Of a stretch of 64,000 nucleotides of DNA, positions 1-64,000 are shown one piece after another. The stretch is taken from positions 109,443-173,442 of the IMG/VR virus record IMGVR_UViG_2595698871_000001; one strand, 5' to 3'. How positions within the stretch are numbered: the first letter of the stretch is position 1; the number at the start of each line of letters is the position of its first letter. Position numbers and translations under genes: made by a program. This stretch comes from a virus. Its lineage: Duplodnaviria > Heunggongvirae > Uroviricota > Caudoviricetes. Under the pieces are notes generated by a model, which worked only from the letters and a program-made list of their open reading frames with translations, had not been told where the DNA came from and did no database searches.

Positions 1-146
1 ACATCGCCGATCCCGTCAAGACCGCGACCGTGCCCGGCTTCGTCGAGCATGAGACCCACGTCGACGTCGGCGGCAACGTCTACGTGATGAACGAGGCCGG
101 CAAGACCATCGCCACCTGGACCCCGCCCTGCGGCGCGCCCAACTAG
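1..146 (+). CDS. 3' end of an unknown protein (partial, starts before the window)
   Basis: Frame-3 run with very high GC3 codons (...IADPVKTATVPGFVEHETHVDVGGNVYVMNEAGKTIATWTPPCGAPN*) ending at TAG 144-146; missing from the ORF track only because it is truncated. Confidence 0.45.
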   Translation, partial: IADPVKTATVPGFVEHETHVDVGGNVYVMNEAGKTIATWTPPCGAPN

Positions 147-382
147 GTCTTCTGCGCTTCCAGACCCGGATCGCCTTCCCAGGCGGCCGGGTCTTTCTGC
201 CAGCCCATCCGCTCCATGACCGCGTGGCAGTCGAGCGGCGCGCTGCCGTCCTTGGGCTCCTCGCCCAGGCAGAGGAACACGAACCGCTTGCCGGTGTTGG
301 CCTTGTAGCGGATGCGCAGGTTGCCGTCCTCCGAGACGATCTCGCACGACGTCATGTTCACGACTTCACCAGGGCGCATCAC
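143..382 (-). CDS. hypothetical protein (79 aa)
   Basis: ORF with good high-GC3 codon usage; GTG/ATG start at 382/379; shares a palindromic CTAG stop with the convergent plus-strand gene. Confidence 0.5.
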   Translation of the reverse strand: MMRPGEVVNMTSCEIVSEDGNLRIRYKANTGKRFVFLCLGEEPKDGSAPLDCHAVMERMGWQKDPAAWEGDPGLEAQKT

Positions 383-951
383 GCCGCCTCCTTAATTTCC
401 CGAGCGCGCTCGGTCCAGATCATCAGGTCGTAGTCGGCCGGGCTCATCCCGGCGGCGTCGGCAAGGCCCAGGAAGGCCTCTTCCAGGCGACGATAGACCT
501 TCGGGTTGCCCGGCGTCACCTTGGGCGCTTCCACCCCGTTCTGGGCCAGATGCGCGAGGATGTGGGTGTCCAGGGCCGACAGGCGCTGATCGGCGCGCGA
601 GTGCAGCAGGAAGAACCGGGCCGTCTTGGGGCCGACCCCGTGGATGGCCTCGAACTTCTCGACCGGATCGTGGCGCAGGTCCAGCCCCCAGGCGCTCTGG
701 GCAAAGCAGGCCTCCAGCCGGGCGTACTGCCCGATGCCGAACATCTCCATATAGGGCCGCAGCTTGTTCTCGAAGATCGCGCAGCGCAGCTTGCCGAACG
801 GCGTGGTCCCGACCATGGCGTGGAGCATCTGGTCGAGCTTGCGGGCCTGGATGTCGGCGGTCTTGCCCGCGACGATGCAGCAGAACAGCCACCACTCTTC
901 CAGTTCCGCGTCGGTGCGGTCGAACTTGGTCACGTCACGCGGGTCGATCAT
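379..951 (-). CDS. HhH-GPD family DNA glycosylase (endonuclease III-like)
   Basis: Helix-hairpin-helix motif IHGVGPKTARFFLL followed by ALDTHILAHL (EndoIII-like GVG.KTA ... DTHv.R pattern); start taken at the internal Met (MIDPRDV), since the upstream part of the ORF is R/P/A-rich shadow. Confidence 0.55.
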   Translation of the reverse strand: MIDPRDVTKFDRTDAELEEWWLFCCIVAGKTADIQARKLDQMLHAMVGTTPFGKLRCAIFENKLRPYMEMFGIGQYARLEACFAQSAWGLDLRHDPVEKFEAIHGVGPKTARFFLLHSRADQRLSALDTHILAHLAQNGVEAPKVTPGNPKVYRRLEEAFLGLADAAGMSPADYDLMIWTERAREIKEAA

Positions 952-955
952 TGGC

Positions 956-1411
956 TCACTTCTTGTACTTCTTGGCGTGCTGGCGGCCCTTCCAGGAGGC
1001 CTTGTAGCCACCGAGCTTGGTGAAGCCCGAACAGCAGGGCGATCCACAGGAGCAGCGGTCGTAAGCGTCCTCGACCAGCCCGCGCTTGTAGAGGGTGTGC
1101 ATGTGCGAGCCCTTGAACGGCTCGGGCGGGCGGCGCACCTGCTCGTCGGCGACCATCTCGATCAAGAGCCACTTGGGGCCGTCGATCTCGCACGCGCGGC
1201 AGGTGTGTTCGTCCTCGGCGGCGAACATCGCCTCGGTCTCGGCCTGCGAGCGCACCATGGCGGCGAACTCGTCGTCCGTGTACGCGCCAGTGATGTAGCG
1301 CTCGACGGTGACCGCCCTCTTCAGCGTCCGCCCGCAGGTCTTGCAGGCGCAGGTGTAGCCCACCGTGGCGCTGAAGAGGTCGACGTTGTCGGAGACAGCG
1401 TAGCCGGCCAT
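956..1411 (-). CDS. Cys-rich hypothetical protein (possible Zn-binding)
   Basis: Start at the internal Met (MAGYAV); several CxxC pairs (CACKTCG, CRACE, CSCGSPCC); the stop abuts the next gene. Confidence 0.5.
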   Translation of the reverse strand: MAGYAVSDNVDLFSATVGYTCACKTCGRTLKRAVTVERYITGAYTDDEFAAMVRSQAETEAMFAAEDEHTCRACEIDGPKWLLIEMVADEQVRRPPEPFKGSHMHTLYKRGLVEDAYDRCSCGSPCCSGFTKLGGYKASWKGRQHAKKYKK

Positions 1412-1413
1412 GA

Positions 1414-1863
1414 CTAGAGGTGCGGCGCCAGTTCGCGTTCCAGGCGGTCGAGTTCGCCGCGCTTGTGGAGTTCGGAGACGCGGTGCAGGGCGATGATCTT
1501 CTGCTCGATGTAGGTCATGGTCGCCGGCGCCCGCGTGGGCAGTTCCGACAGGCCCGTGCCGATCCCGTCGGACGGGTAGACCACGATGCCGCCCTTCTTG
1601 ACGTGCTCGAACAGCGGGCGGAAATCTTCGTCGATCGTCCGGCACTGGGCGTCGGTGGCGATCGGATCATCACCGAAGAAGTCGGTGGCGTGCATGCCCG
1701 GCGTGCGCTTGGTCGCCACACCGATGGCGTTGGGCTCGCCGCGCATGTGGCCGGCCTGCCCGCCCATCCCCTGGCGGATCATGTTGTCGCCGAAGACGTA
1801 GAGGACGTCGGGATTGCGGCGCAGGTCCTCGCGGAAAATGCGGTGCTGGTAGATGACGGGCAT
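1414..1863 (-). CDS. conserved hypothetical protein (FGDN..GxGGQA..RGEPNAxGVxTK motif)
   Basis: 149-aa ORF with good codon usage; motif suggests a Rossmann-like fold but the family is not recognised. Confidence 0.5.
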   Translation of the reverse strand: MPVIYQHRIFREDLRRNPDVLYVFGDNMIRQGMGGQAGHMRGEPNAIGVATKRTPGMHATDFFGDDPIATDAQCRTIDEDFRPLFEHVKKGGIVVYPSDGIGTGLSELPTRAPATMTYIEQKIIALHRVSELHKRGELDRLERELAPHL

Positions 1864-1888
1864 GGGGCGATCCTTCTGAAGTGGGAGA

Positions 1889-1908
1889 GGGGCCGGCGAA
1901 CCGGCCCC
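1889..1908. other. perfect 8-bp GC hairpin (GGGGCCGG cgaa CCGGCCCC) between rIIB and the downstream gene; no U-tract
   Basis: Inverted repeat read directly from the sequence; possible RNA-stability or processing element. Confidence 0.3.
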
Positions 1909-1923
1909 TCGGGGTGGGAGCGA

Positions 1924-3546
1924 TTACTTGTTGGCGAACGCCGCGACGTAGGCCTTGGCGTAGGCTTCCTTGTAGAGCGGGCCGACGTCGTCGTTGTTCT
2001 CGTCTTCGAGGTCGGTGAAGTTCGAGTAGTGCTCGCCCTTCTCGGCGTCGAGGTCGAACGTCTCGGCGTACTCGCCCTCCAGGCGCCCGTCGCGGTCGCC
2101 CGCCAGCTTGGCCCAGGCCGCGTAGTGGTGGACGAGGACCTCCTCGAACGCTTCCTCATAGAGGTACGAGTAGGTGCCCACGCCCTTGTCGGCGCTGGCG
2201 CTGTTGTCGAGCGCCGATTCAGCCACCACGTCCAGGCGCTCGCCTTCGGGGCCTTCGCCCTCGACGAGGTCGACCAGGGCCTGGAGGCGCACGCCTTCGT
2301 CGGTCTGGCTCATCGCCTGGGCGATCAGCTTCTCGGCGTCCTCGCGGCCCCAGGACTTGGCCATGGTCGTGGCCAGATCGTGGTCGACGGCGGCAAAGCC
2401 GTTGGCGTCGTAGGCGGGGGTCTCGTCGGTCGAGGCGGTCTCTTCGACCTTCTCGTCCGAGGCGTCGTCAGTGGCGGCGGCCGAGAAGCCGACGCCATAG
2501 CCCTTGACATAGCCCTCCGAGTACGCCTGCCGGGCCGAGTCGGGGCCGTCGGTGAGTTCGCCCGGCAGATCGAAAGACGCGTCGTACTCGTAGCCGTTGT
2601 CCTGGTCGGCCGCACCCGCCTTCAGGCCAGCGTCGTGGCCGATCTTGGCCCAGTCGGTCGCCTCGGCTTCGACCACCGCTTCGGGGGCCTCGGTGGTGAT
2701 CACGCCGTCGGCGGCCGTGGCGTCGGTCTCGATCTCGGGATCGACCTGGGCCTGGGCGTCAGCCTGGGCGGCCTTCTCCTCGGCGTAGCGGCGCTCGACG
2801 GCGGCGGTGAAGTAGTTGACCGCGTCGGCCTCGGGGATTTCGCCCAGGACCTTCATCTCGCAGCAGCGCAGCTTGGTGAGGTTGTAGTCGGTCGGGATCG
2901 CCGTGACGTCCTTGGGGTTGATCTCGACGATGATGATCTTGCCCCGGCCGCCGTGGAACGAGCGCAGGTAGTCGAACGAGCAGGCGTGCAGGCCGCGCGA
3001 ACAGGTCTGGTTGCGGTTCGGGTCACAGAGGTCGCGATCCATCGAGACCGTGCTGCCGATCTTGTACTCGACGGTGTGTGAGTGCAGGTCGAAGTAGTCC
3101 TCGCCCACGCGCTTGAAGGCATGGAACATGCCGTCCGGCGTCAGCGGGTTGCGACCCTTCTCCAGGAAGGCGTAGAGATCGGCGGCGATCGACTTGTCGG
3201 GGTTCTGGTCGACATTGGCGATGAAGTTGGTCAGCGGCTCCATGTCGAAGCCTTCCGCCAGCACGCGCTTGAAGGTGCCGGCCGCCACGTAGTCGACGAC
3301 CTTGCCGTCCAGGCGCAGGCGGTCGCGATCGTCCAGGATGACGCGGCCGAACGAGTGGGCCGCCACATAGGCCGCCACGTCGGCGATCAGCCGGATTTCG
3401 TCGATGTCCTGCGGGACCTTCTTGACGGCCTCTTCCAGCTTCTTGCCCTGCGACGAGCCGCGAGGGAAGGAGCGGTAGCGCCCGTCCAGGGTGATCGAGA
3501 TCGCGTCGACGGTGATCGTCACGGCGACCTTCGCTTGGGTAGTCAT
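1924..3546 (-). CDS. rIIB: rIIB-like protein with a long acidic C-terminal extension
   Basis: Core matches T4 rIIB from memory (NQTCSRGLHACSFDYLRSF...IPTDYNLTKLRCCEMKV vs T4 TQTCSRGLHVCSKSYIRHF...IPIDYNDAKMRTCQYEV); lies immediately downstream of the rIIA-like gene as in T4; the roughly 250-aa D/E/A-rich tail is absent from T4. Confidence 0.8.
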   Translation of the reverse strand: MTTQAKVAVTITVDAISITLDGRYRSFPRGSSQGKKLEEAVKKVPQDIDEIRLIADVAAYVAAHSFGRVILDDRDRLRLDGKVVDYVAAGTFKRVLAEGFDMEPLTNFIANVDQNPDKSIAADLYAFLEKGRNPLTPDGMFHAFKRVGEDYFDLHSHTVEYKIGSTVSMDRDLCDPNRNQTCSRGLHACSFDYLRSFHGGRGKIIIVEINPKDVTAIPTDYNLTKLRCCEMKVLGEIPEADAVNYFTAAVERRYAEEKAAQADAQAQVDPEIETDATAADGVITTEAPEAVVEAEATDWAKIGHDAGLKAGAADQDNGYEYDASFDLPGELTDGPDSARQAYSEGYVKGYGVGFSAAATDDASDEKVEETASTDETPAYDANGFAAVDHDLATTMAKSWGREDAEKLIAQAMSQTDEGVRLQALVDLVEGEGPEGERLDVVAESALDNSASADKGVGTYSYLYEEAFEEVLVHHYAAWAKLAGDRDGRLEGEYAETFDLDAEKGEHYSNFTDLEDENNDDVGPLYKEAYAKAYVAAFANK

Positions 3547-3567
3547 GGGAGACTCCTTGCTCGCGGC

Positions 3568-5691
3568 CTAGTAGCTGCCGAACTTCAGGGTGAGAGGGAT
3601 GGTGCGAATCAGCGCTTCCAGGGCCTTGGTGCAGGCGGTGACCTGCTCGGTCGAGGTCGCGTGGTTCGTGTTGTCGAGGAACTTGCGGATCGGGTGGTTG
3701 GACGTGGCGTTCAGCTTGGTATGACCCTCCTCGAACGTCTTGGTCAGTTCCGAGCGCGGCGGCGCCTTGAACTGCCCGTCCACCTCGTAGAGCGCCTTGA
3801 TGAAGGAGCGCTCGCGCTCGGTCCACTCGACGAGGCCGGCGGCCAGCAGCGGCTTGACCGCGCCGAAGTAGGCCGCGACCGACGACTTCATCCGCGTCAG
3901 GCGGTCGAAATCGGCCGGGCACTTCTCGATCGCCCGGTTGTAGAAGCCGTAGGCCGTCGACGAGGTCGACAGCTTCTGCACCGCCACCACGCAGTCATCC
4001 AGGCTGACCTTGTGCTTGGCCTGGATCGCCGCGTCGATCGCCTCGCGCATGGTCGGGACCTTGGCGTCCTCGACGTGCTTCTGGGCGGTGGGCGAGGCGA
4101 TGTAGATGTGCTTGATGCCGTACTTGTTGGCGACGACGAAGACGTCCTCGGCCTTCTTGCGGTACTGGTCCGACGACACCCAGGCCACGGTCCCGGCAGG
4201 GAAGGTCTCCACGCCGGTCACCGCCATCTGCTCGCCCGCGCGCTTGGCCAGGGCCAGACCCCGGATCGGCGGCACATAGGCGGGCGCGTCCTTGCTGACC
4301 TTGTCGCGGCGCGGGACCTCGCCCTTGAGCGTGGCCACGTCGATGTCCTCGAACTTGGCGGTCGGCAGGGCGCAGTTCCAGAAGGCCTTGTCCCGGTCGT
4401 AGCCGAGCATGAAGACCCCGTCCTTCAGGTTCTTGCTCTCCAGGTAGAGGCGCAGGATGCGCGCAAGGCGGCGCGTCTCGCTCTGGGAGAACTCGCGCTT
4501 GGTCGAGTCGTCGCGCGACGGGTCGAGCAGGTCGGAGATGTCGCGCAGGACCAGGAAGTGGGTTTCGGCCTTCTGGCTCAGGTCGAGCGTGTTCTCGATC
4601 CGGTAGCCCCAGCGCTCGCGGTGCTGGTCGAACGAGGCCTTGTAGAGGCAGGCCACGCCAGGGAAGGAGATCGTCGTGCTTTCCAGGCCCGTGGCCGGGT
4701 GCTTGGGCTTGCTGCTGATGAACGGCGGGCGCAGCTTGTTGTGGGTCGCGAAGAACTCGGTGACCGACTGGATGTCCTTGATCTTGACCCAGATCGCCGC
4801 CTCGACGTCTTGGCTGATCGTGCCGATGATGTCTTGCAGGGCCTTGACCGCTTCGGGCTTGTACTGGATTTCTTCCCGCGACGGGATGGGCTCGACCGTG
4901 CCCATCGGCACCGTGATCAGCCACTTGCGGCCGTTGTCGTGGGGCAGGCTCAGACCGCCCTTGGCGGCCAGCGGGTAGATGGCGCAGCCCTGGCGCACGT
5001 TCCACGTCGCCGGCAGGGCCGAGTTCTCGTAGGCGGCCCAGGTGCCGTCGGCGGCTTCGTACTGCGGCATGCCCAGCGGCTGGCCCAGGTCGATGTTGCT
5101 GTCGTACATGGGGATGAAGCCCATGGCGACGTTCTTGACGGCGCGCTCGAAGGAGGCGAAGTCGGTGGGGTTGACCGCGACGGTGACGCGCACGCCGGCC
5201 GGCTCGGAGCAGTCCTCGGTGCCCTGGAGCATGACGCGCGGCACGCCGCCCTTGCCGATCGCGGCGGTGTAGTGGCGCACGACGTCGCCGTCGTAGCAGG
5301 ACAGGGCGAATTGGGAGGTGTAGGCGAACGGGCTCTTGGAGCCCAGGCCGAAGGCGCCGGTGAGATCGTCGGTCTCGTCCTTGTCCGACTCGAACAGGGT
5401 CGAGTAGAGGTGCATGACCTTGGCGTGGTCCATGCCGGGGCCGTAGTCGCGCACGTAGAATTCGGGGCGCATTTCGCTGGGGACGTGGACGAAGAAGCTG
5501 CCGGGGTAGCCGGCGACGATATGGGCGTCCTGGGCGTTCGAGCAGATTTCCCGCACCAGCGAGCCGATCTTGTCCGAGTAGAGCCCGTCGATCAGCATCC
5601 GGAACGCTTTGCCAGACGCCTTGATCTTGAACTCTTGCTCCTCCTGAACGCCGATGGTTTCGAGGAAGACCGGTTCGGTTGCAAGCCGCAT
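3568..5691 (-). CDS. rIIA: rIIA-like protein (N-terminal GHKL/HATPase_c ATPase fold)
   Basis: GHKL boxes LVREICSNAQDA (N box), VRDYGPGMD (G1) and GAFGLGSKS (G2); about 700 aa; directly upstream of rIIB; start taken at ATG 5691 (tggag RBS); the ORF-track start at 5697 is a TTG. Confidence 0.8.
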   Translation of the reverse strand: MRLATEPVFLETIGVQEEQEFKIKASGKAFRMLIDGLYSDKIGSLVREICSNAQDAHIVAGYPGSFFVHVPSEMRPEFYVRDYGPGMDHAKVMHLYSTLFESDKDETDDLTGAFGLGSKSPFAYTSQFALSCYDGDVVRHYTAAIGKGGVPRVMLQGTEDCSEPAGVRVTVAVNPTDFASFERAVKNVAMGFIPMYDSNIDLGQPLGMPQYEAADGTWAAYENSALPATWNVRQGCAIYPLAAKGGLSLPHDNGRKWLITVPMGTVEPIPSREEIQYKPEAVKALQDIIGTISQDVEAAIWVKIKDIQSVTEFFATHNKLRPPFISSKPKHPATGLESTTISFPGVACLYKASFDQHRERWGYRIENTLDLSQKAETHFLVLRDISDLLDPSRDDSTKREFSQSETRRLARILRLYLESKNLKDGVFMLGYDRDKAFWNCALPTAKFEDIDVATLKGEVPRRDKVSKDAPAYVPPIRGLALAKRAGEQMAVTGVETFPAGTVAWVSSDQYRKKAEDVFVVANKYGIKHIYIASPTAQKHVEDAKVPTMREAIDAAIQAKHKVSLDDCVVAVQKLSTSSTAYGFYNRAIEKCPADFDRLTRMKSSVAAYFGAVKPLLAAGLVEWTERERSFIKALYEVDGQFKAPPRSELTKTFEEGHTKLNATSNHPIRKFLDNTNHATSTEQVTACTKALEALIRTIPLTLKFGSY

Positions 5692-5699
5692 TATCAACT

Positions 5700-5775
5700 C
5701 CAGAGGAGAGTGGTTAGGTGGATGTCGACGATCCTTCTATCCAGGGCATCCGGTTCTGTCAACACACTCGCTCCG
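5700..5775 (-). promoter_or_regulatory. consensus promoter/leader element driving rIIA-rIIB
   Basis: Reverse complement reads gagcgaGTGTGTTGACAGaaccggatgccctggaTAGAAGGatcgtcgac...ggag..ATG; TTGACA, 17 nt, TAGAAG. Confidence 0.55.
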
Positions 5776-5998
5776 GCTTTTTGGTCGTGAATCTTGACGT
5801 TCTCGCACGGGTCAGGCACAATTTTCTCATGTGGTCAATCCGCAACATCACGACCGAAGCCTCCCACTCGATTCGCACCTGCACCGCCAAGGACTACCCG
5901 TGGCCTGAGCGGGGGTCGGAGGGCTGCATTTGTCGCGACCCTGGCGCGCGCCGTGACCGGGATTTCATGCTGCTGATCGACCGCCATGGCGAGATTCA

Positions 5999-6424
5999 AT
6001 GGTACGCGAGGACGACATGCCCGATCCACGGCCCGAAGATCACGACGGTGGACGTCGAAACAAAATCCACGACCTGATCGTCGGCGACCCGCGCGAGGAC
6101 CCGCGCTACAATCGCAAGCTCAGCAACCGCGACAAGACCGCCTTCCTCTGCGGCGTCCTGCGCCACCCGGCCCAGGCGTTCGACCTGGACCTGCCGTTCC
6201 CGGTCGAGGACTGGGTCGCCTCGGACGACAACTCCCTGATCGTCGCGGGCCTCTACCTGTCGGACCTGCGGCTCCAGTTCTATGACGCCCTGGAGGTCAA
6301 GCCCGACGACGAGCACGGCTTCGTGCGCCAGGGCGAGGCCGAGTTCTGGCACCACGCCTTCAACGTCATGGTCGAGCGCCGCAGCCACGGCGTGCTGGTC
6401 TCCGACGGGCGCGTGCTCAATTGA
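5999..6424 (+). CDS. hypothetical protein (141 aa; alternative start at 6017)
   Basis: Strong high-GC3 codon usage; first gene of the plus-strand block after the divergent region; start ambiguous. Confidence 0.5.
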   Translation: MVREDDMPDPRPEDHDGGRRNKIHDLIVGDPREDPRYNRKLSNRDKTAFLCGVLRHPAQAFDLDLPFPVEDWVASDDNSLIVAGLYLSDLRLQFYDALEVKPDDEHGFVRQGEAEFWHHAFNVMVERRSHGVLVSDGRVLN

Positions 6425-6792
6425 CCCTGCTCTATGACGGCGCCCTGGAAGGCAACTGCGTCGGCCGCTTCGTGCGCGCCGGCCAGACCTTCGACGTCAT
6501 CCGCCCCGGCTACGACGCCCAAGGGGTCAAGCGCCAGACCTGGACCCAGATCATCCACGACGGCGTGCCGGTCTTCGAGGTCAAGGTCCGCACCGACCTC
6601 GACAACGTGATCGACCGCTTCGACGCGCTCTGGGAACGCCACATCGGCGATGACGACGACCTGCTGGCCCGCGCCCTGACCTCGGTCAAGCGCGAGCGGG
6701 CCTCCAAGTTCCGCGATGGCAAGGCCGGCGTCGCGCCCGCCCCGACCCTGGCCCATGACGAGCATCCCTACCCGCCGCATTATGTCGCATAA
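6421..6792 (+). CDS. hypothetical protein (123 aa)
   Basis: TTG start overlapping the upstream TGA (TTGA); good codon usage. Confidence 0.5.
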   Translation: MTLLYDGALEGNCVGRFVRAGQTFDVIRPGYDAQGVKRQTWTQIIHDGVPVFEVKVRTDLDNVIDRFDALWERHIGDDDDLLARALTSVKRERASKFRDGKAGVAPAPTLAHDEHPYPPHYVA

Positions 6793-6793
6793 T

Positions 6794-6866
6794 GTTGGCG
6801 TGAGACTGTTGACATCTCTGATTTTGTGACATAGAAGCCTCCTCGACGACAACGAAGGAGGCTTTC
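6794..6866 (+). promoter_or_regulatory. full-consensus promoter/leader element (GTTGGCGTGAGACTGTTGACAT-N17-TAGAAG-CTCGACGACAACGAAGGAGG)
   Basis: TTGACA at 6809-6814, TAGAAG at 6832-6837, CGACGACAACG at 6844-6854, GGAGG RBS, ATG at 6867. Confidence 0.6.
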
Positions 6867-7493
6867 ATGCCCAAGCGGATCAAAGGCAAGCGTATCGCCC
6901 TGCACCAAGCCAAGGTGCTGGACGCCCAAGAGTTCCAGATGGTTCTCGACCGCGCCGAGCAGGGTGACAACCCGCTGCGTGACCGCGTGCTCTTCAAGCT
7001 CTCCTTCTACTGCGGCATGCGTGTCGCCGAGATCGCCGGCCTGGAGTGGCGCAAGCACCTCCTGGACGCCAGCGGCCGGCTGCGCCCCGCCATCCACATC
7101 ACCCACGACATCGGCAAGAACGCCGTCGCCCGCCACGTCCCGATCGAGGCGTCGCTGGCGGCTGACCTGCGCGCCCTGCGCAAGGAACGCGGCGGCGATC
7201 GCTTCGTTGTCTACCCGCTGCGCGCCTCGATGCGCGGTGGTCCCGAGAAGACCGACGCCAACACCCTGGCTCAATACATGCGCCGCATGTACCGCGAGAT
7301 CGGGCTGGACGGCGCCTCGTCGCACTCGGGCCGCCGCACCTTCATCACCGATCTGGCGCGCAAGGCGAACATGTTCGACTGCTCGCTCCGGGACATCCAG
7401 GAGATGGTCGGGCACCGGCGGATCGAAACGACCGGGACCTATATCGAGACGAGCCCCCGCCAGGACCGGCTCGTCAACATGGTCCTGCGATAG
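6867..7493 (+). CDS. tyrosine recombinase (phage-integrase family), catalytic domain only
   Basis: Box [25 protein letters not shown]; [14 protein letters not shown] (H..R); box [22 protein letters not shown] (catalytic Tyr); only 208 aa, no N-terminal core-binding/SAM-like domain. Confidence 0.75.
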
Positions 7494-7502
7494 GGGGCGG
7501 CG

Positions 7503-7913
7503 ATGACCTTCATCTGCACCGAACTGGACAACGCCACCCCCGTCGACCTGGACGCGGCCGAGGCCCTCCTCGCCACGACCCCGCGCAAGCGCGCCAACTT
7601 CGCCAAGGCCAAGGGTGTCTGCCGCGAGTGCGGCGCGCCCAAGCACGAGCGCCGCCTGGGCGCGGACTTCTGCTCGGCCCGCTGCCGCTCGGACTTCCAC
7701 AACCGGGCCAAGATGGAAGGCGCCTCGATCGTCCACATCATCAAGCGCTGGCGCCGTTACCGCCGCCCCGGCGATTTCGCCCTGATGACCAAGATGGCTG
7801 ATGACCTGATCCGCATGGACAAGGCCCTGAAGCGCGACTTCTACCCCGATCCGCCGGCCACCGCCCACGCCAAGGTCGTCGCCACCAATATCGCCGGCCG
7901 CCGCCGCGCCTGA
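7503..7913 (+). CDS. hypothetical protein with a Cys4 zinc-ribbon (CRECG...CSARC)
   Basis: ORF with good codon usage; C-x2-C-x13-C-x3-C motif; basic C-terminus. Confidence 0.5.
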   Translation: MTFICTELDNATPVDLDAAEALLATTPRKRANFAKAKGVCRECGAPKHERRLGADFCSARCRSDFHNRAKMEGASIVHIIKRWRRYRRPGDFALMTKMADDLIRMDKALKRDFYPDPPATAHAKVVATNIAGRRRA

Positions 7914-7928
7914 AGTAAGGAGTACAGC

Positions 7929-8183
7929 TTGAACCAACCCACCGAGAAGCCCGTGTTCGCCACCGAGAGCGGCGGTTACCTTTTCCAGGTCTACGCCGCA
8001 CCGGCTGACCACGGCCGCGCCTACCTGGGCTTCTGCGACGGCGTCCTGAGCGTCAGCGGCGACACCGTCGATGTCACCCTGCGCGCCCTGGCCCGCAAGC
8101 ACGCCGAGCCCAAGCGCACGGCCCAGGTCATCGACTTCACCGCCGAAAAGCTCAAGCGCCTGGGCGCGGTGGTCGCGGCCTGA
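7929..8183 (+). CDS. hypothetical protein (84 aa)
   Basis: TTG start 8 nt after an AAGGAG RBS. Confidence 0.45.
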   Translation: MNQPTEKPVFATESGGYLFQVYAAPADHGRAYLGFCDGVLSVSGDTVDVTLRALARKHAEPKRTAQVIDFTAEKLKRLGAVVAA

Positions 8184-8572
8184 TGGCGTCTCCTGTCGAA
8201 GAGCGCCTGGACCCGACGATCCTGGCCCCGCTCATCTACCGCCACTTCTACAACGGTCCCGTCGGCGGCGCGGCCTTCCGCCTCGCGCGGATCATCCGCA
8301 ACCACGCCATGGGCCTGCCGATCCTGTCGTTCGCCGAGGTGCTCGACGAGTACCTGAACGCCAAGCTCGGACTCAATGACAGCGCCGACCCCGAGATCAG
8401 GGCGGAGAACGAGCGCACCCTCAAGACCGCCCGCGCGGCGTTCTGGAAGGCGCTCAACGGCATAGGCGATCCCGAGCACGTCGACGGACTGGTCCGCTAT
8501 GCCCAGGCCAAGAGCCTGAGCGAGTGCATCGCCGAGACCCTTGAAAAACGTCGTCCGCAACAACTGTCATGA
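8183..8572 (+). CDS. hypothetical protein (129 aa)
   Basis: ATG overlaps the upstream TGA; good codon usage. Confidence 0.5.
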   Translation: MASPVEERLDPTILAPLIYRHFYNGPVGGAAFRLARIIRNHAMGLPILSFAEVLDEYLNAKLGLNDSADPEIRAENERTLKTARAAFWKALNGIGDPEHVDGLVRYAQAKSLSECIAETLEKRRPQQLS

Positions 8573-8575
8573 ATC

Positions 8576-8639
8576 TTGACACCTGTCGGGAAAGGGGGCT
8601 AGATGACCCCCGCCTTTCACCCCCGTCCCGACAGGCTTC
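8576..8639 (+). promoter_or_regulatory. promoter (TTGACA-N17-CTAGAT) overlapped by a 10-bp inverted repeat (putative operator) upstream of the primase gene
   Basis: TTGACA 8576-8581, CTAGAT 8599-8604; inverted repeat CCTGTCGGGA (8582-8591) / TCCCGACAGG (8626-8635) flanking a GGGGG..CCCCC core. Confidence 0.4.
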
Positions 8640-11600
8640 ATGTCCGATCCCTTTGATTTCCTCGCCGCGCTGTTCGCGGCGCATGAAGGCCCGATCGCCT
8701 TCGAACACGACAACAAGACCGTCAAGACCCGCGAACCTGAGTTCGTCGAGGATCATGCCGGCGCCCTTTACGTCTCGCCGTCCACGCCGGACGGCCGCGT
8801 CGCCTTCGTGTTTGGTTCCGACCAGGACGTCGACCGCGACGCCTGGGAGTCGTTCCGCCTCAAGCCGACCGTGGTCCTCTACAAGGAGAAGACCGGCGAC
8901 ATGATCGTCGCCTGGGCCTTCGAGGAGACCCAGGAGCCCGACGACGTCCGCCGGCTGGCCGACGCCCTGGGCATGGCTGATCTGGAAGAGCCGATCCCGC
9001 TGCCGGGCACCAACGGCTGGACCTTGGTCCACGCCGAGGAGAGCGACTACTACAAGCTCGACGAGGTCGAACGCGTGTACGCGCCTGACCGCAAGGTCGG
9101 CTACCCCGACCCGCCCAAGAACCGGCAAAAAGATCGGCAATTTTCTGACACGGCTTCCTCGCAAGCCTCGGAAAAGGCTGGGAAAAAGGCTGCTTCGAAG
9201 ACCGGCAAGAAAACCGGCGCCGACGACCCGCCGTGGGACGAGGACCTCGGCGTTTATGCCGACGCCCAAATCAAGACCCGCTACGACGAGAGCGACCCGG
9301 CCCTGAGCCGCGAGATCATCGTCTCGGTCGGCGGCAACAGCAAGTCGATGAACTGGCAACCCAAGGCCATGCCCCTGGGCGCGTTCGTCGCGCAGTTCTG
9401 CCAGCACCGCGAGGGCGCCAAGGATGGCGTCTCCTTCGTCATGGGCGACATGGTGCCCGGCCAGCGCAAGAAGACGGCGGTCAAGGCCCTCTACGCGGTG
9501 GGCCTGGACGTCGACGTCGGCATGGCCTCCTCGGCGATCGACGCGGCGCTGAAGAAGTTCGGCCGCATGGCCGTGCGCTACACCACCCACTCGCACCTGA
9601 AGTCGGTCACGGACGTCAAGAAGGACGTGCTGATCAAGTGGTGCGAGCAGGAAGCCGACGGCGCCGACTACGAAGAGGACGAGGTCCTCCAGCGCTACTT
9701 CCTGGCCAAGGACCTGATGACGCCGGAGATCGCCAAGACGGTCGAGTTCAACGGCACCGAGCACAAGGATGGCGGCATCATGGTGAGCGTCAAGCACGCT
9801 CCCATCGCCAAGCACCGGATCATCGTGCCGCTCGCCGAGGCGTTCGACATCTCCAAGGTCGCCCCGACCCAGAAGGAGGCGATGGAAAAGTGGGCCAAGG
9901 TCCCGACCGCCCTGGCGGCGGAACTGGGCGTGCCGCTCGACAAGTCGTGCCTGGACCCCTCGCGCCTGTTCTATCTGCCGCGCCACGCCAAGGGCAAGCC
10001 GTTCGAGGTCAGCCTGTTCGGCGGCGACCTGTTCGACTGGAAGAGCCTGACGCTCGACGATCCGTTCGAGGCCGAGATCGCCAAGCTCTCCAAGGGCACC
10101 AGCAAGTCCAAGACCGCCGCCGGCCGTGACCTCGGCCGCTGGTCGATGAAGGCCGCCCACGGCTTCCAGGTCGTGCAGGTGATGGAGGAGCACTGCCCCG
10201 ACAAGCTGCGCCATCAGGTCTCGGCCGGCTACGAGATCGAGTGCCCGTTCGACGACCTGCACTCCAACGCCGGCGACACCGAGGACCGCGCCTGTCTGGC
10301 GGTCAATGCCGGCGACGGCCCTAGCGAGTGGTTCACCGTCCGCTGCCAGCACGAGTCCTGCCGCGAGTTCACCAACCTCGACATGCTGGGCAAGATGGTC
10401 GAGGACGGTTGGTTCGATCGCGCCTGCCTGGACGACGAGGACTACAACATCGTCGAGGCCGAGAACGCTCCCAACCCGGTGGCGGCCAAGCGCATCGAGA
10501 CCGAGGACAAGGCCAAGGAAGCCTACATGCAGGCGATCTTCGACCTGCCCGAGGTGGACTTCACCGACGACGACGTCGACAAGGTGGTGCGGACCTGCTG
10601 CGAGGCCGCCCTGGGGACCCTGGCCGAGAACAAGGCCAAGGACGCCCTCAAGGCGCGCCTGGGCGTCAACGGCACGGTCATCAACAAGATGTTCAAGGAC
10701 ATGAAGGCGGCCATCGCCCGTGACCAGAACACCGAGGGCAACATCAAGGACCCGCTGGGCCGCAGCGTCTTCTCCTACGCTGGCGAGTTCAACTTCGACG
10801 AGGCGTTCTCCTGCTGCTTCCGGGCGCTGCTGAACACCAACCGCGAGAAGGACCAGCCGATCTTCTCCTGCTTGCAGGACAAGCCGGTCCGGATGGCGAC
10901 GGACGTCGATGGGCGCCTGAAGTTCACCGAGATCGGGGCCTCGGCCGCGATGAACGCCGAACTGAACGAGCTTGTCACCTTCGTGCGCAAGAACGACCAG
11001 GGCACGGGTGTGCGCGGCCGGGTGCCTGACGACGTCGCCCGCCACGTCTACGAGAAGTGCTACACCCGTCTGCCCCGGACGCCCGAGATCATGTACACCC
11101 CGATCTATACGGCCGACGGTGACCTGATCCGCAAGCCGGGCTGGTATCAGAACCTGGACATCATGATGGCCGACATCGGCTTCCAGGTGCCCAAGGTCTT
11201 CAGCGACCCCACGCCCGAGGAGGTCCAGGAGGCCGTGCGCCTGCTGACCGACGACGTGCTGATCGACTTCCCGTTCCTGGACTACGACACCCAGGGCAAC
11301 GAGCGTCGCGAGCCGTCGCTGGCCAACGCCATGGCGATGTTGATCACCCCGTTCATGCGCCGCATGATCGATAGCTGCACCCCGGTGTTCTTCGTCTCCA
11401 AGCCCACGCCGGGCACGGGCGGCACGTTCCTGGGCATGGTGCCGATCATCCTCTTCGACGGGGAAGAGCCGGCCCCGATCCGCTATACCCAGAACGAGGA
11501 GGAGATGCAGAAGGCCCTCCTGGCGTCGCTGATGAATTCGAAGGCCTACCTGTTCTTCGATGACGTGAAGGAGTTTAACAACCGGGTGTTGCTGATGGCG

Positions 11601-12296
11601 ATCACCTCGCGTTATATTGGTGGCCGCGTCCTGGGCTCCTCGAAGAACATCGAGATGCCCAACAACTCGATCTGGATCGCCACGGGCAACAACCCGCTGA
11701 TCTCCTCGGAAATGGCCCGCCGGGTGGTCGACATCCGCCTCAACGCCAAGACCTCGGACATCCAGAAGCGCACCTATCGCCACCCCGACTACGTCCAGTG
11801 GCTGAAGGCCAACCGGGGCGAGATCGTCCACGCGATCCTGACCCTGATCGCCCACTGGATCAACTGCGGCATGCCCAAGTTCACGGCGCGCAAGCGTGCC
11901 TCGTTCGAGGACTGGTCCGAGAAGGTCGGCGGCGTGCTGATGTGCGCCAACATCGACGGCTTCCTGGACAACCGCCGCTCGGTGGCCGCCGACATGGACG
12001 AGGCCGCGATCAAGCAGTTCGTCCGCGACTGGCTGCTGAAGTGGGGCGAGAAGGCTCCGGTCAAGATCGCCGACCTGTGGAGCTACGCTTTCGACATGGA
12101 ACTCGACATCGTGTCGGGCGCCAACGACGACCAGAAGAAGGCCCGCTTCATGCGCATCCTTCCGACCCTGGACGGCCGGACGTTCAAGATGCCGCGCGGC
12201 GACTGCATGGTCCGCGCAGGCGCCGACGTCGACGGCAACGTCACCTATCATCTGGAGCGCTTGAGCGCGCCGGAGGAGGTCCTGGAGACTGCCTGA
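8640..12296 (+). CDS. large replication protein: AEP-superfamily primase-polymerase N-terminus, zinc-binding region, large C-terminal domain (1218 aa)
   Basis: AEP-like motifs VGLDVDVG (DxD), RYTTHSH (sxH), DKSCLDPSRLFYLPRHAKG (motif III-like); Cys/His cluster HCPDKL...ECPFDDLHS...RCQHESC; no Walker A found, so the C-terminal domain is not an obvious helicase. Confidence 0.55.
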   Translation: MSDPFDFLAALFAAHEGPIAFEHDNKTVKTREPEFVEDHAGALYVSPSTPDGRVAFVFGSDQDVDRDAWESFRLKPTVVLYKEKTGDMIVAWAFEETQEPDDVRRLADALGMADLEEPIPLPGTNGWTLVHAEESDYYKLDEVERVYAPDRKVGYPDPPKNRQKDRQFSDTASSQASEKAGKKAASKTGKKTGADDPPWDEDLGVYADAQIKTRYDESDPALSREIIVSVGGNSKSMNWQPKAMPLGAFVAQFCQHREGAKDGVSFVMGDMVPGQRKKTAVKALYAVGLDVDVGMASSAIDAALKKFGRMAVRYTTHSHLKSVTDVKKDVLIKWCEQEADGADYEEDEVLQRYFLAKDLMTPEIAKTVEFNGTEHKDGGIMVSVKHAPIAKHRIIVPLAEAFDISKVAPTQKEAMEKWAKVPTALAAELGVPLDKSCLDPSRLFYLPRHAKGKPFEVSLFGGDLFDWKSLTLDDPFEAEIAKLSKGTSKSKTAAGRDLGRWSMKAAHGFQVVQVMEEHCPDKLRHQVSAGYEIECPFDDLHSNAGDTEDRACLAVNAGDGPSEWFTVRCQHESCREFTNLDMLGKMVEDGWFDRACLDDEDYNIVEAENAPNPVAAKRIETEDKAKEAYMQAIFDLPEVDFTDDDVDKVVRTCCEAALGTLAENKAKDALKARLGVNGTVINKMFKDMKAAIARDQNTEGNIKDPLGRSVFSYAGEFNFDEAFSCCFRALLNTNREKDQPIFSCLQDKPVRMATDVDGRLKFTEIGASAAMNAELNELVTFVRKNDQGTGVRGRVPDDVARHVYEKCYTRLPRTPEIMYTPIYTADGDLIRKPGWYQNLDIMMADIGFQVPKVFSDPTPEEVQEAVRLLTDDVLIDFPFLDYDTQGNERREPSLANAMAMLITPFMRRMIDSCTPVFFVSKPTPGTGGTFLGMVPIILFDGEEPAPIRYTQNEEEMQKALLASLMNSKAYLFFDDVKEFNNRVLLMAITSRYIGGRVLGSSKNIEMPNNSIWIATGNNPLISSEMARRVVDIRLNAKTSDIQKRTYRHPDYVQWLKANRGEIVHAILTLIAHWINCGMPKFTARKRASFEDWSEKVGGVLMCANIDGFLDNRRSVAADMDEAAIKQFVRDWLLKWGEKAPVKIADLWSYAFDMELDIVSGANDDQKKARFMRILPTLDGRTFKMPRGDCMVRAGADVDGNVTYHLERLSAPEEVLETA

Positions 12297-12322
12297 CGGG
12301 GGTGAGTGCTCCAGGACTACGA

Positions 12323-12356
12323 GAAAGGCCCCAGGAGCGATCCTGGGGCCTTTTGA
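12323..12356. terminator. intrinsic terminator hairpin between convergent genes (GGCCCCAGGA gcga TCCTGGGGCC TTTT)
   Basis: Perfect 10-bp GC stem with a 4-nt loop; TTTT on the plus strand, TTTCTC on the minus strand. Confidence 0.6.
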
Positions 12357-12365
12357 GTTGTAGCC

Positions 12366-12755
12366 TTAGAGCCAGACGACCCGAGGCGGTTTGCCCCGCT
12401 CACGCACGATCCTGACGTCGCCGCTCGCGACGAGCTTGGCGAACATCTTGTCGAGCGAGGAGGTCTTGGTCTTGCCCTTCTGGGCGGCCTGGGCGCGCCG
12501 GCGCTGGCGGCGGTTCATCTGCCCTTCATCGGCGACGGCGTAATTGGTGCTGTCGGGCTCGGAGCCCCGGCCGTAGCTCATCTCGAACGAGGCCGACTGG
12601 AGTTCCTGGCGGGTGAGCTTGCCGCTGGTGATCGCTTGGTCCAGGACGGCGATCGCATCGGGCGGGTACTTGTCGCGGACGGCCTCCAGATAGGCCGCCT
12701 TCTCCTCGGGGGAGAGGGCCTCGGCCGGGTCGAGAGTGGAGGGGTGAGGCGTCAT
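12366..12755 (-). CDS. hypothetical protein (129 aa)
   Basis: ORF with good codon usage; tggag RBS; convergent with the primase gene. Confidence 0.5.
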   Translation of the reverse strand: MTPHPSTLDPAEALSPEEKAAYLEAVRDKYPPDAIAVLDQAITSGKLTRQELQSASFEMSYGRGSEPDSTNYAVADEGQMNRRQRRRAQAAQKGKTKTSSLDKMFAKLVASGDVRIVRERGKPPRVVWL

Positions 12756-12804
12756 GAAAATCTCCAGAGGCGGGAATGTCGCCCTTCATGACACGCCCGG
12801 CAGT

Positions 12805-12870
12805 AGACGTAAAGTGTTGACAGACGACACTCGATCCCGGTATGTGATCCTTGTACGGTAAGGGAAACCG
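12805..12870 (+). promoter_or_regulatory. promoter-like element (aaaGTGTTGACAGacgacac...)
   Basis: TTGACA 12817-12822 with a weaker -10 (gtatgt); drives the plus-strand regulator cassette. Confidence 0.35.
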
Positions 12871-13470
12871 ATGAACGACGACGATTTGGACTGGCAGGAC
12901 GGCGAGCTTTCGCCGGCCCGCGCTCCGGTCACGACCAAGGACATCGCCGATGTCGCCCAGGCTCCGGCCGGCGGGCGGATGGCGGCGATGCGTGAAGCGG
13001 GTGATGCGCATCGGCGCGACTTCCTGCTCCTGCGCGGTCCGCTGGGCGTGGTCCGTCTGTCGCTCGCGCACGTTCCGGCGCTGCACGCTCTTTGGCGAGT
13101 CTGGTCGCGCAAGCGCACGGCCCAGACCGCCGATCCTGGCGCCAGTCTTGCAGAGATCGGCGAGGAGATGAATTTGCCGGCGGCCTCGGTGCGTCCGATG
13201 GTCGTCAGCCTGCTCAAGAACCGACTCATCCGGACGCGGCGCAGCCACCACGGATGGCAAGGGGTGCGGGCGACCTACTACCCGTCGGCGATCGCCGTCC
13301 AGGCCCTGGCCTTGGCGGAGGTCCTCGGTCCGGGGCATGCGGTTCAGGTGGGGCGCAACGCCTCGGCCTGGGCCAATCGCAGCCTGACCGAACCCGGCAA
13401 CCTGTTCCAACACGCCGCCTTGTTGCGCGGCGGGGCTCCCCTCGGGGCCTCCGAGACGGAGTATTCATGA
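12871..13470 (+). CDS. hypothetical protein, possible winged-helix (MarR-like) DNA-binding protein
   Basis: Segment SLAEIGEEMNLPAASVRPMVVSLLKNRLIRTRRS resembles a MarR-type recognition helix and wing; weak. Confidence 0.45.
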   Translation: MNDDDLDWQDGELSPARAPVTTKDIADVAQAPAGGRMAAMREAGDAHRRDFLLLRGPLGVVRLSLAHVPALHALWRVWSRKRTAQTADPGASLAEIGEEMNLPAASVRPMVVSLLKNRLIRTRRSHHGWQGVRATYYPSAIAVQALALAEVLGPGHAVQVGRNASAWANRSLTEPGNLFQHAALLRGGAPLGASETEYS

Positions 13471-13471
13471 G

Positions 13472-13888
13472 ATGCCTCAACGCCAAAAAGACGTCCAAGC
13501 CCAAGCCGACAAGCCCGCTGGGGCTCAGGGAGGCGCGCAGCCTGGAAGTTCTCAAGGCGAGGCCGCCCAGGCTGCGCAGCTTCTGAGCCCCGAGGCGATC
13601 GGTCAGATCGGCGAAGCGCTCGGCGGCCGGACCCATTGGCAGGCCTCGATCGCCCGCCGCGTCGGCGTCTCCAAGTCGCAGATCACCCGCTACCTCAACG
13701 GCGATCGCACGCCCAACACCGCGCTGGGCGACAGCTATCTCGAACTGATGCTCGACAACCTCGCCGAGCTTTCGGACCTGCTCTCGACGCCCGGCCTGCC
13801 CCAGGCTGACGGTGCCGACGTCGCCGAAGCCCAGCGCCACATCCATCACGCCGTGCGCCTCCTGCGCGACAAAGTTCTCTACGCCTGA
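13472..13888 (+). CDS. HTH (XRE-like) DNA-binding protein
   Basis: ASIARRVGVSKSQITRYLNGDRTPN is a helix-turn-helix signature; the N-terminus is low-complexity A/Q/G-rich, so the start is uncertain. Confidence 0.5.
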   Translation: MPQRQKDVQAQADKPAGAQGGAQPGSSQGEAAQAAQLLSPEAIGQIGEALGGRTHWQASIARRVGVSKSQITRYLNGDRTPNTALGDSYLELMLDNLAELSDLLSTPGLPQADGADVAEAQRHIHHAVRLLRDKVLYA

Positions 13889-13896
13889 AGGACCCC

Positions 13897-14358
13897 ATGA
13901 CGACCCTGATCGAACAACTCCGCAACGACGCCCTGGCCGCGCGCAAGGCCGCCATCAAGAAGGAAGCCGGCGGTGAGCACGCCGCGCTCCTGGCCTCGGT
14001 GGCGTCCGACGCCACCATGATCGGCAAGAACGACCGCGCCGCGCCCGGCCGCGAACCGACCGACGACGAGACCGCCAAGGTCGTGAAGAAGTACATCGCC
14101 GGCCTGGAGACCTCGATCGAGGCCGCCCGGAGCGAGGAGGAGCGCTCGCGCTTCATCGTCGAGAAGCGGCGCCTGGAGGGCTTCCTGCCGCAGATGCTCG
14201 ACGGCGGTCACCTGACCGACGCCATCCACGTGACCCTGGCCAAGCTGGGCGTCGATCGCGACGTCAAGAGCACCAAGGCGGTGGTCGCCGATCTGCAAGA
14301 GACCTACCCCGGTCAGATTGACCCGGCGGCCGTCTCGCGCTACCTTCGCAACGTCTGA
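13897..14358 (+). CDS. GatB/YqeY-domain protein
   Basis: Collinear with B. subtilis YqeY from memory: L.EQL..D...A.K..........D.E...V.KKY..........EE...F.VE..RLEGFLPQML....L. Confidence 0.65.
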   Translation: MTTLIEQLRNDALAARKAAIKKEAGGEHAALLASVASDATMIGKNDRAAPGREPTDDETAKVVKKYIAGLETSIEAARSEEERSRFIVEKRRLEGFLPQMLDGGHLTDAIHVTLAKLGVDRDVKSTKAVVADLQETYPGQIDPAAVSRYLRNV

Positions 14359-14385
14359 TCCCAGACGAAATCCCAACCAGAACTC

Positions 14386-14419
14386 AAAAGGCCCCGGAGC
14401 GATCCGGGGCCTTTTCTTC
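14386..14419. terminator. bidirectional intrinsic terminator (AAAA GGCCCCGGA gcga TCCGGGGCC TTTTCTTC)
   Basis: 9-bp GC stem with the same gcga loop as the 12.3-kb terminator; T-tracts on both strands; convergent gene ends. Confidence 0.65.
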
Positions 14420-14427
14420 GTCCAGGT

Positions 14428-14748
14428 CTACCGGCGCTGCGCCGGCGGATCGCCATAGATGACGGGGTAGTGGGCGCGCACGTCAGGCGGCGTGAAGTCG
14501 CCCCCGTCCTTGACGCACTCGCGCGCCCGCATGACGGTGTGGTCGTAGAGGGTCAGAAGCTCCTCGCGCGTCAGCGCCATCAGGGCGTTGGTGAACCAGA
14601 CGCGCTGGGAGCCGTGGACCTCGGTCGGCTCGTAAGGCAGCGGCGCGGTCAAGAACACCTGATGCGCGCGGTTCTCACGCCAGTTGGCGATCTTGAGCGC
14701 CCGCTGGAGGAGGCCCATGGGGTTGACGTCTTCGTTAGGCGGCTTCAT
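14428..14748 (-). CDS. hypothetical protein (106 aa)
   Basis: Start at the internal Met (MKPPNEDV) with an aagagga RBS; upstream ORF extension is shadow. Confidence 0.5.
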   Translation of the reverse strand: MKPPNEDVNPMGLLQRALKIANWRENRAHQVFLTAPLPYEPTEVHGSQRVWFTNALMALTREELLTLYDHTVMRARECVKDGGDFTPPDVRAHYPVIYGDPPAQRR

Positions 14749-15808
14749 CGTCGGTGTCCTCTTGCTTGGCCAGCCAGTCGGCGTAGAGCGCCTCCAGGAC
14801 CTTGACGCGGGCGCCGTCCATGTCGGACGGATCACGCAGGCCCTCGAACACCCCGTGGCGCGGCAGGTCGTAGTCGCCGGCCAGGGCGTAGCTCATCTTG
14901 ACGAACTGACCCACCGGCGGGTTGACGAAGTAGTCGGCCTTGGTCTTGTCGTTGAGGCCCGAGGCGATCCGCGCCACCTTGCCCGGCCATTCGGGGAAGA
15001 TCACCAGCAGCTTGCCGGCGCGGCCCTTGGCGGCCTTGTTCGCCTTGTGGGTCGAGCGCTTGGTGTAGCCGCGCTCGTCGAGCGTCGCCTCGTTGTTGTT
15101 GGCGAACTCCTCCTCGACGCCGATGCAGACGCCCTCCAGGTCGGCCTTGTCCTTGGCCTTGACGTTGTAGCCCTCCAGGACCGTCGAGCGGCCGGGCTTG
15201 TAGGGGCCGTCGATCGCGCAGAAGATCAGGCCCTCGTCCTCGTTCTCCAGCGCCTCCAGGTACATGGCCAGCGCCTCCTCGGCGTTGCGAAGCAGGCGCT
15301 GCTCCAGGACCACTACCCACGACGGCAGGGACAGTTCCAGGGCCTTGAGCGCGGCGAGGCGCTCGGCCTTGCCGCCCGGCGCCAGGAAGTGCTCGAAGAC
15401 ATAGTAGCGGATGTCGGGCTCGCCCTCATGGGTCATCACCGCCGAGGTCGAGCCCCGGAAGTTCAGCTTGCCATCGGTCAGGATGCCGATCTCGCCGTCC
15501 AGGCCGTGCGGCAGCGTCGACAGCAGCTTGCGCACGTGCAGGTTCGGGATGTACTTCAGCGACCGGGTGATGCCGTGGCCGATCGTGTCGCGCTCGTTGG
15601 TCACCCAGCCGGCCTCGGTGTGGGTGATCGCCGCCTCGATCCTGTCGGGATGCACCGGCGAGACGCTGGCCCGGACCCCGTCCTTTTTGAAGGACCCGTA
15701 GCAGGGGAACGTGATCCGCGTGGCGAACTCGCTGGGCTTGACCGAGTCGGTGTCGGCTAGGGCGATACGGAAGCGCTTGTAAAGCTTGGGCTTCTTGATC
15801 TTGCTCAT
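14735..15808 (-). CDS. ATP-dependent DNA (or RNA) ligase, KxDG nucleotidyltransferase family
   Basis: Motif I SFKKDGVRAS (KxDGxR), LDGEIGIL (III), EGLIFCAIDGPYKPGRS (IV), KAKDKADLEGVCIG (V); 357 aa; gagggga RBS. Confidence 0.7.
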   Translation of the reverse strand: MSKIKKPKLYKRFRIALADTDSVKPSEFATRITFPCYGSFKKDGVRASVSPVHPDRIEAAITHTEAGWVTNERDTIGHGITRSLKYIPNLHVRKLLSTLPHGLDGEIGILTDGKLNFRGSTSAVMTHEGEPDIRYYVFEHFLAPGGKAERLAALKALELSLPSWVVVLEQRLLRNAEEALAMYLEALENEDEGLIFCAIDGPYKPGRSTVLEGYNVKAKDKADLEGVCIGVEEEFANNNEATLDERGYTKRSTHKANKAAKGRAGKLLVIFPEWPGKVARIASGLNDKTKADYFVNPPVGQFVKMSYALAGDYDLPRHGVFEGLRDPSDMDGARVKVLEALYADWLAKQEDTDDEAA

Positions 15809-16266
15809 CTCAATTTCCCCTCGATCAACTTGAGGCCGGGCTGGTCCCGGTCCATCTGGTAGACGGTGTAGCGATCGCCGTCGAACTCGACGCTGTAGAC
15901 CCGGATGCCGGCGTTGAGGCACTGCATCCACATGTCGCGCGTGCCCGGCCCGCCGGGAAACGCCACGCAGACGTCGGGCTGGCTGGTCTCACGCATGCGG
16001 GTGTTGCGCCGCTTGGGCGCATCGTCGCCCTCGCCGTCGAGCGCCGGGTCGACCTTGTAGACCTCGGTGGCGAACCCCCACTTCGCGGCCCAGGCGCGGC
16101 AGAGCCGGTCATAGCCCACCGCGTCGCCGTCGACCCAGATCATGTCGCGCGGCCAGCGCAGCGCCGAGACCAGGGCGGACAGCACAAGGGTGGGCGCGAT
16201 CTCGACGACGCCGACCCGGCCGCCGCAGACCACCGCGACGAAAGGACGTTCAGCTTCAGGCGTCAT
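15805..16266 (-). CDS. hypothetical protein, possible SLOG/LOG-like Rossmann domain
   Basis: VAVVCGGRVGV...VCVAFPGGPGTRDM resembles the GGxGT motif of LOG/YspA-type domains; start at the internal Met (MTPEAERPF) overlapping the upstream stop. Confidence 0.45.
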   Translation of the reverse strand: MTPEAERPFVAVVCGGRVGVVEIAPTLVLSALVSALRWPRDMIWVDGDAVGYDRLCRAWAAKWGFATEVYKVDPALDGEGDDAPKRRNTRMRETSQPDVCVAFPGGPGTRDMWMQCLNAGIRVYSVEFDGDRYTVYQMDRDQPGLKLIEGKLR

Positions 16267-18169
16267 CGAAGATGTCCGGGTTGAGGATTTCGGGTTCCAT
16301 GTCGATGAACGAGCCGTCGAGCTTACCCGAGCGCACGCCCGGCGTCGGTGCCTCATAGCGCGGGTTGAGCAGGTCCATCTCCAGGCGGTGGCGCTGGTAT
16401 TCGTTATGCGAGTTGTACCTGTACTTGTTGTGGTACATCTTGGACGCGTGTTCCATGGTCTCCTCGGGCGGCGCGTAGCTGCGCCCCCGCCTGCCGCCGC
16501 CGTAGTCGTAGTGCGGGCTGCGGAAGTTGCCGCCGAACTCGCGGTCCGACAACGCCGCCTGCTGCTGCAACCGGTCGCGGAACTTGCCGTAGCGCGCCGT
16601 CACGGCCGCGTGGTAGAGGCCCACGTCCGCCAGGAGCTTGATCAAGGGCTTGAACGACTTCTGCCCGTCGGAGAACTCCGTCACCGCGTCGACGAAGGCC
16701 TGGGCCGCCTTGACGGCCCTGGGCGAGCCGCCCAGCCAGGACAGAATTTGACCGCCCTCGACGTCGTAGCAGGAGCCGTTGATCGCCCAGCCGCGCTCGG
16801 CCTCGTCCCAGGTCCACTGCGCGTTGTGCATCAGGGCCAGGACACCGAACGGATCGTAGCGATCCTTGCCGTCGCGCAGGACCCCAAAGCCGAACTTGGT
16901 CTTGGCCATCAGCCCCGTCCATTCGGCCATGATGCCGGCATCCACCGACATCTGCTGGAGCAGCTTCTGGAGGTAGCGCACGTTCGCCGGCACGTCGGTG
17001 CTGGTGCTGTCGCGCACGATCGTGCCTTGGAACGTCGTCCACGCCTCCAGGGTGCAGAACCGCTGGTGCAGCGGCTGGCGATCGTATTCCTGGCGCACGT
17101 TGTCAAGCTGCGCGAACTCGTCGAACGCGCCATAGCCGCCGTAACGGTCCCGGCGCCGATAGTACATGTCGCCGCCGACCTTCATGATCGGCATGTCGGC
17201 GTGGGCTTCGAAGATGTTGCCCAGGTCGTAGTAGCCGTCGTAGTCCCTGGTCTTTTCCAGTTCAGCGTCGGGGATCGCCCACAGGCCCGTCCACTCGCCG
17301 TCCGGACCCCAGAGGAAGAGGTTGGCCATCGGCCCCATCTCCTCCACCGTCGGGGTCCGCTCGGGCAGATAGGGCGCGAAGTGGTGGGCGTTCTTGTGGA
17401 TGAACTCACGCACGTGGACTTCGTAGCGGTCGCTCGCGCGCCCGTGACGGCCATACATATCGTGATGGATCGAAGACATCTTGGTGTCCATGTACTTGAG
17501 GGGCGAGGCGGCCAGCCAGCGCATCATGTCTTTTTGATAGGGGCGCAGCGACAGGGCTTGATGGTCACGCATGATCTCGGCGGCGGTCTTGCCCTGCGCC
17601 TTGTGGCTGGTGACGGGGAAGCCGTAGAGCTTGTCGACCATCTCCTTGAGCCGCGACTTGCCCGCCTGACGCGGGGCGACGTGTACCGTGCGGCAGAGGT
17701 TGTCGAACTTGGCGTCCAAGGGAGCAGGCCAGGGGGACGGCCAGGGCGCGTCGAACGCGGTGACGTCCTGCAACATGGCCGCCTCGTCGATGAGCCACGT
17801 GTTGTTCAGGGTGTCGTGCCCGAAGAACCGGTGAATCGTGCTGCCGGTCTTGCTGGCCGGGTCGATGCCGTAATGGACCTTGAACGGCCCCAGGGTGGCG
17901 TCCTCGATCTTGCGCTGCATCTCCTTGAGCCGCTCTTCGATCGACGGTAGGTCCGAGGCCTGCTCCAGGACCTTGATCTCCAGCGGGAACACGCTGTCCT
18001 TCCAATCGGGCTTGGCCTGGGTCGTCTTGGCGACCTTCAGCGTGTCCGCCAGCTTCTGGATCGACTTGGCCGCCTTGCCGGTCGGCGCCGGCACGAAGAA
18101 GCTGGAGGGCGCGGGCGGCTCCTTGAACAGGCTGAAGACGTCGGCCGGCGGGGCGCTGACCTGCTTCAT
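16256..18169 (-). CDS. large hypothetical protein (about 637 aa; W/Y/H/R-rich; unknown function)
   Basis: Long ORF with good codon usage; start set at M58 so it does not overlap the upstream gene; no recognised motifs. Confidence 0.55.
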   Translation of the reverse strand: MKQVSAPPADVFSLFKEPPAPSSFFVPAPTGKAAKSIQKLADTLKVAKTTQAKPDWKDSVFPLEIKVLEQASDLPSIEERLKEMQRKIEDATLGPFKVHYGIDPASKTGSTIHRFFGHDTLNNTWLIDEAAMLQDVTAFDAPWPSPWPAPLDAKFDNLCRTVHVAPRQAGKSRLKEMVDKLYGFPVTSHKAQGKTAAEIMRDHQALSLRPYQKDMMRWLAASPLKYMDTKMSSIHHDMYGRHGRASDRYEVHVREFIHKNAHHFAPYLPERTPTVEEMGPMANLFLWGPDGEWTGLWAIPDAELEKTRDYDGYYDLGNIFEAHADMPIMKVGGDMYYRRRDRYGGYGAFDEFAQLDNVRQEYDRQPLHQRFCTLEAWTTFQGTIVRDSTSTDVPANVRYLQKLLQQMSVDAGIMAEWTGLMAKTKFGFGVLRDGKDRYDPFGVLALMHNAQWTWDEAERGWAINGSCYDVEGGQILSWLGGSPRAVKAAQAFVDAVTEFSDGQKSFKPLIKLLADVGLYHAAVTARYGKFRDRLQQQAALSDREFGGNFRSPHYDYGGGRRGRSYAPPEETMEHASKMYHNKYRYNSHNEYQRHRLEMDLLNPRYEAPTPGVRSGKLDGSFIDMEPEILNPDIFDDA

Positions 18170-18179
18170 CAGCGCCGCG

Positions 18180-18812
18180 CTAGGCGCCCCTAAGAGGCTC
18201 GAAAGGCTGCTCGCTGGGGATGTAGAGGGGGTGGCGAGGATGCCCGCCTTTGGACTTGCCGAGGCACTTGACTTCGACCCCGGTGATTTCGGCTTGCTGG
18301 ACCGCGCCATAGTCTTGATCCTTGAACTCCCCATGGACACCCCAGCCGGCGATGACGTCGGCCTTGGCGGTGACAGCGTACTCGAAAGCGTGTTGCAGGA
18401 AACGGGCGTTGAGTGGCCCGATCGGGTCGGGCGCGGCCTTCATGATCGCGGGCGACTTTGACCGGAAGGCGAAGAGGTTGACCACGATGATCCCGCCGTA
18501 GTCGTCGCGGCGCGCAAAGCCCATGCAGCGCCGGATGGTGTTGTCGTCGACTTGCGCGGTGGCGGTAGACGGATTGAGCATCATGAAGATCAGCAGCGGC
18601 TTGCTCGGGTCCCAGACCCGCATCAGCATGTAGCGGAAGGTCTCGCAGTCCGAGAGGATCGCGGCCTTGATCACGCCGTCCTCGATCACCACGTCGCCAT
18701 AGACGCCGGTGATCTCCGGATCGTCGATCGACAGTTCGGCGGTCCCGTCCTCCAGGACCCGCAGGAAGTCGCCCCAGGAGGGCGCGCTCAGTTGTGCGGT
18801 GATCGTCGTCAT
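18180..18812 (-). CDS. DUF1643-family protein
   Basis: LLIFMMLNPSTATAQVDDNTIRRCMGFA...GGIIVVNLFAFRSKSP...VIAGWGVHG matches remembered DUF1643 blocks (LNPS...DDpT.rrc...NLfa.R...aWG); start could be M10 (18821) or M13 (18812). Confidence 0.55.
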   Translation of the reverse strand: MTTITAQLSAPSWGDFLRVLEDGTAELSIDDPEITGVYGDVVIEDGVIKAAILSDCETFRYMLMRVWDPSKPLLIFMMLNPSTATAQVDDNTIRRCMGFARRDDYGGIIVVNLFAFRSKSPAIMKAAPDPIGPLNARFLQHAFEYAVTAKADVIAGWGVHGEFKDQDYGAVQQAEITGVEVKCLGKSKGGHPRHPLYIPSEQPFEPLRGA

Positions 18813-18859
18813 TCCTGACATTTGCCCCGAGACGGCCGGCTTTGTCAACGCTTGGAATC

Positions 18860-18890
18860 AAAAGGGCCGCCCCGCAGGACGGCCCTTTCT
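18860..18890. terminator. GC hairpin (AGGGCCG ccccgcagga CGGCCCT) flanked by A-tract/T-tract; probable terminator
   Basis: 7-bp stem; TTTTGATT on the minus strand; followed within 10 nt on the minus strand by a TTGACA-like box upstream of the DUF1643 gene. Confidence 0.45.
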
Positions 18891-19090
18891 CGACCTTACC
18901 AGACTTCGCCGAGTATGCACGTCCGCCTGGACGTCGACCGCCTCGGAGTCTGGTCTTGTAGCGCCTCTAACGCTTGCCCCTCCGCACCCCGATCAAGGAA
19001 ACCAGAAATCGGGTCGGATGGTCTAATGGGCGGCAGGTGATCGCTGGCGGTCTCTTCCGTGTAGGGCCTCCTACCACTTGCGGCTCTGTT

Positions 19091-19369
19091 CTAGGATCGC
19101 GGCGCTACGTCGTCAACCTCAAGCAGGGCCTTTTGAGCCAGGGCGCGGTTGTACTCCAGGAGCTTGCGAAGAGCCTTGCGGTCTCCTTCAGCCATGGCGT
19201 AGAGCCGCACCACGTCGTCGAAGTCGAACTCGTTGACGAGGTCGCGTAGGTCCTGGTCCATCCTGTCGATGGTCCGAAACAGGCGCTCGCGGTACTGGCG
19301 GCGCTCACGCTGGCGGCGGCGGGCGACGAGGGTGCCGATCCGCTGCCGCACGCGACGATGGCGCAGCAT
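19091..19369 (-). CDS. hypothetical protein (92 aa, Arg-rich N-terminus)
   Basis: ORF with good codon usage; ATG overlaps the upstream TGA. Confidence 0.5.
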   Translation of the reverse strand: MLRHRRVRQRIGTLVARRRQRERRQYRERLFRTIDRMDQDLRDLVNEFDFDDVVRLYAMAEGDRKALRKLLEYNRALAQKALLEVDDVAPRS

Positions 19370-19881
19370 CAGAGCGGCTTAGGCGCGTGCCAGTCCTCGC
19401 GGTCGTCGGCATAGAGCACCGACGCCAGCGGCCCGGTCCCGATGTCGCACTTGGCGGCGATCCCCACCGCCTGGGCGGCCGTGGCGCCCATGTGAAGCGC
19501 TCCCAGGGCCGACCACGTACCCGAGCCGAAGGCGTAGAAGGGCGCGCGCATCACATAGGCCGGCGCGCCGCTCTCGAACCGCAGGCAGGAGCCATCGGGG
19601 AGGATGACGTAACCGTTGGTCTCCTTGTCGGGCTTCTCGGGGCGGCCCATGTCGCAGTACGGCCCCTTGCCGCCATCCGCCAGCCACTCATCGAACTTCT
19701 CGGACTTGACCCAGTCGAGGAAGATTTGGACGTAGGACGACTCGCCCGCCGCACCGAAGAGCAGCGTGCCGCCCGGCCCGGTGCGCTTGCCGATCTTGGG
19801 AACGTCCCCGCAGGGGGTCCACAGGTCCAGCACCCGCGCATCGGCGGCCAGGGCGCCGTCTCGATAGACGATACACGTCAT
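19369..19881 (-). CDS. HslV/proteasome-beta-like Ntn-hydrolase peptidase
   Basis: Met-Thr-Cys N-terminus (nucleophile at position 2); YAFGSGTWSALGALHMGATAAQAV resembles the GSG...A.GA block of HslV/proteasome beta subunits; 170 aa; aggag RBS. Confidence 0.5.
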   Translation of the reverse strand: MTCIVYRDGALAADARVLDLWTPCGDVPKIGKRTGPGGTLLFGAAGESSYVQIFLDWVKSEKFDEWLADGGKGPYCDMGRPEKPDKETNGYVILPDGSCLRFESGAPAYVMRAPFYAFGSGTWSALGALHMGATAAQAVGIAAKCDIGTGPLASVLYADDREDWHAPKPL

Positions 19882-19912
19882 ACGTCCAAACTCCTACTGA
19901 TGTCTTCTAGGT

Positions 19913-20602
19913 TTAGCGCGGTGCGCGCGGCAGGCGGGCGGCGGCCGGGTTCTTCAGCGAGCCGGTGGTCGGCCCGGCTTGGCGAGCGCCGGCCTTGGGG
20001 TTGAAGCCCTCGGGCAGGAGCGGCGTGCGGGACTTGCCCGAAGCGGCGGCGCGCTCCTTGACGAGGTCGTCACCCCCTTCGCTCTGGACCTTGGCGTCGG
20101 AGACCAGCTTGTCGCGGCGCTTGGAGGGCGCGACGTTGTTGGACTGGACGGTGCCGTCCGAGCCGGCCGCGATCTGGCGCGTCGTCAGGTCGACGACCGC
20201 GTTGACCAGCGCCGACAGCATCGCCTTTTCGGCGCTGACCGAGGCTGCGGTCGAGGCGCCCGTGAACCCGGTCTCCTCACCCTTCGCCTTGCCGCTGACG
20301 CGCACGGTGATCTGCTTGGTCTTCTTGTTCTTCAGGAAGCCCGAGACCTCTTCGCGCGTCGAGACGTCGACCCGCGCGCCCGGCGCGATGTGCTCCAGCA
20401 GCGCCAGGGCGGCGTGATAGCTGCTGGTGAAATTGAGCGCGCCCTTGTAGCCGCTCGGGACGGCGATGGTCTTCTCGATCGTTTGATCGATGACCGTCGT
20501 GGCCAGATAGGTGGGCTCAGGATCGCGCAGGTAGGTGTCGACCTGCTCCTTCACGGCCCGCAGGCGGTTGATGTCGATTGAAAGGGCGCGGGTGGCGACC
20601 AT
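19913..20602 (-). CDS. hypothetical protein (229 aa)
   Basis: Real frame starts at the internal Met (MVATRAL) with an aggag RBS; the N-terminal 180 aa of the ORF-track entry is R/S/T-rich off-frame shadow. Confidence 0.5.
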   Translation of the reverse strand: MVATRALSIDINRLRAVKEQVDTYLRDPEPTYLATTVIDQTIEKTIAVPSGYKGALNFTSSYHAALALLEHIAPGARVDVSTREEVSGFLKNKKTKQITVRVSGKAKGEETGFTGASTAASVSAEKAMLSALVNAVVDLTTRQIAAGSDGTVQSNNVAPSKRRDKLVSDAKVQSEGGDDLVKERAAASGKSRTPLLPEGFNPKAGARQAGPTTGSLKNPAAARLPRAPR

Positions 20603-20612
20603 GGGACTGCTC

Positions 20613-21164
20613 CTATTCCTGTTCATCGATCGCCTGGGCGACCTGGGTGCTGCTGTAGCGGTAGTTGTTCCAGTGGTCGCTCGTGGCGTAGCGACCCTTG
20701 CGCTTGAGGCTGACCTCGACTTCCGGCGAGACCAAGCCCATCTTCTCTCCGGCCGCGATGAGGTCGAAGAACTTCTGCTGCCAGGGCGGCGGCATCTCCT
20801 GGAGGGACATGCGCGGCAGGGTGAACCACGCCATCCGCCCCAGGCCGAAGAAGCGATCGACCGGTGCGTAGGGCATGGGCATGTCCCCGGCATAATGGAC
20901 GACCCGCCCGTCGCTCTCCTTGACCGAGTGCGTGTACGCGGCAATCCTGGCGCGCTCGTAGGCCTCGTCTTCCGCCTGCCGGATAAGCAGGGCGCGGATG
21001 TCCTCGGGACAGCCCTGGAAGAACGCCTCATCCTTGGGGGTGAGGCAGTCGGCCAGGGCCGCCTTGAGCGCGCTGCGCATCTCATCGAGCGCCTGGGCCG
21101 CGTCCTCGTCCCGATCGGGATGGAAGTCGTCGGCGATCTCAGCGATGCGGTCACGCAGGTTCAT
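20613..21164 (-). CDS. hypothetical protein (183 aa)
   Basis: Start at the internal Met (MNLRDRIAEI) forming an ATGA overlap with the upstream gene. Confidence 0.5.
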   Translation of the reverse strand: MNLRDRIAEIADDFHPDRDEDAAQALDEMRSALKAALADCLTPKDEAFFQGCPEDIRALLIRQAEDEAYERARIAAYTHSVKESDGRVVHYAGDMPMPYAPVDRFFGLGRMAWFTLPRMSLQEMPPPWQQKFFDLIAAGEKMGLVSPEVEVSLKRKGRYATSDHWNNYRYSSTQVAQAIDEQE

Positions 21165-21622
21165 TGGCAGACCTTCACGGGGTCGACGGCCGCGACCGGC
21201 GACATGTAGGTGTCGGGGTCCCAGGCGCCGGGGACGTTGCCGCCCTCGATGTACTGGTAGTCCGGCGACGGCGGCCTCATCGAGCCGCCGTTGCTGGCGA
21301 CCTTGCCCGGATTGGGATAGGCCGATAGCCACAGGCGCCCGTCGGTGCCGCGCAGGACAAATTGCCCGCTCTGGCGGCAGACCTTGGCGATCTGCATCCG
21401 CCATGCGTAGTTGAGCTTGCGCTTCTTGGCGGCCTCGTCGCGCAGCCACTGCTCATGGCCCATCCGCGCCCACCGAGCCCTCTTGGCGACGAGGGCCTTG
21501 TGCTCGGGCGACCAGCGCAGGTTCTGCTCCTCGTCGAACGACACCGACACCGTCACCAGCAAGAGGAGGACCAGGACACCAAGCACCGGGAGCCAGAAGA
21601 GCGGATCACGCAGGCGAGACAT
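21161..21622 (-). CDS. membrane-anchored hypothetical protein (N-terminal TM helix)
   Basis: LFWLPVLGVLVLLLLVTVSV hydrophobic segment; ATGA overlap with nadV. Confidence 0.5.
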   Translation of the reverse strand: MSRLRDPLFWLPVLGVLVLLLLVTVSVSFDEEQNLRWSPEHKALVAKRARWARMGHEQWLRDEAAKKRKLNYAWRMQIAKVCRQSGQFVLRGTDGRLWLSAYPNPGKVASNGGSMRPPSPDYQYIEGGNVPGAWDPDTYMSPVAAVDPVKVCQ

Positions 21623-23079
21623 CAGGCGGGCTCGTCGACGAAGGCGTAGTCGCCGGTGTCGTAGCCGGCCGCCACGCGCTCGCGGACTTGATCCAGGGTC
21701 GTCGGCTCCAGCACCTTGCCGGTGTTGAAGACCTCGTCGAGCAGGTCGTGCTCAACCACGTCGCCTTCGTGGACCGTGATGGTCTCGAAGCCGCCATGCT
21801 CGTTGGTCACGAGCGCCAGCTTGCCCTTCTTGGACACCTTGCCCGGATCGGTGATCGGGTCCTTGAAGATGTCGACCCACTCGCCGTTGATCTCCTGGGC
21901 CGACGACTTCATCGCCCACTTGTTGGTGTCGCGGTCGAGGTCGCCCGTCGCCAGACCACCGCCGGCCGCCGTCATGATGCTGTCGGGCGCGATGCCCAGG
22001 TCCCGGCCCAGGTAGAACGGGTCCATGTGGGTGTGCTCGTTCATGCCGTCGCCCTGGAGGACCTTGACGTTCATGTTGATGACGTCCAGGCCCTTGCTGT
22101 TGCGCTGGGTGCCGAACCCGTCCGCCAGGGTCTTGAGGACCGGCGGGATCACCTCGCCCAGGCGCCCGCTGTCGGGGCGGCAGACGATGGTCAGGTTCTT
22201 GTTGGCGATCAGGTCCTTGTACTTCACGAGCTTCTTGGCGAACTCGAAGATGTTCCAGGTGTCGCCGACCAGCGAGACGATCGAGCCCACCGGCGCGCGC
22301 GTCAGGCAGTGCAGGATGTACTCGTCGTCGTTGTCGCGCCCGAACGAGCACGAGATCGAGTGCTCGGTGGCCAGCACCGAATAGGCCGACATCTCGCTGA
22401 AGTAGTTGATGTTCGCCGCGCGCACGCCGGGCACGTTGTCCGAGCCCTGGAAGTGGAAGAGGTGAGCGATGCCGGCCAGGACCGAATGGTCATAGCCCAT
22501 GGTGCCGCGCGAGGAGAAGTCCAGGAAGGCGAACGGCGACATCGGGGTGTCGCTGGTCAGTTCCCAGAAAATCTTGATCGACTGGGCGATCTTGTTGACG
22601 CGGGCGGCGATCGTCGAGGCCGTCCAGACATCGCGCAGGATCATGGTCTCGAAGTACGAGGTCAGCCAGGGCAGGCGCGGGTCGAGGTTCTCGACGCTGA
22701 TCAGCGCGTTCTTGACCGGGATCATCATGCCCTCGGGCACGGCCTTGATCCGCAGCGGCAGGTAGCCGCCGTACTCGTTCAGGATGATCTCCCAGCCGTC
22801 ACGGTTGAACGGCAGGCCATGGGCCGGCACGAACGCGGCCATCTCTTCGATGTCGGCGCGGGTGATCGGCTTGCAGAGCTTCTGGAAGAGCAGGCGCTGG
22901 AACGCGGCCAGCATCACCTTGGGGTAACGCCCGCCCCGGCTCTCGATGTAGCTGTAGACGGTGGTGCAGCCGTCGCGATAGAGCACCCAGTGACCCAGCT
23001 TGTAGCTGTCGGTGTCGGCGATCAGGTTGTAGGTCTCGACGGGGGCGACCCCGTCCCAGTTGGCGATGTCGAAGGCCAT
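21622..23079 (-). CDS. nadV: nicotinamide phosphoribosyltransferase (NadV/NAMPT)
   Basis: N-terminal YNLIADTDSYKLGHW (DSYK signature); about 485 aa, typical for NAMPT; aagggga RBS. Confidence 0.85.
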   Translation of the reverse strand: MAFDIANWDGVAPVETYNLIADTDSYKLGHWVLYRDGCTTVYSYIESRGGRYPKVMLAAFQRLLFQKLCKPITRADIEEMAAFVPAHGLPFNRDGWEIILNEYGGYLPLRIKAVPEGMMIPVKNALISVENLDPRLPWLTSYFETMILRDVWTASTIAARVNKIAQSIKIFWELTSDTPMSPFAFLDFSSRGTMGYDHSVLAGIAHLFHFQGSDNVPGVRAANINYFSEMSAYSVLATEHSISCSFGRDNDDEYILHCLTRAPVGSIVSLVGDTWNIFEFAKKLVKYKDLIANKNLTIVCRPDSGRLGEVIPPVLKTLADGFGTQRNSKGLDVINMNVKVLQGDGMNEHTHMDPFYLGRDLGIAPDSIMTAAGGGLATGDLDRDTNKWAMKSSAQEINGEWVDIFKDPITDPGKVSKKGKLALVTNEHGGFETITVHEGDVVEHDLLDEVFNTGKVLEPTTLDQVRERVAAGYDTGDYAFVDEPA

Positions 23080-23090
23080 GAGGTTCCCCT

Positions 23091-24329
23091 TTAAGCGTTG
23101 AGGCTAAGCATGCGGTCCACGATGAAGGCGTGGTCCTCGAAGGTGTTGGACGGGTCGATCTCGGAGATCGGGTCCCAGTCGGCGGCGGCGGCGTCGTCGT
23201 GCCCCTTGACCACCGGCAGGCTCAGGCCCAGAGCCGGCGGCGGGATGACGAAGTGGTAGGCGGTCGAGATGATGTGGGCGCGCCGCGAGCGGTGCGGATC
23301 GTCGAAGACCTGAGGCTCGCCCACCAGGAAGCGGCGAAGCTCCTCCATGGCCTTGAGCACGTAGCCCGGCGCGGCCGGCGGACGCAGGCCCAGCTTCTCG
23401 GCCTGCTTGCAGGCGGCGAGCCAGTGGACGAAGTTGTAGTAGTCGCGCTCGGAGATGAACAGCGCGGTCTCTTCGATGATCTCGCGCAGGCAGTTGGCCA
23501 GCAGCGAGGAGCCCGCGTTGACGAAGCCGCCGGGCAGGGCCTTCATGCCCAGGCCCTCGGCGCCGCCGCGCTCGATCCGCAGGATGTGGCCGGCGCACTC
23601 GACGACGCCGTCGACGGCCAGGAACGGACCCGGCCCCCAGCGCTCGCGGTAGGCGTCCTCGGCCTTCTTCTGGGCGAGCAGGTAGGCGTAGACCTGCTTG
23701 TCGCGGAACCGCTCCAGGAAGTCGATGGTGCTCGGGTAGAGCAGATCGCTCCAGGCGTAGCCCCGGTCGCTCCAGGAAGTGTCGCGGAAGTTGACCCCGC
23801 CAGCGAAATAGGCTTGGCGCAGGGCCGTGGCGTTGACGCCGTTGTCCTCGACCGGCGTGTAGGGCCACTGCGGGAACCACGTCAGGTATTCGCTGGTGGC
23901 GTCGCGGACGTTGCCGATCAGGGTGACGCGCGGGCGCAGGACCTTGGTGGCGTTCTTGACGTGCTGCTGGACCTGGGCGATCCACTCGTTCTTGCCGAAC
24001 GGGCCGGTGTCGTTGAGCGCGATGACCTCGGTGTTGGAGATGTGCTCCAGGACGCGGGCGCCGGTGACCTCGACATCGACGTACTCGCCGCTGAAGTCGG
24101 CCGCGATCTCCTCGGCGGCCAGATCACTGATCCCGTCCAGGATCATCGCCTTGCGCTCCTCGAACAGGAACGGGTTGCGGGTGTCGCGGGCGAGGTTGGC
24201 CGAGCCGATGAACCAGAGGACCTTGCGGGCCTTCTTGCGCGCGGCCTGATACAGGCGGAAGTGGCCGAGCTTGGTCGGCATTTGCGCCCGCGTGATCAGC
24301 ACCGCGATGTCGTACTCGAAATCCACCAT
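23091..24329 (-). CDS. natV: bifunctional NMN adenylyltransferase / Nudix hydrolase (NatV-like)
   Basis: N-terminal nucleotidyltransferase motif DIAVLITRAQMPTKLGH ((H/T)xGH-like); C-terminal Nudix box GGFVNAGSSLLANCLREIIEETAL (Gx5Ex7REUxEExGU); ATG 24329 overlaps the upstream TGA. Confidence 0.8.
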   Translation of the reverse strand: MVDFEYDIAVLITRAQMPTKLGHFRLYQAARKKARKVLWFIGSANLARDTRNPFLFEERKAMILDGISDLAAEEIAADFSGEYVDVEVTGARVLEHISNTEVIALNDTGPFGKNEWIAQVQQHVKNATKVLRPRVTLIGNVRDATSEYLTWFPQWPYTPVEDNGVNATALRQAYFAGGVNFRDTSWSDRGYAWSDLLYPSTIDFLERFRDKQVYAYLLAQKKAEDAYRERWGPGPFLAVDGVVECAGHILRIERGGAEGLGMKALPGGFVNAGSSLLANCLREIIEETALFISERDYYNFVHWLAACKQAEKLGLRPPAAPGYVLKAMEELRRFLVGEPQVFDDPHRSRRAHIISTAYHFVIPPPALGLSLPVVKGHDDAAAADWDPISEIDPSNTFEDHAFIVDRMLSLNA

Positions 24330-24754
24330 CACCTCCTAAAGGCCGGGCGGATGCGCCGGGCCGGCTTGTTCTCGGTCAATTCCCGCCCGCTGAAGGACGG
24401 GAAGGAAAGCTCGCTGATGCCGTTCTGCCGTATGGCGAACTGGCGCTTCTTGGTGTCGATCCCGTCCAGGTGCGTGCTGCGCCGCCGCTCGATCAGTTCG
24501 AGGTCGACGACGTCGCCAAACACCTTGCCGTGGAAAATCTGCCGCCGCGCCCAGGTGATGGCCGATCCCAGGTGCTCGAACGCCCTGGTCTTCTCGGCCT
24601 CCTGGAGGCTGGCGCCGTCGTGGAAGGACGGGTCCACCCACGACAGCTTGATTTCCCGCGCCGGGAGCGTCTTCACCAGGACGTTGATGGCCTCGTGCCC
24701 GTAGCGCTGGGCGAAGTCGCCCACGTCGTAGCTTTCGATGTCCAGCACCATCAT
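24329..24754 (-). CDS. hypothetical protein (about 141 aa)
   Basis: Start taken at ATG 24754 because the upstream GTG lies inside the promoter -10; ATGA overlap with natV. Confidence 0.45.
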   Translation of the reverse strand: MMVLDIESYDVGDFAQRYGHEAINVLVKTLPAREIKLSWVDPSFHDGASLQEAEKTRAFEHLGSAITWARRQIFHGKVFGDVVDLELIERRRSTHLDGIDTKKRQFAIRQNGISELSFPSFSGRELTENKPARRIRPAFRR

Positions 24755-24779
24755 GGTGATCGGCTTGGTCGTTAGGGAC

Positions 24780-24815
24780 GACACTATCGATTTCCCTCCG
24801 GCTTTGTCAACGCTT
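24780..24815 (-). promoter_or_regulatory. promoter-like element (gcgTTGACAaagccggagggaaatcgATAGTG)
   Basis: TTGACA (reverse complement of 24806-24811) and a -10-like ATAGTG 17 nt downstream; lies between the PTH2 stop and the next gene. Confidence 0.4.
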
Positions 24816-25291
24816 TAACGCAGGAGCTTCAGCGACGAGGGGGCGTGGTATTTGAACGCCGCCTCGGTGATCGGCCCGATCCCCACGAAGGTCACGGTCG
24901 GCTTCTCGAAGACGGTGCGCCCGGCGTCGACGACCAGGGTCGCGCCGGCATACTCCCGGAAGCGCTCGTAGAGGGCTTCCAGTTCTTCGTTGGTGCCGGT
25001 GTGGAGCGCGATCTTCGCCGCCGACTGCGAGTAGCGGTACTGGCGCGCGGTCTTGGGGAAGCGCTCCATGGCGTCCCACCACGCATGCAGGTAGGCGTGG
25101 CCAGCCTGGGCGGAGAGCTTGCCGATGTTGAGGGACTTGTCCTCGGGCTTGCGGCTGCGCTTGGCCACGGTCATCGCGTCGAGCGCTTCCTGGCTGACGA
25201 TGGCGTAGAGGCGCAGTTCAGCCTTGGACTTGCCGGCGAAGCACGCCATCACGAGGTCCCAGGCGTGCAACCAGCTTTCGAAGAATTTCAT
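24815..25291 (-). CDS. peptidyl-tRNA hydrolase, PTH2 (archaeal/eukaryotic) type
   Basis: GKLSAQAGHA (cf. GKVAAQCSHA of human PTRH2) and LVVDAGRTVFEKPTVTFVGIGP (cf. [21 protein letters not shown]); C-terminal SLKLL. Confidence 0.7.
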   Translation of the reverse strand: MKFFESWLHAWDLVMACFAGKSKAELRLYAIVSQEALDAMTVAKRSRKPEDKSLNIGKLSAQAGHAYLHAWWDAMERFPKTARQYRYSQSAAKIALHTGTNEELEALYERFREYAGATLVVDAGRTVFEKPTVTFVGIGPITEAAFKYHAPSSLKLLR

Positions 25292-25731
25292 GCCCGCAAG
25301 GCCCTTTCGTAGTGGTCCTCCAGCGCGATGGCCGCGTCGAAGGCGATGTCGATGAGGTCCTCGTTGATGATGACCTCGCAGGATCGGTGGAGGCTGATCA
25401 ACGCCAGGGGCTCGTAGGCCTTGTTGAGCGTCGACAGCGTCTTGATGTTCAGGGCCAGTCGATCGAGCAGCTTGACGCCGTAGACCTCAGGTCCGAACGG
25501 GTGCTTCTGCGCGTAGAGCCGCTTCTTGACCTTCGGAAAGGTCTCCCAGTCCTTGACGTGCAGGTCGGACATCAGGTCGGCGGTCTGCTCGATCAGGGTC
25601 ACATAGCGCATCAGCTTGCGGAGCCGGACCTGGATGTCGTCGGACTTGGCCGTCGGCGGAGGATCGCGACAATCCTCCGCCTCATGGGCCGCCAGCATCC
25701 GCGCTCGAAAGAGGACGTCGGCGATCGGCAC
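25288..25731 (-). CDS. hypothetical protein (147 aa)
   Basis: GTG start; ATGA overlap with PTH2. Confidence 0.5.
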   Translation of the reverse strand: MPIADVLFRARMLAAHEAEDCRDPPPTAKSDDIQVRLRKLMRYVTLIEQTADLMSDLHVKDWETFPKVKKRLYAQKHPFGPEVYGVKLLDRLALNIKTLSTLNKAYEPLALISLHRSCEVIINEDLIDIAFDAAIALEDHYERALRA

Positions 25732-25734
25732 CGA

Positions 25735-26172
25735 TTAGGCCTCGGGCGTCGGGGCTTCGGCTTCCGGCTCGGCGGCGGCGGTGGTCTTGGCCTTGCCTTT
25801 GCTGCCCGACGACGGCGAGGCCTGCGCTTCGTCAGCCGCCGGCGCGGCGGCCGGGGTCTCGACCAGAACCGGCTCGGCGTCGGCCGGCACGTCGACCGCA
25901 GCGTAGTCGGCCTCGAACGCGGCCGGCTTCAGGATCAGCAGTTCGTAGTCGTCGCCGCGCGGGATGCGCACGATGAAGTCGTCCTGGGTCGCCGAGGCGA
26001 TCTGGCCGTTGATCGGGACCAGCAGCTTGCCGACGGCATCCTTGCCGACAGCCATGGTGCCCATGGCGGTGTAGGCGGTGTGCTGCGTCAGCCACTCGGG
26101 CAGGTCTTCCAGGCGCTGGAAGGTGTATTGGACCGCATCCACGGTCACGGGCAGACGAGTGTACTTGCTCAA
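25735..26172 (-). CDS. hypothetical protein (145 aa; A/P/E-rich C-terminus)
   Basis: TTG start 8 nt after an aggag RBS. Confidence 0.5.
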   Translation of the reverse strand: MSKYTRLPVTVDAVQYTFQRLEDLPEWLTQHTAYTAMGTMAVGKDAVGKLLVPINGQIASATQDDFIVRIPRGDDYELLILKPAAFEADYAAVDVPADAEPVLVETPAAAPAADEAQASPSSGSKGKAKTTAAAEPEAEAPTPEA

Positions 26173-26181
26173 GGATAGCTC

Positions 26182-26766
26182 CTACTGGGGCTGGGCCGGC
26201 GCCGGGATGGCGAAGGCAAGGGAGTCTTCGACCAGGGCCAAGAGGTCGGTGACCAGCTTGGGATTGAGGTCGTCTTGGGTCAGGGCGGCGGCGACGGCGT
26301 TGATCCGCGACCACGTGAAGTCCTCGGTCAGGCCGAGATTGTGGAGGCGCAGCAGGGTCTCGCCGTGGATCGCCACGACGCCGGAAAGCTCGCGCAGGGT
26401 GCGCAGGGTCAGAGGCCGCTCGGAGAGCATCTTGATCGCGCTGCCCGAGGGCGCCAGGAGCAGGCGCATCCAGTCGCCGGCGGGATCGTCGGCCCGGCGC
26501 AGGTCCGGATGGTCCAGGGTCGCGCCCCAGATCACCGCGTGGGCTTTCGCTGCCAGCGACTGGCGGCGCTTGGCGATGGCCTCGGCTTCCTTGGCTTCGC
26601 GCTGGGCCGCCAGGAAGGTGGCGATGATCACCGAGGGGAAGATCGCCACCAGGAAGAAGGCGAGGCGGTCGGTCCAGACCGCGTGCGGCGTGACCACGTT
26701 CATGCCCGTGCCGATCAGCACCGTCGGGTAGATCAGCCCGCCGTGGCGGTGGATGAAGCGGATCAT
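26182..26766 (-). CDS. membrane protein (2 TM), hypothetical
   Basis: Hydrophobic segments LIYPTVLIGTGMNVV and LAFFLVAIFPSVIIATFLAA; ggagg RBS. Confidence 0.5.
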   Translation of the reverse strand: MIRFIHRHGGLIYPTVLIGTGMNVVTPHAVWTDRLAFFLVAIFPSVIIATFLAAQREAKEAEAIAKRRQSLAAKAHAVIWGATLDHPDLRRADDPAGDWMRLLLAPSGSAIKMLSERPLTLRTLRELSGVVAIHGETLLRLHNLGLTEDFTWSRINAVAAALTQDDLNPKLVTDLLALVEDSLAFAIPAPAQPQ

Positions 26767-26769
26767 GAA

Positions 26770-26840
26770 AAGGGCCTCCGGCGTTGTCGTCGAAGGCCCT
26801 TCTAGCGAGTCGGTGTCAGGCTGTCAACACTTGTCAGCCA
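26770..26840 (-). promoter_or_regulatory. consensus promoter/leader element
   Basis: Reverse complement reads GTGTTGACAGcc..(17)..CTAGAAGGGCcttCGACGACAACGccGGAGGcc..ATG. Confidence 0.55.
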
Positions 26841-27442
26841 GCGTCTTCCACCAGCCGCGCGATCCGCTCGAAGCCCAGTTCCAGGCGGCCCCAGAAGGCA
26901 CCGGGCACGTGCGGCTTGACGACCTCGGTGAAGCGGGCGCGCTCCTTCAGGTACATCTTGGCCATGCCCAGATGCGGTGCGTTCGTCGCCGGGTCCTTGA
27001 TCGAGGCCTCGACGTTGGCGATCCGATCGGCCAGCTTCAGGATGCAGGCCTCGGGGTGCTCGCCCAGCTTGCGGTAGATGTCCTCGTTGCGGGCCTTGCG
27101 GTTGGGGCCGATGCCCGACACCGCCCAGACCAGCGCCGCGACGCGCTCGCCGAACTTGTCCTCAACCATCTGCCGGCGGGCCTCGGGCGTCATGTCGAGG
27201 TGGGTGTCCTCGATCACGTCGTGCAGTTTGGCCGCCGCCGTCCAGGTGAAGCCCGCATAGCCGTAGTCGTCCAGGATGCGCTCGACCTTCTGGAGGTGGT
27301 AGAGGTAGGGCTGGCCGGCGTACTGCTGCTCGCCGTGCGCGGCGATGGCGAACTTCGTCGGGTCCTCCTGCTGGTAGGTGCCGGGGGCGTCCTCCATCAG
27401 GCTGGCCAGTTGATCGGGATCGGACAGGGGCGTGTCGGTCAT
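26834..27442 (-). CDS. small alarmone hydrolase (SpoT/RelA-type HD domain, Mesh1-like (p)ppGpp hydrolase)
   Basis: FAIAAHGEQQYAGQPYLYHLQKV...AAKLHDVIEDT...ILKLADRIANV matches the HD hydrolase signature (H...HD....D, KLADRLHNM) of RelA/SpoT and SAH enzymes. Confidence 0.75.
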   Translation of the reverse strand: MTDTPLSDPDQLASLMEDAPGTYQQEDPTKFAIAAHGEQQYAGQPYLYHLQKVERILDDYGYAGFTWTAAAKLHDVIEDTHLDMTPEARRQMVEDKFGERVAALVWAVSGIGPNRKARNEDIYRKLGEHPEACILKLADRIANVEASIKDPATNAPHLGMAKMYLKERARFTEVVKPHVPGAFWGRLELGFERIARLVEDAG

Positions 27443-27846
27443 GACGTTTTCTCGGGGATCAGGGTGAAGACCTCCACCCCCTCGTCGATGCGCATGTGGT
27501 GCGTCGGCGGGTGGGCGGGGTTGTAGCGGATGTAGCCGGCGAGGCCGCCGTCGATCATCGCGCCGCCGCGCTCCTGGTAGTCGTGGCGGAAGCGCGAGAC
27601 CAGGAACGAGCCGTCGGCGAGCTTGATGGCCGAGAACACCGCCTCGCGGATCGAGGCCGCCGAGGTGATGTAGATGCCGTCCTTGAGCGGGTGGATGAAG
27701 AGGCCAAAGTAGTTGTCGTGGCCCTGCGAGCGATCCGGCGTCTCGGTGTAGAAGACGTAGAACGGCCCCTCCCGATCCGGGAGGTCGTAGTAGCCCACGT
27801 ACTTGGCGTTGTAGTGCTCTTCGGCGGCTTTGATGTTGATGCCCAT
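27439..27846 (-). CDS. hypothetical protein (135 aa)
   Basis: Start at the internal Met (MGINIKAAE); overlaps the neighbouring genes' stops. Confidence 0.5.
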   Translation of the reverse strand: MGINIKAAEEHYNAKYVGYYDLPDREGPFYVFYTETPDRSQGHDNYFGLFIHPLKDGIYITSAASIREAVFSAIKLADGSFLVSRFRHDYQERGGAMIDGGLAGYIRYNPAHPPTHHMRIDEGVEVFTLIPEKTS

Positions 27847-28346
27847 CAGGCGACCCTCAAGAATTCGCCCCAGGCGGGGGCGGCGTATTTCAGGTAGGCC
27901 TCGTGCGCGGCCTCCGGCGTAGTATAGCGCCCCAGGAAGCGATAGACACCATGAATGGTGATCTGGGCCTGGAACGGCTTGCTCTTGCACCGGCACTTGG
28001 TCACGCCCTTGGGCAGGGCGCCGATCGGGCGGCGGTTGACGAGGTTCTGCGACCGCGTCGCCTTCCGGAGGTTCTTGATCCGGTTGTTGCGGCGGTTGCA
28101 GTCCTCGTGGTCGACGTCATGGTCGGGAACGACCCCGTGGTGGAGCGCCCAGGCCAGCTTGTGGGCGGCGATCTGGATGCGGCGGCCCTCGAAAGGAACC
28201 TTGATCACCCGGTAGCCGTCCTGGTTGACCGTGCCCAGGCGCTTGCGGGTCTTGGAGCCCCGCAGGTAGATGGCGCCGGACGAGGCCTCGTAGCGATAGC
28301 GCGCCCTGAGGTACTCGACCGGGATGACGTACTCTGCCCCCGACAT
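27846..28346 (-). CDS. HNH homing endonuclease with AP2-like DNA-binding domain
   Basis: HNH motif VDHEDCNRRNNRIKNLRKATRSQN; downstream AP2-like segment FQAQITIHGVYRFLGRYTTPEAAHEAYLKYA. Confidence 0.7.
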   Translation of the reverse strand: MSGAEYVIPVEYLRARYRYEASSGAIYLRGSKTRKRLGTVNQDGYRVIKVPFEGRRIQIAAHKLAWALHHGVVPDHDVDHEDCNRRNNRIKNLRKATRSQNLVNRRPIGALPKGVTKCRCKSKPFQAQITIHGVYRFLGRYTTPEAAHEAYLKYAAPAWGEFLRVA

Positions 28347-28350
28347 GGGA

Positions 28351-28590
28351 TCAATCCTTCTTGGCGTACCGCTTGAAGAGGAGGTAGAAGCCGTAGGCGA
28401 CCAGGACCCCGAGCCAGCAGAACCACAGGATCGCCGCCTGCCCCAGGGTCATGAAGAAGAACCCGATCTTCCAGTCGTCGTTGAACCGGTTCTCCCGGTT
28501 CTCCCAGACCTTGGGGTAGTCGATGGCGTAGCGGTAGCCGATCCGGGCCAGCGCGATCAGGCCGCCCAGGATGAAATAGATGTCCTGCAT
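28351..28590 (-). CDS. small membrane protein (2 TM)
   Basis: IYFILGGLIALARIGY and IGFFFMTLGQAAILWFCWLGVLVAYGFYLLF. Confidence 0.5.
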   Translation of the reverse strand: MQDIYFILGGLIALARIGYRYAIDYPKVWENRENRFNDDWKIGFFFMTLGQAAILWFCWLGVLVAYGFYLLFKRYAKKD

Positions 28591-28597
28591 GGCGGAC

Positions 28598-28873
28598 CTA
28601 CTTCGTGGAGGCGTTGTCGACGGCGTCGACGGCCTTCTCCGCCAGGGCGCCCAGCTTCTTGCGGACGAAGAAGAACACGCCGGCCCAGAAGCCCAGGAAC
28701 AGCGCCAGCGGCCAGATCAGGCCGATGATGATCCCGGCGATGCCGAAGAAGAAGCAGTAGACGCCGATGCCTTCGTAGTTGGTGATCCCCAGCTTGCGGA
28801 ACACCGCCGGGAAGACGGTCGCGGCGGCGGCCCAGACGCCGGCGCAGATGAAGAGCGCGGTGAGGAAATACAT
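28598..28873 (-). CDS. small membrane protein (2-3 TM)
   Basis: Highly hydrophobic 91-aa ORF. Confidence 0.5.
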   Translation of the reverse strand: MYFLTALFICAGVWAAAATVFPAVFRKLGITNYEGIGVYCFFFGIAGIIIGLIWPLALFLGFWAGVFFFVRKKLGALAEKAVDAVDNASTK

Positions 28874-29175
28874 CAGGTCGGTTCCTTTTCGAGCCCGTGG
28901 TCGGGGTCGTACTTGACGAGGATGCCGTCTTCGTTCCGGTGCTCCATCAGGGGCAGGCCGGAGACGAACTGCGGCACGAAGAGGTCGCGGCGCGGCTGCT
29001 GGAGCCAGATGAGGCCGGTCTCGGCCACCTGCGCGCGCTCGGCCGGCGAAAGCTCCCAGCAGGAGATCACGCCCTCGGGGCCGGTGTAGGTGTGCAGCGG
29101 GATGACCGAGTCCTCGTTGCCCGGCGCCGGGTTCCAGACCTTGTTGGAGCCGGCGAAGTTACGCGGCGTGGCCAT
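28873..29175 (-). CDS. hypothetical protein (100 aa)
   Basis: ORF with good codon usage; ATGA overlap. Confidence 0.5.
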   Translation of the reverse strand: MATPRNFAGSNKVWNPAPGNEDSVIPLHTYTGPEGVISCWELSPAERAQVAETGLIWLQQPRRDLFVPQFVSGLPLMEHRNEDGILVKYDPDHGLEKEPT

Positions 29176-29407
29176 GCTTGGACCCCTTGTTGACGAAGAA
29201 CCAGATCGCCAGCGCGATCAGGAAGCCGGGCACGGCCAGGGGCCATGCGAAGGTGACGCCCAGGAAGACGAAGACGCCCAGGAAGACCGCACCGACCGCG
29301 TCGGAGAGCTTGAGCACCCCGTCCTTGGTCTCGTGCTTGATCGCCCAGAAGAGCGCGCCCAGGCCGGCGATCACGCCGACGATGAGAGAGAAGAGGATGT
29401 ACTTCAA
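29159..29407 (-). CDS. small membrane protein (2-3 TM)
   Basis: Hydrophobic 82-aa ORF; TTG start overlapping the mazG stop. Confidence 0.5.
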   Translation of the reverse strand: MKYILFSLIVGVIAGLGALFWAIKHETKDGVLKLSDAVGAVFLGVFVFLGVTFAWPLAVPGFLIALAIWFFVNKGSKHGHAA

Positions 29408-29787
29408 AGCAAGCCCGCCGCCTGCTTGGCGGCCTCCTTGGCGCGGACCTTGTCATGCGACAGGCTCTTCACGCGGTTGATCTCGTCGGCCTCGCAGCCG
29501 TCGGCGCTGATGCCGAGGTTCTCGCAGAGGGTGTAGAGCGACAGGAGCAACCCGCCGACCTCCTCCTTGACCTCGCCGACCGGGCGCCCGTAGGTCCAGT
29601 GGGCCTGCCGGATCACGTCCTCCAAGGTCAGGCCCTGGGTCTGGACGAGTTCCATGCACTCCTCCAGCGTCCGGAAGGCCTGGATGCGGCGGTTGAAGAC
29701 GCGGCCCGTCAGGACCTCCTCAACCCACTTCCAGCACCATGTCTGGCGCTTGGCCCGGTGCTCGTGGCAGGCGTCCACCTCGGTCAC
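29404..29787 (-). CDS. mazG: MazG-like nucleotide pyrophosphohydrolase (all-alpha NTP-PPase)
   Basis: EEVGGLLLSLYTLCENLGISADGCEADEINRVKS fits the MazG E..E...E/D helix pattern; GTG start overlapping the upstream TGA (GTGA); the upstream part of the ORF-track entry is an off-frame shadow of rtcB. Confidence 0.5.
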   Translation of the reverse strand: MTEVDACHEHRAKRQTWCWKWVEEVLTGRVFNRRIQAFRTLEECMELVQTQGLTLEDVIRQAHWTYGRPVGEVKEEVGGLLLSLYTLCENLGISADGCEADEINRVKSLSHDKVRAKEAAKQAAGLL

Positions 29788-29933
29788 GATTTGGTCCACT
29801 TGAACAGGCTCCAGAACGATTGGCGGGTATCGCGTGACCAGCGCCAGGGGCGGATCACCAGGATCGAGGCGATGACGGCGACGATCGCGTAGATCGTCGC
29901 CGCCCGCCCCAGGACGTCCAGGAAGGCCGTCAT
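29784..29933 (-). CDS. small membrane protein (49 aa), tentative
   Basis: ATG 3 nt after the rtcB stop; MTAFLDVLGRAATIYAIVAVIASILVIRPW...; below the ORF-track length cut-off. Confidence 0.35.
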   Translation of the reverse strand: MTAFLDVLGRAATIYAIVAVIASILVIRPWRWSRDTRQSFWSLFKWTKS

Positions 29934-29936
29934 CGA

Positions 29937-31169
29937 CTAGCCCTTCACGCAGAGGACTTGCTTCAGGGTGTGGACGATGTCCACGAGGTCCTTCTGCGCC
30001 TCCATGACCGCGTCGATGTCCTTGTAGGCCATCGGGATTTCGTCGATCACGCCGATGTCCTTGCGGCACTCGACGCCTTCGGTCGCCTTGATCTGGTCTT
30101 CCAGCGTGAAGGCGGCCTTGGCGGCGGTGCGCGACATGGTCCGCCCCGCGCCGTGCGAGCACGAGCAGAACGAGTCGGCGTTGCCCTTGCCGCGCACGAT
30201 GTAGGACTTGGCCCCCATCGAGCCGGGGATGATGCCGAACTGGTCCTTCTGAGCCGACACCGCGCCCTTGCGGGTCACGAAGACCCACTCGTCGAAGTGG
30301 AACTCCTTCTGGACGTAGTTGTGGTGGCAGTTCACCGCTTCCTTGTCCGTCTTGAAGGGCGGCAGGCCCGAGGCGCGCATGGCGTCCAGGACCCGGATCA
30401 TCATCATCTCGCGGTTGATCCGCGCGAAGTCCTGACCCCAGGCGACGGCTTCCACGTAGTCGTAGAATTCCGGCTCGCCTTCCGACAGCCACGCGAGGTC
30501 CTTGTCGAGCGGCTTCTGACCGTCCCGACGCAGCATCATCTCCTTGGCCTTCTCGATGAAGATACGGCCGATGGTGTTGCCGACGCCGCGCGAGCCCGAG
30601 TGGAGCATCACCCAGACGCGCTGGTCCTCGTCGAGGCAGACCTCGATGAAGTGGTTGCCGCCGCCCAGCGTGCCCAGTTGGACGACGCTGTTGGCGTTCT
30701 TGAGGGTCTTGTACTTGTCGCAGAGCTTCTCGAACCGGGCTTCCAGGCCCGAGTCGACCCACTTGCGCATGATCGAGTTCGGGATGCCGCTACGCCCGTT
30801 CCAGCCGCCCGACGGACCCGGCCCGCCGTGCGGGACGGCGTGCTCGATCAGCGAGCGCAGCTTGGCGAGGCTGTCGGGCAGGTCCGAGGCCTTCAGCGAG
30901 GTGCGCACGGCCATCATGCCGCAGCCGATGTCCACGCCCACGGCCGCCGGGATGATGGCGCCCTTGGTCGGGATCACCGAGCCCACGGTCGAGCCGATGC
31001 CCATGTGGACGTCCGGCATCAGGGCCACATGCGAGTGGATGAACGGCAGGGCGGCGAGGTTGTGCGCCTGCACCTGGGCGGGCTGCTCGAAGGTCACACC
31101 CCGGACCCAGGCCTTGATCACCCCGCCGTTCCAGCCGGTGATCTCTTCGTATTGGGTCTCGGCGGTCAT
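29937..31169 (-). CDS. rtcB: RtcB RNA 3'-phosphate/2',3'-cyclic-phosphate – 5'-OH ligase
   Basis: Hallmark blocks GGGNHFIE, HSGSRGVGN, CHHNY, SCSHGAGR; 410 aa; gaggag RBS. Confidence 0.9.
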   Translation of the reverse strand: MTAETQYEEITGWNGGVIKAWVRGVTFEQPAQVQAHNLAALPFIHSHVALMPDVHMGIGSTVGSVIPTKGAIIPAAVGVDIGCGMMAVRTSLKASDLPDSLAKLRSLIEHAVPHGGPGPSGGWNGRSGIPNSIMRKWVDSGLEARFEKLCDKYKTLKNANSVVQLGTLGGGNHFIEVCLDEDQRVWVMLHSGSRGVGNTIGRIFIEKAKEMMLRRDGQKPLDKDLAWLSEGEPEFYDYVEAVAWGQDFARINREMMMIRVLDAMRASGLPPFKTDKEAVNCHHNYVQKEFHFDEWVFVTRKGAVSAQKDQFGIIPGSMGAKSYIVRGKGNADSFCSCSHGAGRTMSRTAAKAAFTLEDQIKATEGVECRKDIGVIDEIPMAYKDIDAVMEAQKDLVDIVHTLKQVLCVKG

Positions 31170-31179
31170 GTGCTCCTCG

Positions 31180-31245
31180 CTGCCGTTGTCGTGATTTACG
31201 ACTTTTGACCACGCCCTTCGTCGTCTGTCAACACACCTTCGATCG
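31180..31245 (-). promoter_or_regulatory. promoter/leader element upstream of rtcB, embedded in the 3' end of a small upstream ORF
   Basis: Reverse complement reads GTGTTGACAGacgacgaagggcgtggTCAAAAGtcgtaaatcaCGACAACGgcagcGAGGAGcacATG. Confidence 0.5.
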
Positions 31246-31375
31246 CCTCGATCTGAGATTCGGCCAGAAAACGGATCGCCGCGTCGTCGGCCCCGCAGCG
31301 CCCGATGATCTGGTCGAGGACCTCCAGGGTGTCCTCCAGCATGCTGCGGTAGGTGTTCTCGCGCGGGGTGCTCAT
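31196..31375 (-). CDS. small hypothetical protein (59 aa), tentative
   Basis: MSTPRENTYRSMLEDTLEVLDQIIGRCG...; ATGA-coupled to the upstream small ORF; acceptable codon usage. Confidence 0.35.
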   Translation of the reverse strand: MSTPRENTYRSMLEDTLEVLDQIIGRCGADDAAIRFLAESQIEAIEGVLTDDEGRGQKS

Positions 31376-31476
31376 GGGATCGCTTTCAGCACTTGGATGA
31401 GGGCCGCCCAGAGCGCCAGATCGGCGAGGACGGCGAGGAAGAGTTCATAGTTCAAACGGGCGCCCTTGTGGGTCAT
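31372..31476 (-). CDS. small hydrophobic peptide (34 aa), tentative
   Basis: Strong gggagg RBS 5 nt upstream of the ATG; MTHKGARLNYELFLAVLADLALWAALIQVLKAIP. Confidence 0.35.
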   Translation of the reverse strand: MTHKGARLNYELFLAVLADLALWAALIQVLKAIP

Positions 31477-31492
31477 CGCTGCCTCCCTGAAA

Positions 31493-31529
31493 CGAAAAAC
31501 GCCGGCGAGTAGGTCCCGCCGGCGTTTCC
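31493..31529 (-). terminator. intrinsic terminator (CGCCGGCG agtaggtcc CGCCGGCG) with TTTTTC on the minus strand
   Basis: 8-bp GC stem followed on the minus strand by TTTTTCGTTTC; immediately downstream of the SPFH gene stop. Confidence 0.6.
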
Positions 31530-31556
31530 GTAGTCCAAATCTAGGCCGTCAGGCCG

Positions 31557-32387
31557 TTAGTTCACCTTGACGAAGGGCACCGCCCCGCCGGTCGTGGTCG
31601 GCAGGCGGCCGTCCCACTTCTCGATCGCCTTCAGTTCGACGATCTGCGGGCTGGCCGCGATCGACGCCGCCAGCAGGCGGTTCGATTCGGCTTGACCACG
31701 GGCTTGCTCGATCGCGGCGTTGGCTTCAGCCTTGGCGACCTCGACGCGGGCGGTGGCCGCCACGGTGTCGGCGTCAGCCTTGGTCTTGGCCTGGATCGAG
31801 TCGAGGATCACCTGCGGGTAGCGGATGTTGCCGATCCAGTCGAGTTGGCTGATCGTCACGCCCTCCTTGGCCCACTTGTGCTGGACCGTGGCGAGGGCCT
31901 TCTGGATCACCTGCTGGCGACCGCCCTTGTAGAGGTACTCGACCGACACCAGTTCGGTTTCGCGGGCGATGGCCGAGCGCACGTCGTTGCGGATCGGGCC
32001 TTCGAACAGTTGGTCGAACGACAGCCGGTACTTCTTGTAGAGCGCCGGCGCCGCCGCCGAGTCGACGCGCATGACGAGTTGGACGTCGGCGGTCATCGGC
32101 AGGGCGTTGTTGTCCGAGAACGTGACTTCTTCGTTCTCGCCGCCGCGCTCATCACGTTCGCGGGTGTAGGTGTAGGTGCGTTGGATCGCCGGGTAGTCGA
32201 CGATCTTCTCGCCGAAGCTGTTGAAGTGCATGCCCGAGGACAGCGGGGCGGGATCGACACCCGAGCCGCCAACGGTGCGAATCTTCACGCCGATATTGCC
32301 GGGCTCGACGGTGTGCCAGCCGCAGGCCGACATGGTCGCCGCCATGCCCATCAGGGCCACGGCAGTCAAAAGAGACTTGATCTTCAA
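31557..32387 (-). CDS. SPFH/Band-7 (prohibitin/stomatin-like) lipoprotein
   Basis: Signal peptide plus lipobox (LLTAVALMGMAATMSAC); SPFH-like central domain followed by an A/E/Q-rich coiled-coil tail; TTG start with gaggag RBS. Confidence 0.55.
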   Translation of the reverse strand: MKIKSLLTAVALMGMAATMSACGWHTVEPGNIGVKIRTVGGSGVDPAPLSSGMHFNSFGEKIVDYPAIQRTYTYTRERDERGGENEEVTFSDNNALPMTADVQLVMRVDSAAAPALYKKYRLSFDQLFEGPIRNDVRSAIARETELVSVEYLYKGGRQQVIQKALATVQHKWAKEGVTISQLDWIGNIRYPQVILDSIQAKTKADADTVAATARVEVAKAEANAAIEQARGQAESNRLLAASIAASPQIVELKAIEKWDGRLPTTTGGAVPFVKVN

Positions 32388-32391
32388 GGGG

Positions 32392-32727
32392 TTACTCCTC
32401 GTCTTGTTTCGGGGATTTGTGGAACGCTTTTGCGATGTCGCTCAGGAGCTTGATCGCGAACATGAGGACGGTCGGCATCCCGATCAGCAGGATCGCGAAG
32501 GCGGCGAACGTCGAGCCGAAGACGTGGGCCTCGGTCAGGGTCCAGGCGAAAGCCATGTAGACCAGGATGCCGGCCATGATCACGATCATCGGGTAGATCG
32601 CCAGCCGGTAGAAAAGGCCGGGGAGGCGCTTGTCCCGCAGCGCCGCGCTGGGACCGCCAAGGGCCGAGACCAGGAAGGCGACCATCAGGACGAAGTAGAG
32701 AGGGAAGAGAGGAAAGAAGAGCCTCAC
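32392..32727 (-). CDS. membrane protein (3 TM), possible partner of the SPFH protein
   Basis: GTG start overlapping the upstream stop (GTGA); hydrophobic segments LFFPLFPLYFVLMVAFLV, IYPMIVIMAGILVYMAFAW, AAFAILLIGMPTVLMFAI. Confidence 0.45.
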   Translation of the reverse strand: MRLFFPLFPLYFVLMVAFLVSALGGPSAALRDKRLPGLFYRLAIYPMIVIMAGILVYMAFAWTLTEAHVFGSTFAAFAILLIGMPTVLMFAIKLLSDIAKAFHKSPKQDEE

Positions 32728-33416
32728 GAGGTGGGACCTTTCAGAATGGCGTCGATCCGCGCGAGGAGGTCCCCGCAATCGACGCCGCCAGCTTTGAAAG
32801 CCAAGGAGACCTCCGACAGCAGGTCGGTCTTCTTGACGGTCGCGATGGCGACCTGTTCCTCGATCGCCTCGACGATCGCGGTGACGAGCACCTCCTGGCG
32901 AACCCGCCAGCAGCCGTCGGCGCCCGAGTAGAACCACGTGCCGATGATGTTGTCGGAGCGGCTGTTGTCGGCGATCTTGCGCGCGGCGTGGTAGGGACCT
33001 TCGTCGCGGCCGATGTGCGCGCCCGCCGACAGGATGTCGATGATGTCCCGGCGGATGCCGTGCCACATGTCAGGCAGGATGCCCGAGGCCCTGTAGGCGT
33101 CGGCGTTGTCCAGGACGATCAGGAGGCGGCGCACGCGCTCGTCGGTGATCGGGCGGCTTTCGGTGATGCGCCGCTCGGCCCACTCCACCCGCGTCAGAGG
33201 AACCACCGCGCTCGGCGCGCCGGCCCGCAGAAGGCGCTTGGCGACGTCGTTCTCGTAGGACTCGTACTCGCGGCAGCGACCCTCCAGGCGGCGGATCGTC
33301 GCCCGCAGATCGACGGCTTCCTTGGCGTAGTCGTCCAGGGCCTCGTTAGCCTCGGCGAGCTTGCGCTCCAGGTCGGCGATCTTCAGCGCGCCATCGGCGT
33401 CCTCAAGAGGGTGCAT
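32724..33416 (-). CDS. hypothetical protein (230 aa)
   Basis: Start at the internal Met (MHPLEDADG) with a TGATG overlap; upstream ORF portion is shadow. Confidence 0.5.
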   Translation of the reverse strand: MHPLEDADGALKIADLERKLAEANEALDDYAKEAVDLRATIRRLEGRCREYESYENDVAKRLLRAGAPSAVVPLTRVEWAERRITESRPITDERVRRLLIVLDNADAYRASGILPDMWHGIRRDIIDILSAGAHIGRDEGPYHAARKIADNSRSDNIIGTWFYSGADGCWRVRQEVLVTAIVEAIEEQVAIATVKKTDLLSEVSLAFKAGGVDCGDLLARIDAILKGPTS

Positions 33417-33700
33417 CAGCCCGCGAGCCCCCGCTGCTTCAAGGCGACGATCTGCTCGATCTCCTTGAGGATGTGCTCCGACAGGCGGTCGGTGCGCTCC
33501 TTGATGCCGGCCGGGACGCCGATCTTGCACTGGCCGATCTCATGCAGGCGGTCGGAGACGGCCTTCAGATCGATCAGGGTGTCGCGGATCAGCACGTCGG
33601 CGAGGCTCAGGGCCTCGGACTGGAGCGCGGCGATGCGCTGGGCGGTGGTGATCTCGGTGGTCGCCGGCACGACGGCGAGCTTGGTCTGGGAAGCGGTCAA
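33416..33700 (-). CDS. hypothetical protein (94 aa)
   Basis: TTG start 8 nt after an aaggag RBS; first gene after the promoter. Confidence 0.5.
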   Translation of the reverse strand: MTASQTKLAVVPATTEITTAQRIAALQSEALSLADVLIRDTLIDLKAVSDRLHEIGQCKIGVPAGIKERTDRLSEHILKEIEQIVALKQRGLAG

Positions 33701-33775
33701 ATCGGGTCTCCTTGTTGTCGTCGGGCGTGACTTCTAGCCGGCGTCCGTGGGGCTGTCAACACTTTCGCTCACGGG
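33701..33775 (-). promoter_or_regulatory. consensus promoter/leader element (its -35 lies inside the last codons of the upstream gene, and its -10 CTAGAAG contains that gene's TAG stop)
   Basis: Reverse complement reads aaGTGTTGACAGccccacggacgccggCTAGAAGtcacgccCGACGACAACaAGGAGacccgatTTG. Confidence 0.55.
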
Positions 33776-34291
33776 CGCGGCGCCATAGTGCGCGACCAGC
33801 ACCAGCCGCGCGCCGCAGGCCACGAGCGAGCCCTGGGCGTTGTAGATCAGGCGCCCGGCTTCCTGGCCGTTGGCGTCGAGGATGGCGGCGGCGTGGGCGT
33901 AGGTCGGCTTGCCGCCCTTGCCCTTCTGGATGCGGATCGGCGGGGCGTTGGTCTGGTGCTTGGTGTTGCGGTCGATGACCTGCCGGTTGACGTTGAGCAC
34001 GATCATGCCGCGCTCGATCTTCGGCAGCGGGGCGGGCTCCTCGGGCGGCAGCGGCATCCAGCCGATGACGTCGTCGATGGTGTAGGCGTCGCGCCCGGCC
34101 ATCTTCCAGCAGATGTACGGGTCGTCATCCTCGTCGATCTGCCAGTCGACCAGTTGTGCCGTGTACATGCGGCCGTGCTGGGTCTTCACCAGCACCCAGT
34201 CGGACGCCTTCGCACCCCAGGGGTCCTCTTGCTTGATCTCGGGCGGATCGGCGTGAGGATGGCGCCACAGGGGCCAGGACGGGTTGTTCAT
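33734..34291 (-). CDS. hypothetical protein (185 aa)
   Basis: Start at the internal Met (MNNPSWPLW) with a ggagga RBS. Confidence 0.5.
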   Translation of the reverse strand: MNNPSWPLWRHPHADPPEIKQEDPWGAKASDWVLVKTQHGRMYTAQLVDWQIDEDDDPYICWKMAGRDAYTIDDVIGWMPLPPEEPAPLPKIERGMIVLNVNRQVIDRNTKHQTNAPPIRIQKGKGGKPTYAHAAAILDANGQEAGRLIYNAQGSLVACGARLVLVAHYGAAPVSESVDSPTDAG

Positions 34292-34299
34292 GGGTCCTC

Positions 34300-35199
34300 C
34301 TACCAGCCGAACTTGGTGGCGCAGACCGGGCCGATGCCGGCGTCGATCGAGGCGTGATTGGTCAGTTCCCGGCCGCAGCACGAGCAGGAGCCGGTGCGCT
34401 GGCCATAGGCGATGGCGGCGGCGTGCGGATCGGCCGCCAGGGCGAGGATTTCGGCTTCCTGCTCGGCGGTGCAGTCGCGCACCTTGAGGAACTTGCCGTT
34501 CATCACCTTGCCCATGTACACGCCCTCGACGGTGCGCACGTAGATGGCGCCGGCGTTGGTGCTATCCATGGCGGCGGGCTTGAACTTGTAGCCGGCCAGC
34601 CGCAGGGTGATGTTCTTCAGGCCCGAGCCCTTGGCGTGGAAGAAGGCTTCTTCCAGCTTGGCGAGCGAGATGGCGGGCGCGGCGGCTTCGCGGGCGACCC
34701 GCTCGGCTTCGCGTTGGATCGCGCGCTTCTTGTCCTCGGCCGCCAGCCGCTGGACGGTGGCAAGCTGCTTCTCCGACAGGTGACCGTATTGCTCGACGGC
34801 CTGGAGCATCTTGTGGGCGAAGTCAAAGCGCGGGGCGGTCTTGACCATCCACGCCATCTCCTCGGCGTGCGTCAGCTTCCAAGCAGCGCGCTGGGCTTGG
34901 AGATCGGCCACGGCCTGGGCCTTCTTCTTGTCGGCGTTGGCGCGGCGGCGGGCGCGTTCCTCGGGCGAGGTCTTGCGCACGAACTTGCCCTTGCCCTTGC
35001 AGACGAAGCACTGGCGGCCGTACTGCGACATGCCGCGATACGTGCCCGTGCCCCGGCACTTGGGGCAGAGTTCGATCCACTCGGCCGGCGGCGGGGTCTC
35101 GTCGACGAAATCGACGCCCGCTTCCATGGGCTCACCCGGCTGGGTTTCCCGGACCACCGGCTCGGTGATCAGTTCATCCATGTCAGCGAAAAGGTCCAC
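34300..35199 (-). CDS. hypothetical protein with a zinc ribbon (CPKCRG...CFVCKG) and a second C-terminal Cys cluster
   Basis: GTG start with ggaga RBS; CPKCRGTGTY...QCFVCKGKG; C-terminal SCSCCGRE...CATK. Confidence 0.5.
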   Translation of the reverse strand: MDLFADMDELITEPVVRETQPGEPMEAGVDFVDETPPPAEWIELCPKCRGTGTYRGMSQYGRQCFVCKGKGKFVRKTSPEERARRRANADKKKAQAVADLQAQRAAWKLTHAEEMAWMVKTAPRFDFAHKMLQAVEQYGHLSEKQLATVQRLAAEDKKRAIQREAERVAREAAAPAISLAKLEEAFFHAKGSGLKNITLRLAGYKFKPAAMDSTNAGAIYVRTVEGVYMGKVMNGKFLKVRDCTAEQEAEILALAADPHAAAIAYGQRTGSCSCCGRELTNHASIDAGIGPVCATKFGW

Positions 35200-35280
35200 G
35201 GCGGGTCTCCATCAGCAGGTGATGGAGCCCTTCTAGGCCCTCTCGACCTAGCCTGTCAACACTCTCGCGCCAACAAAATG
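35200..35280 (-). promoter_or_regulatory. consensus promoter/leader element
   Basis: Reverse complement reads ttGTTGGCGCGAGAGTGTTGACAGGctaggtcgagagggcCTAGAAGGGCtccatcacctgctgatGGAGAcccgcGTG. Confidence 0.55.
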
Positions 35281-35284
35281 TCGG

Positions 35285-35452
35285 CTAGTCCTCGCCGGCC
35301 GCCGGCGGATCGTCTGGTCCCTCGTCCGGTCCAGCCTCTTCCCAGGCTCTGGCCCATTCGGGGCTCCGCAGCAGCGGCAGGTTACGCCAACCTGGACCGT
35401 AGCGATCATCCATGATCTTCGTCGCGCGGCTGGTTTGAGTGCCTTCACGCAT
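35285..35452 (-). CDS. small hypothetical protein (55 aa), tentative
   Basis: ATG overlapping the upstream stop (ATGCGTGA); lower GC3 than the neighbours; its 3' end runs into the promoter element. Confidence 0.3.
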   Translation of the reverse strand: MREGTQTSRATKIMDDRYGPGWRNLPLLRSPEWARAWEEAGPDEGPDDPPAAGED

Positions 35453-35678
35453 CAGCCTGCACCTTCTCGGCGGGCGGGACGACGATGGTTAGATCGTCGA
35501 TGTCCCATCGCCCGAACAAAGGACGCCCGGCGTCACGAATAAGCTGACAGGCGACGGTCTTGGCGATCCTCACGCGAATGGGCGCACGATCCTCTGCGTA
35601 GTTAGGGTCAAGGCAGGCATAGACGATCCTCGCGTACCGAATGTCGGGGCCAGTGACTTCGTTGCTGAAGGTCGTCAT
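35445..35678 (-). CDS. hypothetical protein (77 aa)
   Basis: Start at the internal Met (MTTFSNEV) with a TGATG overlap. Confidence 0.45.
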   Translation of the reverse strand: MTTFSNEVTGPDIRYARIVYACLDPNYAEDRAPIRVRIAKTVACQLIRDAGRPLFGRWDIDDLTIVVPPAEKVQADA

Positions 35679-35992
35679 CAGCTTTGCTCGGCCTCTTCCA
35701 GGATCAGGGTGTACATGTCGCGCGGATCGCCGCACGGGATGATGTCGACGATCACGCAGGTCCGGATGCGCTCGCTCTGGGTCAGGTAGATGACGAAGTC
35801 GCCCAGGCGCGGCCCCTGGCAGTGGACCATCACGCTGATGCGCTCGATCACCAGGGGCTTGCGGAACCAGCCCCGCTTGACCAAGCGCGGCTTGGCGACG
35901 CTGAACGTGCTGGAGTGCATGGCGTGACCCCAGCCCTGTTTGCCGGGGCGGAAGTCGAAGGTCCGGGGACCGTTATTAAGGCGCAGGAGCAT
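35678..35992 (-). CDS. hypothetical protein (104 aa)
   Basis: ORF with a gcaggag RBS. Confidence 0.5.
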   Translation of the reverse strand: MLLRLNNGPRTFDFRPGKQGWGHAMHSSTFSVAKPRLVKRGWFRKPLVIERISVMVHCQGPRLGDFVIYLTQSERIRTCVIVDIIPCGDPRDMYTLILEEAEQS

Positions 35993-36206
35993 GGCGACCC
36001 TTTTCGGCTAGGACGCGGCGCTCCAGGCGGCCGTGCCCGATGAAGGCGATAATGTCTTTGCCCCGGACGCGCTTGGGCATGTAGCCGCCAAAACGCCGCT
36101 GGAGCGGGATGCGCCGGTACTTGGGATCGAACAGCCCGACCCAGCGGCGCGCCCTGGGGTTCTCGCGCGGCAGGATCACCGACAGGACATAGGGTGAGAA
36201 GTTCAT
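35976..36206 (-). CDS. hypothetical protein (76 aa, basic)
   Basis: ATGA overlap with the upstream gene; 17-nt overlap with the downstream gene. Confidence 0.45.
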   Translation of the reverse strand: MNFSPYVLSVILPRENPRARRWVGLFDPKYRRIPLQRRFGGYMPKRVRGKDIIAFIGHGRLERRVLAEKGRHAPAP

Positions 36207-36445
36207 GTCGTGATCGTCGAGAGGACGTAGGTCGCCTCGGCCCGGCCGTAGTCGTCGGGGCCGATCAGCATCAGTTGCGACGGCTGGTCGAGGTCGACGT
36301 CACGCCAGACCACCTTGCCCTTGCGGCCGGTGACCGACGGATCGTGCGGCAGGTCAGCGATCAGCCGCAGGGCGGCGGTGGCGATCTGGTGGGCCTCATA
36401 GGAGCCCGGTTCGATGTGGTCGGCGAGGGTGAGCTTGACGAGCAT
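36203..36445 (-). CDS. hypothetical protein (80 aa)
   Basis: aggag RBS. Confidence 0.5.
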   Translation of the reverse strand: MLVKLTLADHIEPGSYEAHQIATAALRLIADLPHDPSVTGRKGKVVWRDVDLDQPSQLMLIGPDDYGRAEATYVLSTITT

Positions 36446-36457
36446 CTTGGCTCCTTT

Positions 36458-36985
36458 CTATCCGTGAAGAGAGGTCTTCAGGTGGGCGCGGCCCTGGTGG
36501 TACATCCGCATCGCGCGCTTCTCGGTCTTGCAGGGACCAAACCAGAGCAGGTCCCCCGGCCGCCGGGCGGCGATCCCATACTGCCGCATGGGCTCTTCCA
36601 CGTAGTCGACGCCAGCCAAGATGCTGATCACCTCGTAGGGGCTTTCGCCCGCTTCGATCTGCGCGTCGTCCACGCCGACGTAAAACGAGACGTCCTTGCC
36701 GAACATCCCGCCGGTGACCCTGGCATGTCGCCAGGACGTCCAGAACCACCCGCGCCGCAACTCCAGGCCGCAAACGATACCCAGGTCGGCTTCCTGCGGC
36801 TCACCGTCGGGCCAGGACCCAAGCACCGACGCCTGGAAAGCCGAGTCAGGATGGGACTCCGCCTTGACGAGGCCGGTGGCGATCCGCTTGGCGTCGTCCT
36901 CGTCGACCGCCGTGACCTCGATCTCGGTGACGAGGGCCTGGGTGACCTTGATCAGGAAGGTCTCAGCCACGCAGGCGCGCCTCAT
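36458..36985 (-). CDS. hypothetical protein (175 aa)
   Basis: ORF with good codon usage. Confidence 0.5.
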   Translation of the reverse strand: MRRACVAETFLIKVTQALVTEIEVTAVDEDDAKRIATGLVKAESHPDSAFQASVLGSWPDGEPQEADLGIVCGLELRRGWFWTSWRHARVTGGMFGKDVSFYVGVDDAQIEAGESPYEVISILAGVDYVEEPMRQYGIAARRPGDLLWFGPCKTEKRAMRMYHQGRAHLKTSLHG

Positions 36986-37649
36986 GGAACGCGTTCGCGC
37001 CCACCGCCGCCGCCAGTTCCGACTTGATCTGGTCGACGTCGGCCTTCAATTCCTTGAAGTAGGGCGTGTCGGCGAGCAGGTCCTGCATCTTCCACAGGCC
37101 CGCATAGGCCCGCTGGACGTAGCCGGTCAGATCATCCTCGACCACGCGCACGATGTCGTGGAACTTGACCGGGACGTAGGCGTCGACGTCGCAGAGGTAA
37201 GCGACATCGTGGGCTTCGATAATCCGCACGCCGCCCGAGGCGAGGTTCTTGACGACCTGGGGGACGTGCTCGCAGTGGCTGACCGTGCGGATCGAGCCGC
37301 GCGGGGCCTTGGGCGGATTGTGCGTCACCAGGACGACCTTGTCGCCCGGCTGGAACTCCCAGCGGACCTCGGGATCGTTCAGGTGGTCGTCGATCATCTT
37401 GCGGATCGTCGCCAGCGAGCGATGGCTGTAGCAGTCGCCGTGGAGGCAGTAGTGGATGATCTTCCACTCCTTGTCGGTGGGCGAGGGGATTTCCTTGCCC
37501 TCGCCGTCGCGGCCATGGAAGTAGGCCGCCGACTCCAGACGATGGATGGCCTCGATGTCGCGGTCGTCGTCGGTCTCGATCGTGTCGAGCAGGTTGATCA
37601 CCTTCATCAGGCTGTAGGTGATCGGACGAGTGTAGGGGCGCTTGATCAC
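36963..37649 (-). CDS. hypothetical protein (228 aa; His/Cys-rich, possible metal-dependent enzyme)
   Basis: GTG start overlapping the upstream TGA (GTGA) with a ggagaag RBS; the N-terminal 170 aa of the ORF-track entry is off-frame shadow; IHYCLHGDCYSHRS, VLVTHNPP. Confidence 0.5.
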   Translation of the reverse strand: MIKRPYTRPITYSLMKVINLLDTIETDDDRDIEAIHRLESAAYFHGRDGEGKEIPSPTDKEWKIIHYCLHGDCYSHRSLATIRKMIDDHLNDPEVRWEFQPGDKVVLVTHNPPKAPRGSIRTVSHCEHVPQVVKNLASGGVRIIEAHDVAYLCDVDAYVPVKFHDIVRVVEDDLTGYVQRAYAGLWKMQDLLADTPYFKELKADVDQIKSELAAAVGANAFHEARLRG

Positions 37650-38542
37650 AGGTGCTTCTCCAGGCCCAGGTCGTCGATCACCGCCTGGGCGATGGCTTCG
37701 AGGTTGAAGTGGCCGTCGAGGATCGCATCGCGCATGTCGTCGGCGTCGACCCAGTTGGAGGCGCCCTGGTAGGCGGTGCTCTCGGCGGCCTCGATCGCGC
37801 GCTTGAGGGCGTCGGCCAGGATCACCGCCGGGGTGCGCTTGACCTTGGCCTTCTTGACCTTCCAGTGGAGGTCCTGGATGCGCACGACGCGGCGCGCGCC
37901 GTCGTCGATGTCCTTGAAGGCGCCGGCCTCGACCAGCCGCGCGACGGTGGCGTCGGTGAAGTGGGCGTTGGCCTCGTTCACCGGGAACGTGGTCCAGCAG
38001 TCGGTGCCCAGTTGGGTCAGGGTGCCCGACGACGTGGCGCGCGCGGCGTGGATGGCGTGGTATTCGTCGGCGAGCATGAACTGCTCGTAGCCGGGGCCGC
38101 TCAGGGTGCCAACGTCGTTGAGCACCGCGACATAGCAGTTCTCGCCGTTCCAGGACTGCGACGAGTAGCACTTCTGGAGCGTGTAGGTCTTGCCGACCGT
38201 GAAGCTCTCGCTGCCGCCCACATAGACGGCCTGGGCGTTCTGGGGGAACGGCCAGCGATAGTGCTCATTGTCGGGATCGAAGGCTTCCAGGGCCTTGGTG
38301 ATGTCCTCGCGCTTGACCTCGTCGGCCGTGAAGCGCTTGTACTTGCCCTCGGCGTCGCGGCCGTGGAACAGGTCCTGAATCGCGCGCACGATGTCGTACT
38401 CGAACGGCCAGATCGAGCCGCCCCGGTAGTCACTGACCAGCTTGTCGAACATCGCCACCGAGCCGCCGGCCGCTTCGAGCGCCAGCAGGTCACGGATGAT
38501 GTCGGCCGGCTCGCGGGCGTAGGCGTAGGGTTGACGGACCAT
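37646..38542 (-). CDS. hypothetical protein (298 aa)
   Basis: ORF with good codon usage; TGATG overlap upstream. Confidence 0.5.
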   Translation of the reverse strand: MVRQPYAYAREPADIIRDLLALEAAGGSVAMFDKLVSDYRGGSIWPFEYDIVRAIQDLFHGRDAEGKYKRFTADEVKREDITKALEAFDPDNEHYRWPFPQNAQAVYVGGSESFTVGKTYTLQKCYSSQSWNGENCYVAVLNDVGTLSGPGYEQFMLADEYHAIHAARATSSGTLTQLGTDCWTTFPVNEANAHFTDATVARLVEAGAFKDIDDGARRVVRIQDLHWKVKKAKVKRTPAVILADALKRAIEAAESTAYQGASNWVDADDMRDAILDGHFNLEAIAQAVIDDLGLEKHL

Positions 38543-38907
38543 CAGGCCGACACCTTCGCCAGTTGCTTTTCCAGTTCGGCGCGCAGTTCGGCGTCGGTCA
38601 GACCCAGGCGCTCTTTCATGAACGCCACGGCGTCGGCCGGGTTGTCGAAGGAGCGGGTGTCCGCATCGGTGCTGTCGCGCAGGCCACGCACCTCGGTCAC
38701 GCCCCAGAAGGTCGCCCAGGCGCTCGCGACGACGGCCGCCAGCGCTACGAAGAACGCGCCGCCAAACTGGTGAGCGTCAGCGCGCTCGATCAGTTCGGCG
38801 CCGGCGAAGGACACGGCGATGAGTGACACCGAGGCCAGATGCAGCATGGCGCTCTTGCGCGTGTAGGTCGGGGTCACCTTGAGGGTGAACTTGTCGCTGG
38901 TCTCCAA
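38542..38907 (-). CDS. membrane protein (2 TM), hypothetical
   Basis: TTG start with agaggag RBS; MLHLASVSLIAVSFAGA and FFVALAAVVASAWATFWGV. Confidence 0.5.
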   Translation of the reverse strand: METSDKFTLKVTPTYTRKSAMLHLASVSLIAVSFAGAELIERADAHQFGGAFFVALAAVVASAWATFWGVTEVRGLRDSTDADTRSFDNPADAVAFMKERLGLTDAELRAELEKQLAKVSA

Positions 38908-38990
38908 GAGAGGTCTCCTCTGTCGTTGTCGTCGAGGGGCTTATAGGCGGAGGTCAGTGACCTGTCAACACTCTCACGCCAACTTTACGC
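38908..38990 (-). promoter_or_regulatory. full-consensus promoter/leader element
   Basis: Reverse complement reads aaaGTTGGCGTGAGAGTGTTGACAGGtcactgacctccgccTATAAGcccCTCGACGACAACGACAGAGGAGacctctcTTG. Confidence 0.6.
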
Positions 38991-40386
38991 CGACCGAGGC
39001 TGCGACCTTGGTGAGGGACTCGCGCTGGGCCTTGATGCGTTTGTCGAAGGCGTCGAGCGTCGACATCATCTCGGCCTCCAGCTTGTCCAGCGCCGCCCAC
39101 TGCTCGACGACCGCCTTGGCGGCCTTGTCCTGGGCCTCGTTGCGTTCTGGGCCGTAGACCCGCTCGCGCAGTTCGGCGATCCAGGCGCGCGGCAGGCCCA
39201 GTTCCTTGGAGACCTTCTCGTCGGTCATGTCGCCGCCATAGCACTGGCGGTTGGTATCGTAGTGGGTGTCCAGGGCTTCGAGGATACGGCGGTTCTCGGC
39301 CGGCGTCGCCGCGCGCGGCGGCTCGGCGGACTGGGGCAGGGTCTTGGCGGCGGCTGGGGGCATGGCGATCTCCGGAATAGGGGTTTCGATATGGGTTTCG
39401 ATGGTGGTCGGATTGTTCTTCTTGGCCAGCCGCGTCTTGGCGGCGGCCTTCTGGCGCTCGGAGCGTTCTTCCTGGGTCATGGCGGCCCAGTAGGCGCGCG
39501 GGCCGCGCCCCTTCTTTTCACGCTGCTCGGCGATCTTGGCTTCCCGCTTGGCCTTGCGCGTGGCGTGGCCCTTCTTGGCGAGTTCCGACCGTTGCTCGGG
39601 CGTCAGGGATTCGTGGTGGGCGCGCAGATGCGCCCCATCGAAGAGCTTGCGCCGATCGACCTTGGCGTCGACGCCTTGTTCCTTGCTCACGATGGCGTAG
39701 GCCTCCTCGAAAATGGGATTGAGGAACTTGTCGGACGCGTAGTGGACGATCTCCTCGGGCAGCACGTCATCCTGGGTGCTCAGTTCCTGGATCACCCGGC
39801 GGATCGACGCCAGGAGAGGAGCCGTGGGCGCTTCAAGTCCACACTCGCGGAAGAACTTGCCGGCGTAATTCGTGAGGACGACCTTGATCCGCTGCTCGCG
39901 CGGGTAGCCGCCCGTCGTCTTGCGGATGGCGCCCCGGACGATCCTGTCGGCCGTGTCGGGATCGATCTCCGCCACGGTGGCCAGCATCTTGCCCACGGCC
40001 TCGTCTTCGAGGACGAAGTCACCCGCCTCGCGCGGGTCGATCATCTCGATCGGCTTGATCGCGTTGGACACGACCTGGATCGCCGTGTCGATGGCGATGT
40101 CGTCGCGGTCGGCGACCGGGGCGGAGTCCTGCTTGGCGCGGCCGTGGCAGGACGGGCAGGTGTCCTTGTTGCGGTTGGCGCCGACGGCCCAGCCCCGCTT
40201 ACGGAATATCTTCGAGGCCAGTTCCGCCGGGATGTGCGGGCTGCGCGTCGTCACCGGGACGGCGTCATCGCGGTCGCACTTGCGGCAGACGGCCACGACG
40301 TGGTTCTGGCGCTTGTTGGGGTCGGTGGCCAGGGGACGCATCTCGACCCGGAACGACTCGCGCGTGGCAAGTTTGGTCGTGCTCAT
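38974..40386 (-). CDS. hypothetical protein with an N-terminal Cys4 treble-clef (CRKC...CPSCHG) and a long K/R/E-rich region; possible nucleic-acid-binding regulator
   Basis: C-x2-C-x34-C-x2-C; central ARKAKREAKIAEQREKKGRGPRAYWAAMTQEERSERQKAAAKTRLAKK; start at M15. Confidence 0.5.
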   Translation of the reverse strand: MSTTKLATRESFRVEMRPLATDPNKRQNHVVAVCRKCDRDDAVPVTTRSPHIPAELASKIFRKRGWAVGANRNKDTCPSCHGRAKQDSAPVADRDDIAIDTAIQVVSNAIKPIEMIDPREAGDFVLEDEAVGKMLATVAEIDPDTADRIVRGAIRKTTGGYPREQRIKVVLTNYAGKFFRECGLEAPTAPLLASIRRVIQELSTQDDVLPEEIVHYASDKFLNPIFEEAYAIVSKEQGVDAKVDRRKLFDGAHLRAHHESLTPEQRSELAKKGHATRKAKREAKIAEQREKKGRGPRAYWAAMTQEERSERQKAAAKTRLAKKNNPTTIETHIETPIPEIAMPPAAAKTLPQSAEPPRAATPAENRRILEALDTHYDTNRQCYGGDMTDEKVSKELGLPRAWIAELRERVYGPERNEAQDKAAKAVVEQWAALDKLEAEMMSTLDAFDKRIKAQRESLTKVAASVGVKLA

Positions 40387-40715
40387 TTCTTGCCCCTCGG
40401 ACGATTGTTCTCGAACCACGCGTGCCACTCAGCCTTGGTCATCCAGGGCTGGGTGCGGTGGGCGTTGTAGAGGGCAAGGCCCTCCTCGGTGACGGTGTAG
40501 AACTTCGAGCCGCGCTCCATGTGTGGCATGCGCTGCTCGGACTTGGCGAGACCACGCTTTTCGAGCTTGGCCAGGGTCGCCGAATGGTGCGAGCCGTTCG
40601 AGCCGCCGACATCCATGGTGCGGTGTCGGCGGATCGGCTCATCGCGGAAGGATGGGATCAGGCACCCCAGGACCTCCCAGTCGCGGTCGGTCAGTGGGGA
40701 CAGGCGTCGGGTCAT
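40383..40715 (-). CDS. winged-helix DNA-binding protein (MarR/PadR-like), tentative
   Basis: WEVLGCLIPSFRDEPIRRHRTMDVGGSNGSHHSATLAKLEKRGLAKS...FYTVTEEGLALY fits an HTH-plus-wing layout; start at the internal Met with a tggaga RBS. Confidence 0.45.
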   Translation of the reverse strand: MTRRLSPLTDRDWEVLGCLIPSFRDEPIRRHRTMDVGGSNGSHHSATLAKLEKRGLAKSEQRMPHMERGSKFYTVTEEGLALYNAHRTQPWMTKAEWHAWFENNRPRGKK

Positions 40716-40795
40716 CGCGGTCTCCAGATTGTCGTCGTCTCGACATCTAAGAGGCTTTTCCGAGCCTGTCAACACAATCACGCCAGCGATTGGGG
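40716..40795 (-). promoter_or_regulatory. consensus promoter/leader element
   Basis: Reverse complement reads ccaatcGCTGGCGTGATTGTGTTGACAGGctcggaaaagcctCTTAGATgtCGAGACGACGACAAtcTGGAGAccgcgATG. Confidence 0.5.
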
Positions 40796-40830
40796 ATTGA
40801 CCAGAGCGATGAGCACAAGTCCCGAGAGGT

Positions 40831-41190
40831 TCATCGGTCTTCTCCGTGTTCAGCCTCGGCGAGGCGCTGGATGTAGGCGCGCATGCCCGCGCTGGACGCA
40901 TAGCGCCACGTCCAGGGGACCTGCTCGGGCCGGGCGCCGTTGAAGCGGCAGAGCCAGAGGAAGGCCTCCTCGGTGTGCGGGTAGTTCTCAGCGTCGGCCG
41001 AAAAGCCGGTCATGCGAAAGCATGCCGCGACCTGGGCCGGCGTCAGGTTCGGGTCGCGCACGGCCTTGAGCTTGACCTTCACCTCCTCGGGAGGCGGTGG
41101 TGGTGGCGGCTCGACCTCGTAGCCGGCCTTGCGCAGGAGCTTGATCGCGGCGGCGATCTCAGGCGTCGGCTTCATGGGCGCGGCTTCCAT
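40831..41190 (-). CDS. hypothetical protein (about 119 aa; proline-rich linker PPPPPPPEE)
   Basis: Start at the internal Met; the upstream ORF extension is R-rich shadow. Confidence 0.45.
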   Translation of the reverse strand: MEAAPMKPTPEIAAAIKLLRKAGYEVEPPPPPPPEEVKVKLKAVRDPNLTPAQVAACFRMTGFSADAENYPHTEEAFLWLCRFNGARPEQVPWTWRYASSAGMRAYIQRLAEAEHGEDR

Positions 41191-41417
41191 TCCCCGCACG
41201 AGACGTTCATGTGAACCTGGGGGAACTCCGCCCAGCCGATGTGATCGGGCTCGCGGTCGCCGTGGAAGCTGCCGCCCGACCGAGCGCCATGGTAGCGGGA
41301 CGGCTTGACCTTGATCGACGGCGGATAGCGCCGGCATTGACCGTGGCGCTCAACCTCGCGGGTGTCCTTGAAGAACCGGCAGTTGGCACAGCGCTCCTCG
41401 TCCTCGTTCTGGCTCAT
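41172..41417 (-). CDS. small zinc-finger protein (81 aa)
   Basis: Real frame is only the C-terminal 81 aa of the ORF-track entry; CANCRFF...HGQCRRY plus HxxxC; ATGA overlap. Confidence 0.45.
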   Translation of the reverse strand: MSQNEDEERCANCRFFKDTREVERHGQCRRYPPSIKVKPSRYHGARSGGSFHGDREPDHIGWAEFPQVHMNVSCGEWKPRP

Positions 41418-41941
41418 AGGATGTAGGCTCCGCCGTCGGCGCTCTCGCAGCGCTGATCGTGGAAGGCGTCCATGCCTACGCGGTAGACCTCGCAGATCGT
41501 GGGCCGCGTATGCGGCTCGTCCCAGGGCCGAATCAGGCCGTTCAGCGCCAGTTCGAAACCCTGGACCTGACCGTAGCGGGTGAAGACCGCGCCAAACGGC
41601 ACGTGCAGCGGATGCACGAGGATCATCTTGACCAGATCGAAGGTCTTGACGTCCTCGGGCATGTAGCCGTCCTGGCAGAGCACCGCCAGTTCGCAGGCCA
41701 CGCGCGTGCGCCGGCCGTAGACGTTGTCGATCTCCTCGCCGGTCAGGAACCGGTCGTCGAAGATCGGCGTCGTCCGGTCGGTCTTCTCCAGGAAGGCCAG
41801 TTGCTTCTCCGCCCACTGCCCCGCGCTCATGTAGGGCTGGTACAGGCAGGTCGCGACGATGCCGTACTTGACGCTCTTGTCGTAGAGCGTGTAGCGGCGG
41901 CCGGCGTGGTCGCGCTCGATCCAGATGGCGGGGCGCTTCAT
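41414..41941 (-). CDS. hypothetical protein (175 aa)
   Basis: Start at the internal Met (MKRPAIWIER). Confidence 0.5.
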   Translation of the reverse strand: MKRPAIWIERDHAGRRYTLYDKSVKYGIVATCLYQPYMSAGQWAEKQLAFLEKTDRTTPIFDDRFLTGEEIDNVYGRRTRVACELAVLCQDGYMPEDVKTFDLVKMILVHPLHVPFGAVFTRYGQVQGFELALNGLIRPWDEPHTRPTICEVYRVGMDAFHDQRCESADGGAYIL

Positions 41942-42246
41942 CGACGGACCACCGGCATGGTCTGGATCGAAAAATCGACGTGCTTGTGGTTGCAGTTGCC
42001 GGCGCCCGGCTGAATAGCATCCAGGGCGTCGCAAGTCCCGCGCTCCCAAGCGTCGCGCGCGGCGTAGACTTCCGAGGGCTTGGCCGAGGGGTCCACGCTG
42101 GGCATCTGGTAGCGGCGGGAGATCACGCTGTTCAGCTTGGTGGCGACGTCCTCGGCGTGCGCCAAGTCGGCGAACGCGGTGAGGTTGGTGACGCCGCCGG
42201 CGTCGTAGTCGCGGTCATCCATGACCAGAATGTAGACGGTGTCCAC
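41938..42246 (-). CDS. hypothetical protein (102 aa)
   Basis: GTG start 5 nt after a ggagg RBS. Confidence 0.5.
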   Translation of the reverse strand: MDTVYILVMDDRDYDAGGVTNLTAFADLAHAEDVATKLNSVISRRYQMPSVDPSAKPSEVYAARDAWERGTCDALDAIQPGAGNCNHKHVDFSIQTMPVVRR

Positions 42247-42320
42247 GTGGGCCTCCTTCGTTGTCGTCGGAGGCCTTCCTAGACTGGCGCGAGTGTGTTG
42301 TCAACAGCCCGAGGCCGACG
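42247..42320 (-). promoter_or_regulatory. consensus promoter/leader element
   Basis: Reverse complement reads cTGTTGACAAcacactcgcgccagtCTAGGAAGGCCTCCGACGACAACGAAGGAGGcccacGTG. Confidence 0.5.
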
Positions 42321-42524
42321 GAACTTCTCCATCAGCGCGGTGCGCTCGGCCGGCGTCATCTTGCGCTCCCAGCAGGCGTACTCGTCCTCGAACCGCGTAT
42401 GCTCGGCCCGGATGATCACGCCGTCGGGCGTGAGCCCCGACGCGTAGGGAGCCTTCATGCAGTGCCCCAGCGACTGTCCCACCCAGGGGTGCCAGAGCCG
42501 GCAGGTTCCGCACGACTGGGTCAC
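42279..42524 (-). CDS. small zinc-finger protein (81 aa); its 3' end contains the next promoter's -35
   Basis: CGTCRLWHPW...C..; ORF with good codon usage. Confidence 0.45.
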   Translation of the reverse strand: MTQSCGTCRLWHPWVGQSLGHCMKAPYASGLTPDGVIIRAEHTRFEDEYACWERKMTPAERTALMEKFRRPRAVDNTLAPV

Positions 42525-42763
42525 GCCGCCGCGACCGCCGCCATGATCACCAGGATGACCAGCCCCACCGTCACCACCGCGACTGCCGGGCAGAGGATCA
42601 GTGACAGGAAGAAGGTCAGGGTCGGGTGGTCGAGGAAGAAGTAGTCGAGGTAGGCTGGCGGATGCGGCTGGTCATAGAGATAGCCGGCCGTGAAGCCGAG
42701 GATCACCACGCCGCAGGCATAGGCGGCGATGTACCAGAGGGCGTATTTGACCGCGTTGGGCAT
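42521..42763 (-). CDS. membrane protein (2-3 TM)
   Basis: Hydrophobic 80-aa ORF. Confidence 0.5.
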   Translation of the reverse strand: MPNAVKYALWYIAAYACGVVILGFTAGYLYDQPHPPAYLDYFFLDHPTLTFFLSLILCPAVAVVTVGLVILVIMAAVAAA

Positions 42764-42948
42764 CAGAGGAACTTCTCACCGTTGTGGCAGGCGATGCCCA
42801 CCCGCGCGACGATCGCCGCGAAGTAGACCAGCAGAAGGAAAGTCTGGGACTCGATGGCGAAGCCCAGAACCCGCATGACATGCAGGGCCGAGATCGGAAC
42901 GACGAGGACGGAGACGATGATCATTAGAAGCGAGATCAGCATTTTCAT
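42763..42948 (-). CDS. small membrane protein (61 aa)
   Basis: Only the C-terminal 61 aa of the ORF-track entry is hydrophobic and codon-typical: MKMLISLLMIIVSVLVVPISALHVMRVLGFAIESQTFLLLVYFAAIVARVG. Confidence 0.45.
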   Translation of the reverse strand: MKMLISLLMIIVSVLVVPISALHVMRVLGFAIESQTFLLLVYFAAIVARVGIACHNGEKFL

Positions 42949-43271
42949 CGATCGGACCTTTGACTTTCCAGGTAGTTTATGCGTCCGCGCAGCGACGAGA
43001 TCGTGTTCTTCAGGTCCTCGATCTCCCTGGCGTGGCGCTTGTCGGCGTCTTCGGTCTCGCGCTTGTGGCGATCGCGCGTCTGACGCAACTCGGTGTCCAA
43101 CGGGTTGGGGATCACGTCGTGACCCATCGCCTGACCGTAGTTCTCGGCCGAGGTCTCGATCCCCTGGGCGATGCCAACGCGCTGCTCCTCGGTGAGCCCG
43201 TCCCAGACGTCCCAAAGGCCCTCGCCGTCGAAGGCTAGGTCCAGGCTGTCGCGCCAGTAGCTATTCGACAT
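42945..43271 (-). CDS. hypothetical protein (108 aa; coiled-coil C-terminus)
   Basis: ORF with good codon usage. Confidence 0.5.
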   Translation of the reverse strand: MSNSYWRDSLDLAFDGEGLWDVWDGLTEEQRVGIAQGIETSAENYGQAMGHDVIPNPLDTELRQTRDRHKRETEDADKRHAREIEDLKNTISSLRGRINYLESQRSDR

Positions 43272-43626
43272 CGACGTTCAGGTCCCGCTTGAGCGCCGTC
43301 GCGCAGTCGCTGCCGTGGGAGATCAGATCGCCAGAGCGCACCAGCATGGCGACGGTGGCGTCGCTGATGCGCACGCCCCGGTGCCCGATCGGGAACCAGT
43401 CACCATCGTGATCCTTGAGCAGGCCGTGGTCGCGCACCGCCCAGGACAGCGCCTGCGCCGCGCGCTGGGCGGCGGCCGTGGCGCTCTCGGCCATCTGGTG
43501 CAGGTCCTCGGGCGAGAAGCAGTTCAGCAGCTTCTCGCGCATGCCCTCGCGGTCCTCGGCCGGCGGCTTGATGAAGAACTCCAGCAGCAGGTCGACGTGG
43601 TGCTCGGGCGAATTGGTCTTCGTCAT
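43261..43626 (-). CDS. hypothetical protein (121 aa)
   Basis: ORF with good codon usage. Confidence 0.5.
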   Translation of the reverse strand: MTKTNSPEHHVDLLLEFFIKPPAEDREGMREKLLNCFSPEDLHQMAESATAAAQRAAQALSWAVRDHGLLKDHDGDWFPIGHRGVRISDATVAMLVRSGDLISHGSDCATALKRDLNVDVE

Positions 43627-43901
43627 CAGGCCCTCTGCTTGGTCACGGCGGCGTACACGACGTCGATCATCATGCCCAGGGTCGTGTCCTGGTCGGGGAA
43701 GTCCTCGGGAAGTTCGATGAAGAACTCCTCCTCCAGCGACATCGCCAGATCGACAAAGTCGAGGCTGTCGAACCGCAGGTCCGGACCGAGACGCAGGTCC
43801 TTGTGGTAGTCGTCCAGAACGATGGGCGTCTCGCTCATCATGTGCGCGAATTCGTACACCGCGATCTGGACTTCACTCCACGTGACTTTTGTATCGGCCA
43901 A
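43626..43901 (-). CDS. acyl carrier protein-like protein
   Basis: LGPDLRFDSLDFVDLAMSLEEEFFIELPEDFPD aligns with E. coli ACP [29 protein letters not shown], including the phosphopantetheine-site Ser of DSLD; TTG start with aagggga RBS. Confidence 0.65.
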   Translation of the reverse strand: MADTKVTWSEVQIAVYEFAHMMSETPIVLDDYHKDLRLGPDLRFDSLDFVDLAMSLEEEFFIELPEDFPDQDTTLGMMIDVVYAAVTKQRA

Positions 43902-43980
43902 GGACTTCCCCTTCTGCTGCTGCCCGGCGCTTCTAGCGAAGCTTCACCAGGACGTCAACACTCTAACGCCAGACCCAACT
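43902..43980 (-). promoter_or_regulatory. consensus promoter/leader element (TTGACG variant)
   Basis: Reverse complement reads gttgggtCTGGCGTTAGAGTGTTGACGtcctggtgaagcttcgCTAGAAGcgccgggcagcagcagAAGGGGAagtccTTG. Confidence 0.55.
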
Positions 43981-44628
43981 CAAGCTGAGCACGATGTCGT
44001 GGTCCTCGTAGGCGGCGCTGCGTCCGGTGATCAGCTTGATCCCCCGCAGCGGCCCCAGCCGCCAAAGCTGGACCTCCTTACGCTCATGGCGCCCCGGCAC
44101 ATGCTCCAGCAGTTCGCGGCGCTTGATCGCGATATGCTTTTGCTCGCGGTGGACGACCAGGGCGATCTTGCACGTCGGGCTCTTGCCAAACCACCGGCGC
44201 CAGTAGCCGGGCGTGTCGAGGTTGTCGAACAAGCGCGCCACGCGCTTGCTGACCGGGCGCAGCCCCGCGACCTGCCGGCGCACGTTGAGCGGCGGGAAGG
44301 TGCAGGGCGGCCAGACGTCGAGCAGGCTCTGGCGCAGGCGGCGAAACTCCCAGGCCAACATGGCATTGTCCTTGGAGTTGTTGCACGCCACGCACGCCGC
44401 CGCGACATTGCTGTCGTGGTTCGAGCCGCCCTCGGCCTTGGCCTCCAGGTGTTCGATCGTGACCTCGTCCGGCTCCAGGTTGCCGGCTTTCTTACCGACG
44501 CGCCGGCGATATTTCATCTGCCCCGTGCAGTAGGTGCAGAGGCCGCCCGACTCCAGGAAGAGCCGTTGCCGGCGGTTTGGGGCCGCTGGCGGGAGGGGAT
44601 CGTAGACGATGACGTCAGAGGACGACAT
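43963..44628 (-). CDS. HNH endonuclease
   Basis: CTYCTGQM...TIEHLEAKAEGGSNHDSNVAAACVACNNSK: two Cys pairs flanking a His-Asn-His core. Confidence 0.7.
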   Translation of the reverse strand: MSSSDVIVYDPLPPAAPNRRQRLFLESGGLCTYCTGQMKYRRRVGKKAGNLEPDEVTIEHLEAKAEGGSNHDSNVAAACVACNNSKDNAMLAWEFRRLRQSLLDVWPPCTFPPLNVRRQVAGLRPVSKRVARLFDNLDTPGYWRRWFGKSPTCKIALVVHREQKHIAIKRRELLEHVPGRHERKEVQLWRLGPLRGIKLITGRSAAYEDHDIVLSLSWVWR

Positions 44629-45055
44629 AGCCGTCCTCGCCGTTCTCGAACGCGAGATCAGCGAAGCGCAGGTTCTCCAGGGCGACGTTGAACGCCTCCT
44701 CCGACCCGCCGACCTTGGCCCAGATCGCCCGGCGAGCGATCACGGTGGTGAAGAGGTTGGGCGAGCGGCCCTGGCGGACCTCGTCGGCCGCCAGATCGAC
44801 GAGCACGCGGTAGGCCGCGCCCGTCACGGTTTGGCGGCTGCGCACGTCCACGAGACCCAGGCCCCGCAGGGTGTCCAGGTAGGCGCTCAGGTCTTTGACC
44901 GTGACGCCGGCCGTCAGGGCGAAGGTCGTCGGGTTGGTGTCGAGCACCTTCAGCGACTCGGCGCGGCGCAGGACCACCTCCTCGCGGGCCTCGATCGCCA
45001 GTTGCTCGTCCGACTTCTTCTCGGCTTGTTTGATCTTGCGCAGGGGGTTCAGCAT
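44615..45055 (-). CDS. hypothetical protein (146 aa)
   Basis: Start at the internal Met (MLNPLRKIKQ); the upstream part is shadow. Confidence 0.45.
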   Translation of the reverse strand: MLNPLRKIKQAEKKSDEQLAIEAREEVVLRRAESLKVLDTNPTTFALTAGVTVKDLSAYLDTLRGLGLVDVRSRQTVTGAAYRVLVDLAADEVRQGRSPNLFTTVIARRAIWAKVGGSEEAFNVALENLRFADLAFENGEDGYVVL

Positions 45056-45063
45056 GGGGTCTC

Positions 45064-45456
45064 CTAGTAGAGGACGCTCCAAGACGTCTGGGTCTTGGCG
45101 TAGGCGGATGGGGTGATGTAGCCGCGATCCTTGAGATCGTCGATCAGGGCGAGGGTCGTCGGCAGGAACGCTTCTTCGCTCAGGGGCTCTTGGCCCGGCT
45201 CGCAGTGGTTGCGCGCCCACCAGTAGAGGCGGTGGTTGAGCCGCAGCGTCGTGCGCTCGAACGCCCGGCGCGGGTTGATCTCGTTGGCCAGGATGTGCAT
45301 GAGCCAGCCCGCCAGGGTATAGCGCGAGGAATTGCCGACCGGGTCGCGATAGAAGCCCGCCTGCTTGAGCGCCTCGAACTCGGCCTGGAACTCCGGCAGG
45401 AACCGCACGAGGCGGCCGAACGGCTCATGGAAGACGACGATCTGCCGATCATTCAT
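45064..45456 (-). CDS. hypothetical protein (130 aa)
   Basis: ORF with good codon usage. Confidence 0.5.
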   Translation of the reverse strand: MNDRQIVVFHEPFGRLVRFLPEFQAEFEALKQAGFYRDPVGNSSRYTLAGWLMHILANEINPRRAFERTTLRLNHRLYWWARNHCEPGQEPLSEEAFLPTTLALIDDLKDRGYITPSAYAKTQTSWSVLY

Positions 45457-45814
45457 CGGCCTGATACCCCAGGTACGGGCGCAGGTTGGCCAGATCGTCC
45501 TCCTCCAGGCGGATGGACGTGAGCTTCGAGCACCGGGCGTTCTCGGCCATCTTGGTGTAGCGGCTGGCGAGGTTCCAGTAGGTCCTCGCGTGGTCCCACC
45601 AACGATAGTTGTTATCGAGGACCTTCTCGGCTTCCTCGCGGGTCACCGGCCGGCGCTGGAAGAGCCACCACGGCGCGACGCTGGTGGTCTCGACCTTCAT
45701 GATCTTGGCGATCGTCTCCTCGCGGATGGCGTCGCCCTGGGCCTCGAAATCCTCGGCGCCCTTGGTGGCGGCCTCGATCAAGACGAGGCGGTCGACTTCG
45801 GCGCTCATGCTCAC
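45449..45814 (-). CDS. hypothetical protein (121 aa)
   Basis: ORF with good codon usage. Confidence 0.5.
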   Translation of the reverse strand: MSMSAEVDRLVLIEAATKGAEDFEAQGDAIREETIAKIMKVETTSVAPWWLFQRRPVTREEAEKVLDNNYRWWDHARTYWNLASRYTKMAENARCSKLTSIRLEEDDLANLRPYLGYQADE

Positions 45815-46080
45815 TTCAGCTTCTCCCCGACATAGACCTCCAGGAAACGCGTTTGCGTTTCGGGGTCCTGGAACATCCAGATGGCGTACTTGGTGCGCGG
45901 GAACGGCTGGCGGAAGAACTCCACCCCGCCCAGCGTCTGCTTGGCGATCGGGGGCGTCGGCGCCGCCAGCGGCGTCTTGACCACAAACGGGTAGCGTTCG
46001 AGGTGCTTAATCACCGCCATGGAGCAGTCGCGCTCGCGCGTCGTCTTCTCGGGCAGGTCGCGGGTCCAGGTCGTAGTCAA
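45811..46080 (-). CDS. hypothetical protein (89 aa)
   Basis: ATGA overlap. Confidence 0.5.
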   Translation of the reverse strand: MTTTWTRDLPEKTTRERDCSMAVIKHLERYPFVVKTPLAAPTPPIAKQTLGGVEFFRQPFPRTKYAIWMFQDPETQTRFLEVYVGEKLK

Positions 46081-46229
46081 AGGGCCTTCTCCGAGGCACG
46101 GGCGATGATCGCCACCAAGAGGATGGAAAAGAGGGCGGCCGTGATCATCGGCGGCTGGCGGTTGTAGCCGTCGACGAAGCCTTGGATCACGCCGACCAGC
46201 ATGGCGGCGCCGTAAGCGGACCAGAATTT
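46077..46229 (-). CDS. small membrane peptide (about 50 aa), tentative
   Basis: TTG/ATG start coupled to the upstream stop; hydrophobic ...AAMLVGVIQGF...MITAALFSILLVAIIARA. Confidence 0.3.
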   Translation of the reverse strand, partial: KFWSAYGAAMLVGVIQGFVDGYNRQPPMITAALFSILLVAIIARASEKAL

Positions 46230-46801
46230 CAAGCCGTGATCTCCTCGAAGCGGCCGTCCATGAACTCGGCCTCGCGCCGGCCCCAGACCTGCCCGCCGCC
46301 GTCGATGTAGCTCAGCAGGGTCTCGTCGTCCTGGATCGGGGTCTCGCACTGGATGCGGATGGTCCCCACCACGGCATAATCGGAGCCCCGCTTCTTGTGG
46401 CGGAACCGGCGCATGCCGCGCGGCAGTTCGGCCAGGAAGGCTTTCAGGGCGTCGGCCATCTTGGCGACGCCATGCGGGAAGTGCGAGCCCGGCCCCCGAA
46501 CCCATTGATAGACCGTCGCCAGGGCAAAGCGCCCGGCGGCGATCTCGCCGGTCGGGTCCTTGCGGAGCCGATCGGGCGCGTGATCTTCGAGGTAGTTGGT
46601 CCCCAGGAGCGCCATCATGTGGGCCTCGTCGACCGTGGTCGGAACCCTCAGGAAACCCTCGGGCGTCGCGCCGTCGAGCGCTTTGATCGCGCCCAGCAGG
46701 ACCGCCGCCTTTTCCGTATGCCACTCACGCCCGCCCGGCTCGGGCGAGTGTGCGGCATGATAGAGGTGGTAGTCCATGATTTCGTGCAGGGCTTCGCTCA
46801 T
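46229..46801 (-). CDS. hypothetical protein (190 aa)
   Basis: ggaagg RBS; first gene after the promoter. Confidence 0.5.
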   Translation of the reverse strand: MSEALHEIMDYHLYHAAHSPEPGGREWHTEKAAVLLGAIKALDGATPEGFLRVPTTVDEAHMMALLGTNYLEDHAPDRLRKDPTGEIAAGRFALATVYQWVRGPGSHFPHGVAKMADALKAFLAELPRGMRRFRHKKRGSDYAVVGTIRIQCETPIQDDETLLSYIDGGGQVWGRREAEFMDGRFEEITA

Positions 46802-46875
46802 CGGGTCCTTCCGTTGTCGTCGGCCGTGACTTTAGAGGGTCACGGCTGAGCCTGTCAACACATCAAGTCAGGGCT
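46802..46875 (-). promoter_or_regulatory. consensus promoter/leader element
   Basis: Reverse complement reads GTGTTGACAGGctcagccgtgaccCTCTAAAGtcacggcCGACGACAACGGAAGGAcccgATG. Confidence 0.55.
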
Positions 46876-47387
46876 TCGAGCCCGCGATGATAAAAGAGCC
46901 GGCGGCCGTTGAAGAACAGCCGGACCCGGAACTTGTCGCCCAGCTTGCCGATGTCGAGCGAGAAGCCCAGCAGGCCCAGGCTGACATAGGCGTGGTTCTC
47001 GCGTCGACCACGCATCATCGGCACGTCGTTCATGCCGCCGATCGCCAGCCGGATCAGCCAGCGCCAGCCCAGGTCGAAGCGCTTGAAGCCCTGCCAGGAG
47101 ATCGAGCGCCAGATGAAGCCGCCGCCCAGGAAGGATGCCTCGGCATCGAGGTTCCAGCCGCCGGCCAGGGGATCGCCCCGGCGACGGTATTGCAGCCGGC
47201 CCAGCGCTGACTTGAAGTCGAACTGCGGCAGACGCGCCAGCAGAGCGAACCAGAGCCGGGCGCCGATGAAGAGGAACGGATGGATCAGGCAGGCGTAGAG
47301 CAGCACCACCAGGAAGATCAGGGCGTGGTAGTAGTTGATCCAGACGGCGCCGAGAAAGGCGCCCAACTTGGGCGTGTCGTTGGTCAC
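46863..47387 (-). CDS. membrane protein (3-4 TM), hypothetical
   Basis: AFLGAVWINYYHALIFLVVLLYACLIHPFLFIGARLWFALLA. Confidence 0.5.
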   Translation of the reverse strand: MTNDTPKLGAFLGAVWINYYHALIFLVVLLYACLIHPFLFIGARLWFALLARLPQFDFKSALGRLQYRRRGDPLAGGWNLDAEASFLGGGFIWRSISWQGFKRFDLGWRWLIRLAIGGMNDVPMMRGRRENHAYVSLGLLGFSLDIGKLGDKFRVRLFFNGRRLFYHRGLEALT

Positions 47388-48028
47388 GTGCGGTCCCCCT
47401 CGGCGAAATCACCGGCGCGGCCGATGATCGGATAGAACGTGTACATCTCGCCCGGCCGGTCCCTGGCTTCCCGGCTGATCACCGGCAGGTCCGGGGCGTA
47501 GCGGGCAAACCACGCGGCCTTGCGCTCGGCCCAGGCTTGTGGGTCCTCGTCGTGGTCCCAGCCAAACACCCCGCGCCCGTTCTCCTTGCCCTTGCGGATC
47601 GAGGAGAGCATCTGGTTCATGCCGATGTAGCGGCAGTAGGCCTCCGGCGCCGCGCCGTGCTGCGTCGGGCGCCCGTTGTTGTGGTGATCGACGAAGGCCA
47701 GATCGTTCTTGGACAGGTCCTGCTCGATCCAGCCACGACCGTCCTTGACGAACGGATCGACCAGCTTGGTGATCTCGCGATAGACGTCGATCCCGACGAA
47801 GGCCGCATAGCCATCCGACAGGCTCAGTTCGGGGTTGACCCCGTCCCGGAGGGTGATCATGTAGGCGCAGCCCTCGGCAATGGTCTTGCCTTCGAGGAGT
47901 GCGGCATAGCGCATGCAGATGTCGCCCCAGGCCTTGGCGGACAGGACGTCCCAGGCGGTGCGCTGCATCCGATCGCGGCGGTAGTAGGCCTGGGCGGCTT
48001 CGCGCAGGTGATCAGAAAACGTGGTCAT
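47384..48028 (-). CDS. hypothetical protein (214 aa)
   Basis: ORF with good codon usage. Confidence 0.5.
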   Translation of the reverse strand: MTTFSDHLREAAQAYYRRDRMQRTAWDVLSAKAWGDICMRYAALLEGKTIAEGCAYMITLRDGVNPELSLSDGYAAFVGIDVYREITKLVDPFVKDGRGWIEQDLSKNDLAFVDHHNNGRPTQHGAAPEAYCRYIGMNQMLSSIRKGKENGRGVFGWDHDEDPQAWAERKAAWFARYAPDLPVISREARDRPGEMYTFYPIIGRAGDFAEGDRT

Positions 48029-48037
48029 GAGCCCTCC

Positions 48038-48661
48038 CTAGTTTCGAAGGAACAGAAGGATGTCGCGGGCCTTGTCTTCCTTGGCGAAGCGGCCCTTGAT
48101 CGTCTTGGCGGCGGCGGCCTGCTTGAGCAGCTTGGCCGCCTGCATGAGCTTGTCGGCCTCCTCCAGGAGCCTGGACGACTGCCCCGTGTCCCCGATCAGC
48201 GCTTGCTCGTCGATGACCTCGCCCGTGCGAATGTCGATGATCCGGAACTTCGTGGGGAAGCCCGTGGAATCGACCGGATCGGCGTGAACGAGATAGTTCA
48301 GCGTCGCCTTGGCGGTCGCCAAGTCCACGAACCCGGAATGATCGGTCCAGGCCTTGCCTTTCCGGTTGTAGCCCTCGCCGCCATAGCTTTCGACGGCGTA
48401 GATCGGGAGCGGACCACCGTCCTCGGTGGCCTGTTGGCCTGCCATGTGCGCGGGATGGACCACGAGCCCGGTGCGGATGTCGACGACCCGCCAGGACCCT
48501 TCCAGGTCCTTGCCGACGTAGTGGTCGACGTCCAGGGCCGCGTCCGTCACGTCATCGAAAGTCGAATGAAGCTTCCACGTCCGGGCCGCGTCGGGAAGGG
48601 TTTCGCGGCCACGCGGCAGGGGATAGAACCCCTGGAGCCAGAACGGATCGTGCGACGGCAT
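48038..48661 (-). CDS. hypothetical protein (207 aa)
   Basis: ORF with good codon usage. Confidence 0.5.
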   Translation of the reverse strand: MPSHDPFWLQGFYPLPRGRETLPDAARTWKLHSTFDDVTDAALDVDHYVGKDLEGSWRVVDIRTGLVVHPAHMAGQQATEDGGPLPIYAVESYGGEGYNRKGKAWTDHSGFVDLATAKATLNYLVHADPVDSTGFPTKFRIIDIRTGEVIDEQALIGDTGQSSRLLEEADKLMQAAKLLKQAAAAKTIKGRFAKEDKARDILLFLRN

Positions 48662-48951
48662 CAGTGGCCCTTCGCCGGGCGCTTGAAGCGGCCGTTCTCG
48701 TCGTAGCTGTCGACGCTGGCGCCGGGCGTGTCCCAGCCGAACATCGAGCCGAACTCCATGGCCGAAGCCTGGGCGGGCGTCACGCCCATGCGCTTGTTCA
48801 GGCTGGCGACGATTTCCGCGCCCTGGGGACCGTAGTTGGGATTGTAGTAGCCGGTCTCGCCACGCTTGACGATCACGGTTTCGCCCGTGGTCGACAGGAC
48901 CACATAGGCGGTCTCAGGCAGGGCGGCGAGGTTGGTTTCGAGCAGGGACAT
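48661..48951 (-). CDS. hypothetical protein (96 aa)
   Basis: ggaggc RBS; first gene after the promoter. Confidence 0.5.
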   Translation of the reverse strand: MSLLETNLAALPETAYVVLSTTGETVIVKRGETGYYNPNYGPQGAEIVASLNKRMGVTPAQASAMEFGSMFGWDTPGASVDSYDENGRFKRPAKGH

Positions 48952-49025
48952 CGGGGCCTCCTTGGTTGTCGTCGACGCTCCCTATAGACCCGGTCTGTCA
49001 GCCTGTCAACACTCGACAGCCAAGT
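48952..49025 (-). promoter_or_regulatory. consensus promoter/leader element with a duplicated CTGTCAG half-site
   Basis: Reverse complement reads GGCTGTCGAGTGTTGACAGGCTGACAGaccgggtCTATAGGgagcGTCGACGACAACcAAGGAGGccccgATG. Confidence 0.55.
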
Positions 49026-49323
49026 AACGATTCCGCTGGGGCTCGTAGGGTAGATCGTTGGCGACCGCCATCAGCCAGCCGGCGTGACAGCGCTTGGGCG
49101 CGCAGTGGCAGACGAGGTGGAAGCCCTTGAGATTAGCCTTCACCCAGGCGATGAACTGCGCATCGTCCCGCCTGTGGGCGATGTACCGGTCGATCACCTG
49201 ATCGCGAGTTCCGTCGACGCCGATCCGGAACTCGTTGCCCGCCGGCGTCCCCCGGCCGACGTACTTGGACATCGGCGGGAGGTGGCCTGGGAAATCGCTT
49301 CGGCTCAGGACTTGGAGGATCAC
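49006..49323 (-). CDS. DUF4326-like protein (tentative)
   Basis: YVGRGTPAGNEF...GFHLVCHCAPKRCHAGWL resembles the remembered DUF4326 motifs (YIGR..WGNPF ... LvCwCaP..CHa); GTG start overlapping the HAD-gene stop (GTGA); an alternative ATG at 49272 (MSKYV) lacks an RBS. Confidence 0.45.
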   Translation of the reverse strand: MILQVLSRSDFPGHLPPMSKYVGRGTPAGNEFRIGVDGTRDQVIDRYIAHRRDDAQFIAWVKANLKGFHLVCHCAPKRCHAGWLMAVANDLPYEPQRNRYLAVEC

Positions 49324-49955
49324 GCCGCCTTGCTCTCCACGTATTCGGCCAGCCGCGCGATCGTGTCCTGGGCCGAGGTGTGGTAGATCGCAAAGCCGCC
49401 CGCGTCGATCCAGGCGTTGCAGTTGGCCGTGCGGTCGTCGATCAGGATTTGGTGGTCCGAGTGCTTGCGGTGCATGAACAACTGCTTGCGCGAGGAGGTC
49501 GTGCAGATGAAGCGCTCGTCGGGGATGCGCCGGCGCGGGGTGACGTAACCATCGCGATCGTTCATGCCATAGGGGACCTTGAAGACCTCCGCCAGCAGCG
49601 TCTCCTCGATCCAGCGGCGTTTGGCATAAGCCGCGCCCTGGAAGAACGGTGCCGTCAGGTAGTCGTCCTCGCTGGCGCCGAACTTCGGCGAGGCCGTCAG
49701 GATGATCGGTTCGGCCTCGGCGACGGCCTTGTAGAGATCGACGGCGCCCGGCATGAACGGCAGGGTCTCGAAGAAGGTCGTACCCTTGATGACGTCGTAC
49801 ATGCCCTGCTTCCACAGGTTCGCCTCGTCGTCCATCGCGTGGCTCGACTGGTTGAACAGCGGATCGGGCTTGAAGCCCAGGCGGCGGATGCCCTCGTCGA
49901 AATCGGCGAGGACGCCGTCCATGTCGAGGTAGATGGCGTAGTTCTTCAGGTCCAT
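49320..49955 (-). CDS. HAD-superfamily 5'(3')-deoxyribonucleotidase-like hydrolase
   Basis: N-terminal IYLDMDGVLADF is HAD motif I (DxDGxL), typical of NT5C-type nucleotidases. Confidence 0.6.
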   Translation of the reverse strand: MDLKNYAIYLDMDGVLADFDEGIRRLGFKPDPLFNQSSHAMDDEANLWKQGMYDVIKGTTFFETLPFMPGAVDLYKAVAEAEPIILTASPKFGASEDDYLTAPFFQGAAYAKRRWIEETLLAEVFKVPYGMNDRDGYVTPRRRIPDERFICTTSSRKQLFMHRKHSDHQILIDDRTANCNAWIDAGGFAIYHTSAQDTIARLAEYVESKAA

Positions 49956-49957
49956 GG

Positions 49958-50323
49958 TCAGTTACACTCCCGCAGTTCGCCCAGGCCGCCGATCTGGACG
50001 TCGCACTCTGCCAGGGCCTGCTCGCGCCGCTCGCACATGCCGATCAGGTCTTCGATGCAGTCGACCAGCATGCCCACCCCATCATAGAGGTCGATCTCCT
50101 GGTCCTCGGTCAGGGTCCCGCCCACCTCGGCGATGTTGCCGATGGCGCGGAACTTGGCCAGCTTGCCGCCCGGTTCCAGCAGCGCCTTGAACGCGGCGAG
50201 GTTGGGGCTGGGCACCTGGGCGCCGGCCGTGACGAAGCCCGACAGCCGCGAGGCCACCCGCGCCATAGCCTCGTCGCGCAGGTCCCCGACCGGGCCTTTG
50301 ATGGTCATGTTGACGACTTCCAT
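49958..50323 (-). CDS. hypothetical protein (121 aa)
   Basis: ORF with good codon usage. Confidence 0.5.
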   Translation of the reverse strand: MEVVNMTIKGPVGDLRDEAMARVASRLSGFVTAGAQVPSPNLAAFKALLEPGGKLAKFRAIGNIAEVGGTLTEDQEIDLYDGVGMLVDCIEDLIGMCERREQALAECDVQIGGLGELRECN

Positions 50324-50325
50324 GT

Positions 50326-50523
50326 CTACTCCGGAAATTGGGCGTGCAGGCTCATGGCGATGCGCGCCAGTTCATAGGCGGTCTTGGTTTCCAACTCAGC
50401 GGTCGGCGTGCGCGCGATCTTGAGTTGGTCGCTCATCATGTGGATGGCGTGGATGATGTCGCTCTTGCGCCGCTTCTCGTAGTAGCGGTGCGAGACGGTG
50501 GCGCGGACCTCGACGATCGCCAC
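50326..50523 (-). CDS. hypothetical protein (65 aa)
   Basis: Short ORF in an operon context. Confidence 0.4.
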   Translation of the reverse strand: MAIVEVRATVSHRYYEKRRKSDIIHAIHMMSDQLKIARTPTAELETKTAYELARIAMSLHAQFPE

Positions 50524-50910
50524 CTAGTCCCCCAGGCCCTGCATGGCGTTGTCGCGGCTGTCCTCGGCGTCGGGCCGCACCGCCAGTTCCGCCAAGAGGT
50601 CGACGTCGAGGTGGCGGTTGTAGATCGCCGCGCCCCGGTACTTGAAGAGTTCGCTGGCCTCATGCAGTAGAGCCCGCTCCACCGCCGCCCAGGCCGTCTG
50701 CACGATCTCGGTGTCGGTGGCGTAGTAGGAGAGCTTCCACTTGCGGCCCTTCCAGGCCTCGGGCTCGCCCGTGACGGTGTTGACGCCGTCCTTGCACGAG
50801 ACCTGGAGCCAGACTTCCGCATGGCTCGTGTTCAGCAGGAACTCAAAGCCCGGATAGCTGATCTTGGCGACGACGTCGCGGATCGACTGAGGGGTGCGCA
50901 TGTTCGCCAT
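50524..50910 (-). CDS. hypothetical protein (128 aa)
   Basis: ORF with good codon usage. Confidence 0.5.
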   Translation of the reverse strand: MANMRTPQSIRDVVAKISYPGFEFLLNTSHAEVWLQVSCKDGVNTVTGEPEAWKGRKWKLSYYATDTEIVQTAWAAVERALLHEASELFKYRGAAIYNRHLDVDLLAELAVRPDAEDSRDNAMQGLGD

Positions 50911-51374
50911 CAGGGCCTCGACTTGATCAGCTTCTTCTTCTTGCGGCGCGGCGAGGAGAAGCGCAGAGGGTTGATCATCATGTCCGTGTACACGGCTTCC
51001 GGCGGCGGGTCGGGGAGGTCGACCGGGCGCTCCAGGCTGAAGCCGTCCAAGTCGAGGTCGTAGATCGACAGGCGCTCGCTGTAGCCATAGCGGTTGTTGG
51101 CGAAGGTGATCCCGACATCGCCCATCGACGAGACCATGATCACCCGGCAGGCCTTGCCGCCCTTGCGGCCGTAGAGGGCCGGCATGAAGCCCGCCTCCTC
51201 GATCGCCAGGGTCTCGGTGGCGTTGCCGGCGTTGAGCGCCAGGAAGCCCCGGACGATGGCCGGCAGCTTGTAGTCGCAGATCGCCCGGCTGTTGCTGGCC
51301 TCGTAGGGCATGCCGATCTTGCCTTCGATCACCGCGCCCAGGATTTCGGCGTCCGACATCGTCTCAGCGGTCAT
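50910..51374 (-). CDS. hypothetical protein (154 aa; K-rich C-terminus)
   Basis: Start at the internal Met (MTAETMSDAEIL); the upstream ORF part is A/S/P-rich shadow. Confidence 0.45.
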   Translation of the reverse strand: MTAETMSDAEILGAVIEGKIGMPYEASNSRAICDYKLPAIVRGFLALNAGNATETLAIEEAGFMPALYGRKGGKACRVIMVSSMGDVGITFANNRYGYSERLSIYDLDLDGFSLERPVDLPDPPPEAVYTDMMINPLRFSSPRRKKKKLIKSRP

Positions 51375-51621
51375 AGGTGATCCTGTAGGGCAGGCCGCCG
51401 ACGCAAATCTTGCCCCGGAGCCCGCTGGCGGTGGTGAAGGAAAAGCCCTGGCGACCTTTGGTCCCGGCGCAGCCGAACCAGCGGCGATGGAAGCTGACGA
51501 TCTGCGAGCCGGTGTCACGCTCGACAAGCCGCCGGGCGTGGTTGCCTTCCCAGCCGAGCGCCATCATCCCGATCGTCAGGAAGAAAACGCCCAGCGCGAA
51601 CGTAGCCCAGACGGACCTCAC
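51364..51621 (-). CDS. small membrane-anchored protein (85 aa)
   Basis: VWATFALGVFFLTIGMMALGW TM segment. Confidence 0.4.
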   Translation of the reverse strand: MRSVWATFALGVFFLTIGMMALGWEGNHARRLVERDTGSQIVSFHRRWFGCAGTKGRQGFSFTTASGLRGKICVGGLPYRITYDR

Positions 51622-51998
51622 GCGGCGACGAACCCGGCGATCACGTCGGCGACGACGCGGCGCTTCTCGACCGGCATGCTGGCCAGGGCCAGGATCGTGC
51701 CGGCGCCGATCTGGGCGACGGCGCTTTCCAGGTCGGCGCGACCGTCGGTCATGAAGGTCGGATCATCGACCGGCGGGTAGAAGCTCTCGATCGGCTGCTT
51801 GAGGAAGCGCGCGGCGTCGTAGAGCTTCGAGGACGAGATGCGGTTGTCGCCGCGCTCGTACTTCTGGACCTGCTGGAACGTGATGCCCAGGGCGTTGGCC
51901 AGATCGCCTTGCGAATAGCCGGCGGCCTTGCGGGTGTTGCGCAGCTTCTGACCGACGTACTTGTCGACCGGGTGCGGGGTCTTGTCTTCGTCAGCCAT
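51618..51998 (-). CDS. XRE-family (Cro/C1-type) HTH transcriptional regulator
   Basis: VGQKLRNTRKAAGYSQGDLANALGITFQQVQKYERGDNRISSSKLYDAARFL is a textbook XRE HTH; start at the internal Met (MADEDKTP). Confidence 0.65.
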   Translation of the reverse strand: MADEDKTPHPVDKYVGQKLRNTRKAAGYSQGDLANALGITFQQVQKYERGDNRISSSKLYDAARFLKQPIESFYPPVDDPTFMTDGRADLESAVAQIGAGTILALASMPVEKRRVVADVIAGFVAA

Positions 51999-52974
51999 TG
52001 GCGGCTTCCTCCTTCTTTTGTTGGCGGGCCTTGCGGCGGTGCGTGTAGGTCGCGCGCAGGGCCTGGGTGGTGTCGTCGTGCGCGCCCAGGTCAATCCCAT
52101 CGGGCGCGACGACGCTGTTCTTCAGGCCGAACCGATAGCCCTCGGCCTCCAGTTCGTAGAGCGCCTGCTCTTCGTGCATCTGGGCGAGGTGGCGGTAGTA
52201 TTCCGCCAGGGCCAGTTCGTAGTCGCCCAGGAAGAGCCGCGCATTGCGCTCGGTCCCGGCGACCTCGGCGCGGAAGGTGAGCAGGAACCGACCAGGGCCG
52301 ACATGCGTCAGCTTGTAGCCGGTCTCGGCCAGGACCTCCTCGACGGTCTTGACGACCTCGTAGATGTGGAAGGTCCACACCGACTCGATGTGGGTGTCGT
52401 GGTAGAGGTACTCGTGCTCGGGCTTCTGCTCGCCGATATAGGGACCCCACTTGTGGTAGCGCCAGCCGCCGCGATCGGGCTGGTGCTCGCGGCGCACCTC
52501 GACCATCGAGATGAAGTAGTTGGTGTCCGGATCGTCGATCAGGTCCGGGATCAGCGCCAGCAGTTGCTCGGGGCCGTCACAGACGCCGTAGCTGTCGATG
52601 GGTTCGGCGATGCGCTTGTAGCCCTCGGCCACCGGCGGCAGGTCCTCGTTGTCCAGGTCGCCGACGACCTCGATCTTGTACTTGTCGTGCAGGAGCTTGA
52701 TGCGCGCCTCGCGGCGCTCGCCATCGGCCTTGATCCAGGCGCGAAACGCAGCGGTGCGCTCCTCCTCGGTCTGGCCGGCCTTGTACTCAGGCCCCCAGCG
52801 GCCCCACTTGTCCTCGATCTTCTCGACGATCTCGTACTCGGGGTTCCAGGAGCCCAGCGCGAAGACGCCCTGGGCCAGCCGCTTGGGAAAGCCCGAGCGC
52901 TTGTTGCTCTCGGCGATCATGCGGGCGATGGGATCGACGGCCGAGGCCGGGCGCGGGGTGATGTCGTAGAGCAT
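51991..52974 (-). CDS. hypothetical protein (327 aa)
   Basis: ORF with good codon usage. Confidence 0.5.
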   Translation of the reverse strand: MLYDITPRPASAVDPIARMIAESNKRSGFPKRLAQGVFALGSWNPEYEIVEKIEDKWGRWGPEYKAGQTEEERTAAFRAWIKADGERREARIKLLHDKYKIEVVGDLDNEDLPPVAEGYKRIAEPIDSYGVCDGPEQLLALIPDLIDDPDTNYFISMVEVRREHQPDRGGWRYHKWGPYIGEQKPEHEYLYHDTHIESVWTFHIYEVVKTVEEVLAETGYKLTHVGPGRFLLTFRAEVAGTERNARLFLGDYELALAEYYRHLAQMHEEQALYELEAEGYRFGLKNSVVAPDGIDLGAHDDTTQALRATYTHRRKARQQKKEEAANG

Positions 52975-53273
52975 CAGGCGGCGCCCTGGGCGATTTCGTA
53001 GACGATCTTGGAGATGCCGCCCAGGTCCACGGTGAAGCGGTCCTCCGAGCCGTCGAAGATGTACTTCCCGACGCAGCCGATCGGCAGCATCTTGCCGTTG
53101 TCCAGGTAGATGGCGTGCGGGGTGGCCTCGACCACGCCCCGGATCGCGCCCTGCTCCTCGGTCGGCGCCATGTCGACGAAGGTGTCCTTCGCGCCCTTGA
53201 TGCGGACCACCGCCACGCGCAGACGCGCGCCGGGCTGGTTGAGCTTGGTGATCAGGTCTTGAACGGTCTGCAC
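52974..53273 (-). CDS. hypothetical protein (99 aa)
   Basis: GTG start 6 nt after an agaggag RBS; first gene after the promoter. Confidence 0.5.
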   Translation of the reverse strand: MQTVQDLITKLNQPGARLRVAVVRIKGAKDTFVDMAPTEEQGAIRGVVEATPHAIYLDNGKMLPIGCVGKYIFDGSEDRFTVDLGGISKIVYEIAQGAA

Positions 53274-53345
53274 GGGAACTCCTCTATGTCGTCGTCTCGA
53301 CCCTTCTAGGTGGAGGTTACCGTTCTGTCAACACACAACCGCCAA
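53274..53345 (-). promoter_or_regulatory. consensus promoter/leader element
   Basis: Reverse complement reads cctcGTTGGCGGTTGTGTGTTGACAGaacggtaacctccacCTAGAAGGGtCGAGACGACGACAtAGAGGAGttcccGTG. Confidence 0.55.
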
Positions 53346-53350
53346 CGAGG

Positions 53351-53383
53351 CAAAAAGAAACCGCCGACCCGAAGGCCGGCGGT
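53351..53383 (-). terminator. intrinsic terminator (CCGCCGACC cgaa GGCCGGCGG; TTTCTTTTTG on the minus strand)
   Basis: 9-bp stem with one mismatch; T-rich tract on the minus strand only; between the stop of the 620-aa gene and the next promoter. Confidence 0.55.
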
Positions 53384-53404
53384 TGGGAGGTGTGGGCTCG
53401 GGAA

Positions 53405-55267
53405 CTAGACGTCGAGGATGAAGAAGCGCTCGCTGGACGCCGGACCTTGGACCTCGACGATGAAGCCCGACTCCAGCAGCGCCTCGATCGCCTTGCCGGT
53501 GTGGTAGAGCGACAGGTCGGACGCTTCGCTGATCCGGGTCAGCGAGAAGCCGACGTTCTGACCAACCTTGAGGTCTTGCAGCGACAGTTCGTTCAGGGTG
53601 GTGATCACCACGCCGGCCGGGGCCAGTTCATAGGCGCCCTCGAAGTCGCGGTCTTCCGACAGACGCACGAGGCCTTCCTGCTCGATGTTGTCGAGCAGCG
53701 AGGCCAGGAACTCGGGATCGACGAAGCCGACGTGGCTGCGGATTTCGCTCAAGTAGGCCGGGCCGTCGACGTCGACGGCGTTGAGGACCGCCAGCAGGGC
53801 GATGCCCGGCATGACCGCCACGACCTGCTCGGCCTTCTCCTCCTCGGAGAGGTCGGTCGGCACGCCCCTGCCGTTCGACAGAGGCACGATGGCTTCGTCC
53901 GGATGCAGGAGGATAAAGTCCTTGATCGCCCGCAGCGCCGCCAGGAAATGGTCCTTGGGGATTTCGTCGAGCTTGAAGGTGATGCGATCGTCGATGCCCA
54001 TGGGATAGATCGCCCGCAGATTGGCGACGATGTCCTCGGGCCACGCGGCGAGCACCGTGTCCCAGAGAACCTTGGGCATCTGGAAGGCCCCGAAAGACAG
54101 GAACTGGTCGGGGGTGGCGGCTTCGACCGCCGCGATGGACTCGTCGATGCTGGCGGGCGTGTAGCCGCCCACGACGCCGTTTTGCGTCGCGTGGAGCACC
54201 TCGGCGGCTTCCTCGGCGCTCAGCCCCGTGATGACCTTCTCCACCCCCTCCTCGGGCTCCTGGAGCGGCTCCAGGGTCTTGAGGCGATCGCTCAGGCCCT
54301 GGATCGACTCGTAGGCGTCGGCCGTGTCCACGGTGAGCTTCAGGGTCAGGCGCTCGGGGCGGGCGCTGAACTCCTCGCCCGTGATGGTGTAGACGCCCTC
54401 GCGCTCCAGGATTTCCAGGTTCAGGAAGCGGCCGGACTGGTTGAGCGTCATGAAGCGCTCGAAGAGCGTGCTTTCGACGTACTCCTGGTTGAAGATGCCC
54501 TTGTCGAGCGCGAACAGCAGTTCGCTGCTGGAGAGGGTCTGCTCGCCCATGCCGGAGACCTCCTCGGGCTGGTCCTTCGTGAACCTCAGGCCCGGCCCGG
54601 TGGTCTCGGTTTCTTGAGGGATGATGGGGTCTTCGATCACGGGGGCTTTCTCCTTGAAAACGATGGAGGTCAGTTCGCTCAGCGAGACCGACCAGTTGGT
54701 GTCGACCTGGGCGGCGTAGCGGCCCGACATGGGGTTCCATGCGACCTTGCCGATCTCGCCGCTGACCATCTTGTCCTCCCATGCCGAGCGGAACATCACG
54801 TCGGCGCCGCCGAAGTAGTCCGTCAGGTGGCCTGCGAAGGTCTCGATGTCCTCGCGGGACGCCGGGCGAACCTCGCGCAGCGGGTAGGAGTGATGGACGC
54901 CGGGGCGCGCGTCCTCGATCTCGACGAAGATCGGGCCGTGGTCGGTGTGGAAGCGCTCGGTGTAGCCGATCATCTCGCCTTGCGGGGTCATGACCATCAC
55001 CGGCAGGGCCGAGAACTTGTGGTTCAGGCGGTCCACGTAGTCACTGGGATAGGCGGTGGTGGTGTAGATGAGGTTGTCGCCCCGGCGCACGCCGCTGTAG
55101 TCGACGACGCAGAGCGGCGTGGCCACCGCACCGCTCGGGAAGCGCGGCCGATCAACGAACACTTGCCCGTCCGCCACCGGCGGGGAGACGCCGTGAACGT
55201 AGGGGACCACCTCGCTGTAGGTGGCGATCCAGGCGGGCTTGACCCGGTCAAGGAAGGTTTCGGTCAA
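53405..55267 (-). CDS. large hypothetical protein (620 aa)
   Basis: Long ORF with good codon usage; no recognised motifs. Confidence 0.55.
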   Translation of the reverse strand: MTETFLDRVKPAWIATYSEVVPYVHGVSPPVADGQVFVDRPRFPSGAVATPLCVVDYSGVRRGDNLIYTTTAYPSDYVDRLNHKFSALPVMVMTPQGEMIGYTERFHTDHGPIFVEIEDARPGVHHSYPLREVRPASREDIETFAGHLTDYFGGADVMFRSAWEDKMVSGEIGKVAWNPMSGRYAAQVDTNWSVSLSELTSIVFKEKAPVIEDPIIPQETETTGPGLRFTKDQPEEVSGMGEQTLSSSELLFALDKGIFNQEYVESTLFERFMTLNQSGRFLNLEILEREGVYTITGEEFSARPERLTLKLTVDTADAYESIQGLSDRLKTLEPLQEPEEGVEKVITGLSAEEAAEVLHATQNGVVGGYTPASIDESIAAVEAATPDQFLSFGAFQMPKVLWDTVLAAWPEDIVANLRAIYPMGIDDRITFKLDEIPKDHFLAALRAIKDFILLHPDEAIVPLSNGRGVPTDLSEEEKAEQVVAVMPGIALLAVLNAVDVDGPAYLSEIRSHVGFVDPEFLASLLDNIEQEGLVRLSEDRDFEGAYELAPAGVVITTLNELSLQDLKVGQNVGFSLTRISEASDLSLYHTGKAIEALLESGFIVEVQGPASSERFFILDV

Positions 55268-55276
55268 GGCGGTCCC

Positions 55277-55741
55277 CTATTCGTTTGGAATGACGGACGC
55301 CGGGGCGTCCAGGTCGAAATTCTCGCCCTCATCGGTGAGGGCGAAGGTGGCGTAGCCGTCAGGGCTCTTGACCATGGTCAGCAGCTTGATCAGGCCGTGC
55401 TTCTCCAGCGCCTGGGCGGCGGGATAGTCGGCGTGCTTGTAGAAGACGTTGAGTTGCCCGCCTAGGCCCAGGATGCGCACGCTGCGCAGCAGCATGGCCT
55501 CCTGCTCGCTCAGCCCCAGCGCGCCCTTGACCCGCACGCGGGCGAGATGGACGTCGATCACGTGCGTCTGGCCCTGATGCTCGAACTCGATGATCGCCAG
55601 CGGGCCGAACGATCCGTTGGTCACCGCCAGGATGACGCCCTCGAACTCGGTCGTTTTCCGCGCCGTGATGGGCACATAGTAGTCGAAGAAGACCGTCTTG
55701 CCCTTCATCACGTGGTGGGCCTGGGGCGCAACCGTGCTCAT
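55277..55741 (-). CDS. hypothetical protein (154 aa)
   Basis: ORF with good codon usage. Confidence 0.5.
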   Translation of the reverse strand: MSTVAPQAHHVMKGKTVFFDYYVPITARKTTEFEGVILAVTNGSFGPLAIIEFEHQGQTHVIDVHLARVRVKGALGLSEQEAMLLRSVRILGLGGQLNVFYKHADYPAAQALEKHGLIKLLTMVKSPDGYATFALTDEGENFDLDAPASVIPNE

Positions 55742-55989
55742 GCCGTGGGGTCCTTCTTGCGGGCGGTGTAGTGGAACTCGTCGTGCATGCGCCCGTCCAG
55801 GGTGACCTTGTAGCCGGGACCCAGTTCAGCCAGGATGCGCGCCTCGATCTCGGAGAAGTCGATGTTGGCCATTGCGCGCTCGGCCGCCGCCGCCTGCTCC
55901 AGGAAGCTGCTCCTGATCTTGGCGCCGGCCTCGGTGCGGATCGGGATGTTCTGGATGGGCGGCTCGGACTTGGACAGACGCTCGCTCAT
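55738..55989 (-). CDS. hypothetical protein (83 aa)
   Basis: Real frame is only the C-terminal 83 aa (MSERLSKSEP...) of the ORF-track entry; TGATG overlap with gcrA. Confidence 0.45.
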   Translation of the reverse strand: MSERLSKSEPPIQNIPIRTEAGAKIRSSFLEQAAAAERAMANIDFSEIEARILAELGPGYKVTLDGRMHDEFHYTARKKDPTA

Positions 55990-56537
55990 CAGGCCCTCTT
56001 GATCTTGCCGACGTGCGAGGGGCGCGTGGCGGCCTTGTAGACGAACGGGCGATAGGCCACGCGGTGGTGCTCGATGCAGTAGACGCCCTGCTCGGTGCGG
56101 CACCCGCAATGGCCGAAGTTCTGGTCGGTCGGATCGCCGTAGGGCCAGCGGCACATGCCGCGCGTCAGCTTCAGCGTCGGGACCACGGTCTCGGGGCGCA
56201 CCGGGATCGGCGCCTGACCCTCGGGGACCAGTTCGATCTTCGGCTTCGACGGCTTCTCGGCCTTGGGCTTGGTGACCTTCTTGGGCTTGGCGACCTTGAC
56301 CTTCTTGATCTGGATGCCGTAGCCGCGCGTCTTCTTGCGGCGCTCCTGGAGCGGCAGGACCTTCTCGCCCAGTTCGCCCTTCTGGCGCAGGCGATCGCCC
56401 ATGCCGCAGACGGCGCTCTTGCTGCGCGGCTCGCTCAGCATTTCCCCGATCTGCTTGGTCCCGACAGGCTCTGCCCAGAGCTTCTTCAGCAGGGCGATGT
56501 CCTCGGCCAGCCAATCCGACTTACGCTTCTTCACCAC
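55989..56537 (-). CDS. gcrA: GcrA-like cell-cycle regulator homologue
   Basis: N-terminal W...DIALLKKLW... and C-terminal CRWPYGDPTDQNFGHCGCRTEQGVYCIEHHRVAYRP match remembered GcrA features (LKKLW...; CkWPiGdP...FCG...YC..H..VAY); GTG start with aggag RBS. Confidence 0.75.
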   Translation of the reverse strand: MVKKRKSDWLAEDIALLKKLWAEPVGTKQIGEMLSEPRSKSAVCGMGDRLRQKGELGEKVLPLQERRKKTRGYGIQIKKVKVAKPKKVTKPKAEKPSKPKIELVPEGQAPIPVRPETVVPTLKLTRGMCRWPYGDPTDQNFGHCGCRTEQGVYCIEHHRVAYRPFVYKAATRPSHVGKIKRA

Positions 56538-56545
56538 CTTGTACG

Positions 56546-56731
56546 CTACTCCTGTTCTGCTTTGGCGGGACGCCGGCTTCTGGACTGACGCGGGACGAAC
56601 ACCAGGGCGACGGTCGAGCCGCCGGTGTACTTGGTGCGGCGGCTATAGAGCCAACCGCCCTCGATTTCCAGGCGCTCGGTCACCTGACCATCGCCCTCGT
56701 CGATCTTTTCCCATTTCGTCTTCTTGGCCAT
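56546..56731 (-). CDS. small hypothetical protein (61 aa)
   Basis: gaggag RBS; first gene of the minus-strand operon. Confidence 0.4.
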   Translation of the reverse strand: MAKKTKWEKIDEGDGQVTERLEIEGGWLYSRRTKYTGGSTVALVFVPRQSRSRRPAKAEQE

Positions 56732-56868
56732 GACGCTCCTCGATTTTCGCCGGCACCCTAGAGGAGCGCCGATGTGTTGACAAGCGCCAAATGGCTCTGG
56801 CTGGCGAGTGTTGACAAGGCGGCGGTGGTCCCTTAGAAGGGCGGCGACGACAACGAAAGGAGGCGCTG
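56732..56868. promoter_or_regulatory. divergent promoter hub: minus-facing element plus two tandem plus-facing GTGTTGACAAG boxes, then CTTAGAAGG, CGACGACAACG and AAGGAGG
   Basis: Plus strand: TTGACA at 56776-56781 and 56811-56816, TAGAAG at 56834-56839, CGACGACAACG at 56845-56855, ATG at 56869; minus side: cctctaggg-like -10 at 56756-56764 and a gaggag RBS. Confidence 0.5.
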
Positions 56869-57168
56869 ATGCGCTACGTTCTGGAGTACATGGACTGCGA
56901 CGACCAGATCGTCCAGGTCGACTTCGAAGCCCCCACCCGCGCCTCGGCGATCGCCAAGGCCAAGCGCCTCTTCGTGAAGGCGGTCGAGGCCAGCGGCCGG
57001 TCGATCTTCACCGGCTACATGTTCGAGGACCACTCGATCACCATGAAGGTGAAGCTGGTCCCGTTCGGCACCCTGAGCCGCTACCTGGGCCTGGGCAAGG
57101 TCACCGCCGCCAACATCTCGTTCGACGACCGCGACGCCAAGATCGCCCGCCAGGACATGGCCGCATGA
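56869..57168 (+). CDS. hypothetical protein (99 aa)
   Basis: First plus-strand gene after the hub; good codon usage. Confidence 0.5.
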   Translation: MRYVLEYMDCDDQIVQVDFEAPTRASAIAKAKRLFVKAVEASGRSIFTGYMFEDHSITMKVKLVPFGTLSRYLGLGKVTAANISFDDRDAKIARQDMAA

Positions 57169-57377
57169 TCCGGATCGAGGACGTTCAGCCCGGCTTCATC
57201 TATCGCGGGGGCAAGAGCGGCGCGCTGCGCCAAGTGGTCAGCTACGGCGCCAATGAGAGCTTCGTCTGCTGGGCCAACCCGCACGATCGCCTGCCCTATG
57301 GCGGCTTCCTGAACACCACCTGCACCAGCCGGGCGTCGTTCGCTCGCTGGGCCGACAAGATCGAGGAAGAGGTTTGA
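57165..57377 (+). CDS. hypothetical protein (70 aa)
   Basis: ATGA overlap; the upstream part of the ORF-track entry is shadow. Confidence 0.45.
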   Translation: MIRIEDVQPGFIYRGGKSGALRQVVSYGANESFVCWANPHDRLPYGGFLNTTCTSRASFARWADKIEEEV

Positions 57378-57658
57378 TCACCACCTTCCTGCGCTGCACC
57401 CATCGCGACGAGGCCGGCCGCCGTTACCTGGAGTTCCGCGAGCCCGGCCTCGTCCAGCGCCTCTATGTCCGCAAGCCGCAGACCGAATGGGAAGAAGGCT
57501 TCCCGATCATCCTGGAGGATTTCTACAACGGCTCCTCCGGCGGCAAGACCCTTTTCCGCGCCGGCAAGACCCAGGGCCTGGGGATCAGCGCGTTCTTCCG
57601 CGCCTACCCCGAGGTCTTCACCCTGATCGTTCTGCCCCAGGAGCTTCTCGATGCGTAG
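57374..57658 (+). CDS. hypothetical protein (94 aa)
   Basis: TTG start overlapping the upstream TGA. Confidence 0.45.
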   Translation: MITTFLRCTHRDEAGRRYLEFREPGLVQRLYVRKPQTEWEEGFPIILEDFYNGSSGGKTLFRAGKTQGLGISAFFRAYPEVFTLIVLPQELLDA

Positions 57659-57914
57659 GAAGAAACGCCCGGACCTGCCCGTCACCGTCGCCGACCTCAA
57701 GGCGTTCCTGGACAAGTTCCCGGACGACATGAAGGTCGGCATCCGCAGCGGCGGTGGTCGCTTCACCGGCTTCACTGAGGTCGAGGTGTACAACCTCACC
57801 ACCTATGGCTCGGCGAGCGATCGCCTGACCATGGAGACCTCGCGCGGGGCCACCATCTTCAAAGGCTACAAGGGCAAGATTTCCGCGCCCTTCGACGCCC
57901 TCATTTTCGACTAG
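57651..57914 (+). CDS. hypothetical protein (87 aa)
   Basis: ATG overlapping the upstream TAG (ATGCGTAG). Confidence 0.45.
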   Translation: MRRKKRPDLPVTVADLKAFLDKFPDDMKVGIRSGGGRFTGFTEVEVYNLTTYGSASDRLTMETSRGATIFKGYKGKISAPFDALIFD

Positions 57915-57922
57915 GAGGGACC

Positions 57923-58177
57923 ATGAGCAACCGCGTTTGGATCGAACTGGAAAAGCCCAAGACGGCCGAGGAGGGCAAGGCGCGCGCCGCGCTGCTCTGC
58001 AAGATGCTCGCCCGCCTGGGCGTCGAGTACGGCCGCTATCCCGCCGTCTTCTGGAGCGAGCGCGACGGCAACTACGCCTTCACCCTCGACGGCGCCGGCA
58101 GCTACGCCGTCTGCGAGGGGGCCGACCCCGGTCACTGGTACAACCTGGACTACATCGTCGAGGCGTTCGAGGCGTGA
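57923..58177 (+). CDS. hypothetical protein (84 aa)
   Basis: taggagg RBS 5 nt upstream of the ATG. Confidence 0.5.
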   Translation: MSNRVWIELEKPKTAEEGKARAALLCKMLARLGVEYGRYPAVFWSERDGNYAFTLDGAGSYAVCEGADPGHWYNLDYIVEAFEA

Positions 58178-58572
58178 CCCAGGACACCTTCCCGCCGATC
58201 CGCCCCCGCGACGCCAGGGACGAGGAAGTCCATGGCTTCGTCGTCCGCTACGGCTGGTTCTGGAACGTGACCCTGCTCAACGGCACGATCCTGGCCTTCG
58301 ATCCCGACGACGTCGACCCCTGCCGCTACGGCGTCACCGACAAGGACGCCTTCCGCAACCTCGCCGGCCCGGTCGAGACCATCGTCTCCTACGAGTGCGT
58401 CCAGGGCTGGCACGCCAAGGCCAAGCACCTGTCGGGCTGGACCGAGAAGCATGACGACCGGCTCGATGCCCTGCGCACGGCCTACCGGCGCCTGGAGGAG
58501 CAGCGCGAACGCAACAGCCGGGCGCTCGAAGAGCACGGCGGCATCTTCCAGTTCCTGGAGAAGCAGGACTGA
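58174..58572 (+). CDS. hypothetical protein (132 aa)
   Basis: GTG start overlapping the upstream TGA; the upstream part of the ORF-track entry is shadow. Confidence 0.45.
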   Translation: MTQDTFPPIRPRDARDEEVHGFVVRYGWFWNVTLLNGTILAFDPDDVDPCRYGVTDKDAFRNLAGPVETIVSYECVQGWHAKAKHLSGWTEKHDDRLDALRTAYRRLEEQRERNSRALEEHGGIFQFLEKQD

Positions 58573-58573
58573 C

Positions 58574-58762
58574 GTGACCAACGAGGAGATCACCTTCGCG
58601 GGCCTGATCAAGGCCATGGAGGACGCCCGCCGCGAAGCCCGCGCGGTGGGCGATCTCCTCAAGTCCGCCGAGATCGACGGCTGGTTCAAGGAGCACGCCC
58701 GGATCATCCGGGTGATCCGCGACAAGGCCGAGGCCGAAGAATTCGACAATCCGTTGGCGTGA
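58574..58762 (+). CDS. small hypothetical protein (62 aa), tentative
   Basis: GTG start 2 nt after the upstream stop; its stop lies inside the next promoter element. Confidence 0.35.
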   Translation: MTNEEITFAGLIKAMEDARREARAVGDLLKSAEIDGWFKEHARIIRVIRDKAEAEEFDNPLA

Positions 58763-58826
58763 GAGTGTTGACAGCCTCGCCGCGCCCGGCTACAAGCCTC
58801 CTCGACGACAACGCAAGGAGCCTGTC
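58750..58826 (+). promoter_or_regulatory. full-consensus promoter/leader element
   Basis: GTTGGCGTGAGAGTGTTGACAGcc..CTACAAG..CTCGACGACAACGcAAGGAGcctgtcTTG; TTGACA at 58768-58773. Confidence 0.6.
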
Positions 58827-59990
58827 TTGACCGATTTCCCGATCATCCGCGCCGCCATTGAAGGCCGCCGCGCCGCTGGTTTCGACACCGTCCTGGCCAA
58901 CGCCGACGCCTTCGCTGCCGAGGGCGTGCTGATCAAGGCCGAGTTCGAGGACATCAAGGGCGTCTTCAGCCGCTGCCTCTCCGACGCCTGGGAAGTCGTG
59001 CGCAAGCGCCACTTCTTCATCGACCACGCCCTGCGCTCCAAGGAAGTCGAGGACCTCTTCTGGAGCTTCTCGATCCCCTATCCGCACGTCATGCCGGGCT
59101 TCCTGAAGAAGACCCTGGCGGCCAAGAACATCCCGGCCAACGTCCGCGAAGACCTCGTGGCCCTGTTCAACGAGGGCATCGCCCTCAACGACAAGCTGGT
59201 GGCACTCAAGCCTCTGATCGGCAAGCGCGCGCCCAAGAAGACCAAGGTCGAGATCGAGCGCGAGGGCAAGGAACGCACCTGCCAAATCTGCGGTCGCGGC
59301 ATCCTGGCCGAGGGCGGCATCATCGCCCACCACGGCTACACCCGCCCCTACGAGGGCTGGCAGACCGCCTCCTGCTCTGGCGCCCGCGAGGTTCCGTTCG
59401 AACTGAGCCGCGACGAACTGGGCAAAGAGATCGCCGCCCTGAAGGCGTGGCGCGTGCGCAAGGTGAACGAGCGCGCGGCGATCGAAGCCGAGACCGTCAA
59501 GCTGATCCTGAAGTATCAGGTCTCCGAGCAGGACCCGCGCAAGGCGCAGGGCTTCAAGCTGACCGTCGATCGCCAGATCGAAGTCACCCGCGACACCTTC
59601 GAGGCCCTGAAGGTCTCCACGCCCGAGGCCTTCTCGGGCAAGTACAACCCCCGCAAGGAGGGCAAGTACACCTACGAGGCCCTGACCTTCGACGGCCTGA
59701 AAGAGCAGGCCCTGGGCATGGTCGACATCGAGATCGGCCGCCTGGACAACGACATCCTGCGCCAGCAGGCCCGCTATGACGCCTGGAGCCAGAAGGCGAT
59801 CTTCGCCAAGGGCCGCTATTGGTTCATCGGTGATGAGGTCAAGACCGCCGACGGCGCGGTGGGCAGCATCAAGGGCTTCTACCAGCACTATCCGCCGCAG
59901 CCGGGCGACGTCGCGGGCGGCGTGCGTCTCGGGGCCGAGACCAGCGGTTTCGTCTCCTGGAACGTCGAGAGCCTGGAGCCGGTGGCCTGA
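58827..59990 (+). CDS. hypothetical protein (387 aa; central CxxC...HH zinc-binding patch)
   Basis: TTG start 8 nt after the aaggag RBS; ERTCQICGRGILAEGGIIAHHGYTRP. Confidence 0.55.
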   Translation: MTDFPIIRAAIEGRRAAGFDTVLANADAFAAEGVLIKAEFEDIKGVFSRCLSDAWEVVRKRHFFIDHALRSKEVEDLFWSFSIPYPHVMPGFLKKTLAAKNIPANVREDLVALFNEGIALNDKLVALKPLIGKRAPKKTKVEIEREGKERTCQICGRGILAEGGIIAHHGYTRPYEGWQTASCSGAREVPFELSRDELGKEIAALKAWRVRKVNERAAIEAETVKLILKYQVSEQDPRKAQGFKLTVDRQIEVTRDTFEALKVSTPEAFSGKYNPRKEGKYTYEALTFDGLKEQALGMVDIEIGRLDNDILRQQARYDAWSQKAIFAKGRYWFIGDEVKTADGAVGSIKGFYQHYPPQPGDVAGGVRLGAETSGFVSWNVESLEPVA

Positions 59991-60391
59991 TGCGCTTCGT
60001 CTCCCCGAACCAACCCTACTGCCGCTGCTGCGGCAAGCCGATCAAGAAGTTCACGCTCCGGCACTCGTTTGGCAAGAGCGAGTACAAGGACCATGGCTGG
60101 TCGATCTCGCGCACCGAGAAACCGATGTCCAAGGAGGAACTCCAGCGCGCGGTCAACGGCCGGATCATCTCGTTCACCTGGGATCACAACACGACCTATG
60201 ACGCCAACTACGAGCCGGTTCGCACGAAGACCTTCATCGGCGAGGCCAACGTCTGGGACGGCGAGACCTACGAGGCGCAGTTCTTCTGCACCATGCGGTG
60301 CGCCGCCGCGTTCGGGGAGATGGCCGCCCGTGAATATCCCGGCCTCCACACCCAGACCTACGCTGACGCCATGAAAAAGAGGGAGGGCTAA
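59990..60391 (+). CDS. hypothetical zinc-ribbon protein (133 aa)
   Basis: ATGA overlap; PYCRCCGKP...FFCTMRC. Confidence 0.5.
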   Translation: MRFVSPNQPYCRCCGKPIKKFTLRHSFGKSEYKDHGWSISRTEKPMSKEELQRAVNGRIISFTWDHNTTYDANYEPVRTKTFIGEANVWDGETYEAQFFCTMRCAAAFGEMAAREYPGLHTQTYADAMKKREG

Positions 60392-61113
60392 TGTCCGACG
60401 AGATCAGGAAGACCCACGAAGCCTTCGGCGTGATCGGCTACAGCCACACCCAGGGCGACACCGATCTGGTCGGCGTCGACTACGCCCAGGGGCACTACGT
60501 GTCCCTGACGATCAAGACGGCGATCGCCTACGAGGGCGAGACGCATGATCGCTTCCACGGCGACAAGTACATCTGCAAGGTGTCGATGAGCGAGGTCCAG
60601 TGGGCCTCCTTCATCGCCAACCCCAACCGGGGCGACGGCGTGCCCTGCACCTTGCAGTTCTACCGTGACCCGCTGACCGGCGAGCCCAAGCAGCCCAAGT
60701 ACATGCGCGAGCGCCTGACCCGCATCGACCGCACCCGCGAGGCCGTCACCGCGCGCGCCAAGGGCCTGTCGACCAAGGTCAAGGAGGCCCAGGCCGAACT
60801 CCAGCGGCTGATGGACGGCGGCCCGATCAAGAAGGGCGACCTCAAAGCGCTCAAGGACCTGCTCTACTTCGCCAACCAGGACATGGACATGAACCTGGGC
60901 TACTTCGTCGAGCGGGTCGAGGAGACCATCGACAAGGCGGTGGTCGACGCCAAGGCCCAGGTCGACGCCCACGTCGACTTCGTGGTCCGGGAACTGGGCG
61001 TGCGCGCCCTGGGCTCGCGGCTGCAAGCGGCGATCGACGCGGGCCATGAGCCGGGCGCGGTCGGCCAAGCCCTGCTCGACGCGATAGCCCCGCCCCAGGA
61101 GCCGCCGACGTGA
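60391..61113 (+). CDS. hypothetical protein (240 aa)
   Basis: ATG overlapping the upstream TAA; good codon usage. Confidence 0.5.
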   Translation: MSDEIRKTHEAFGVIGYSHTQGDTDLVGVDYAQGHYVSLTIKTAIAYEGETHDRFHGDKYICKVSMSEVQWASFIANPNRGDGVPCTLQFYRDPLTGEPKQPKYMRERLTRIDRTREAVTARAKGLSTKVKEAQAELQRLMDGGPIKKGDLKALKDLLYFANQDMDMNLGYFVERVEETIDKAVVDAKAQVDAHVDFVVRELGVRALGSRLQAAIDAGHEPGAVGQALLDAIAPPQEPPT

Positions 61114-61352
61114 GGACGCCCCGCTTCCTGAACCGCTGGCGCGACCGCGACCTCGCCGAGGAGAAGGCCTTCCAGACCAAGGGTCTGGCCTTCGCCCACG
61201 CCGCGCGCATCGCCGCTCGCCTGGGCGAGATCGTCCGCGTCGAGCACCAGGAACCCATCAGCCAAGCCTCCCCGAATTGGGCGGTGGTCGAGAAGTGGAC
61301 CTTCCACCCCGACGGCCGCCTGACCCGTGACCTCAAGAAGGAAATCCAATGA
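61110..61352 (+). CDS. hypothetical protein (80 aa)
   Basis: GTG start overlapping the upstream TGA. Confidence 0.45.
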   Translation: MRTPRFLNRWRDRDLAEEKAFQTKGLAFAHAARIAARLGEIVRVEHQEPISQASPNWAVVEKWTFHPDGRLTRDLKKEIQ

Positions 61353-61843
61353 CCCGCAGCACCTCCGACATCCTCGCCCGCATCAAGTCCCTGGAGAACG
61401 ACACGTCCGACTTCTTCGGCTTCCAGACGGGCGACCTCGTCTGCTACCTGCCGTTCGCCGACGCCAAGCCCTGGCTGAACGAGAACGCCACGGCCGAGGC
61501 CTGGGCGCCCAGCGTCAACACGCCCGAGGCGATCAAGTCGACCATCCACGACTACATGGCGTTCGCCTGGGACAAGGCCAACAACTGCCGGGGCCTGTCG
61601 GCCGGCCGCTCGCTCGACCACATGAAGGCGTGGCTCTGGCTTTACGGCGCCGACGAGGCCTGGGTCGAGGCCCTGCGCCTGGACAACTACACCATGTACG
61701 GTAAGCCCCAGCTTCGCGCGATCTGCGAGCACTTCGGCTGGGACTGGACGGCCTGGGACGACGGCTGCTGGACCAACAACGAGGGTGCGAGCGGCTCCAG
61801 CCCGGACGAGGTCGAGCGCGTCGGCGTGCTGGCTGACGCCTAG
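61349..61843 (+). CDS. hypothetical protein (164 aa, Trp-rich)
   Basis: ATGA overlap; good codon usage. Confidence 0.5.
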   Translation: MTRSTSDILARIKSLENDTSDFFGFQTGDLVCYLPFADAKPWLNENATAEAWAPSVNTPEAIKSTIHDYMAFAWDKANNCRGLSAGRSLDHMKAWLWLYGADEAWVEALRLDNYTMYGKPQLRAICEHFGWDWTAWDDGCWTNNEGASGSSPDEVERVGVLADA

Positions 61844-61914
61844 TTGGCGTTAGAGTGTTGACAGCCGTCAGGGCCTCCTCTATACCCACCCTCGACGACA
61901 ACGAGGAGGCCCCG
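61844..61914 (+). promoter_or_regulatory. full-consensus promoter/leader element
   Basis: GTTGGCGTTAGAGTGTTGACAGcc..CTATACC..CTCGACGACAACGAGGAGGccccgATG; TTGACA at 61859-61864. Confidence 0.6.
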
Positions 61915-63663
61915 ATGACTGCCGAGACCATGACCCTGAGCTTCCGTATCGAAGGCGCCGCCCTGGTGGAGCGCGCCCGCGACCGGGTCATCGAAGGCGC
62001 CTGGGAGCATGGCCTGCGCATCCTCGTCGAGGGTCTGCACGGCATGACCTACGAGATCGCCATCGACATCCTGATGGGCAAGTACACCCTGGGCGGCTGG
62101 TCCTCGGACCCCGAGGGCGTCTACCTCACCGAGCAAGACCCCGAGGACGAGACCTTCAAGCGCTACAAGGAGACGTTCGACTTCCAGTTCGCCGGCGTCT
62201 TCAAGGACGAGACGGGCCGCATCATGCGCCCCTACGCCATCGTCGACAGCTACGGCAAGAAGGACTTCGACTCCAAGTACCGCTACGACCACGCCCGCGC
62301 GCGCGGCTCGGACGAGTTCCTGTCGCGCCCGGTGCGCTACCACGACATCCTGGGCAAGGACCCGATCGACTGGGCCTACCGCGCCCTGCATTACGCCAAC
62401 CTGCCCCAGCAGGACATCGTCAAGCGGGTCAAGAACCCTGGCGACTACCACGGCTCGATCCAGGAGATGGTCGCGCTGTTCGAGGTCATCCACGACTACC
62501 CCAAGCTCCTGCTGCCCTACGTCACCAACAGCGCCCAGGAGGCCGTCGACAAAGCGACCGCCGCCGGCCGCCGGCTGGAGAAGCGCGGGTACGTCCACGA
62601 GTATGGGCTGAACGATCCTCAGGCCGAGTTCCACGCCGTGACGACCACGGCGATCGACAACCTGCCGCCCCAGTGGGTGATCGAGAACCCCGCCTATGAG
62701 CCCCCGGCGCCGGTCAAGGCCCTGGAGGACTTCAAGCAGGGCGTCGCGAGCGCCCCTGATGAGGTCTCGGCGATGAACCGGATGATCGTCAAGGAGGTCA
62801 ACGCCGGCACGAGCATGTCGACCGCCATCGCCCTGGCCCGCGCCAAGATGGCGCTGATGGGCGGCATGGCCGAGGACCCTGAAGAGCGCATGTCGGCGAT
62901 TAACGCCCACTTGGCGGCGGAGGCCGAGCGCGCCGAAGGCAAGTCCAACGAGACCTACCGCAAGGCGATCCAGGAGCAGGCCGCCGGCGACTACTTCGAT
63001 CTCGTGTACACGGGTAAGGGTGGCGAGGAGGTGACCCTGAAGGTCCCGACCGCGCCGTTCGAGAAGTGGTGCCTGTGGCGCACCGCCGGCGCTCACCTCG
63101 CCAAGCCGTGGAAGCGCGTCACCTATTCGGGTCTGAAGTGCTTCGGCGACGACCCCTATCACACCGACTGGGTCATCGGCGCGGGCCTGGAGCCCGAGGA
63201 TTGGCCGACCCGCAGCGACGACCCGCTGCACAAGGCCGCCTGGGACAAGCGCTTCGAGGTCGCCCAGAGCAAGATGGGCGGCAATCTGGTGGTCCTGCTG
63301 GGCACGGGCTTCGTGACCGGCAAGATCAAGCACCTCAAGCCGGGCGAGACCCTGGAGCGGGGGCAGATCGGCGTGATCCGCAACGCTGGCCCCGACTACG
63401 TCCAGGCCGCCGTCAGCGCGATCGACAACAACGCCGCCCTGATCACCGAGAACGGCGGCAACGTCGCCCACCTCGTCACCGAGTTCCGGGACAAGCCGCT
63501 GCGTCTGGTGCGCATCGCCGACGCCCGCAAGATTTTCAAGGACGGCATGGAGGTCGACCTCGACCTGGATAAGGCATGGCGCCGTATCTACGAAGGCTCG
63601 CGCGGTCCCGCGCCGGGCGACCTCTACCTGCCGCCGGAATGGGAGATTCAAGATGACGCATGA
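61915..63663 (+). CDS. large protein with a C-terminal PEP-utilizing-enzyme mobile (swivel phospho-His) domain
   Basis: C-terminus GQIGVIRNAGPDYVQAAVSAIDNNAALITENGGNVAHLVTEFRDKPLRLVRIADARKIFKDGMEVDLD follows the PEP-utilizer pattern (G..A..Grarv....ILV...tdP....GGrTSHaAIvARElgiPaVvG....dG..v.vD); the N-terminal 450 aa has no recognised family; start at ATG 61915 after a gaggagg RBS. Confidence 0.55.
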   Translation: MTAETMTLSFRIEGAALVERARDRVIEGAWEHGLRILVEGLHGMTYEIAIDILMGKYTLGGWSSDPEGVYLTEQDPEDETFKRYKETFDFQFAGVFKDETGRIMRPYAIVDSYGKKDFDSKYRYDHARARGSDEFLSRPVRYHDILGKDPIDWAYRALHYANLPQQDIVKRVKNPGDYHGSIQEMVALFEVIHDYPKLLLPYVTNSAQEAVDKATAAGRRLEKRGYVHEYGLNDPQAEFHAVTTTAIDNLPPQWVIENPAYEPPAPVKALEDFKQGVASAPDEVSAMNRMIVKEVNAGTSMSTAIALARAKMALMGGMAEDPEERMSAINAHLAAEAERAEGKSNETYRKAIQEQAAGDYFDLVYTGKGGEEVTLKVPTAPFEKWCLWRTAGAHLAKPWKRVTYSGLKCFGDDPYHTDWVIGAGLEPEDWPTRSDDPLHKAAWDKRFEVAQSKMGGNLVVLLGTGFVTGKIKHLKPGETLERGQIGVIRNAGPDYVQAAVSAIDNNAALITENGGNVAHLVTEFRDKPLRLVRIADARKIFKDGMEVDLDLDKAWRRIYEGSRGPAPGDLYLPPEWEIQDDA

Positions 63664-63949
63664 ACTGATTATGGTCCAGGTGGGTGGGCAAGCCCATTCG
63701 CACTTCTCGATCGAGACGCGCGAGGCCGAGGTGCCGGGCGGAAAGCTCTACATCACCACGGCGCATGCCGGCGAGAACTGCGAGGCCATATCGGTCGCCC
63801 AGACCTTCGTGCCGACGCCGCCGCCGTCTAAGGTCGTGACCATCCCCGACGAGGTGCTGCGCGACCTGATGAGCCGCAAGGACGTCGCCAGCGGGCGCTC
63901 GCTGCTCAAGAAGTGGCTGTTCGCCCACGGCCTGGAGCTTGAGGCCTGA
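63653..63949 (+). CDS. hypothetical protein (98 aa)
   Basis: ATG overlapping the upstream stop by 11 nt (alternative ATG at 63671). Confidence 0.45.
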   Translation: MTHELIMVQVGGQAHSHFSIETREAEVPGGKLYITTAHAGENCEAISVAQTFVPTPPPSKVVTIPDEVLRDLMSRKDVASGRSLLKKWLFAHGLELEA

Positions 63950-64000
63950 TGCCGCTCTTCAGCTTCAAGGCCACGGTCACCTACCACGACGACGTCGTGA
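63949..64000 (+). CDS. 5' end of an unknown protein (partial, runs off window end)
   Basis: ATGA overlap with the previous gene; MPLFSFKATVTYHDDVV... Confidence 0.4.
   Translation, partial: MPLFSFKATVTYHDDVV

Follow-up and report, generated by a model that had tools for sequence, protein, structure and literature searches.

This locus raises the question of why so many small operons of one phage genome begin with nearly the same promoter and leader, and what reads these elements. The window is a 64,000-nucleotide stretch of the Caulobacter phage CcrRogue, a jumbo phage (NC_019408, 109443-173442), in which a first-pass annotation described about 20 copies of a composite promoter and 5' leader. 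A cassette of ~75 bp stands before most small early operons of CcrRogue. The nhmmer profile trained on 12 window copies yields 25 matches in the whole CcrRogue genome at a cut-off of E<=2e-5: 15 in the window (5.8, 6.8, 26.8, 33.8, 35.3, 39.0, 40.8, 42.3, 44.0, 46.9, 49.0, 53.3, 56.8, 58.8 and 61.8 kb) and 10 outside it, all absent from the training set. All 25 are intergenic and oriented with the next gene, in a window that is 96% coding; the genome-wide scan, proposed earlier as a check, places none inside coding regions. The matches span 115-203 kb of the genome, with none beyond, and this region consists of two arms that diverge from each other and carry small genes, most of them uncharacterised. 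Copy counts lie far above chance. At <=2 mismatches, CTCGACGACAACGA has 13 matches (1.05 expected); at <=1 mismatch, TGTTGACAGG has 15 (2.3 expected); exact GACGACAAC occurs 25 times in the 213-kb non-redundant genome (1.4-1.7 expected), with 20 of the 25 sitting 35-38 nt 3' of a TTGAC[AG] hexamer. The composite is thus borne out, with some coordinates corrected.

From 5' to 3', the cassette, here called class I, consists of a (T-rich) GTTGGCGYGAGAGTG extension, the -35 TTGACA(G), a spacer of 17+/-1 nt, the -10 (C)TAGAAG, 5-8 C-rich nucleotides (..CCTC), the leader GACGACAAC(GA), 0-6 nt, GGAGG, 5-8 nt and the start codon. GACGAC follows TTGACA at a distance of 36 nt in 13 copies, of 35 in 5, of 37 in 2, and of 33 and 38 in 1 each. 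The invariant part of the leader is the 9-mer GACGACAAC, with 10 exact promoter-linked copies in the window, where the variants GACGACGAC and CACGACAAC occur twice and once. A leader of 14 nucleotides had been called strictly conserved, which is overstated, the full 14-mer being exact in 3 copies only. The elements of the window are as follows.

5692..5777 (-): class I promoter at the rIIA/rIIB head, nhmmer E=4e-7; GTGTTGACAG and TAGAAG present, without the GACGACAAC leader; longer 5' UTR
6794..6866 (+): full class I cassette 5' of gp292 (tyrosine recombinase), with extension, -35, -10 and GGAGG; GACGACAAC at 6845-6853; orthologous copies in phiCbK and Kikimora
6830-6869: stem-loop of the gp292 cassette, GAAGCCTCCT pairing with AGGAGGCTTT, fold z=-3.2
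26767..26842 (-): full class I cassette 5' of gp267
26768-26803: 13-bp stem-loop of the gp267 cassette, including the ribosome site and followed by TTTT, z=-3.7
31170..31246 (-): weak relative 5' of gp257 (RtcB), with GTGTTGACAG, a poor -10 and CACGACAAC; nhmmer E about 2
33701..33774 (-): class I cassette 5' of gp252, without the TGGC extension; GACGACAAC at 33714-33722
35200..35274 (-): class I cassette 5' of gp250, perfect extension; stem-loop CTCCATCA/TGATGGAG (35203-35230) in place of the leader, hiding the ribosome site, z=-2.8
38908..38983 (-): full class I cassette 5' of gp241
40716..40787 (-): class I cassette 5' of gp239 (winged-helix protein), leader variant GACGACGAC
42247..42319 (-): class I cassette, type Ib, 5' of gp235; extension inverted in the -35/-10 spacer (ACACACTCGCGCCAG)
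42250-42275: stem-loop of the gp235 cassette, GGCCTCC/GGAGGCC, z=-2.0
43860..43973 (-): class I promoter 5' of gp229 (acyl carrier protein), E=2e-5; CTGGCGTTAGAGTG-TTGACG...CTAGAAG, without the leader consensus
46802..46873 (-): class I cassette 5' of gp222; stem-loop across the -10 (46820-46849), z=-2.0
48952..49024 (-): class I cassette 5' of gp218
53274..53346 (-): class I cassette 5' of gp208-gp209-gp210, leader variant GACGACGAC; gp210 is a TgrL/XRE homologue
53359..53384 (-): strong intrinsic terminator immediately 5' of the 53331 cassette
56732..56783 (-): Ib-like promoter of the gp203/GcrA-like operon, TTGTCA-ACACATCGGCGCTCCTC-TAGGGT, read directly from the sequence; near-palindromic -35 in common with plus-strand TTGACA at 56777
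56796..56868 (+): class I cassette 5' of gp202 at the divergence point, without an anti-ribosome-site arm
58753..58826 (+): full class I cassette 5' of gp195, best nhmmer match (E=1e-18)
61843..61914 (+): full class I cassette 5' of gp190
61866-61917: 10-bp stem of the gp190 cassette, GGGCCTCCTC/GAGGAGGCCC, covering the -10, start site and ribosome site, z=-4.3
8562..8639 (+): class II promoter-like element 5' of gp288, TGTCATGAATC-TTGACAC; GAATC at 8571-8575
12802..12870 (+): sigma70-like promoter 5' of gp286-gp285 (HTH protein)-gp284, common part only GTGTTGACAG; nhmmer E=0.3
18813..18863 (-): weak TTGACA promoter-like site 5' of gp279, outside class I
24785..24825 (-): weak TTGACA promoter-like site 5' of gp271, outside class I; nhmmer E about 2

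The 31.2 kb site, listed earlier among the strong copies, is only a weak one. The supposed degenerate copies at 12.8, 18.8 and 24.8 kb have only (GT)GTTGACA (GTGTTGACA) in common with class I, and the one at 8.6 kb belongs to another family, TGTCGTGAATC-TTGACAC, which occurs 16 times in the CcrRogue genome. GANTC is invariant in this class II family; the 29 class I elements contain 5, without enrichment. At the divergence point, the plus-strand TTGACA at 56777 is rejected as a -35 of its own strand, being the -35 (TTGTCA) of the minus-strand gp203/GcrA-like operon promoter. The hairpin at 26768-26803 looks like a terminator; an identical hairpin sequence in the phiCbK paralogous copy 183481 is annotated as one (183509-183536).

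The core of the cassette points to the host housekeeping polymerase. The Caulobacter sigma73 (RpoD) consensus is quoted as TTGaCgS / GCtANAWC (Malakooti and Ely 1995, via PMC8144410 and PMC13004042), and TTGACA-N17-TAGAAG fits it, with a hexamer spacer of 16-18 nt, in agreement with the host-type core first suggested. The position and orientation before genes are likewise those of promoters and are kept at orthologous sites. With Caulobacter sigma73 promoters the class I elements share the -35 TTGACAG, the -10 (G/C)CTAGAAG, the correct spacing and a last -10 position other than T, and this missing T is the sole reason why an E. coli-type promoter scan misses them. Unlike the host promoters, the phage set is far more uniform and has further conserved blocks, one at -50 to -36 and one at -3 to +11. 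Judged from these features, class I elements are probably early-gene promoters for host RNA polymerase with sigma73, one template used ~25 times. The early timing agrees with one temporal datum: phiCbK tgrL (gp216), reported as early and highly expressed, is the third gene of a phiCbK operon headed by a class I element (156557, minus strand, corresponding to window 53331, minus strand). Because replication genes are also reported early and several of them are headed by the other promoter class, any assignment of the promoter classes to times of expression is only provisional.

Recognition of these elements by a phage-specific sigma factor or polymerase, or by a GcrA-like protein at methylated sites, in place of plain host sigma73 holoenzyme is very improbable. 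The phage does encode a GcrA homologue, and a T5 A1-like phage protein has been proposed to modify the host polymerase. Yet both hexamers and the distance between them are those of a standard promoter for the host housekeeping sigma, GANTC has no enrichment in class I, neither a sigma factor nor a polymerase of the phage is described in the genome paper, and early genes need to be read before any phage protein is made.

Downstream of the host-type core, the conserved CGACGACAACG starts 5-8 nt past the -10, where transcription is expected to start, and from this spacing the start site most likely falls at the G or A of GACGAC. The earlier view that the block forms the first nucleotides of every transcript is reasonable from its position. 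All transcripts would then share their first 11 nt, a U-free stretch rich in purines and in A/C that leads directly into a strong Shine-Dalgarno, and the predicted 5' UTR would measure about 20-30 nt. Exact copies of the leader are linked to a promoter in 20 cases and stand at none of the internal ribosome sites, and the leader is retained where a long hairpin replaces the ribosome site (Rogue 192573, phiCbK 185967, Karma, BL10); a role as a plain translation enhancer, one of the functions first suggested, fits neither observation. Since GACGACAAC never stands at internal ribosome sites, it belongs to the promoter or transcript 5' end and not to translation generally. The block may act as an initial-transcribed or start-site element that is tied to the promoter rather than to ribosome sites, fixes the start point, aids escape from near-consensus promoters and gives an unstructured 5' end.

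The same position is compatible with GACGACAACGA being a shared 5'-terminal tag that works in the transcript, by protecting it from or directing ribonucleases (no U), by recruiting an RNA-binding protein, or by timed inactivation near GGAG as with T4 RegB, which cuts the GGAG of early-mRNA ribosome sites and needs an extended sequence context (PMC3014915). The block lies at the predicted 5' end in all copies, persists where no ribosome site follows and is conserved across host genera. However, the evidence does not separate action in DNA from action in RNA, no Rfam family matches within the window, and the block has neither the length nor the structure of a typical protein-binding RNA motif; such a tag seems rather unlikely.

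About 40% of copies have a C-rich stretch 5' of the start site that pairs with the ribosome site, and ~60% are without it. Folding reaches z<=-2 in 6 of the 15 window copies; in 5 of these the 3' arm contains the ribosome site. Native arm pairs fold better than shuffled pairs in Rogue and phiCbK (permutation p<0.001); in Bajun the arm-pair permutation test is not significant. The unpaired probability of the ribosome site is 0.46 in the predicted primary transcript versus 0.28 in read-through RNA (paired p=0.002), and strong sequestration is found in 8/23 cassette copies versus 7/54 internal genes, a borderline difference (p=0.055). The masking hairpin would be carried only by read-through RNA from upstream genes. 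This arrangement raises the possibility, tentative at best, that the C-rich stretch is an anti-Shine-Dalgarno arm that masks the first gene's ribosome site in read-through RNA, leaving translation to transcripts from the local promoter. Besides the strong z-scores and the opening of the site in the predicted primary transcript, the arms match copy by copy, and the stem is kept with other sequences where the leader is replaced (CTCCATCA/TGATGGAG at 35259, minus strand; CTCCATG/CATGGAG in Kikimora). The copies at 56811 (plus strand, divergence point) and 53331 (minus strand, behind a terminator) cannot receive read-through, and both are without the arm. A precedent exists in T4 gene e (lysozyme) and I-TevI, whose ribosome site is masked in read-through RNA and freed by a promoter inside the hairpin (PMC3014915); in ~40% of cassettes the 5' arm similarly lies upstream of or across the predicted start and the 3' arm holds the ribosome site. 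In T4, by contrast, expression of single genes is postponed to late times and depends on a late promoter, whereas the cassettes would be early promoters of many first cistrons, with a statistically modest signal. Against such gating stand the restriction of the hairpin to a minority of copies, the Bajun result, the borderline comparison with internal genes and the reliance on a predicted start site; CCTC also occurs in the invariant start-site block, and the pairing could partly be a by-product.

Upstream of the -35, the extension (<=2 mismatches) is found in 7 window copies, each time adjoining the -35; one further 2-mismatch match, off any -35, lies in coding sequence at position 590 and is probably due to chance. 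In one window copy the extension is inverted within the spacer; this version is conserved at 15-16/16 from phage to phage, and at one orthologous promoter phiCbK carries the extension upstream and Rogue carries it in the spacer. The extension may be pictured as a separate protein-recognition element at -50 to -36 that abuts the -35 and would be usable from either side. Its occurrence on both sides fits an occluding or re-reading factor (e.g. for early shut-off) better than a classical upstream activator. Neither regulator put forward in the first-pass annotation agrees with the data: for the phage GcrA homologue, GANTC is invariant in class II but not enriched in class I, and for the XRE protein, class I elements give no match to the TgrL position weight matrix from the literature.

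Whether the extension, GACGACAAC (+1 to +11) or both bind a phage-encoded or virion-delivered protein that turns off (or on) all promoters of the early class at once is a further possibility, which we consider plausible but somewhat doubtful. T7 Gp5.7 suggests, as an analogy only, how one operator could serve all early promoters: this small DNA-binding protein is described in PMC5569994 as a repressor of the promoters that host polymerase uses on the phage genome. Between Caulobacter and Brevundimonas phages, whose proteins share only about 50% identity, the extension agrees at 14/15 positions; it adjoins the -35 in every case, in both orientations and on either side, and early transcripts are reported to fall after 15 min. 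All members of the subfamily have a conserved HTH_3 protein, gp285 (window 13472-13888), which is more divergent in Colossus, whose flank is a variant. On the other hand, no candidate protein for the extension is identified; TgrL, the sole phage regulator with a measured motif, does not match; the winged-helix gp239 is missing from phiCbK and from extension-carrying Brevundimonas phages; and about one third of copies keep the rest of the cassette without a good extension.

Early promoters of T4 and T5 are also conserved beyond the hexamers, with upstream A-tracts and transcribed-region effects at T5 N25, and these extensions are thought to tune strength and promoter escape. As in CcrRogue, the consensus for the host polymerase continues on both sides of the hexamers, 5' of the -35 and within the initially transcribed sequence. 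In CcrRogue, however, the upstream block is GC-rich and invertible, and the transcribed block hardly varies and adjoins the ribosome site directly.

Against phiCbK orthologues, the -35 and ACGAC are conserved at 100% and the extension TGGC at about 90%, compared with about 55% for the spacer and about 45% for the upstream background. The architecture also occurs in Karma, BL10 and Brevundimonas phage Bajun, with variants in Colossus and Kikimora; among 185,579 bacterial genomes the composite has 4 chance-level matches, with 0 in Caulobacterales. A comparable arrangement is known from the T4-like phages RB49, phi1, PST and nt-1, as promoter-early stem-loop (PeSL) cassettes (PMC2839356, PMC4122927). 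In PeSL-like manner, the cassettes could be recombination patches whose homology shuffles small genes and which recombination homogenises. Their niche is the same, variable regions in which they separate small genes without known function. One translocation, in which Rogue gp152 with promoter 189203 equals phiCbK gp281 behind promoter 185967, has its junctions exactly at cassette ends, and several right-arm Rogue/phiCbK homology blocks stop at cassettes. Nevertheless, breakpoints in the window are not enriched at cassette-headed gene starts (1/20 versus 20/92), and the conserved blocks are separated by spacers that differ wholly from copy to copy. Spacers this divergent speak against recent copying between cassettes and, together with the conserved blocks, for selection on the blocks; upkeep of the similarity mainly by recombination is unlikely. 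Block similarity could partly stem from inter-cassette copying instead of per-block selection.

The CcrRogue cassettes, read as early promoters under selection, differ from PeSLs in several respects. Sequence homology is absent, CcrRogue being a GC-rich siphophage of an alphaproteobacterium and not T4-like; the region 5' of the -35 is a specific GC-rich 15-mer instead of an AT-rich tract; the invariant start-site block GACGACAAC has no PeSL counterpart; the stem-loop, restricted to ~40% of copies, usually has the ribosome site as one arm and a T-run in only 2; and the window breakpoints do not follow the gene-shuffling role of PeSLs. What the two have in common is a composite of <=~100 bp that takes up the intergenic space between small genes without known function, contains the upstream gene's stop codon and combines a near-consensus host sigma70-type early promoter, a stem-loop of varying position (including just before the start site), a Shine-Dalgarno and a start codon, in dozens of copies per genome, mostly in variable regions. 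In conclusion, the PeSL cassette of T4-like phages is the closest known kind, and the CcrRogue set is its GC-rich counterpart.

The window is identical (100%) to positions 109443-173442 of Caulobacter phage CcrRogue (NC_019408/JX100814; hereafter Rogue), a phiCbK-like siphophage of 224 kb (Dolichocephalovirinae, Poindextervirus). It is compared here with the annotated remainder of that genome, 100 kb of phiCbK, and 40-kb pieces of CcrColossus and of the Brevundimonas phages Bajun and Kikimora; coordinates are those of the window unless marked as genome. The recurrent composite of about 75 bp seen in the first-pass annotation, termed class I (upstream extension, -35, spacer, -10, leader and ribosome site), is confirmed, with counts far above shuffled expectation. 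The two best-conserved strings occur 13 times against 1.05 and 15 times against 2.3 expected after shuffling, and the exact leader GACGACAAC, a GACGAC-type block, is present in 25 copies in the 213-kb non-redundant genome (~1.5 expected), 20 of which sit 35-38 nt downstream of TTGAC[AG]. A profile trained on 12 window copies and run over the whole genome (cut-off E<=2e-5) retrieves 25 sites, 15 within the window and 10 outside it; the latter, none of them in the training set, score from 1e-14 to 1e-6. All 25 are confined to genome 115.2-203.1 kb, and the structural, lysis and replication modules hold none. Every window copy is intergenic, directly 5' of an annotated gene and on its strand, and across the genome the matches fall outside coding sequence, each facing the next gene. 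The window is 96% coding, and the cassettes occupy nearly the whole of the intergenic gaps, often overlapping the preceding gene's stop codon.

The earlier list of copies stands for the 15 that the profile supports, the copy at 31.2 kb being weak. The copies at 12.8, 18.8 and 24.8 kb, taken as degenerate members, have only GTGTTGACA in common with class I, and that at 8.6 kb belongs to a separate TTGACAC family, class II. The TTGACA at 56777 (plus strand) belongs to a promoter on the opposite strand, TTGTCA-N17-TAGGGT, which serves the gp203/GcrA-like operon; the hexamer is nearly palindromic and, read as TTGTCA, is the -35 of that minus-strand promoter. A 14-mer described as strictly conserved is exact in only three copies.

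The promoter core is closely defined. The type Ia consensus (n=20) reads gtTGGCg.gagaGTG-TTGACA-g, and the leader-anchored consensus (n=22) reads cta.aa....cctC-GACGACAAC-gaagg.gg-cccc. The -35 hexamer is TTGACA or TTGACG in 25/25 profile sites, the -10 is (C)TAGAAG, TATAAG or TACAAG, and the two are separated by 16-18 nt. From TTGACA to the G of GACGAC the distance is 36 nt in 13 copies, 35 in five and 37 in two, with single copies at 33 and 38 nt. The G/A of GACGAC thus falls 6-9 nt past the -10, where general promoter geometry places the expected transcription start. Both hexamers match the published Caulobacter RpoD (sigma73) consensus, TTGaCgS and GCtANAWC. A generic E. coli-type promoter scan misses nearly all of the elements for a single reason: it accepts only T as the final -10 base. 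The poor recovery reflects the scan and does not count against promoters. The genome paper reports no phage sigma factor or polymerase and makes no mention of promoters, which, with the fit to the RpoD consensus, makes the host sigma73 holoenzyme the most likely reader. Hexamers, spacing and gene-facing position all fit the original proposal of host-RNAP sigma73 promoters, and on these features the class I elements are well supported as promoters.

The leader had been proposed as a translation enhancer, among other roles. Its distance to the -35 is fixed across copies, and it is absent before the internal ribosome sites of the window (~90 internal genes, many with GGAGG-type sites). At Rogue genome 192573 and its counterparts in phiCbK, Karma and BL10, the leader is retained with no ribosome site after it, and a long hairpin takes that place:

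Genome 192609-192665, outside the window: long hairpin TGTCCGAAATTTGTASACAGATTTCGGACA following GACGACAAC; counterpart in phiCbK at 186003, also in Karma and BL10.

The conserved hairpin may represent a small RNA or a structured 5' UTR. Its gene context differs between Rogue and phiCbK, apparently as a result of relocation. Because of the fixed distance, the absence at internal ribosome sites and the retention without a ribosome site, the block is assigned to the promoter or to the 5' end of the transcript, and the plain translation-enhancer reading fails. The sequence is compatible both with action at the DNA level, through start-site choice, promoter escape or a +1 operator, and with action in the RNA, as a U-free 5' tag.

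The extension occupies -15 to -1 relative to the -35 and reads GTTGGCGYGAGAGTG, preceded in some copies only by a short T-run. Good matches are found only adjoining a -35, with the exception of a two-mismatch match within coding sequence at position 590, probably due to chance. In five Rogue promoters (type Ib) the extension lies in the spacer as its reverse complement, TTGACA-ACACTCTCGCGCCAAC-ATAGAAG, an inversion made possible by the near-palindromic TTGACAA/TTGTCAA:

42304, minus strand: promoter with inverted extension.
Genome 175062, 183465, 187949 and 192573: promoters with inverted extension.

The spacer-borne extension is kept at 15-16/16 positions between phages, whereas ordinary spacers drift. 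Before the MAYAIPDL gene, the extension is upstream in phiCbK and Karma and within the spacer in Rogue and BL10. This two-sided, mirrored placement favours a factor that would recognise 'extension plus -35' and occlude or re-read the -35, and fits an upstream activator or UP element less well. The 22-bp GTTGGCGCGAGAGTGTTGACAA is a candidate protein-binding stretch of the element.

Several known kinds of site were weighed for the extension. UP elements are A/T-rich sequences at -40 to -60; the extension has a G+C content of ~60% and is found in inverted form within the spacer as well. A sigma54 promoter has TGGCAC-N5-TTGC at fixed spacing, and the TGGC-N9-TTGAC of class I is 2 nt too long. The suggestion of an XRE operator was examined with the matrix of TgrL, the XRE-type regulator of phiCbK, from the ChIP supplement (~CAACC-N3-GGTTG): over the genome, its matches are not enriched in class I elements, and the extension scores 4-6 of 18.5 possible bits. 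The GcrA/CcrM site is GANTC, at best YGAKTCK (PMC4647560); the 29 elements hold five GANTC, about the genome density, and the earlier suggestion of an operator for the phage GcrA homologue is not supported. The winged-helix protein gp239 was rejected as the extension-binding factor, being missing from phiCbK and the Brevundimonas phages. A MotA-like activator was likewise rejected, Rogue gp286 showing only a sub-threshold IclR-type HTH match in Pfam. Gp286 (12871-13470, plus strand) belongs to a PHROG family of unknown function, and the Kikimora gene at the same position is annotated 'middle transcription regulatory protein motA'. The HTH_3 protein gp285 (13472-13888, plus strand) is conserved in all Dolichocephalovirinae searched, in Caulobacter and Brevundimonas phages alike (42% identity in Colossus), and is only a candidate for the extension-binding protein. 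The gp285 promoter itself lacks class I flanks.

The design is conserved well beyond Rogue. Across 18 orthologous Rogue/phiCbK promoter pairs (16 in the leader-anchored alignment), the -35 and ACGAC are 100% identical and the TGGC and GTG of the extension 72-94%, against ~55% for the spacer, ~45% for the upstream background and ~75-80% for coding DNA. The consensus finds 13-19 places by BLAST in every phiCbK-like genome. Bajun, a phage of another host genus, has the same design, CTTGGCGCGAGAGTG-TTGACAGG ... GACGAC(A/G)AC ... GGAGAC; Colossus carries the variant GAGAG-TTGACAGACGGCG ... TGACGATCAA ... AAGGAGG, and Kikimora retains a cassette before its integrase. An origin as a copied host promoter was rejected, since the pattern GTGTTGACA..TA..GACGACAAC gives four chance-level matches in 185,579 bacterial genomes and none in Caulobacterales. 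Among the IMG/VR matches listed, those besides the isolates Karma and BL10 are mostly AT-rich contigs without the extension or a GC-rich context, and look like chance or convergence.

Some cassettes also have predicted stem-loops. Just ahead of the start site, a C-rich segment (..CCTC, CCTCC) complements the ribosome site, and in several cassettes the pairing is extended copy by copy:

Cassette 6809: stem arms GAAGCCTCCT/AGGAGGCTTT.
Cassette 61858: stem arms GGGCCTCCTC/GAGGAGGCCC.
Cassette 35259: leader replaced, alternative stem CTCCATCA/TGATGGAG masking the ribosome site.
Kikimora cassette: leader replaced, alternative stem CTCCATG/CATGGAG masking the ribosome site.
Cassettes 26827 (minus strand) and genome 187949: stem with a T-run.

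An identical hairpin sequence at the phiCbK copy 183481 is annotated as a terminator. Because the pairing register varies between copies, arm pairing was judged by permutation of the 5' and 3' arms. Native pairs outfold shuffled pairs in Rogue and in phiCbK (p<0.001 in each), and the test is not significant in Bajun. Folding reaches z<=-2 in 6/15 window cassettes (mean z -1.26), the other copies folding like shuffled sequence. In ~8-10 of the 23 Rogue copies, the 3' arm contains the ribosome site and the 5' arm precedes or spans the predicted start. In transcripts beginning at GACGAC, the ribosome site has a predicted probability of 0.46 of being unpaired, against 0.28 for read-through RNA (paired p=0.002); strong masking is seen in 8/23 cassettes versus 7/54 internal genes, a borderline difference (p=0.055). 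Terminators are not enriched in the window, so read-through is plausible. The stem-loop is taken here as a real but partial feature of ~40% of copies, and its predicted masking of the ribosome site in read-through RNA is moderately supported. Rfam gives zero family matches across the window. The logic of the stem-loop resembles that of T4 gene e and I-TevI, or of the attenuator stem in the PeSL (promoter-early stem-loop) cassettes of T4-like phages.

For the timing of class I, phiCbK offers one gene-level datum. The RNA-seq study of phiCbK infection reports that ~41% of genes reach their peak within 15 min, and it describes tgrL (gp216) as an early gene with high expression. This gene is the third behind phiCbK cassette 156557 (minus strand), the orthologue of the cassette at 53331 (minus strand). 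The 'early' assignment of the class is inferred from this one gene together with genomic position.

Class II, (T)GTCGTGAATC-TTGACAC, is a promoter-like family whose 16 copies precede structural, lysis, tRNA and replication genes:

8562-8639, plus strand: class II copy in the window.
Genome 20111, 22770, 25853, 31058, 33809, 48084, 57080, 72728, 78564, 103517 and 207931, plus strand: class II copies.
Genome 88012, 94219, 101440 and 109212, minus strand: class II copies.

Its members have an invariant GANTC (GAATC) adjoining the -35, and GTTAACCA is frequently present close to the -10. Over the whole genome, GANTC, the CcrM site, is under-represented, with 272 observed versus ~669 expected from base composition. 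The context TGAATCT/AGATTCA is the lowest-ranked variant for host GcrA (PMC4647560), and for this reason class II may be adapted to the GcrA-like protein that the phage encodes. Outside the window, at genome 10353 and 10580 (plus strand), TTGACA promoters with AT-rich UP-like upstream tracts, AAAATTTCCAAAATCATAAACCCGG-TTGACAG, and without class I flanks lie close to the right-hand boundary of the left terminal repeat (1-10321), one just inside it and one just beyond; they may be a third type, serving the first DNA to enter the cell.

Other features of the window concern gene ends, gaps and annotations. Near-identical bidirectional terminator hairpins, AAAGGCCCCAGGAGCGATCCTGGGGCCTTTT and AAAAGGCCCCGGAGCGATCCGGGGCCTTTTC, at 12297-12365 and 14359-14427 lie at convergent gene ends and flank an island of gp287 (minus strand) and gp286-gp284 (plus strand). 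Two non-coding gaps are unusually long, 18813-19090 (278 nt) and 31328-31556 (229 nt), and neither matches an Rfam family; in the second lies a hairpin that resembles a terminator and has a T-run, ACGCCGGCGGG...CGCCGGCGTTTTT. The small ORF gp256 (31196-31327, minus strand) overlaps the RtcB gene promoter, and the annotated GTG start of gp295 (5718-6077, plus strand) falls at 5718 in the rIIA promoter/5' UTR; both annotations look doubtful.

The nearest described kind to class I is the PeSL cassette. In that element, ~50 copies of which lie between orphan genes in each genome, a strong early promoter of sigma70 type is combined with a stem-loop whose position varies, and a Shine-Dalgarno sequence and start codon follow. 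The two have in common a promoter and Shine-Dalgarno filling the gaps before small function-unknown genes in many copies. They differ in that class I lacks the AT-rich tract of PeSL upstream of the -35 and has in its place the GTTGGCGYGAGAGTG block, specific, GC-rich and invertible; its start-site block is invariant, and its ribosome site serves as a stem arm. As junctions of recombination, by gene insertion, deletion or gene replacement, the cassettes also show no significant enrichment in the window; the right arm has one clean translocation with cassette-end junctions and several homology-block ends at cassettes. Class I promoters are undescribed in the literature searched by sequence string and keyword, subscription-journal papers on these phages lying outside the search.

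It is conceivable, though improbable, that the extension operator, the 5' RNA tag and the anti-Shine-Dalgarno arms form one control system of the early regulon. A Dolichocephalovirinae-wide protein bound to the invertible operator flanking the -35 would shut the class off; the universal 5'-terminal RNA tag GACGACAACGA would set the fate of early mRNAs; and the anti-Shine-Dalgarno arms just upstream of the start would make translation of each first gene depend on its own promoter and not on read-through.

In conclusion, the class I elements are read here as phage early-promoter cassettes, and the specific regulator proposals are not supported. Phages of the phiCbK type are standard tools of Caulobacter biology, and the early-promoter template, together with the methylation-site class, provides an operon map for ~170 uncharacterised genes. 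The cassettes offer strong and compact parts for gene expression in a GC-rich alphaproteobacterium, and the extension, start-site block and anti-ribosome-site arm are testable handles on the timing of the phage programme. A design known from T4-like myophages, the promoter cassette between orphan genes, is thereby extended to a GC-rich lineage of siphophages unrelated to them, which suggests a general solution for large phage genomes.

Follow-up and report, generated by a model that had tools for sequence, protein, structure and literature searches.

The plus-strand gene at positions 6867–7493 of the window, the whole 64,000-nucleotide stretch of viral DNA analysed here, encodes gp292, a 208-residue tyrosine recombinase that is reduced to its catalytic domain. 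The protein has an intact active site and, on the evidence of sequence comparison, is kept by selection; its activity is predicted. It looks like an active recombinase without the DNA-clamping half, is found in every CbK-like prolate siphophage searched, and is transcribed from a promoter class of the phage's own. We suggest, tentatively, that it plays a Cre-like role on the phage chromosome. A 4-kb query around the gene identifies the stretch as Caulobacter phage CcrRogue (NC_019408) at 100% identity, and window coordinates are obtained by subtracting 109442 from those of that record.

The gene, its odd architecture and the leading hypothesis for its role were already known. CcrRogue is among the six phiCbK-like phages treated by Gill et al. 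2012 (PMC3556154) and was sequenced there, and the account given in that paper of the phiCbK gp143 family describes a catalytic core only, in which R52 is equivalent to Cre R173 and the N-terminal clamp is absent. The authors hypothesize that the protein resolves replicative intermediates or recombinational multimers, perhaps with the help of an accessory protein. The phiCbK and CcrRogue proteins, both of 208 residues, are 78% identical and belong to the same family. Because Gill et al. (PMC3556154) covered this gene family, the observation made in a first-pass annotation of the present DNA, together with its leading reading, reproduces a published statement. Our literature search found no published recombination experiment on a CbK-like recombinase. 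The size and synteny of the family, the promoter class, negative site searches, a structure model and a link to the episomes reported in 2025 are added here to what was known in 2012.

Domain composition and active site of gp292

The gene and its catalytic codons are located as follows.

6867–7493, plus strand: gp292 (D869_gp292), catalytic-domain-only tyrosine recombinase of 208 aa; open reading frame 100% identical to the NC_019408 CDS
7020–7022, plus strand: codon for catalytic R52
7116–7118, plus strand: codon for catalytic K84
7323–7325, plus strand: codon for catalytic H153
7332–7334, plus strand: codon for catalytic R156
7413–7415, plus strand: codon for catalytic H183
7440–7442, plus strand: codon for catalytic Y192

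NC_019408 annotates gp292 as 'putative tyrosine recombinase', and several database records label its family 'integrase'. The protein scores 71.2 bits against Pfam PF00589 (Phage_integrase; cut-off 27.1) over residues 16–196, and its residues 3–203 align with positions 41–232 of the 301-position PHROG profile phrog_216 ('integrase') at 1.9e-42. The Pfam score, the catalytic residues and the fold all place it in the tyrosine recombinase superfamily. The HMM placement that the first-pass annotation had proposed as a check succeeds at this level and goes no deeper, with gp292 remaining under the cut-offs for XerC/XerD, integron integrases and Fim-type invertases. The top NCBIfam models are XerC, XerA and XerD, matched through their C-terminal domains only and far under the equivalog cut-offs (TIGR02224, 2e-15 and 56.9 bits, cut-off 335.15; TIGR02225, 44.5, cut-off 329.6). 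The integron integrase model TIGR02249 is matched only over residues 131–194 (21.7 versus 265), and the Fim-type invertase models PRK09871 and PRK09870 give 22 versus 222 and 16.4 versus 221. The N-terminal part of gp292 is matched weakly by NCBIfam 'tyrosine-type DNA invertase' models.

The catalytic set is complete: R52, K84, H153-x-x-R156, H183 and Y192 are unchanged throughout family alignments of 10 and 52 members, and box II is an invariant SSHSGRRTF. The alignments thus bear out the catalytic boxes that had been read from the open reading frame, and the loss of the catalytic Tyr or Arg, raised at the same time as a way in which that reading could fail, is not what they show. The active site is of the form R-K-H-x-x-R-H-Y, with the HxxR histidine, and differs from the topoisomerase IB pentad (R-K-R/K-H-Y).

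An AlphaFold2 model computed from the 52-sequence alignment has a single domain (pLDDT 91.6, pTM 0.86). The first 15 or so residues form a disordered N-terminal tail rich in lysine and arginine, and a C-terminal helix (residues 199–207) follows Y192. In Cre and the Xer proteins, the helix at the equivalent position serves tetramer contacts. In Foldseek comparisons the model matches the catalytic domains, and only these, of IntI, XerA, XerH, Cre, lambda Int and Tn1549 Int with probability 1.00; the top 50 fold matches are recombinases throughout, with no topoisomerase among them. The closest solved structure by sequence is archaeal XerA (4a8e; 5.7e-17), with XerD at 3.2e-12. As the first-pass annotation had noted, no N-terminal core-binding (SAM-like) domain is found by Pfam or in the model, where the catalytic domain begins at about residue 16, and neither source shows an arm-binding domain.

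Truncation of a longer integrase does not account for this architecture. The 300 nt upstream of gp292 contain five in-frame stops, and the ORFs before it belong to conserved families of their own (phrog_10487, phrog_11328) that show no similarity to integrases. Orthologues are equally short in all 64 phage records and 68 viral contigs. The ratio dN/dS is 0.20 against CcrBL10, 0.29 against phiCbK and 0.39 against the Karma orthologue, which points to purifying selection. The upstream stops, the short orthologues and dN/dS values of 0.2–0.4 together rule out a remnant of a disrupted integrase, a possibility that had been flagged for checking, and degeneration of the gene is excluded because the protein is conserved.

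Family, synteny and transcriptional context

The family to which gp292 belongs is large, with members of about 190–250 residues that lack a core-binding domain. A word-indexed search returned 1254 homologues at E ≤ 1e-5, and the best 120 of these are 188–276 residues long with PF00589 as their sole domain. When 1.84 billion representatives were searched exhaustively with a profile, at least 578 clusters at 50% identity were recovered (E ≤ 1e-30). Members of the top 150 of these clusters span 188–336 residues, mostly 190–210, and the match begins at residue 1–5. Ten of the longest family members carry no N-terminal Pfam domain, from which we take the absence of the core-binding domain to be a stable family trait. 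The first-pass annotation had called the architecture unusual, which is an overstatement given its occurrence in at least 578 clusters and in FimB and FimE.

The recombinase is present in all the CbK-like prolate siphophages searched, whose hosts are Caulobacter, Brevundimonas, Ruegeria/Roseobacter, Phaeobacter, Rhodobacter, Erythrobacter, Citromicrobium, Sphingobium and Mesorhizobium; another phage that carries it has Microcystis as its listed host, and the matching records total 64. A divergent rIIA upstream and/or a gp288-like primase downstream accompany the gene at 38 of 72 phage or viral-contig loci, and it is a syntenic core gene of the CbK-like phages. Bacterial homologues of about 191 residues (in Mesorhizobium, for example) lie in variable islands beside XRE, DUF3768 and nuclease genes. 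These bacterial neighbourhoods share neither a partner gene nor flanking repeats, and we found no relation of the recombinase to defence systems.

In CcrRogue the gene lies in a plus-strand block that is divergent from rIIA, among the following features.

6017–6424, plus strand: gp294, 135 aa; small-protein family, supported by alignment and tblastn synteny
6421–6792, plus strand: gp293, 123 aa, ORF immediately upstream of gp292; phrog_11328, supported by alignment and synteny
6796–6808, plus strand: upstream element TGGCGTGAGACTG, adjoining the −35 on its 5' side; from an alignment of promoter contexts
6809–6837, plus strand: promoter of a phage-specific class, with −35 TTGACA (6809–6814), a 17-nt spacer and −10-like TAGAAG (6832–6837); from pattern counts and relatives
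6830–6869, plus strand: leader hairpin; RNA fold of −18.7 kcal/mol, z = −5.2
7503–7913, plus strand: gp291, CxxC...CxxxC zinc-ribbon protein with a weak DksA-like PHROG match
7929–8183, plus strand: gp290; ORF and annotation
8183–8572, plus strand: gp289; ORF and annotation
8576–8605, plus strand: next promoter of the class, TTGACA-N18-TAGATG, in front of gp288
8640–12296, plus strand: gp288, 1218 aa, primase/helicase-like; PHROG 'DNA polymerase/primase' and 'DNA primase'

The promoter class is real. The pattern TTGACA-N17-TAGAAG occurs 10 times in the 64-kb window against 0.14 expected, and 12 times when spacers of 16–18 nt are allowed; the unit genome contains 14 matches, all within record positions 115–208 kb. 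The output of an E. coli-type consensus scan does not include the gp292 promoter. A −35 of the form TTGAC[A/G/T] lies at a similar position 5' of the orthologue in phiCbK, Colossus, CcrBL9, Lacusarx, Cp1R7A-A1 and Mwe-JY26, and in each of the eight relatives inspected by eye a −35 and a plausible −10 stand in front of the gene (the DSS3P8 −35 is CTTGCG). The first-pass annotation had placed gp292 first behind the strongest promoter of the operon. The promoter and the leading position within a sub-operon, gp292–gp289, which ends at the next class promoter, both stand. In the block as a whole, however, gp292 is the fourth ORF, behind gp295, gp294 and gp293, and its promoter is one of several perfect matches. 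We regard it as a typical class member and not as the strongest because the class matches share the same elements.

Most class promoters have an element of the TGGCGTGAGACTG type (consensus TGGCG(T/C)GAGAGTG), which presumably binds a regulator; it occurs as the reverse complement within the spacer at three genome sites. They also share CGACGACAAC, 5–8 nt past the −10, and a strong Shine-Dalgarno sequence. In the gp292 leader these parts are folded into the hairpin: the arm AAGCCTCCT (6835–6843) pairs with AGGAGGCTT (6856–6864), which holds the Shine-Dalgarno sequence AAGGAGG (6855–6861), the loop contains the class-wide CGACGACAAC (6844–6853), and outer pairs extend to the ATG (6867–6869). 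The hairpin is also predicted for phiCbK (z = −3.1) and, more weakly, for Colossus. The whole motif is single-copy in the window, its CGACGACAAC core recurs in other class leaders, and the locus has no Rfam match. According to the phiCbK expression paper, replication genes as a group are early.

Searches for a partner and for a DNA target

The catalytic-domain-only architecture is shared with FimB (200 residues) and FimE (198 residues) of E. coli. The R-K-H-R-H-Y sets of the three proteins align, and in each the first catalytic Arg falls near residue 50. FimB and FimE carry out complete recombination with the host accessory proteins IHF and Lrp. Alignment identity to gp292 is just 25–26%, the BLASTP match to FimB has E = 0.002, and the box II sequence SSHSGRRTF of the gp292 family corresponds to HMLRH in FimB/FimE. 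We therefore regard the Fim proteins as a precedent for mechanism and not for family, since both the identity and the invertase HMM scores are low.

A dedicated partner encoded by a neighbouring gene is not supported. We considered gp294 as a detached core-binding domain, and it has no fold match to recombinase N-domains. Its AlphaFold2 model is all-alpha, with five helices (pLDDT 82); compared with PDB folds, it gives no match at E < 0.001 and none that is a recombinase N-domain, and a PDB sequence search with gp294 found no match. Proteins like gp294 are encoded ahead of the recombinase in Caulobacter phages, in Lacusarx and, weakly, in DSS3P8. As a dedicated partner gp293 is likewise unsupported, its conservation being confined to close relatives of the Caulobacter/Brevundimonas type. 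The zinc-ribbon protein gp291 is not adjacent to the gene in Colossus or CcrBL9 and is thus not an obligatory partner. By inference, gp292 would be helped by its basic N-terminal tail and by DNA-bending proteins of the host.

Candidate target sites were sought beside the gene, in the terminal repeats and throughout the 213-kb unit genome, which was assembled for this purpose. Beside gp292 we found no att-like repeats, no lox-like or dif-like dyads and only chance-level repeats, and the neighbouring ORFs include no excisionase or repressor, in agreement with the first-pass annotation on the surroundings of the gene. The DNA beside the recombinase in 50 viral loci contains no dyad of the lox or dif type, and no shared upstream motif is evident by inspection. 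Inverted repeats of at least 10 nt that would bracket a segment between positions 5600 and 8700 are only chance-like pairs, a threshold at which 9-bp repeats of the fimS type would escape notice. The search for lox-like dyads genome-wide (arms of at least 11 nt, spacer of 5–9) returned 45, which are mostly terminators, and none is convincing.

Several individual candidates were rejected. The most lox-like, a 15-7-15 dyad at record position 81917, looks like a promoter/operator upstream of an HTH gene; in Brevundimonas phage Bajun the sequence is kept and the dyad is not. The palindrome CATTATGTCGCATAATG (6777–6793), considered as a dif/lox-like site, overlaps the conserved Y-V-A-stop end of gp293, is missing in phiCbK and has half-sites in the wrong orientation for dif. 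The leader hairpin is also discounted as a recombinase site, its CGACGACAAC core and flanks belonging to the whole promoter class.

Among long-range inverted repeats, the top matches come from GTTAAC/TTAACCAT clusters of the terminal repeat and from opposed copies of the promoter element. Mascolo et al. 2022 described regions of CtrA-binding sites, to which these clusters correspond. A recombination site was not found in the terminal repeat, which yielded only these CtrA-box clusters and terminator-like hairpins, and the Rogue and phiCbK terminal repeats have no additional lox-like element in common. The best match to C. crescentus dif (query sequence from PMC2731167) anywhere in the phage genome is 17/28, the level of shuffled genomes, which leaves a dif-like site in the phage unsupported.

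Proposed role and alternatives

CbK-like phages have traditionally been described as non-temperate (PMC3556154), and the first-pass annotation took the phage to be otherwise virulent, a view weakened by the report of episomal pseudolysogeny in 2025. Virions contain linear DNA, which carries direct terminal repeats of 10.3 kb. Mascolo et al. 2022 propose a CtrA-controlled 'lytic deferment' during which the phage chromosome must survive in the cytoplasm, with possibilities ranging 'from circularization to lysogeny'. They also point out that CbK-like phages receive a temperate score from BACPHLIP. Phages of the Rogue and CbK species are reported by Mohammadi & Ely 2025 to persist as stably inherited episomal pseudolysogens. 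Their episome evidence is from PFGE and PCR, the carriers hold free phage-sized DNA, and circularisation through the terminal repeats is assumed. Three episomal phages of that report (RBC8, RBC11 and RBC63) are 99.8–100% identical to the window over a 4-kb query. The recombinase goes unmentioned in both papers. The genome has no annotated partition or plasmid-replication genes, and Mascolo et al. likewise detected none.

Resolution of concatemers or dimers, one of the roles listed by the first-pass annotation, is the most plausible role for gp292, and it is the hypothesis of Gill et al. 2012, not a new one. We tentatively propose, as a reading that may well need revision, that gp292 acts in a Cre-like way on the phage chromosome. 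The gene is a conserved core gene of the CbK-like prolate siphophages, and its product, predicted to be catalytically competent, combines a FimB/FimE-like architecture with an Xer-like catalytic fold. A phage promoter of host type drives the gene, which is the first of a short sub-operon within the replication module. The protein would act on a phage-borne site so that the phage chromosome stays in the form of circular monomers: it could cyclise the terminally redundant linear genome, resolve multimers of the circular replicative or episomal form, or both. Because it is without the core-binding clamp, it probably needs assistance, and we envisage that it would use the basic N-terminal tail together with accessory DNA-bending proteins (host IHF or HU) or a phage partner, in the manner of FimB and FimE.

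A Cre-like role fits because gp292 is conserved, lies in the replication module and belongs to phages with an episomal lifestyle; in addition, the proteins matched by its fold (XerA, XerH, Cre, IntI, lambda Int) are recombinases that complete strand exchange. Cre/loxP of phage P1 offers the nearest parallel in setting, being likewise a phage tyrosine recombinase system in an episome-capable phage with terminally redundant DNA, and its roles in cyclisation and dimer resolution are those proposed here for gp292. The Cre catalytic domain superimposes on gp292 with a TM of about 0.65–0.70 (query-normalised) at 15–18% identity. Cre is longer (343 residues) and has the N-terminal clamp that gp292 lacks, and cre has loxP close by, a kind of site that our searches did not find. 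XerA, XerC and XerD give the best sequence matches, through their C-terminal domains only; unlike the Xer resolvases, gp292 lacks a core-binding domain and an FtsK-interaction context, and the phage has no dif-like site. Against the Cre-like reading stand the negative searches for a recombination site, the lack of annotated partition or plasmid-replication genes, and episome evidence that does not bear on the recombinase. Homologous recombination between the 10-kb repeats could also suffice for cyclisation.

A broader version of this proposal, which we consider doubtful, is that recombinases without core-binding domains form a distinct phage-centred family, and that in CbK-like phages, where they are core genes of the replication module, they serve as a dedicated cyclase/monomerase. 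By a new, clamp-free mode of site recognition this enzyme would make the heritable circular episome behind both the 'episomal pseudolysogeny' and the 'lytic deferment' of these phages. A Cre-like role, if correct, would explain how large, supposedly strictly lytic CbK-like phages maintain an intact, heritable chromosome in episomal carriage or during a cell-cycle-timed delay of lysis. It would also make gp292 a compact recombinase of 208 residues with clamp-free site recognition, and a possible tool.

The failure of the genome-wide and terminal-repeat scans to find a recombination site would also be expected if gp292 were mainly a type-IB-like relaxing or nicking enzyme serving replication and transcription of the 213-kb genome. 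Such a function would suit a gene of the replication module that lies shortly before the primase-like gp288, and the genome annotation lists no topoisomerase. This reading is also favoured by the cleavage and relaxation activity that catalytic domains of tyrosine recombinases keep when isolated. We nevertheless think it unlikely, because the active site, with its HxxR histidine, is that of a recombinase, recombinases alone make up the top 50 fold matches, the C-terminal helix apt for oligomer contacts is kept, and FimB and FimE, which have the same architecture, are true recombinases.

That architecture, together with a similar size and the weak N-terminal matches to NCBIfam invertase models, could instead point to a DNA invertase that flips a short phage segment such as a promoter or a tail-fibre cassette, and inversion was among the first-pass suggestions. 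The 13-nt regulatory element does occur in both orientations, and 18–19-nt inverted pairs lie 1.2 and 3.4 kb apart (record positions 187953, 189187 and 192577). These pairs belong, however, to the 14-copy promoter/operator family or to the CtrA-box clusters and do not constitute a unique pair. Bracketing inverted repeats of at least 10 nt, beyond chance-like pairs, are not seen near gp292, and the genome-wide search gave none that is convincing. The low Fim-type invertase scores (22 versus 222 and 16 versus 221 bits) and the marginal BLASTP match to FimB (E = 0.002) are also adverse, and the deposited genomes of close relatives are collinear over the 4 kb tested. Inversion is thus quite improbable.

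The existence of lysogen-like carriers, the temperate BACPHLIP prediction and the 'integrase' label in database records would all agree with an integrase that gives cryptic true lysogeny in the host chromosome. We consider this very unlikely, as gp292 has neither an arm-binding nor a core-binding domain, the neighbouring ORFs do not match an excisionase or repressor, the phage DNA of carriers is free and phage-sized and not integrated, bacterial homologues reside in unrelated islands and not in CbK-like prophages, and descriptions of the phage have long called it non-temperate. Also very unlikely is an action on host DNA during host takeover (at dif with host XerC/D, for example), for which the lack of a dif mimic in the phage, scores far under the XerC/XerD equivalog cut-offs and the lack of any link from gp292 to host sites outweigh a catalytic domain that is closest to Xer proteins and a promoter that is host-type and probably early.

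The promoter/leader module of CcrRogue

The promoter of the gene for the mini-recombinase gp292 belongs to a phage-specific promoter/leader module with this order of elements: TGGCG(T/C)GAGAGTG, TTGACA, a spacer of 16–18 nt, TAGAAG, a further 5–8 nt, CGACGACAAC and a Shine-Dalgarno sequence. The module is present in 12 copies in the window, and all 14 strict copies in the whole genome lie between 115 and 208 kb of the record. It is not described in Gill et al. 2012 (PMC3556154).

Copies of the promoter/leader module in the window
5734–5762 (-), module copy
6809–6837 (+), module copy, gp292 promoter
8576–8605 (+), module copy, gp288 promoter
26799–26827 (-), module copy
33731–33759 (-), module copy
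about 35230–35259 (-), module copy
38940–38968 (-), module copy
40744–40772 (-), module copy
43930–43958 (-), module copy
53303–53331 (-), module copy
56811–56839 (+), module copy
58768–58796 (+), module copy

In three genome copies (record positions 175062, 187949 and 192573) the 13-nt element TGGCG(T/C)GAGAGTG lies reverse-complemented within the spacer, an arrangement that suggests an orientation-dependent regulator site.

Complementarity between promoters and their leaders

At gp292, the segment from the -10 element to the expected start of transcription can base-pair with the region of the Shine-Dalgarno sequence and ATG (6830–6869; -18.7 kcal/mol, z = -5.2). Comparable pairing occurs at several further promoters of this class, as well as at the orthologous recombinase genes of phiCbK and Colossus. 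If transcription starts approximately 7 nt past the -10 element, the anti-Shine-Dalgarno arm would be absent from the mRNA made by the gp292 promoter itself, and translation would therefore be masked only in read-through transcripts. A further instance of a promoter complementary to its own leader is found at gp288, where a 21-nt inverted repeat (8577–8640; 81% complementary) has one arm in the promoter spacer and the other directly before the start codon.

Genes neighboring the recombinase

Three proteins encoded near the recombinase
6017–6424, gp294, 135 aa, modeled as all-α, with N37 and C45 invariant
7503–7913, gp291, 136 aa, CxxC-N14-CxxxC zinc ribbon
8640–12296, gp288, 1218 aa

The gp294 protein, which resembles no solved structure in either fold or sequence, represents a small-protein family that is also encoded upstream of the mini-recombinase in distantly related CbK-like phages (Lacusarx and, weakly, DSS3P8). 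In many relatives the gp288 gene is conserved at its place downstream of the recombinase. Its product, probably the replicative primase-helicase, has no match in a Pfam search and matches PHROG families labeled ‘DNA polymerase/primase’ and ‘DNA primase’. For gp291, a weak DksA-like PHROG match was obtained (3.3e-4). In phages of the Rogue and CbK types, gp291 and the recombinase are transcribed together, and Colossus and CcrBL9 have no gp291 at that position.

Candidate sites outside the window

Dense GTTAAC / TTAACCAT clusters, with nine GTTAAC in 190 bp, occupy two segments of the CcrRogue terminal repeat, L014 (L014:780–870 and L014:1980–2165). These motifs match CtrA half-sites, and the clusters correspond to the CtrA-site-rich regions of Mascolo et al. 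2022. The longest inverted repeat in the genome (25 nt; L014:2008–2032 / 2126–2150) lies inside them. Adjoining the CtrA-box cluster, non-coding DNA at L014:1830–1960 contains 5–6 iteron-like copies of CGTTTTGACG(TC), which may form an array with an origin-like or regulatory function. Another candidate, for a replication origin or a site related to packaging, is the stretch with the highest AT content in the genome (L017:34030–34260, record 207430–207660; about 32% GC versus 66% overall). It has repeated TGTGTA motifs and near-palindromes and is located within 600 bp of non-coding DNA, ~4 kb upstream of the terminase genes.
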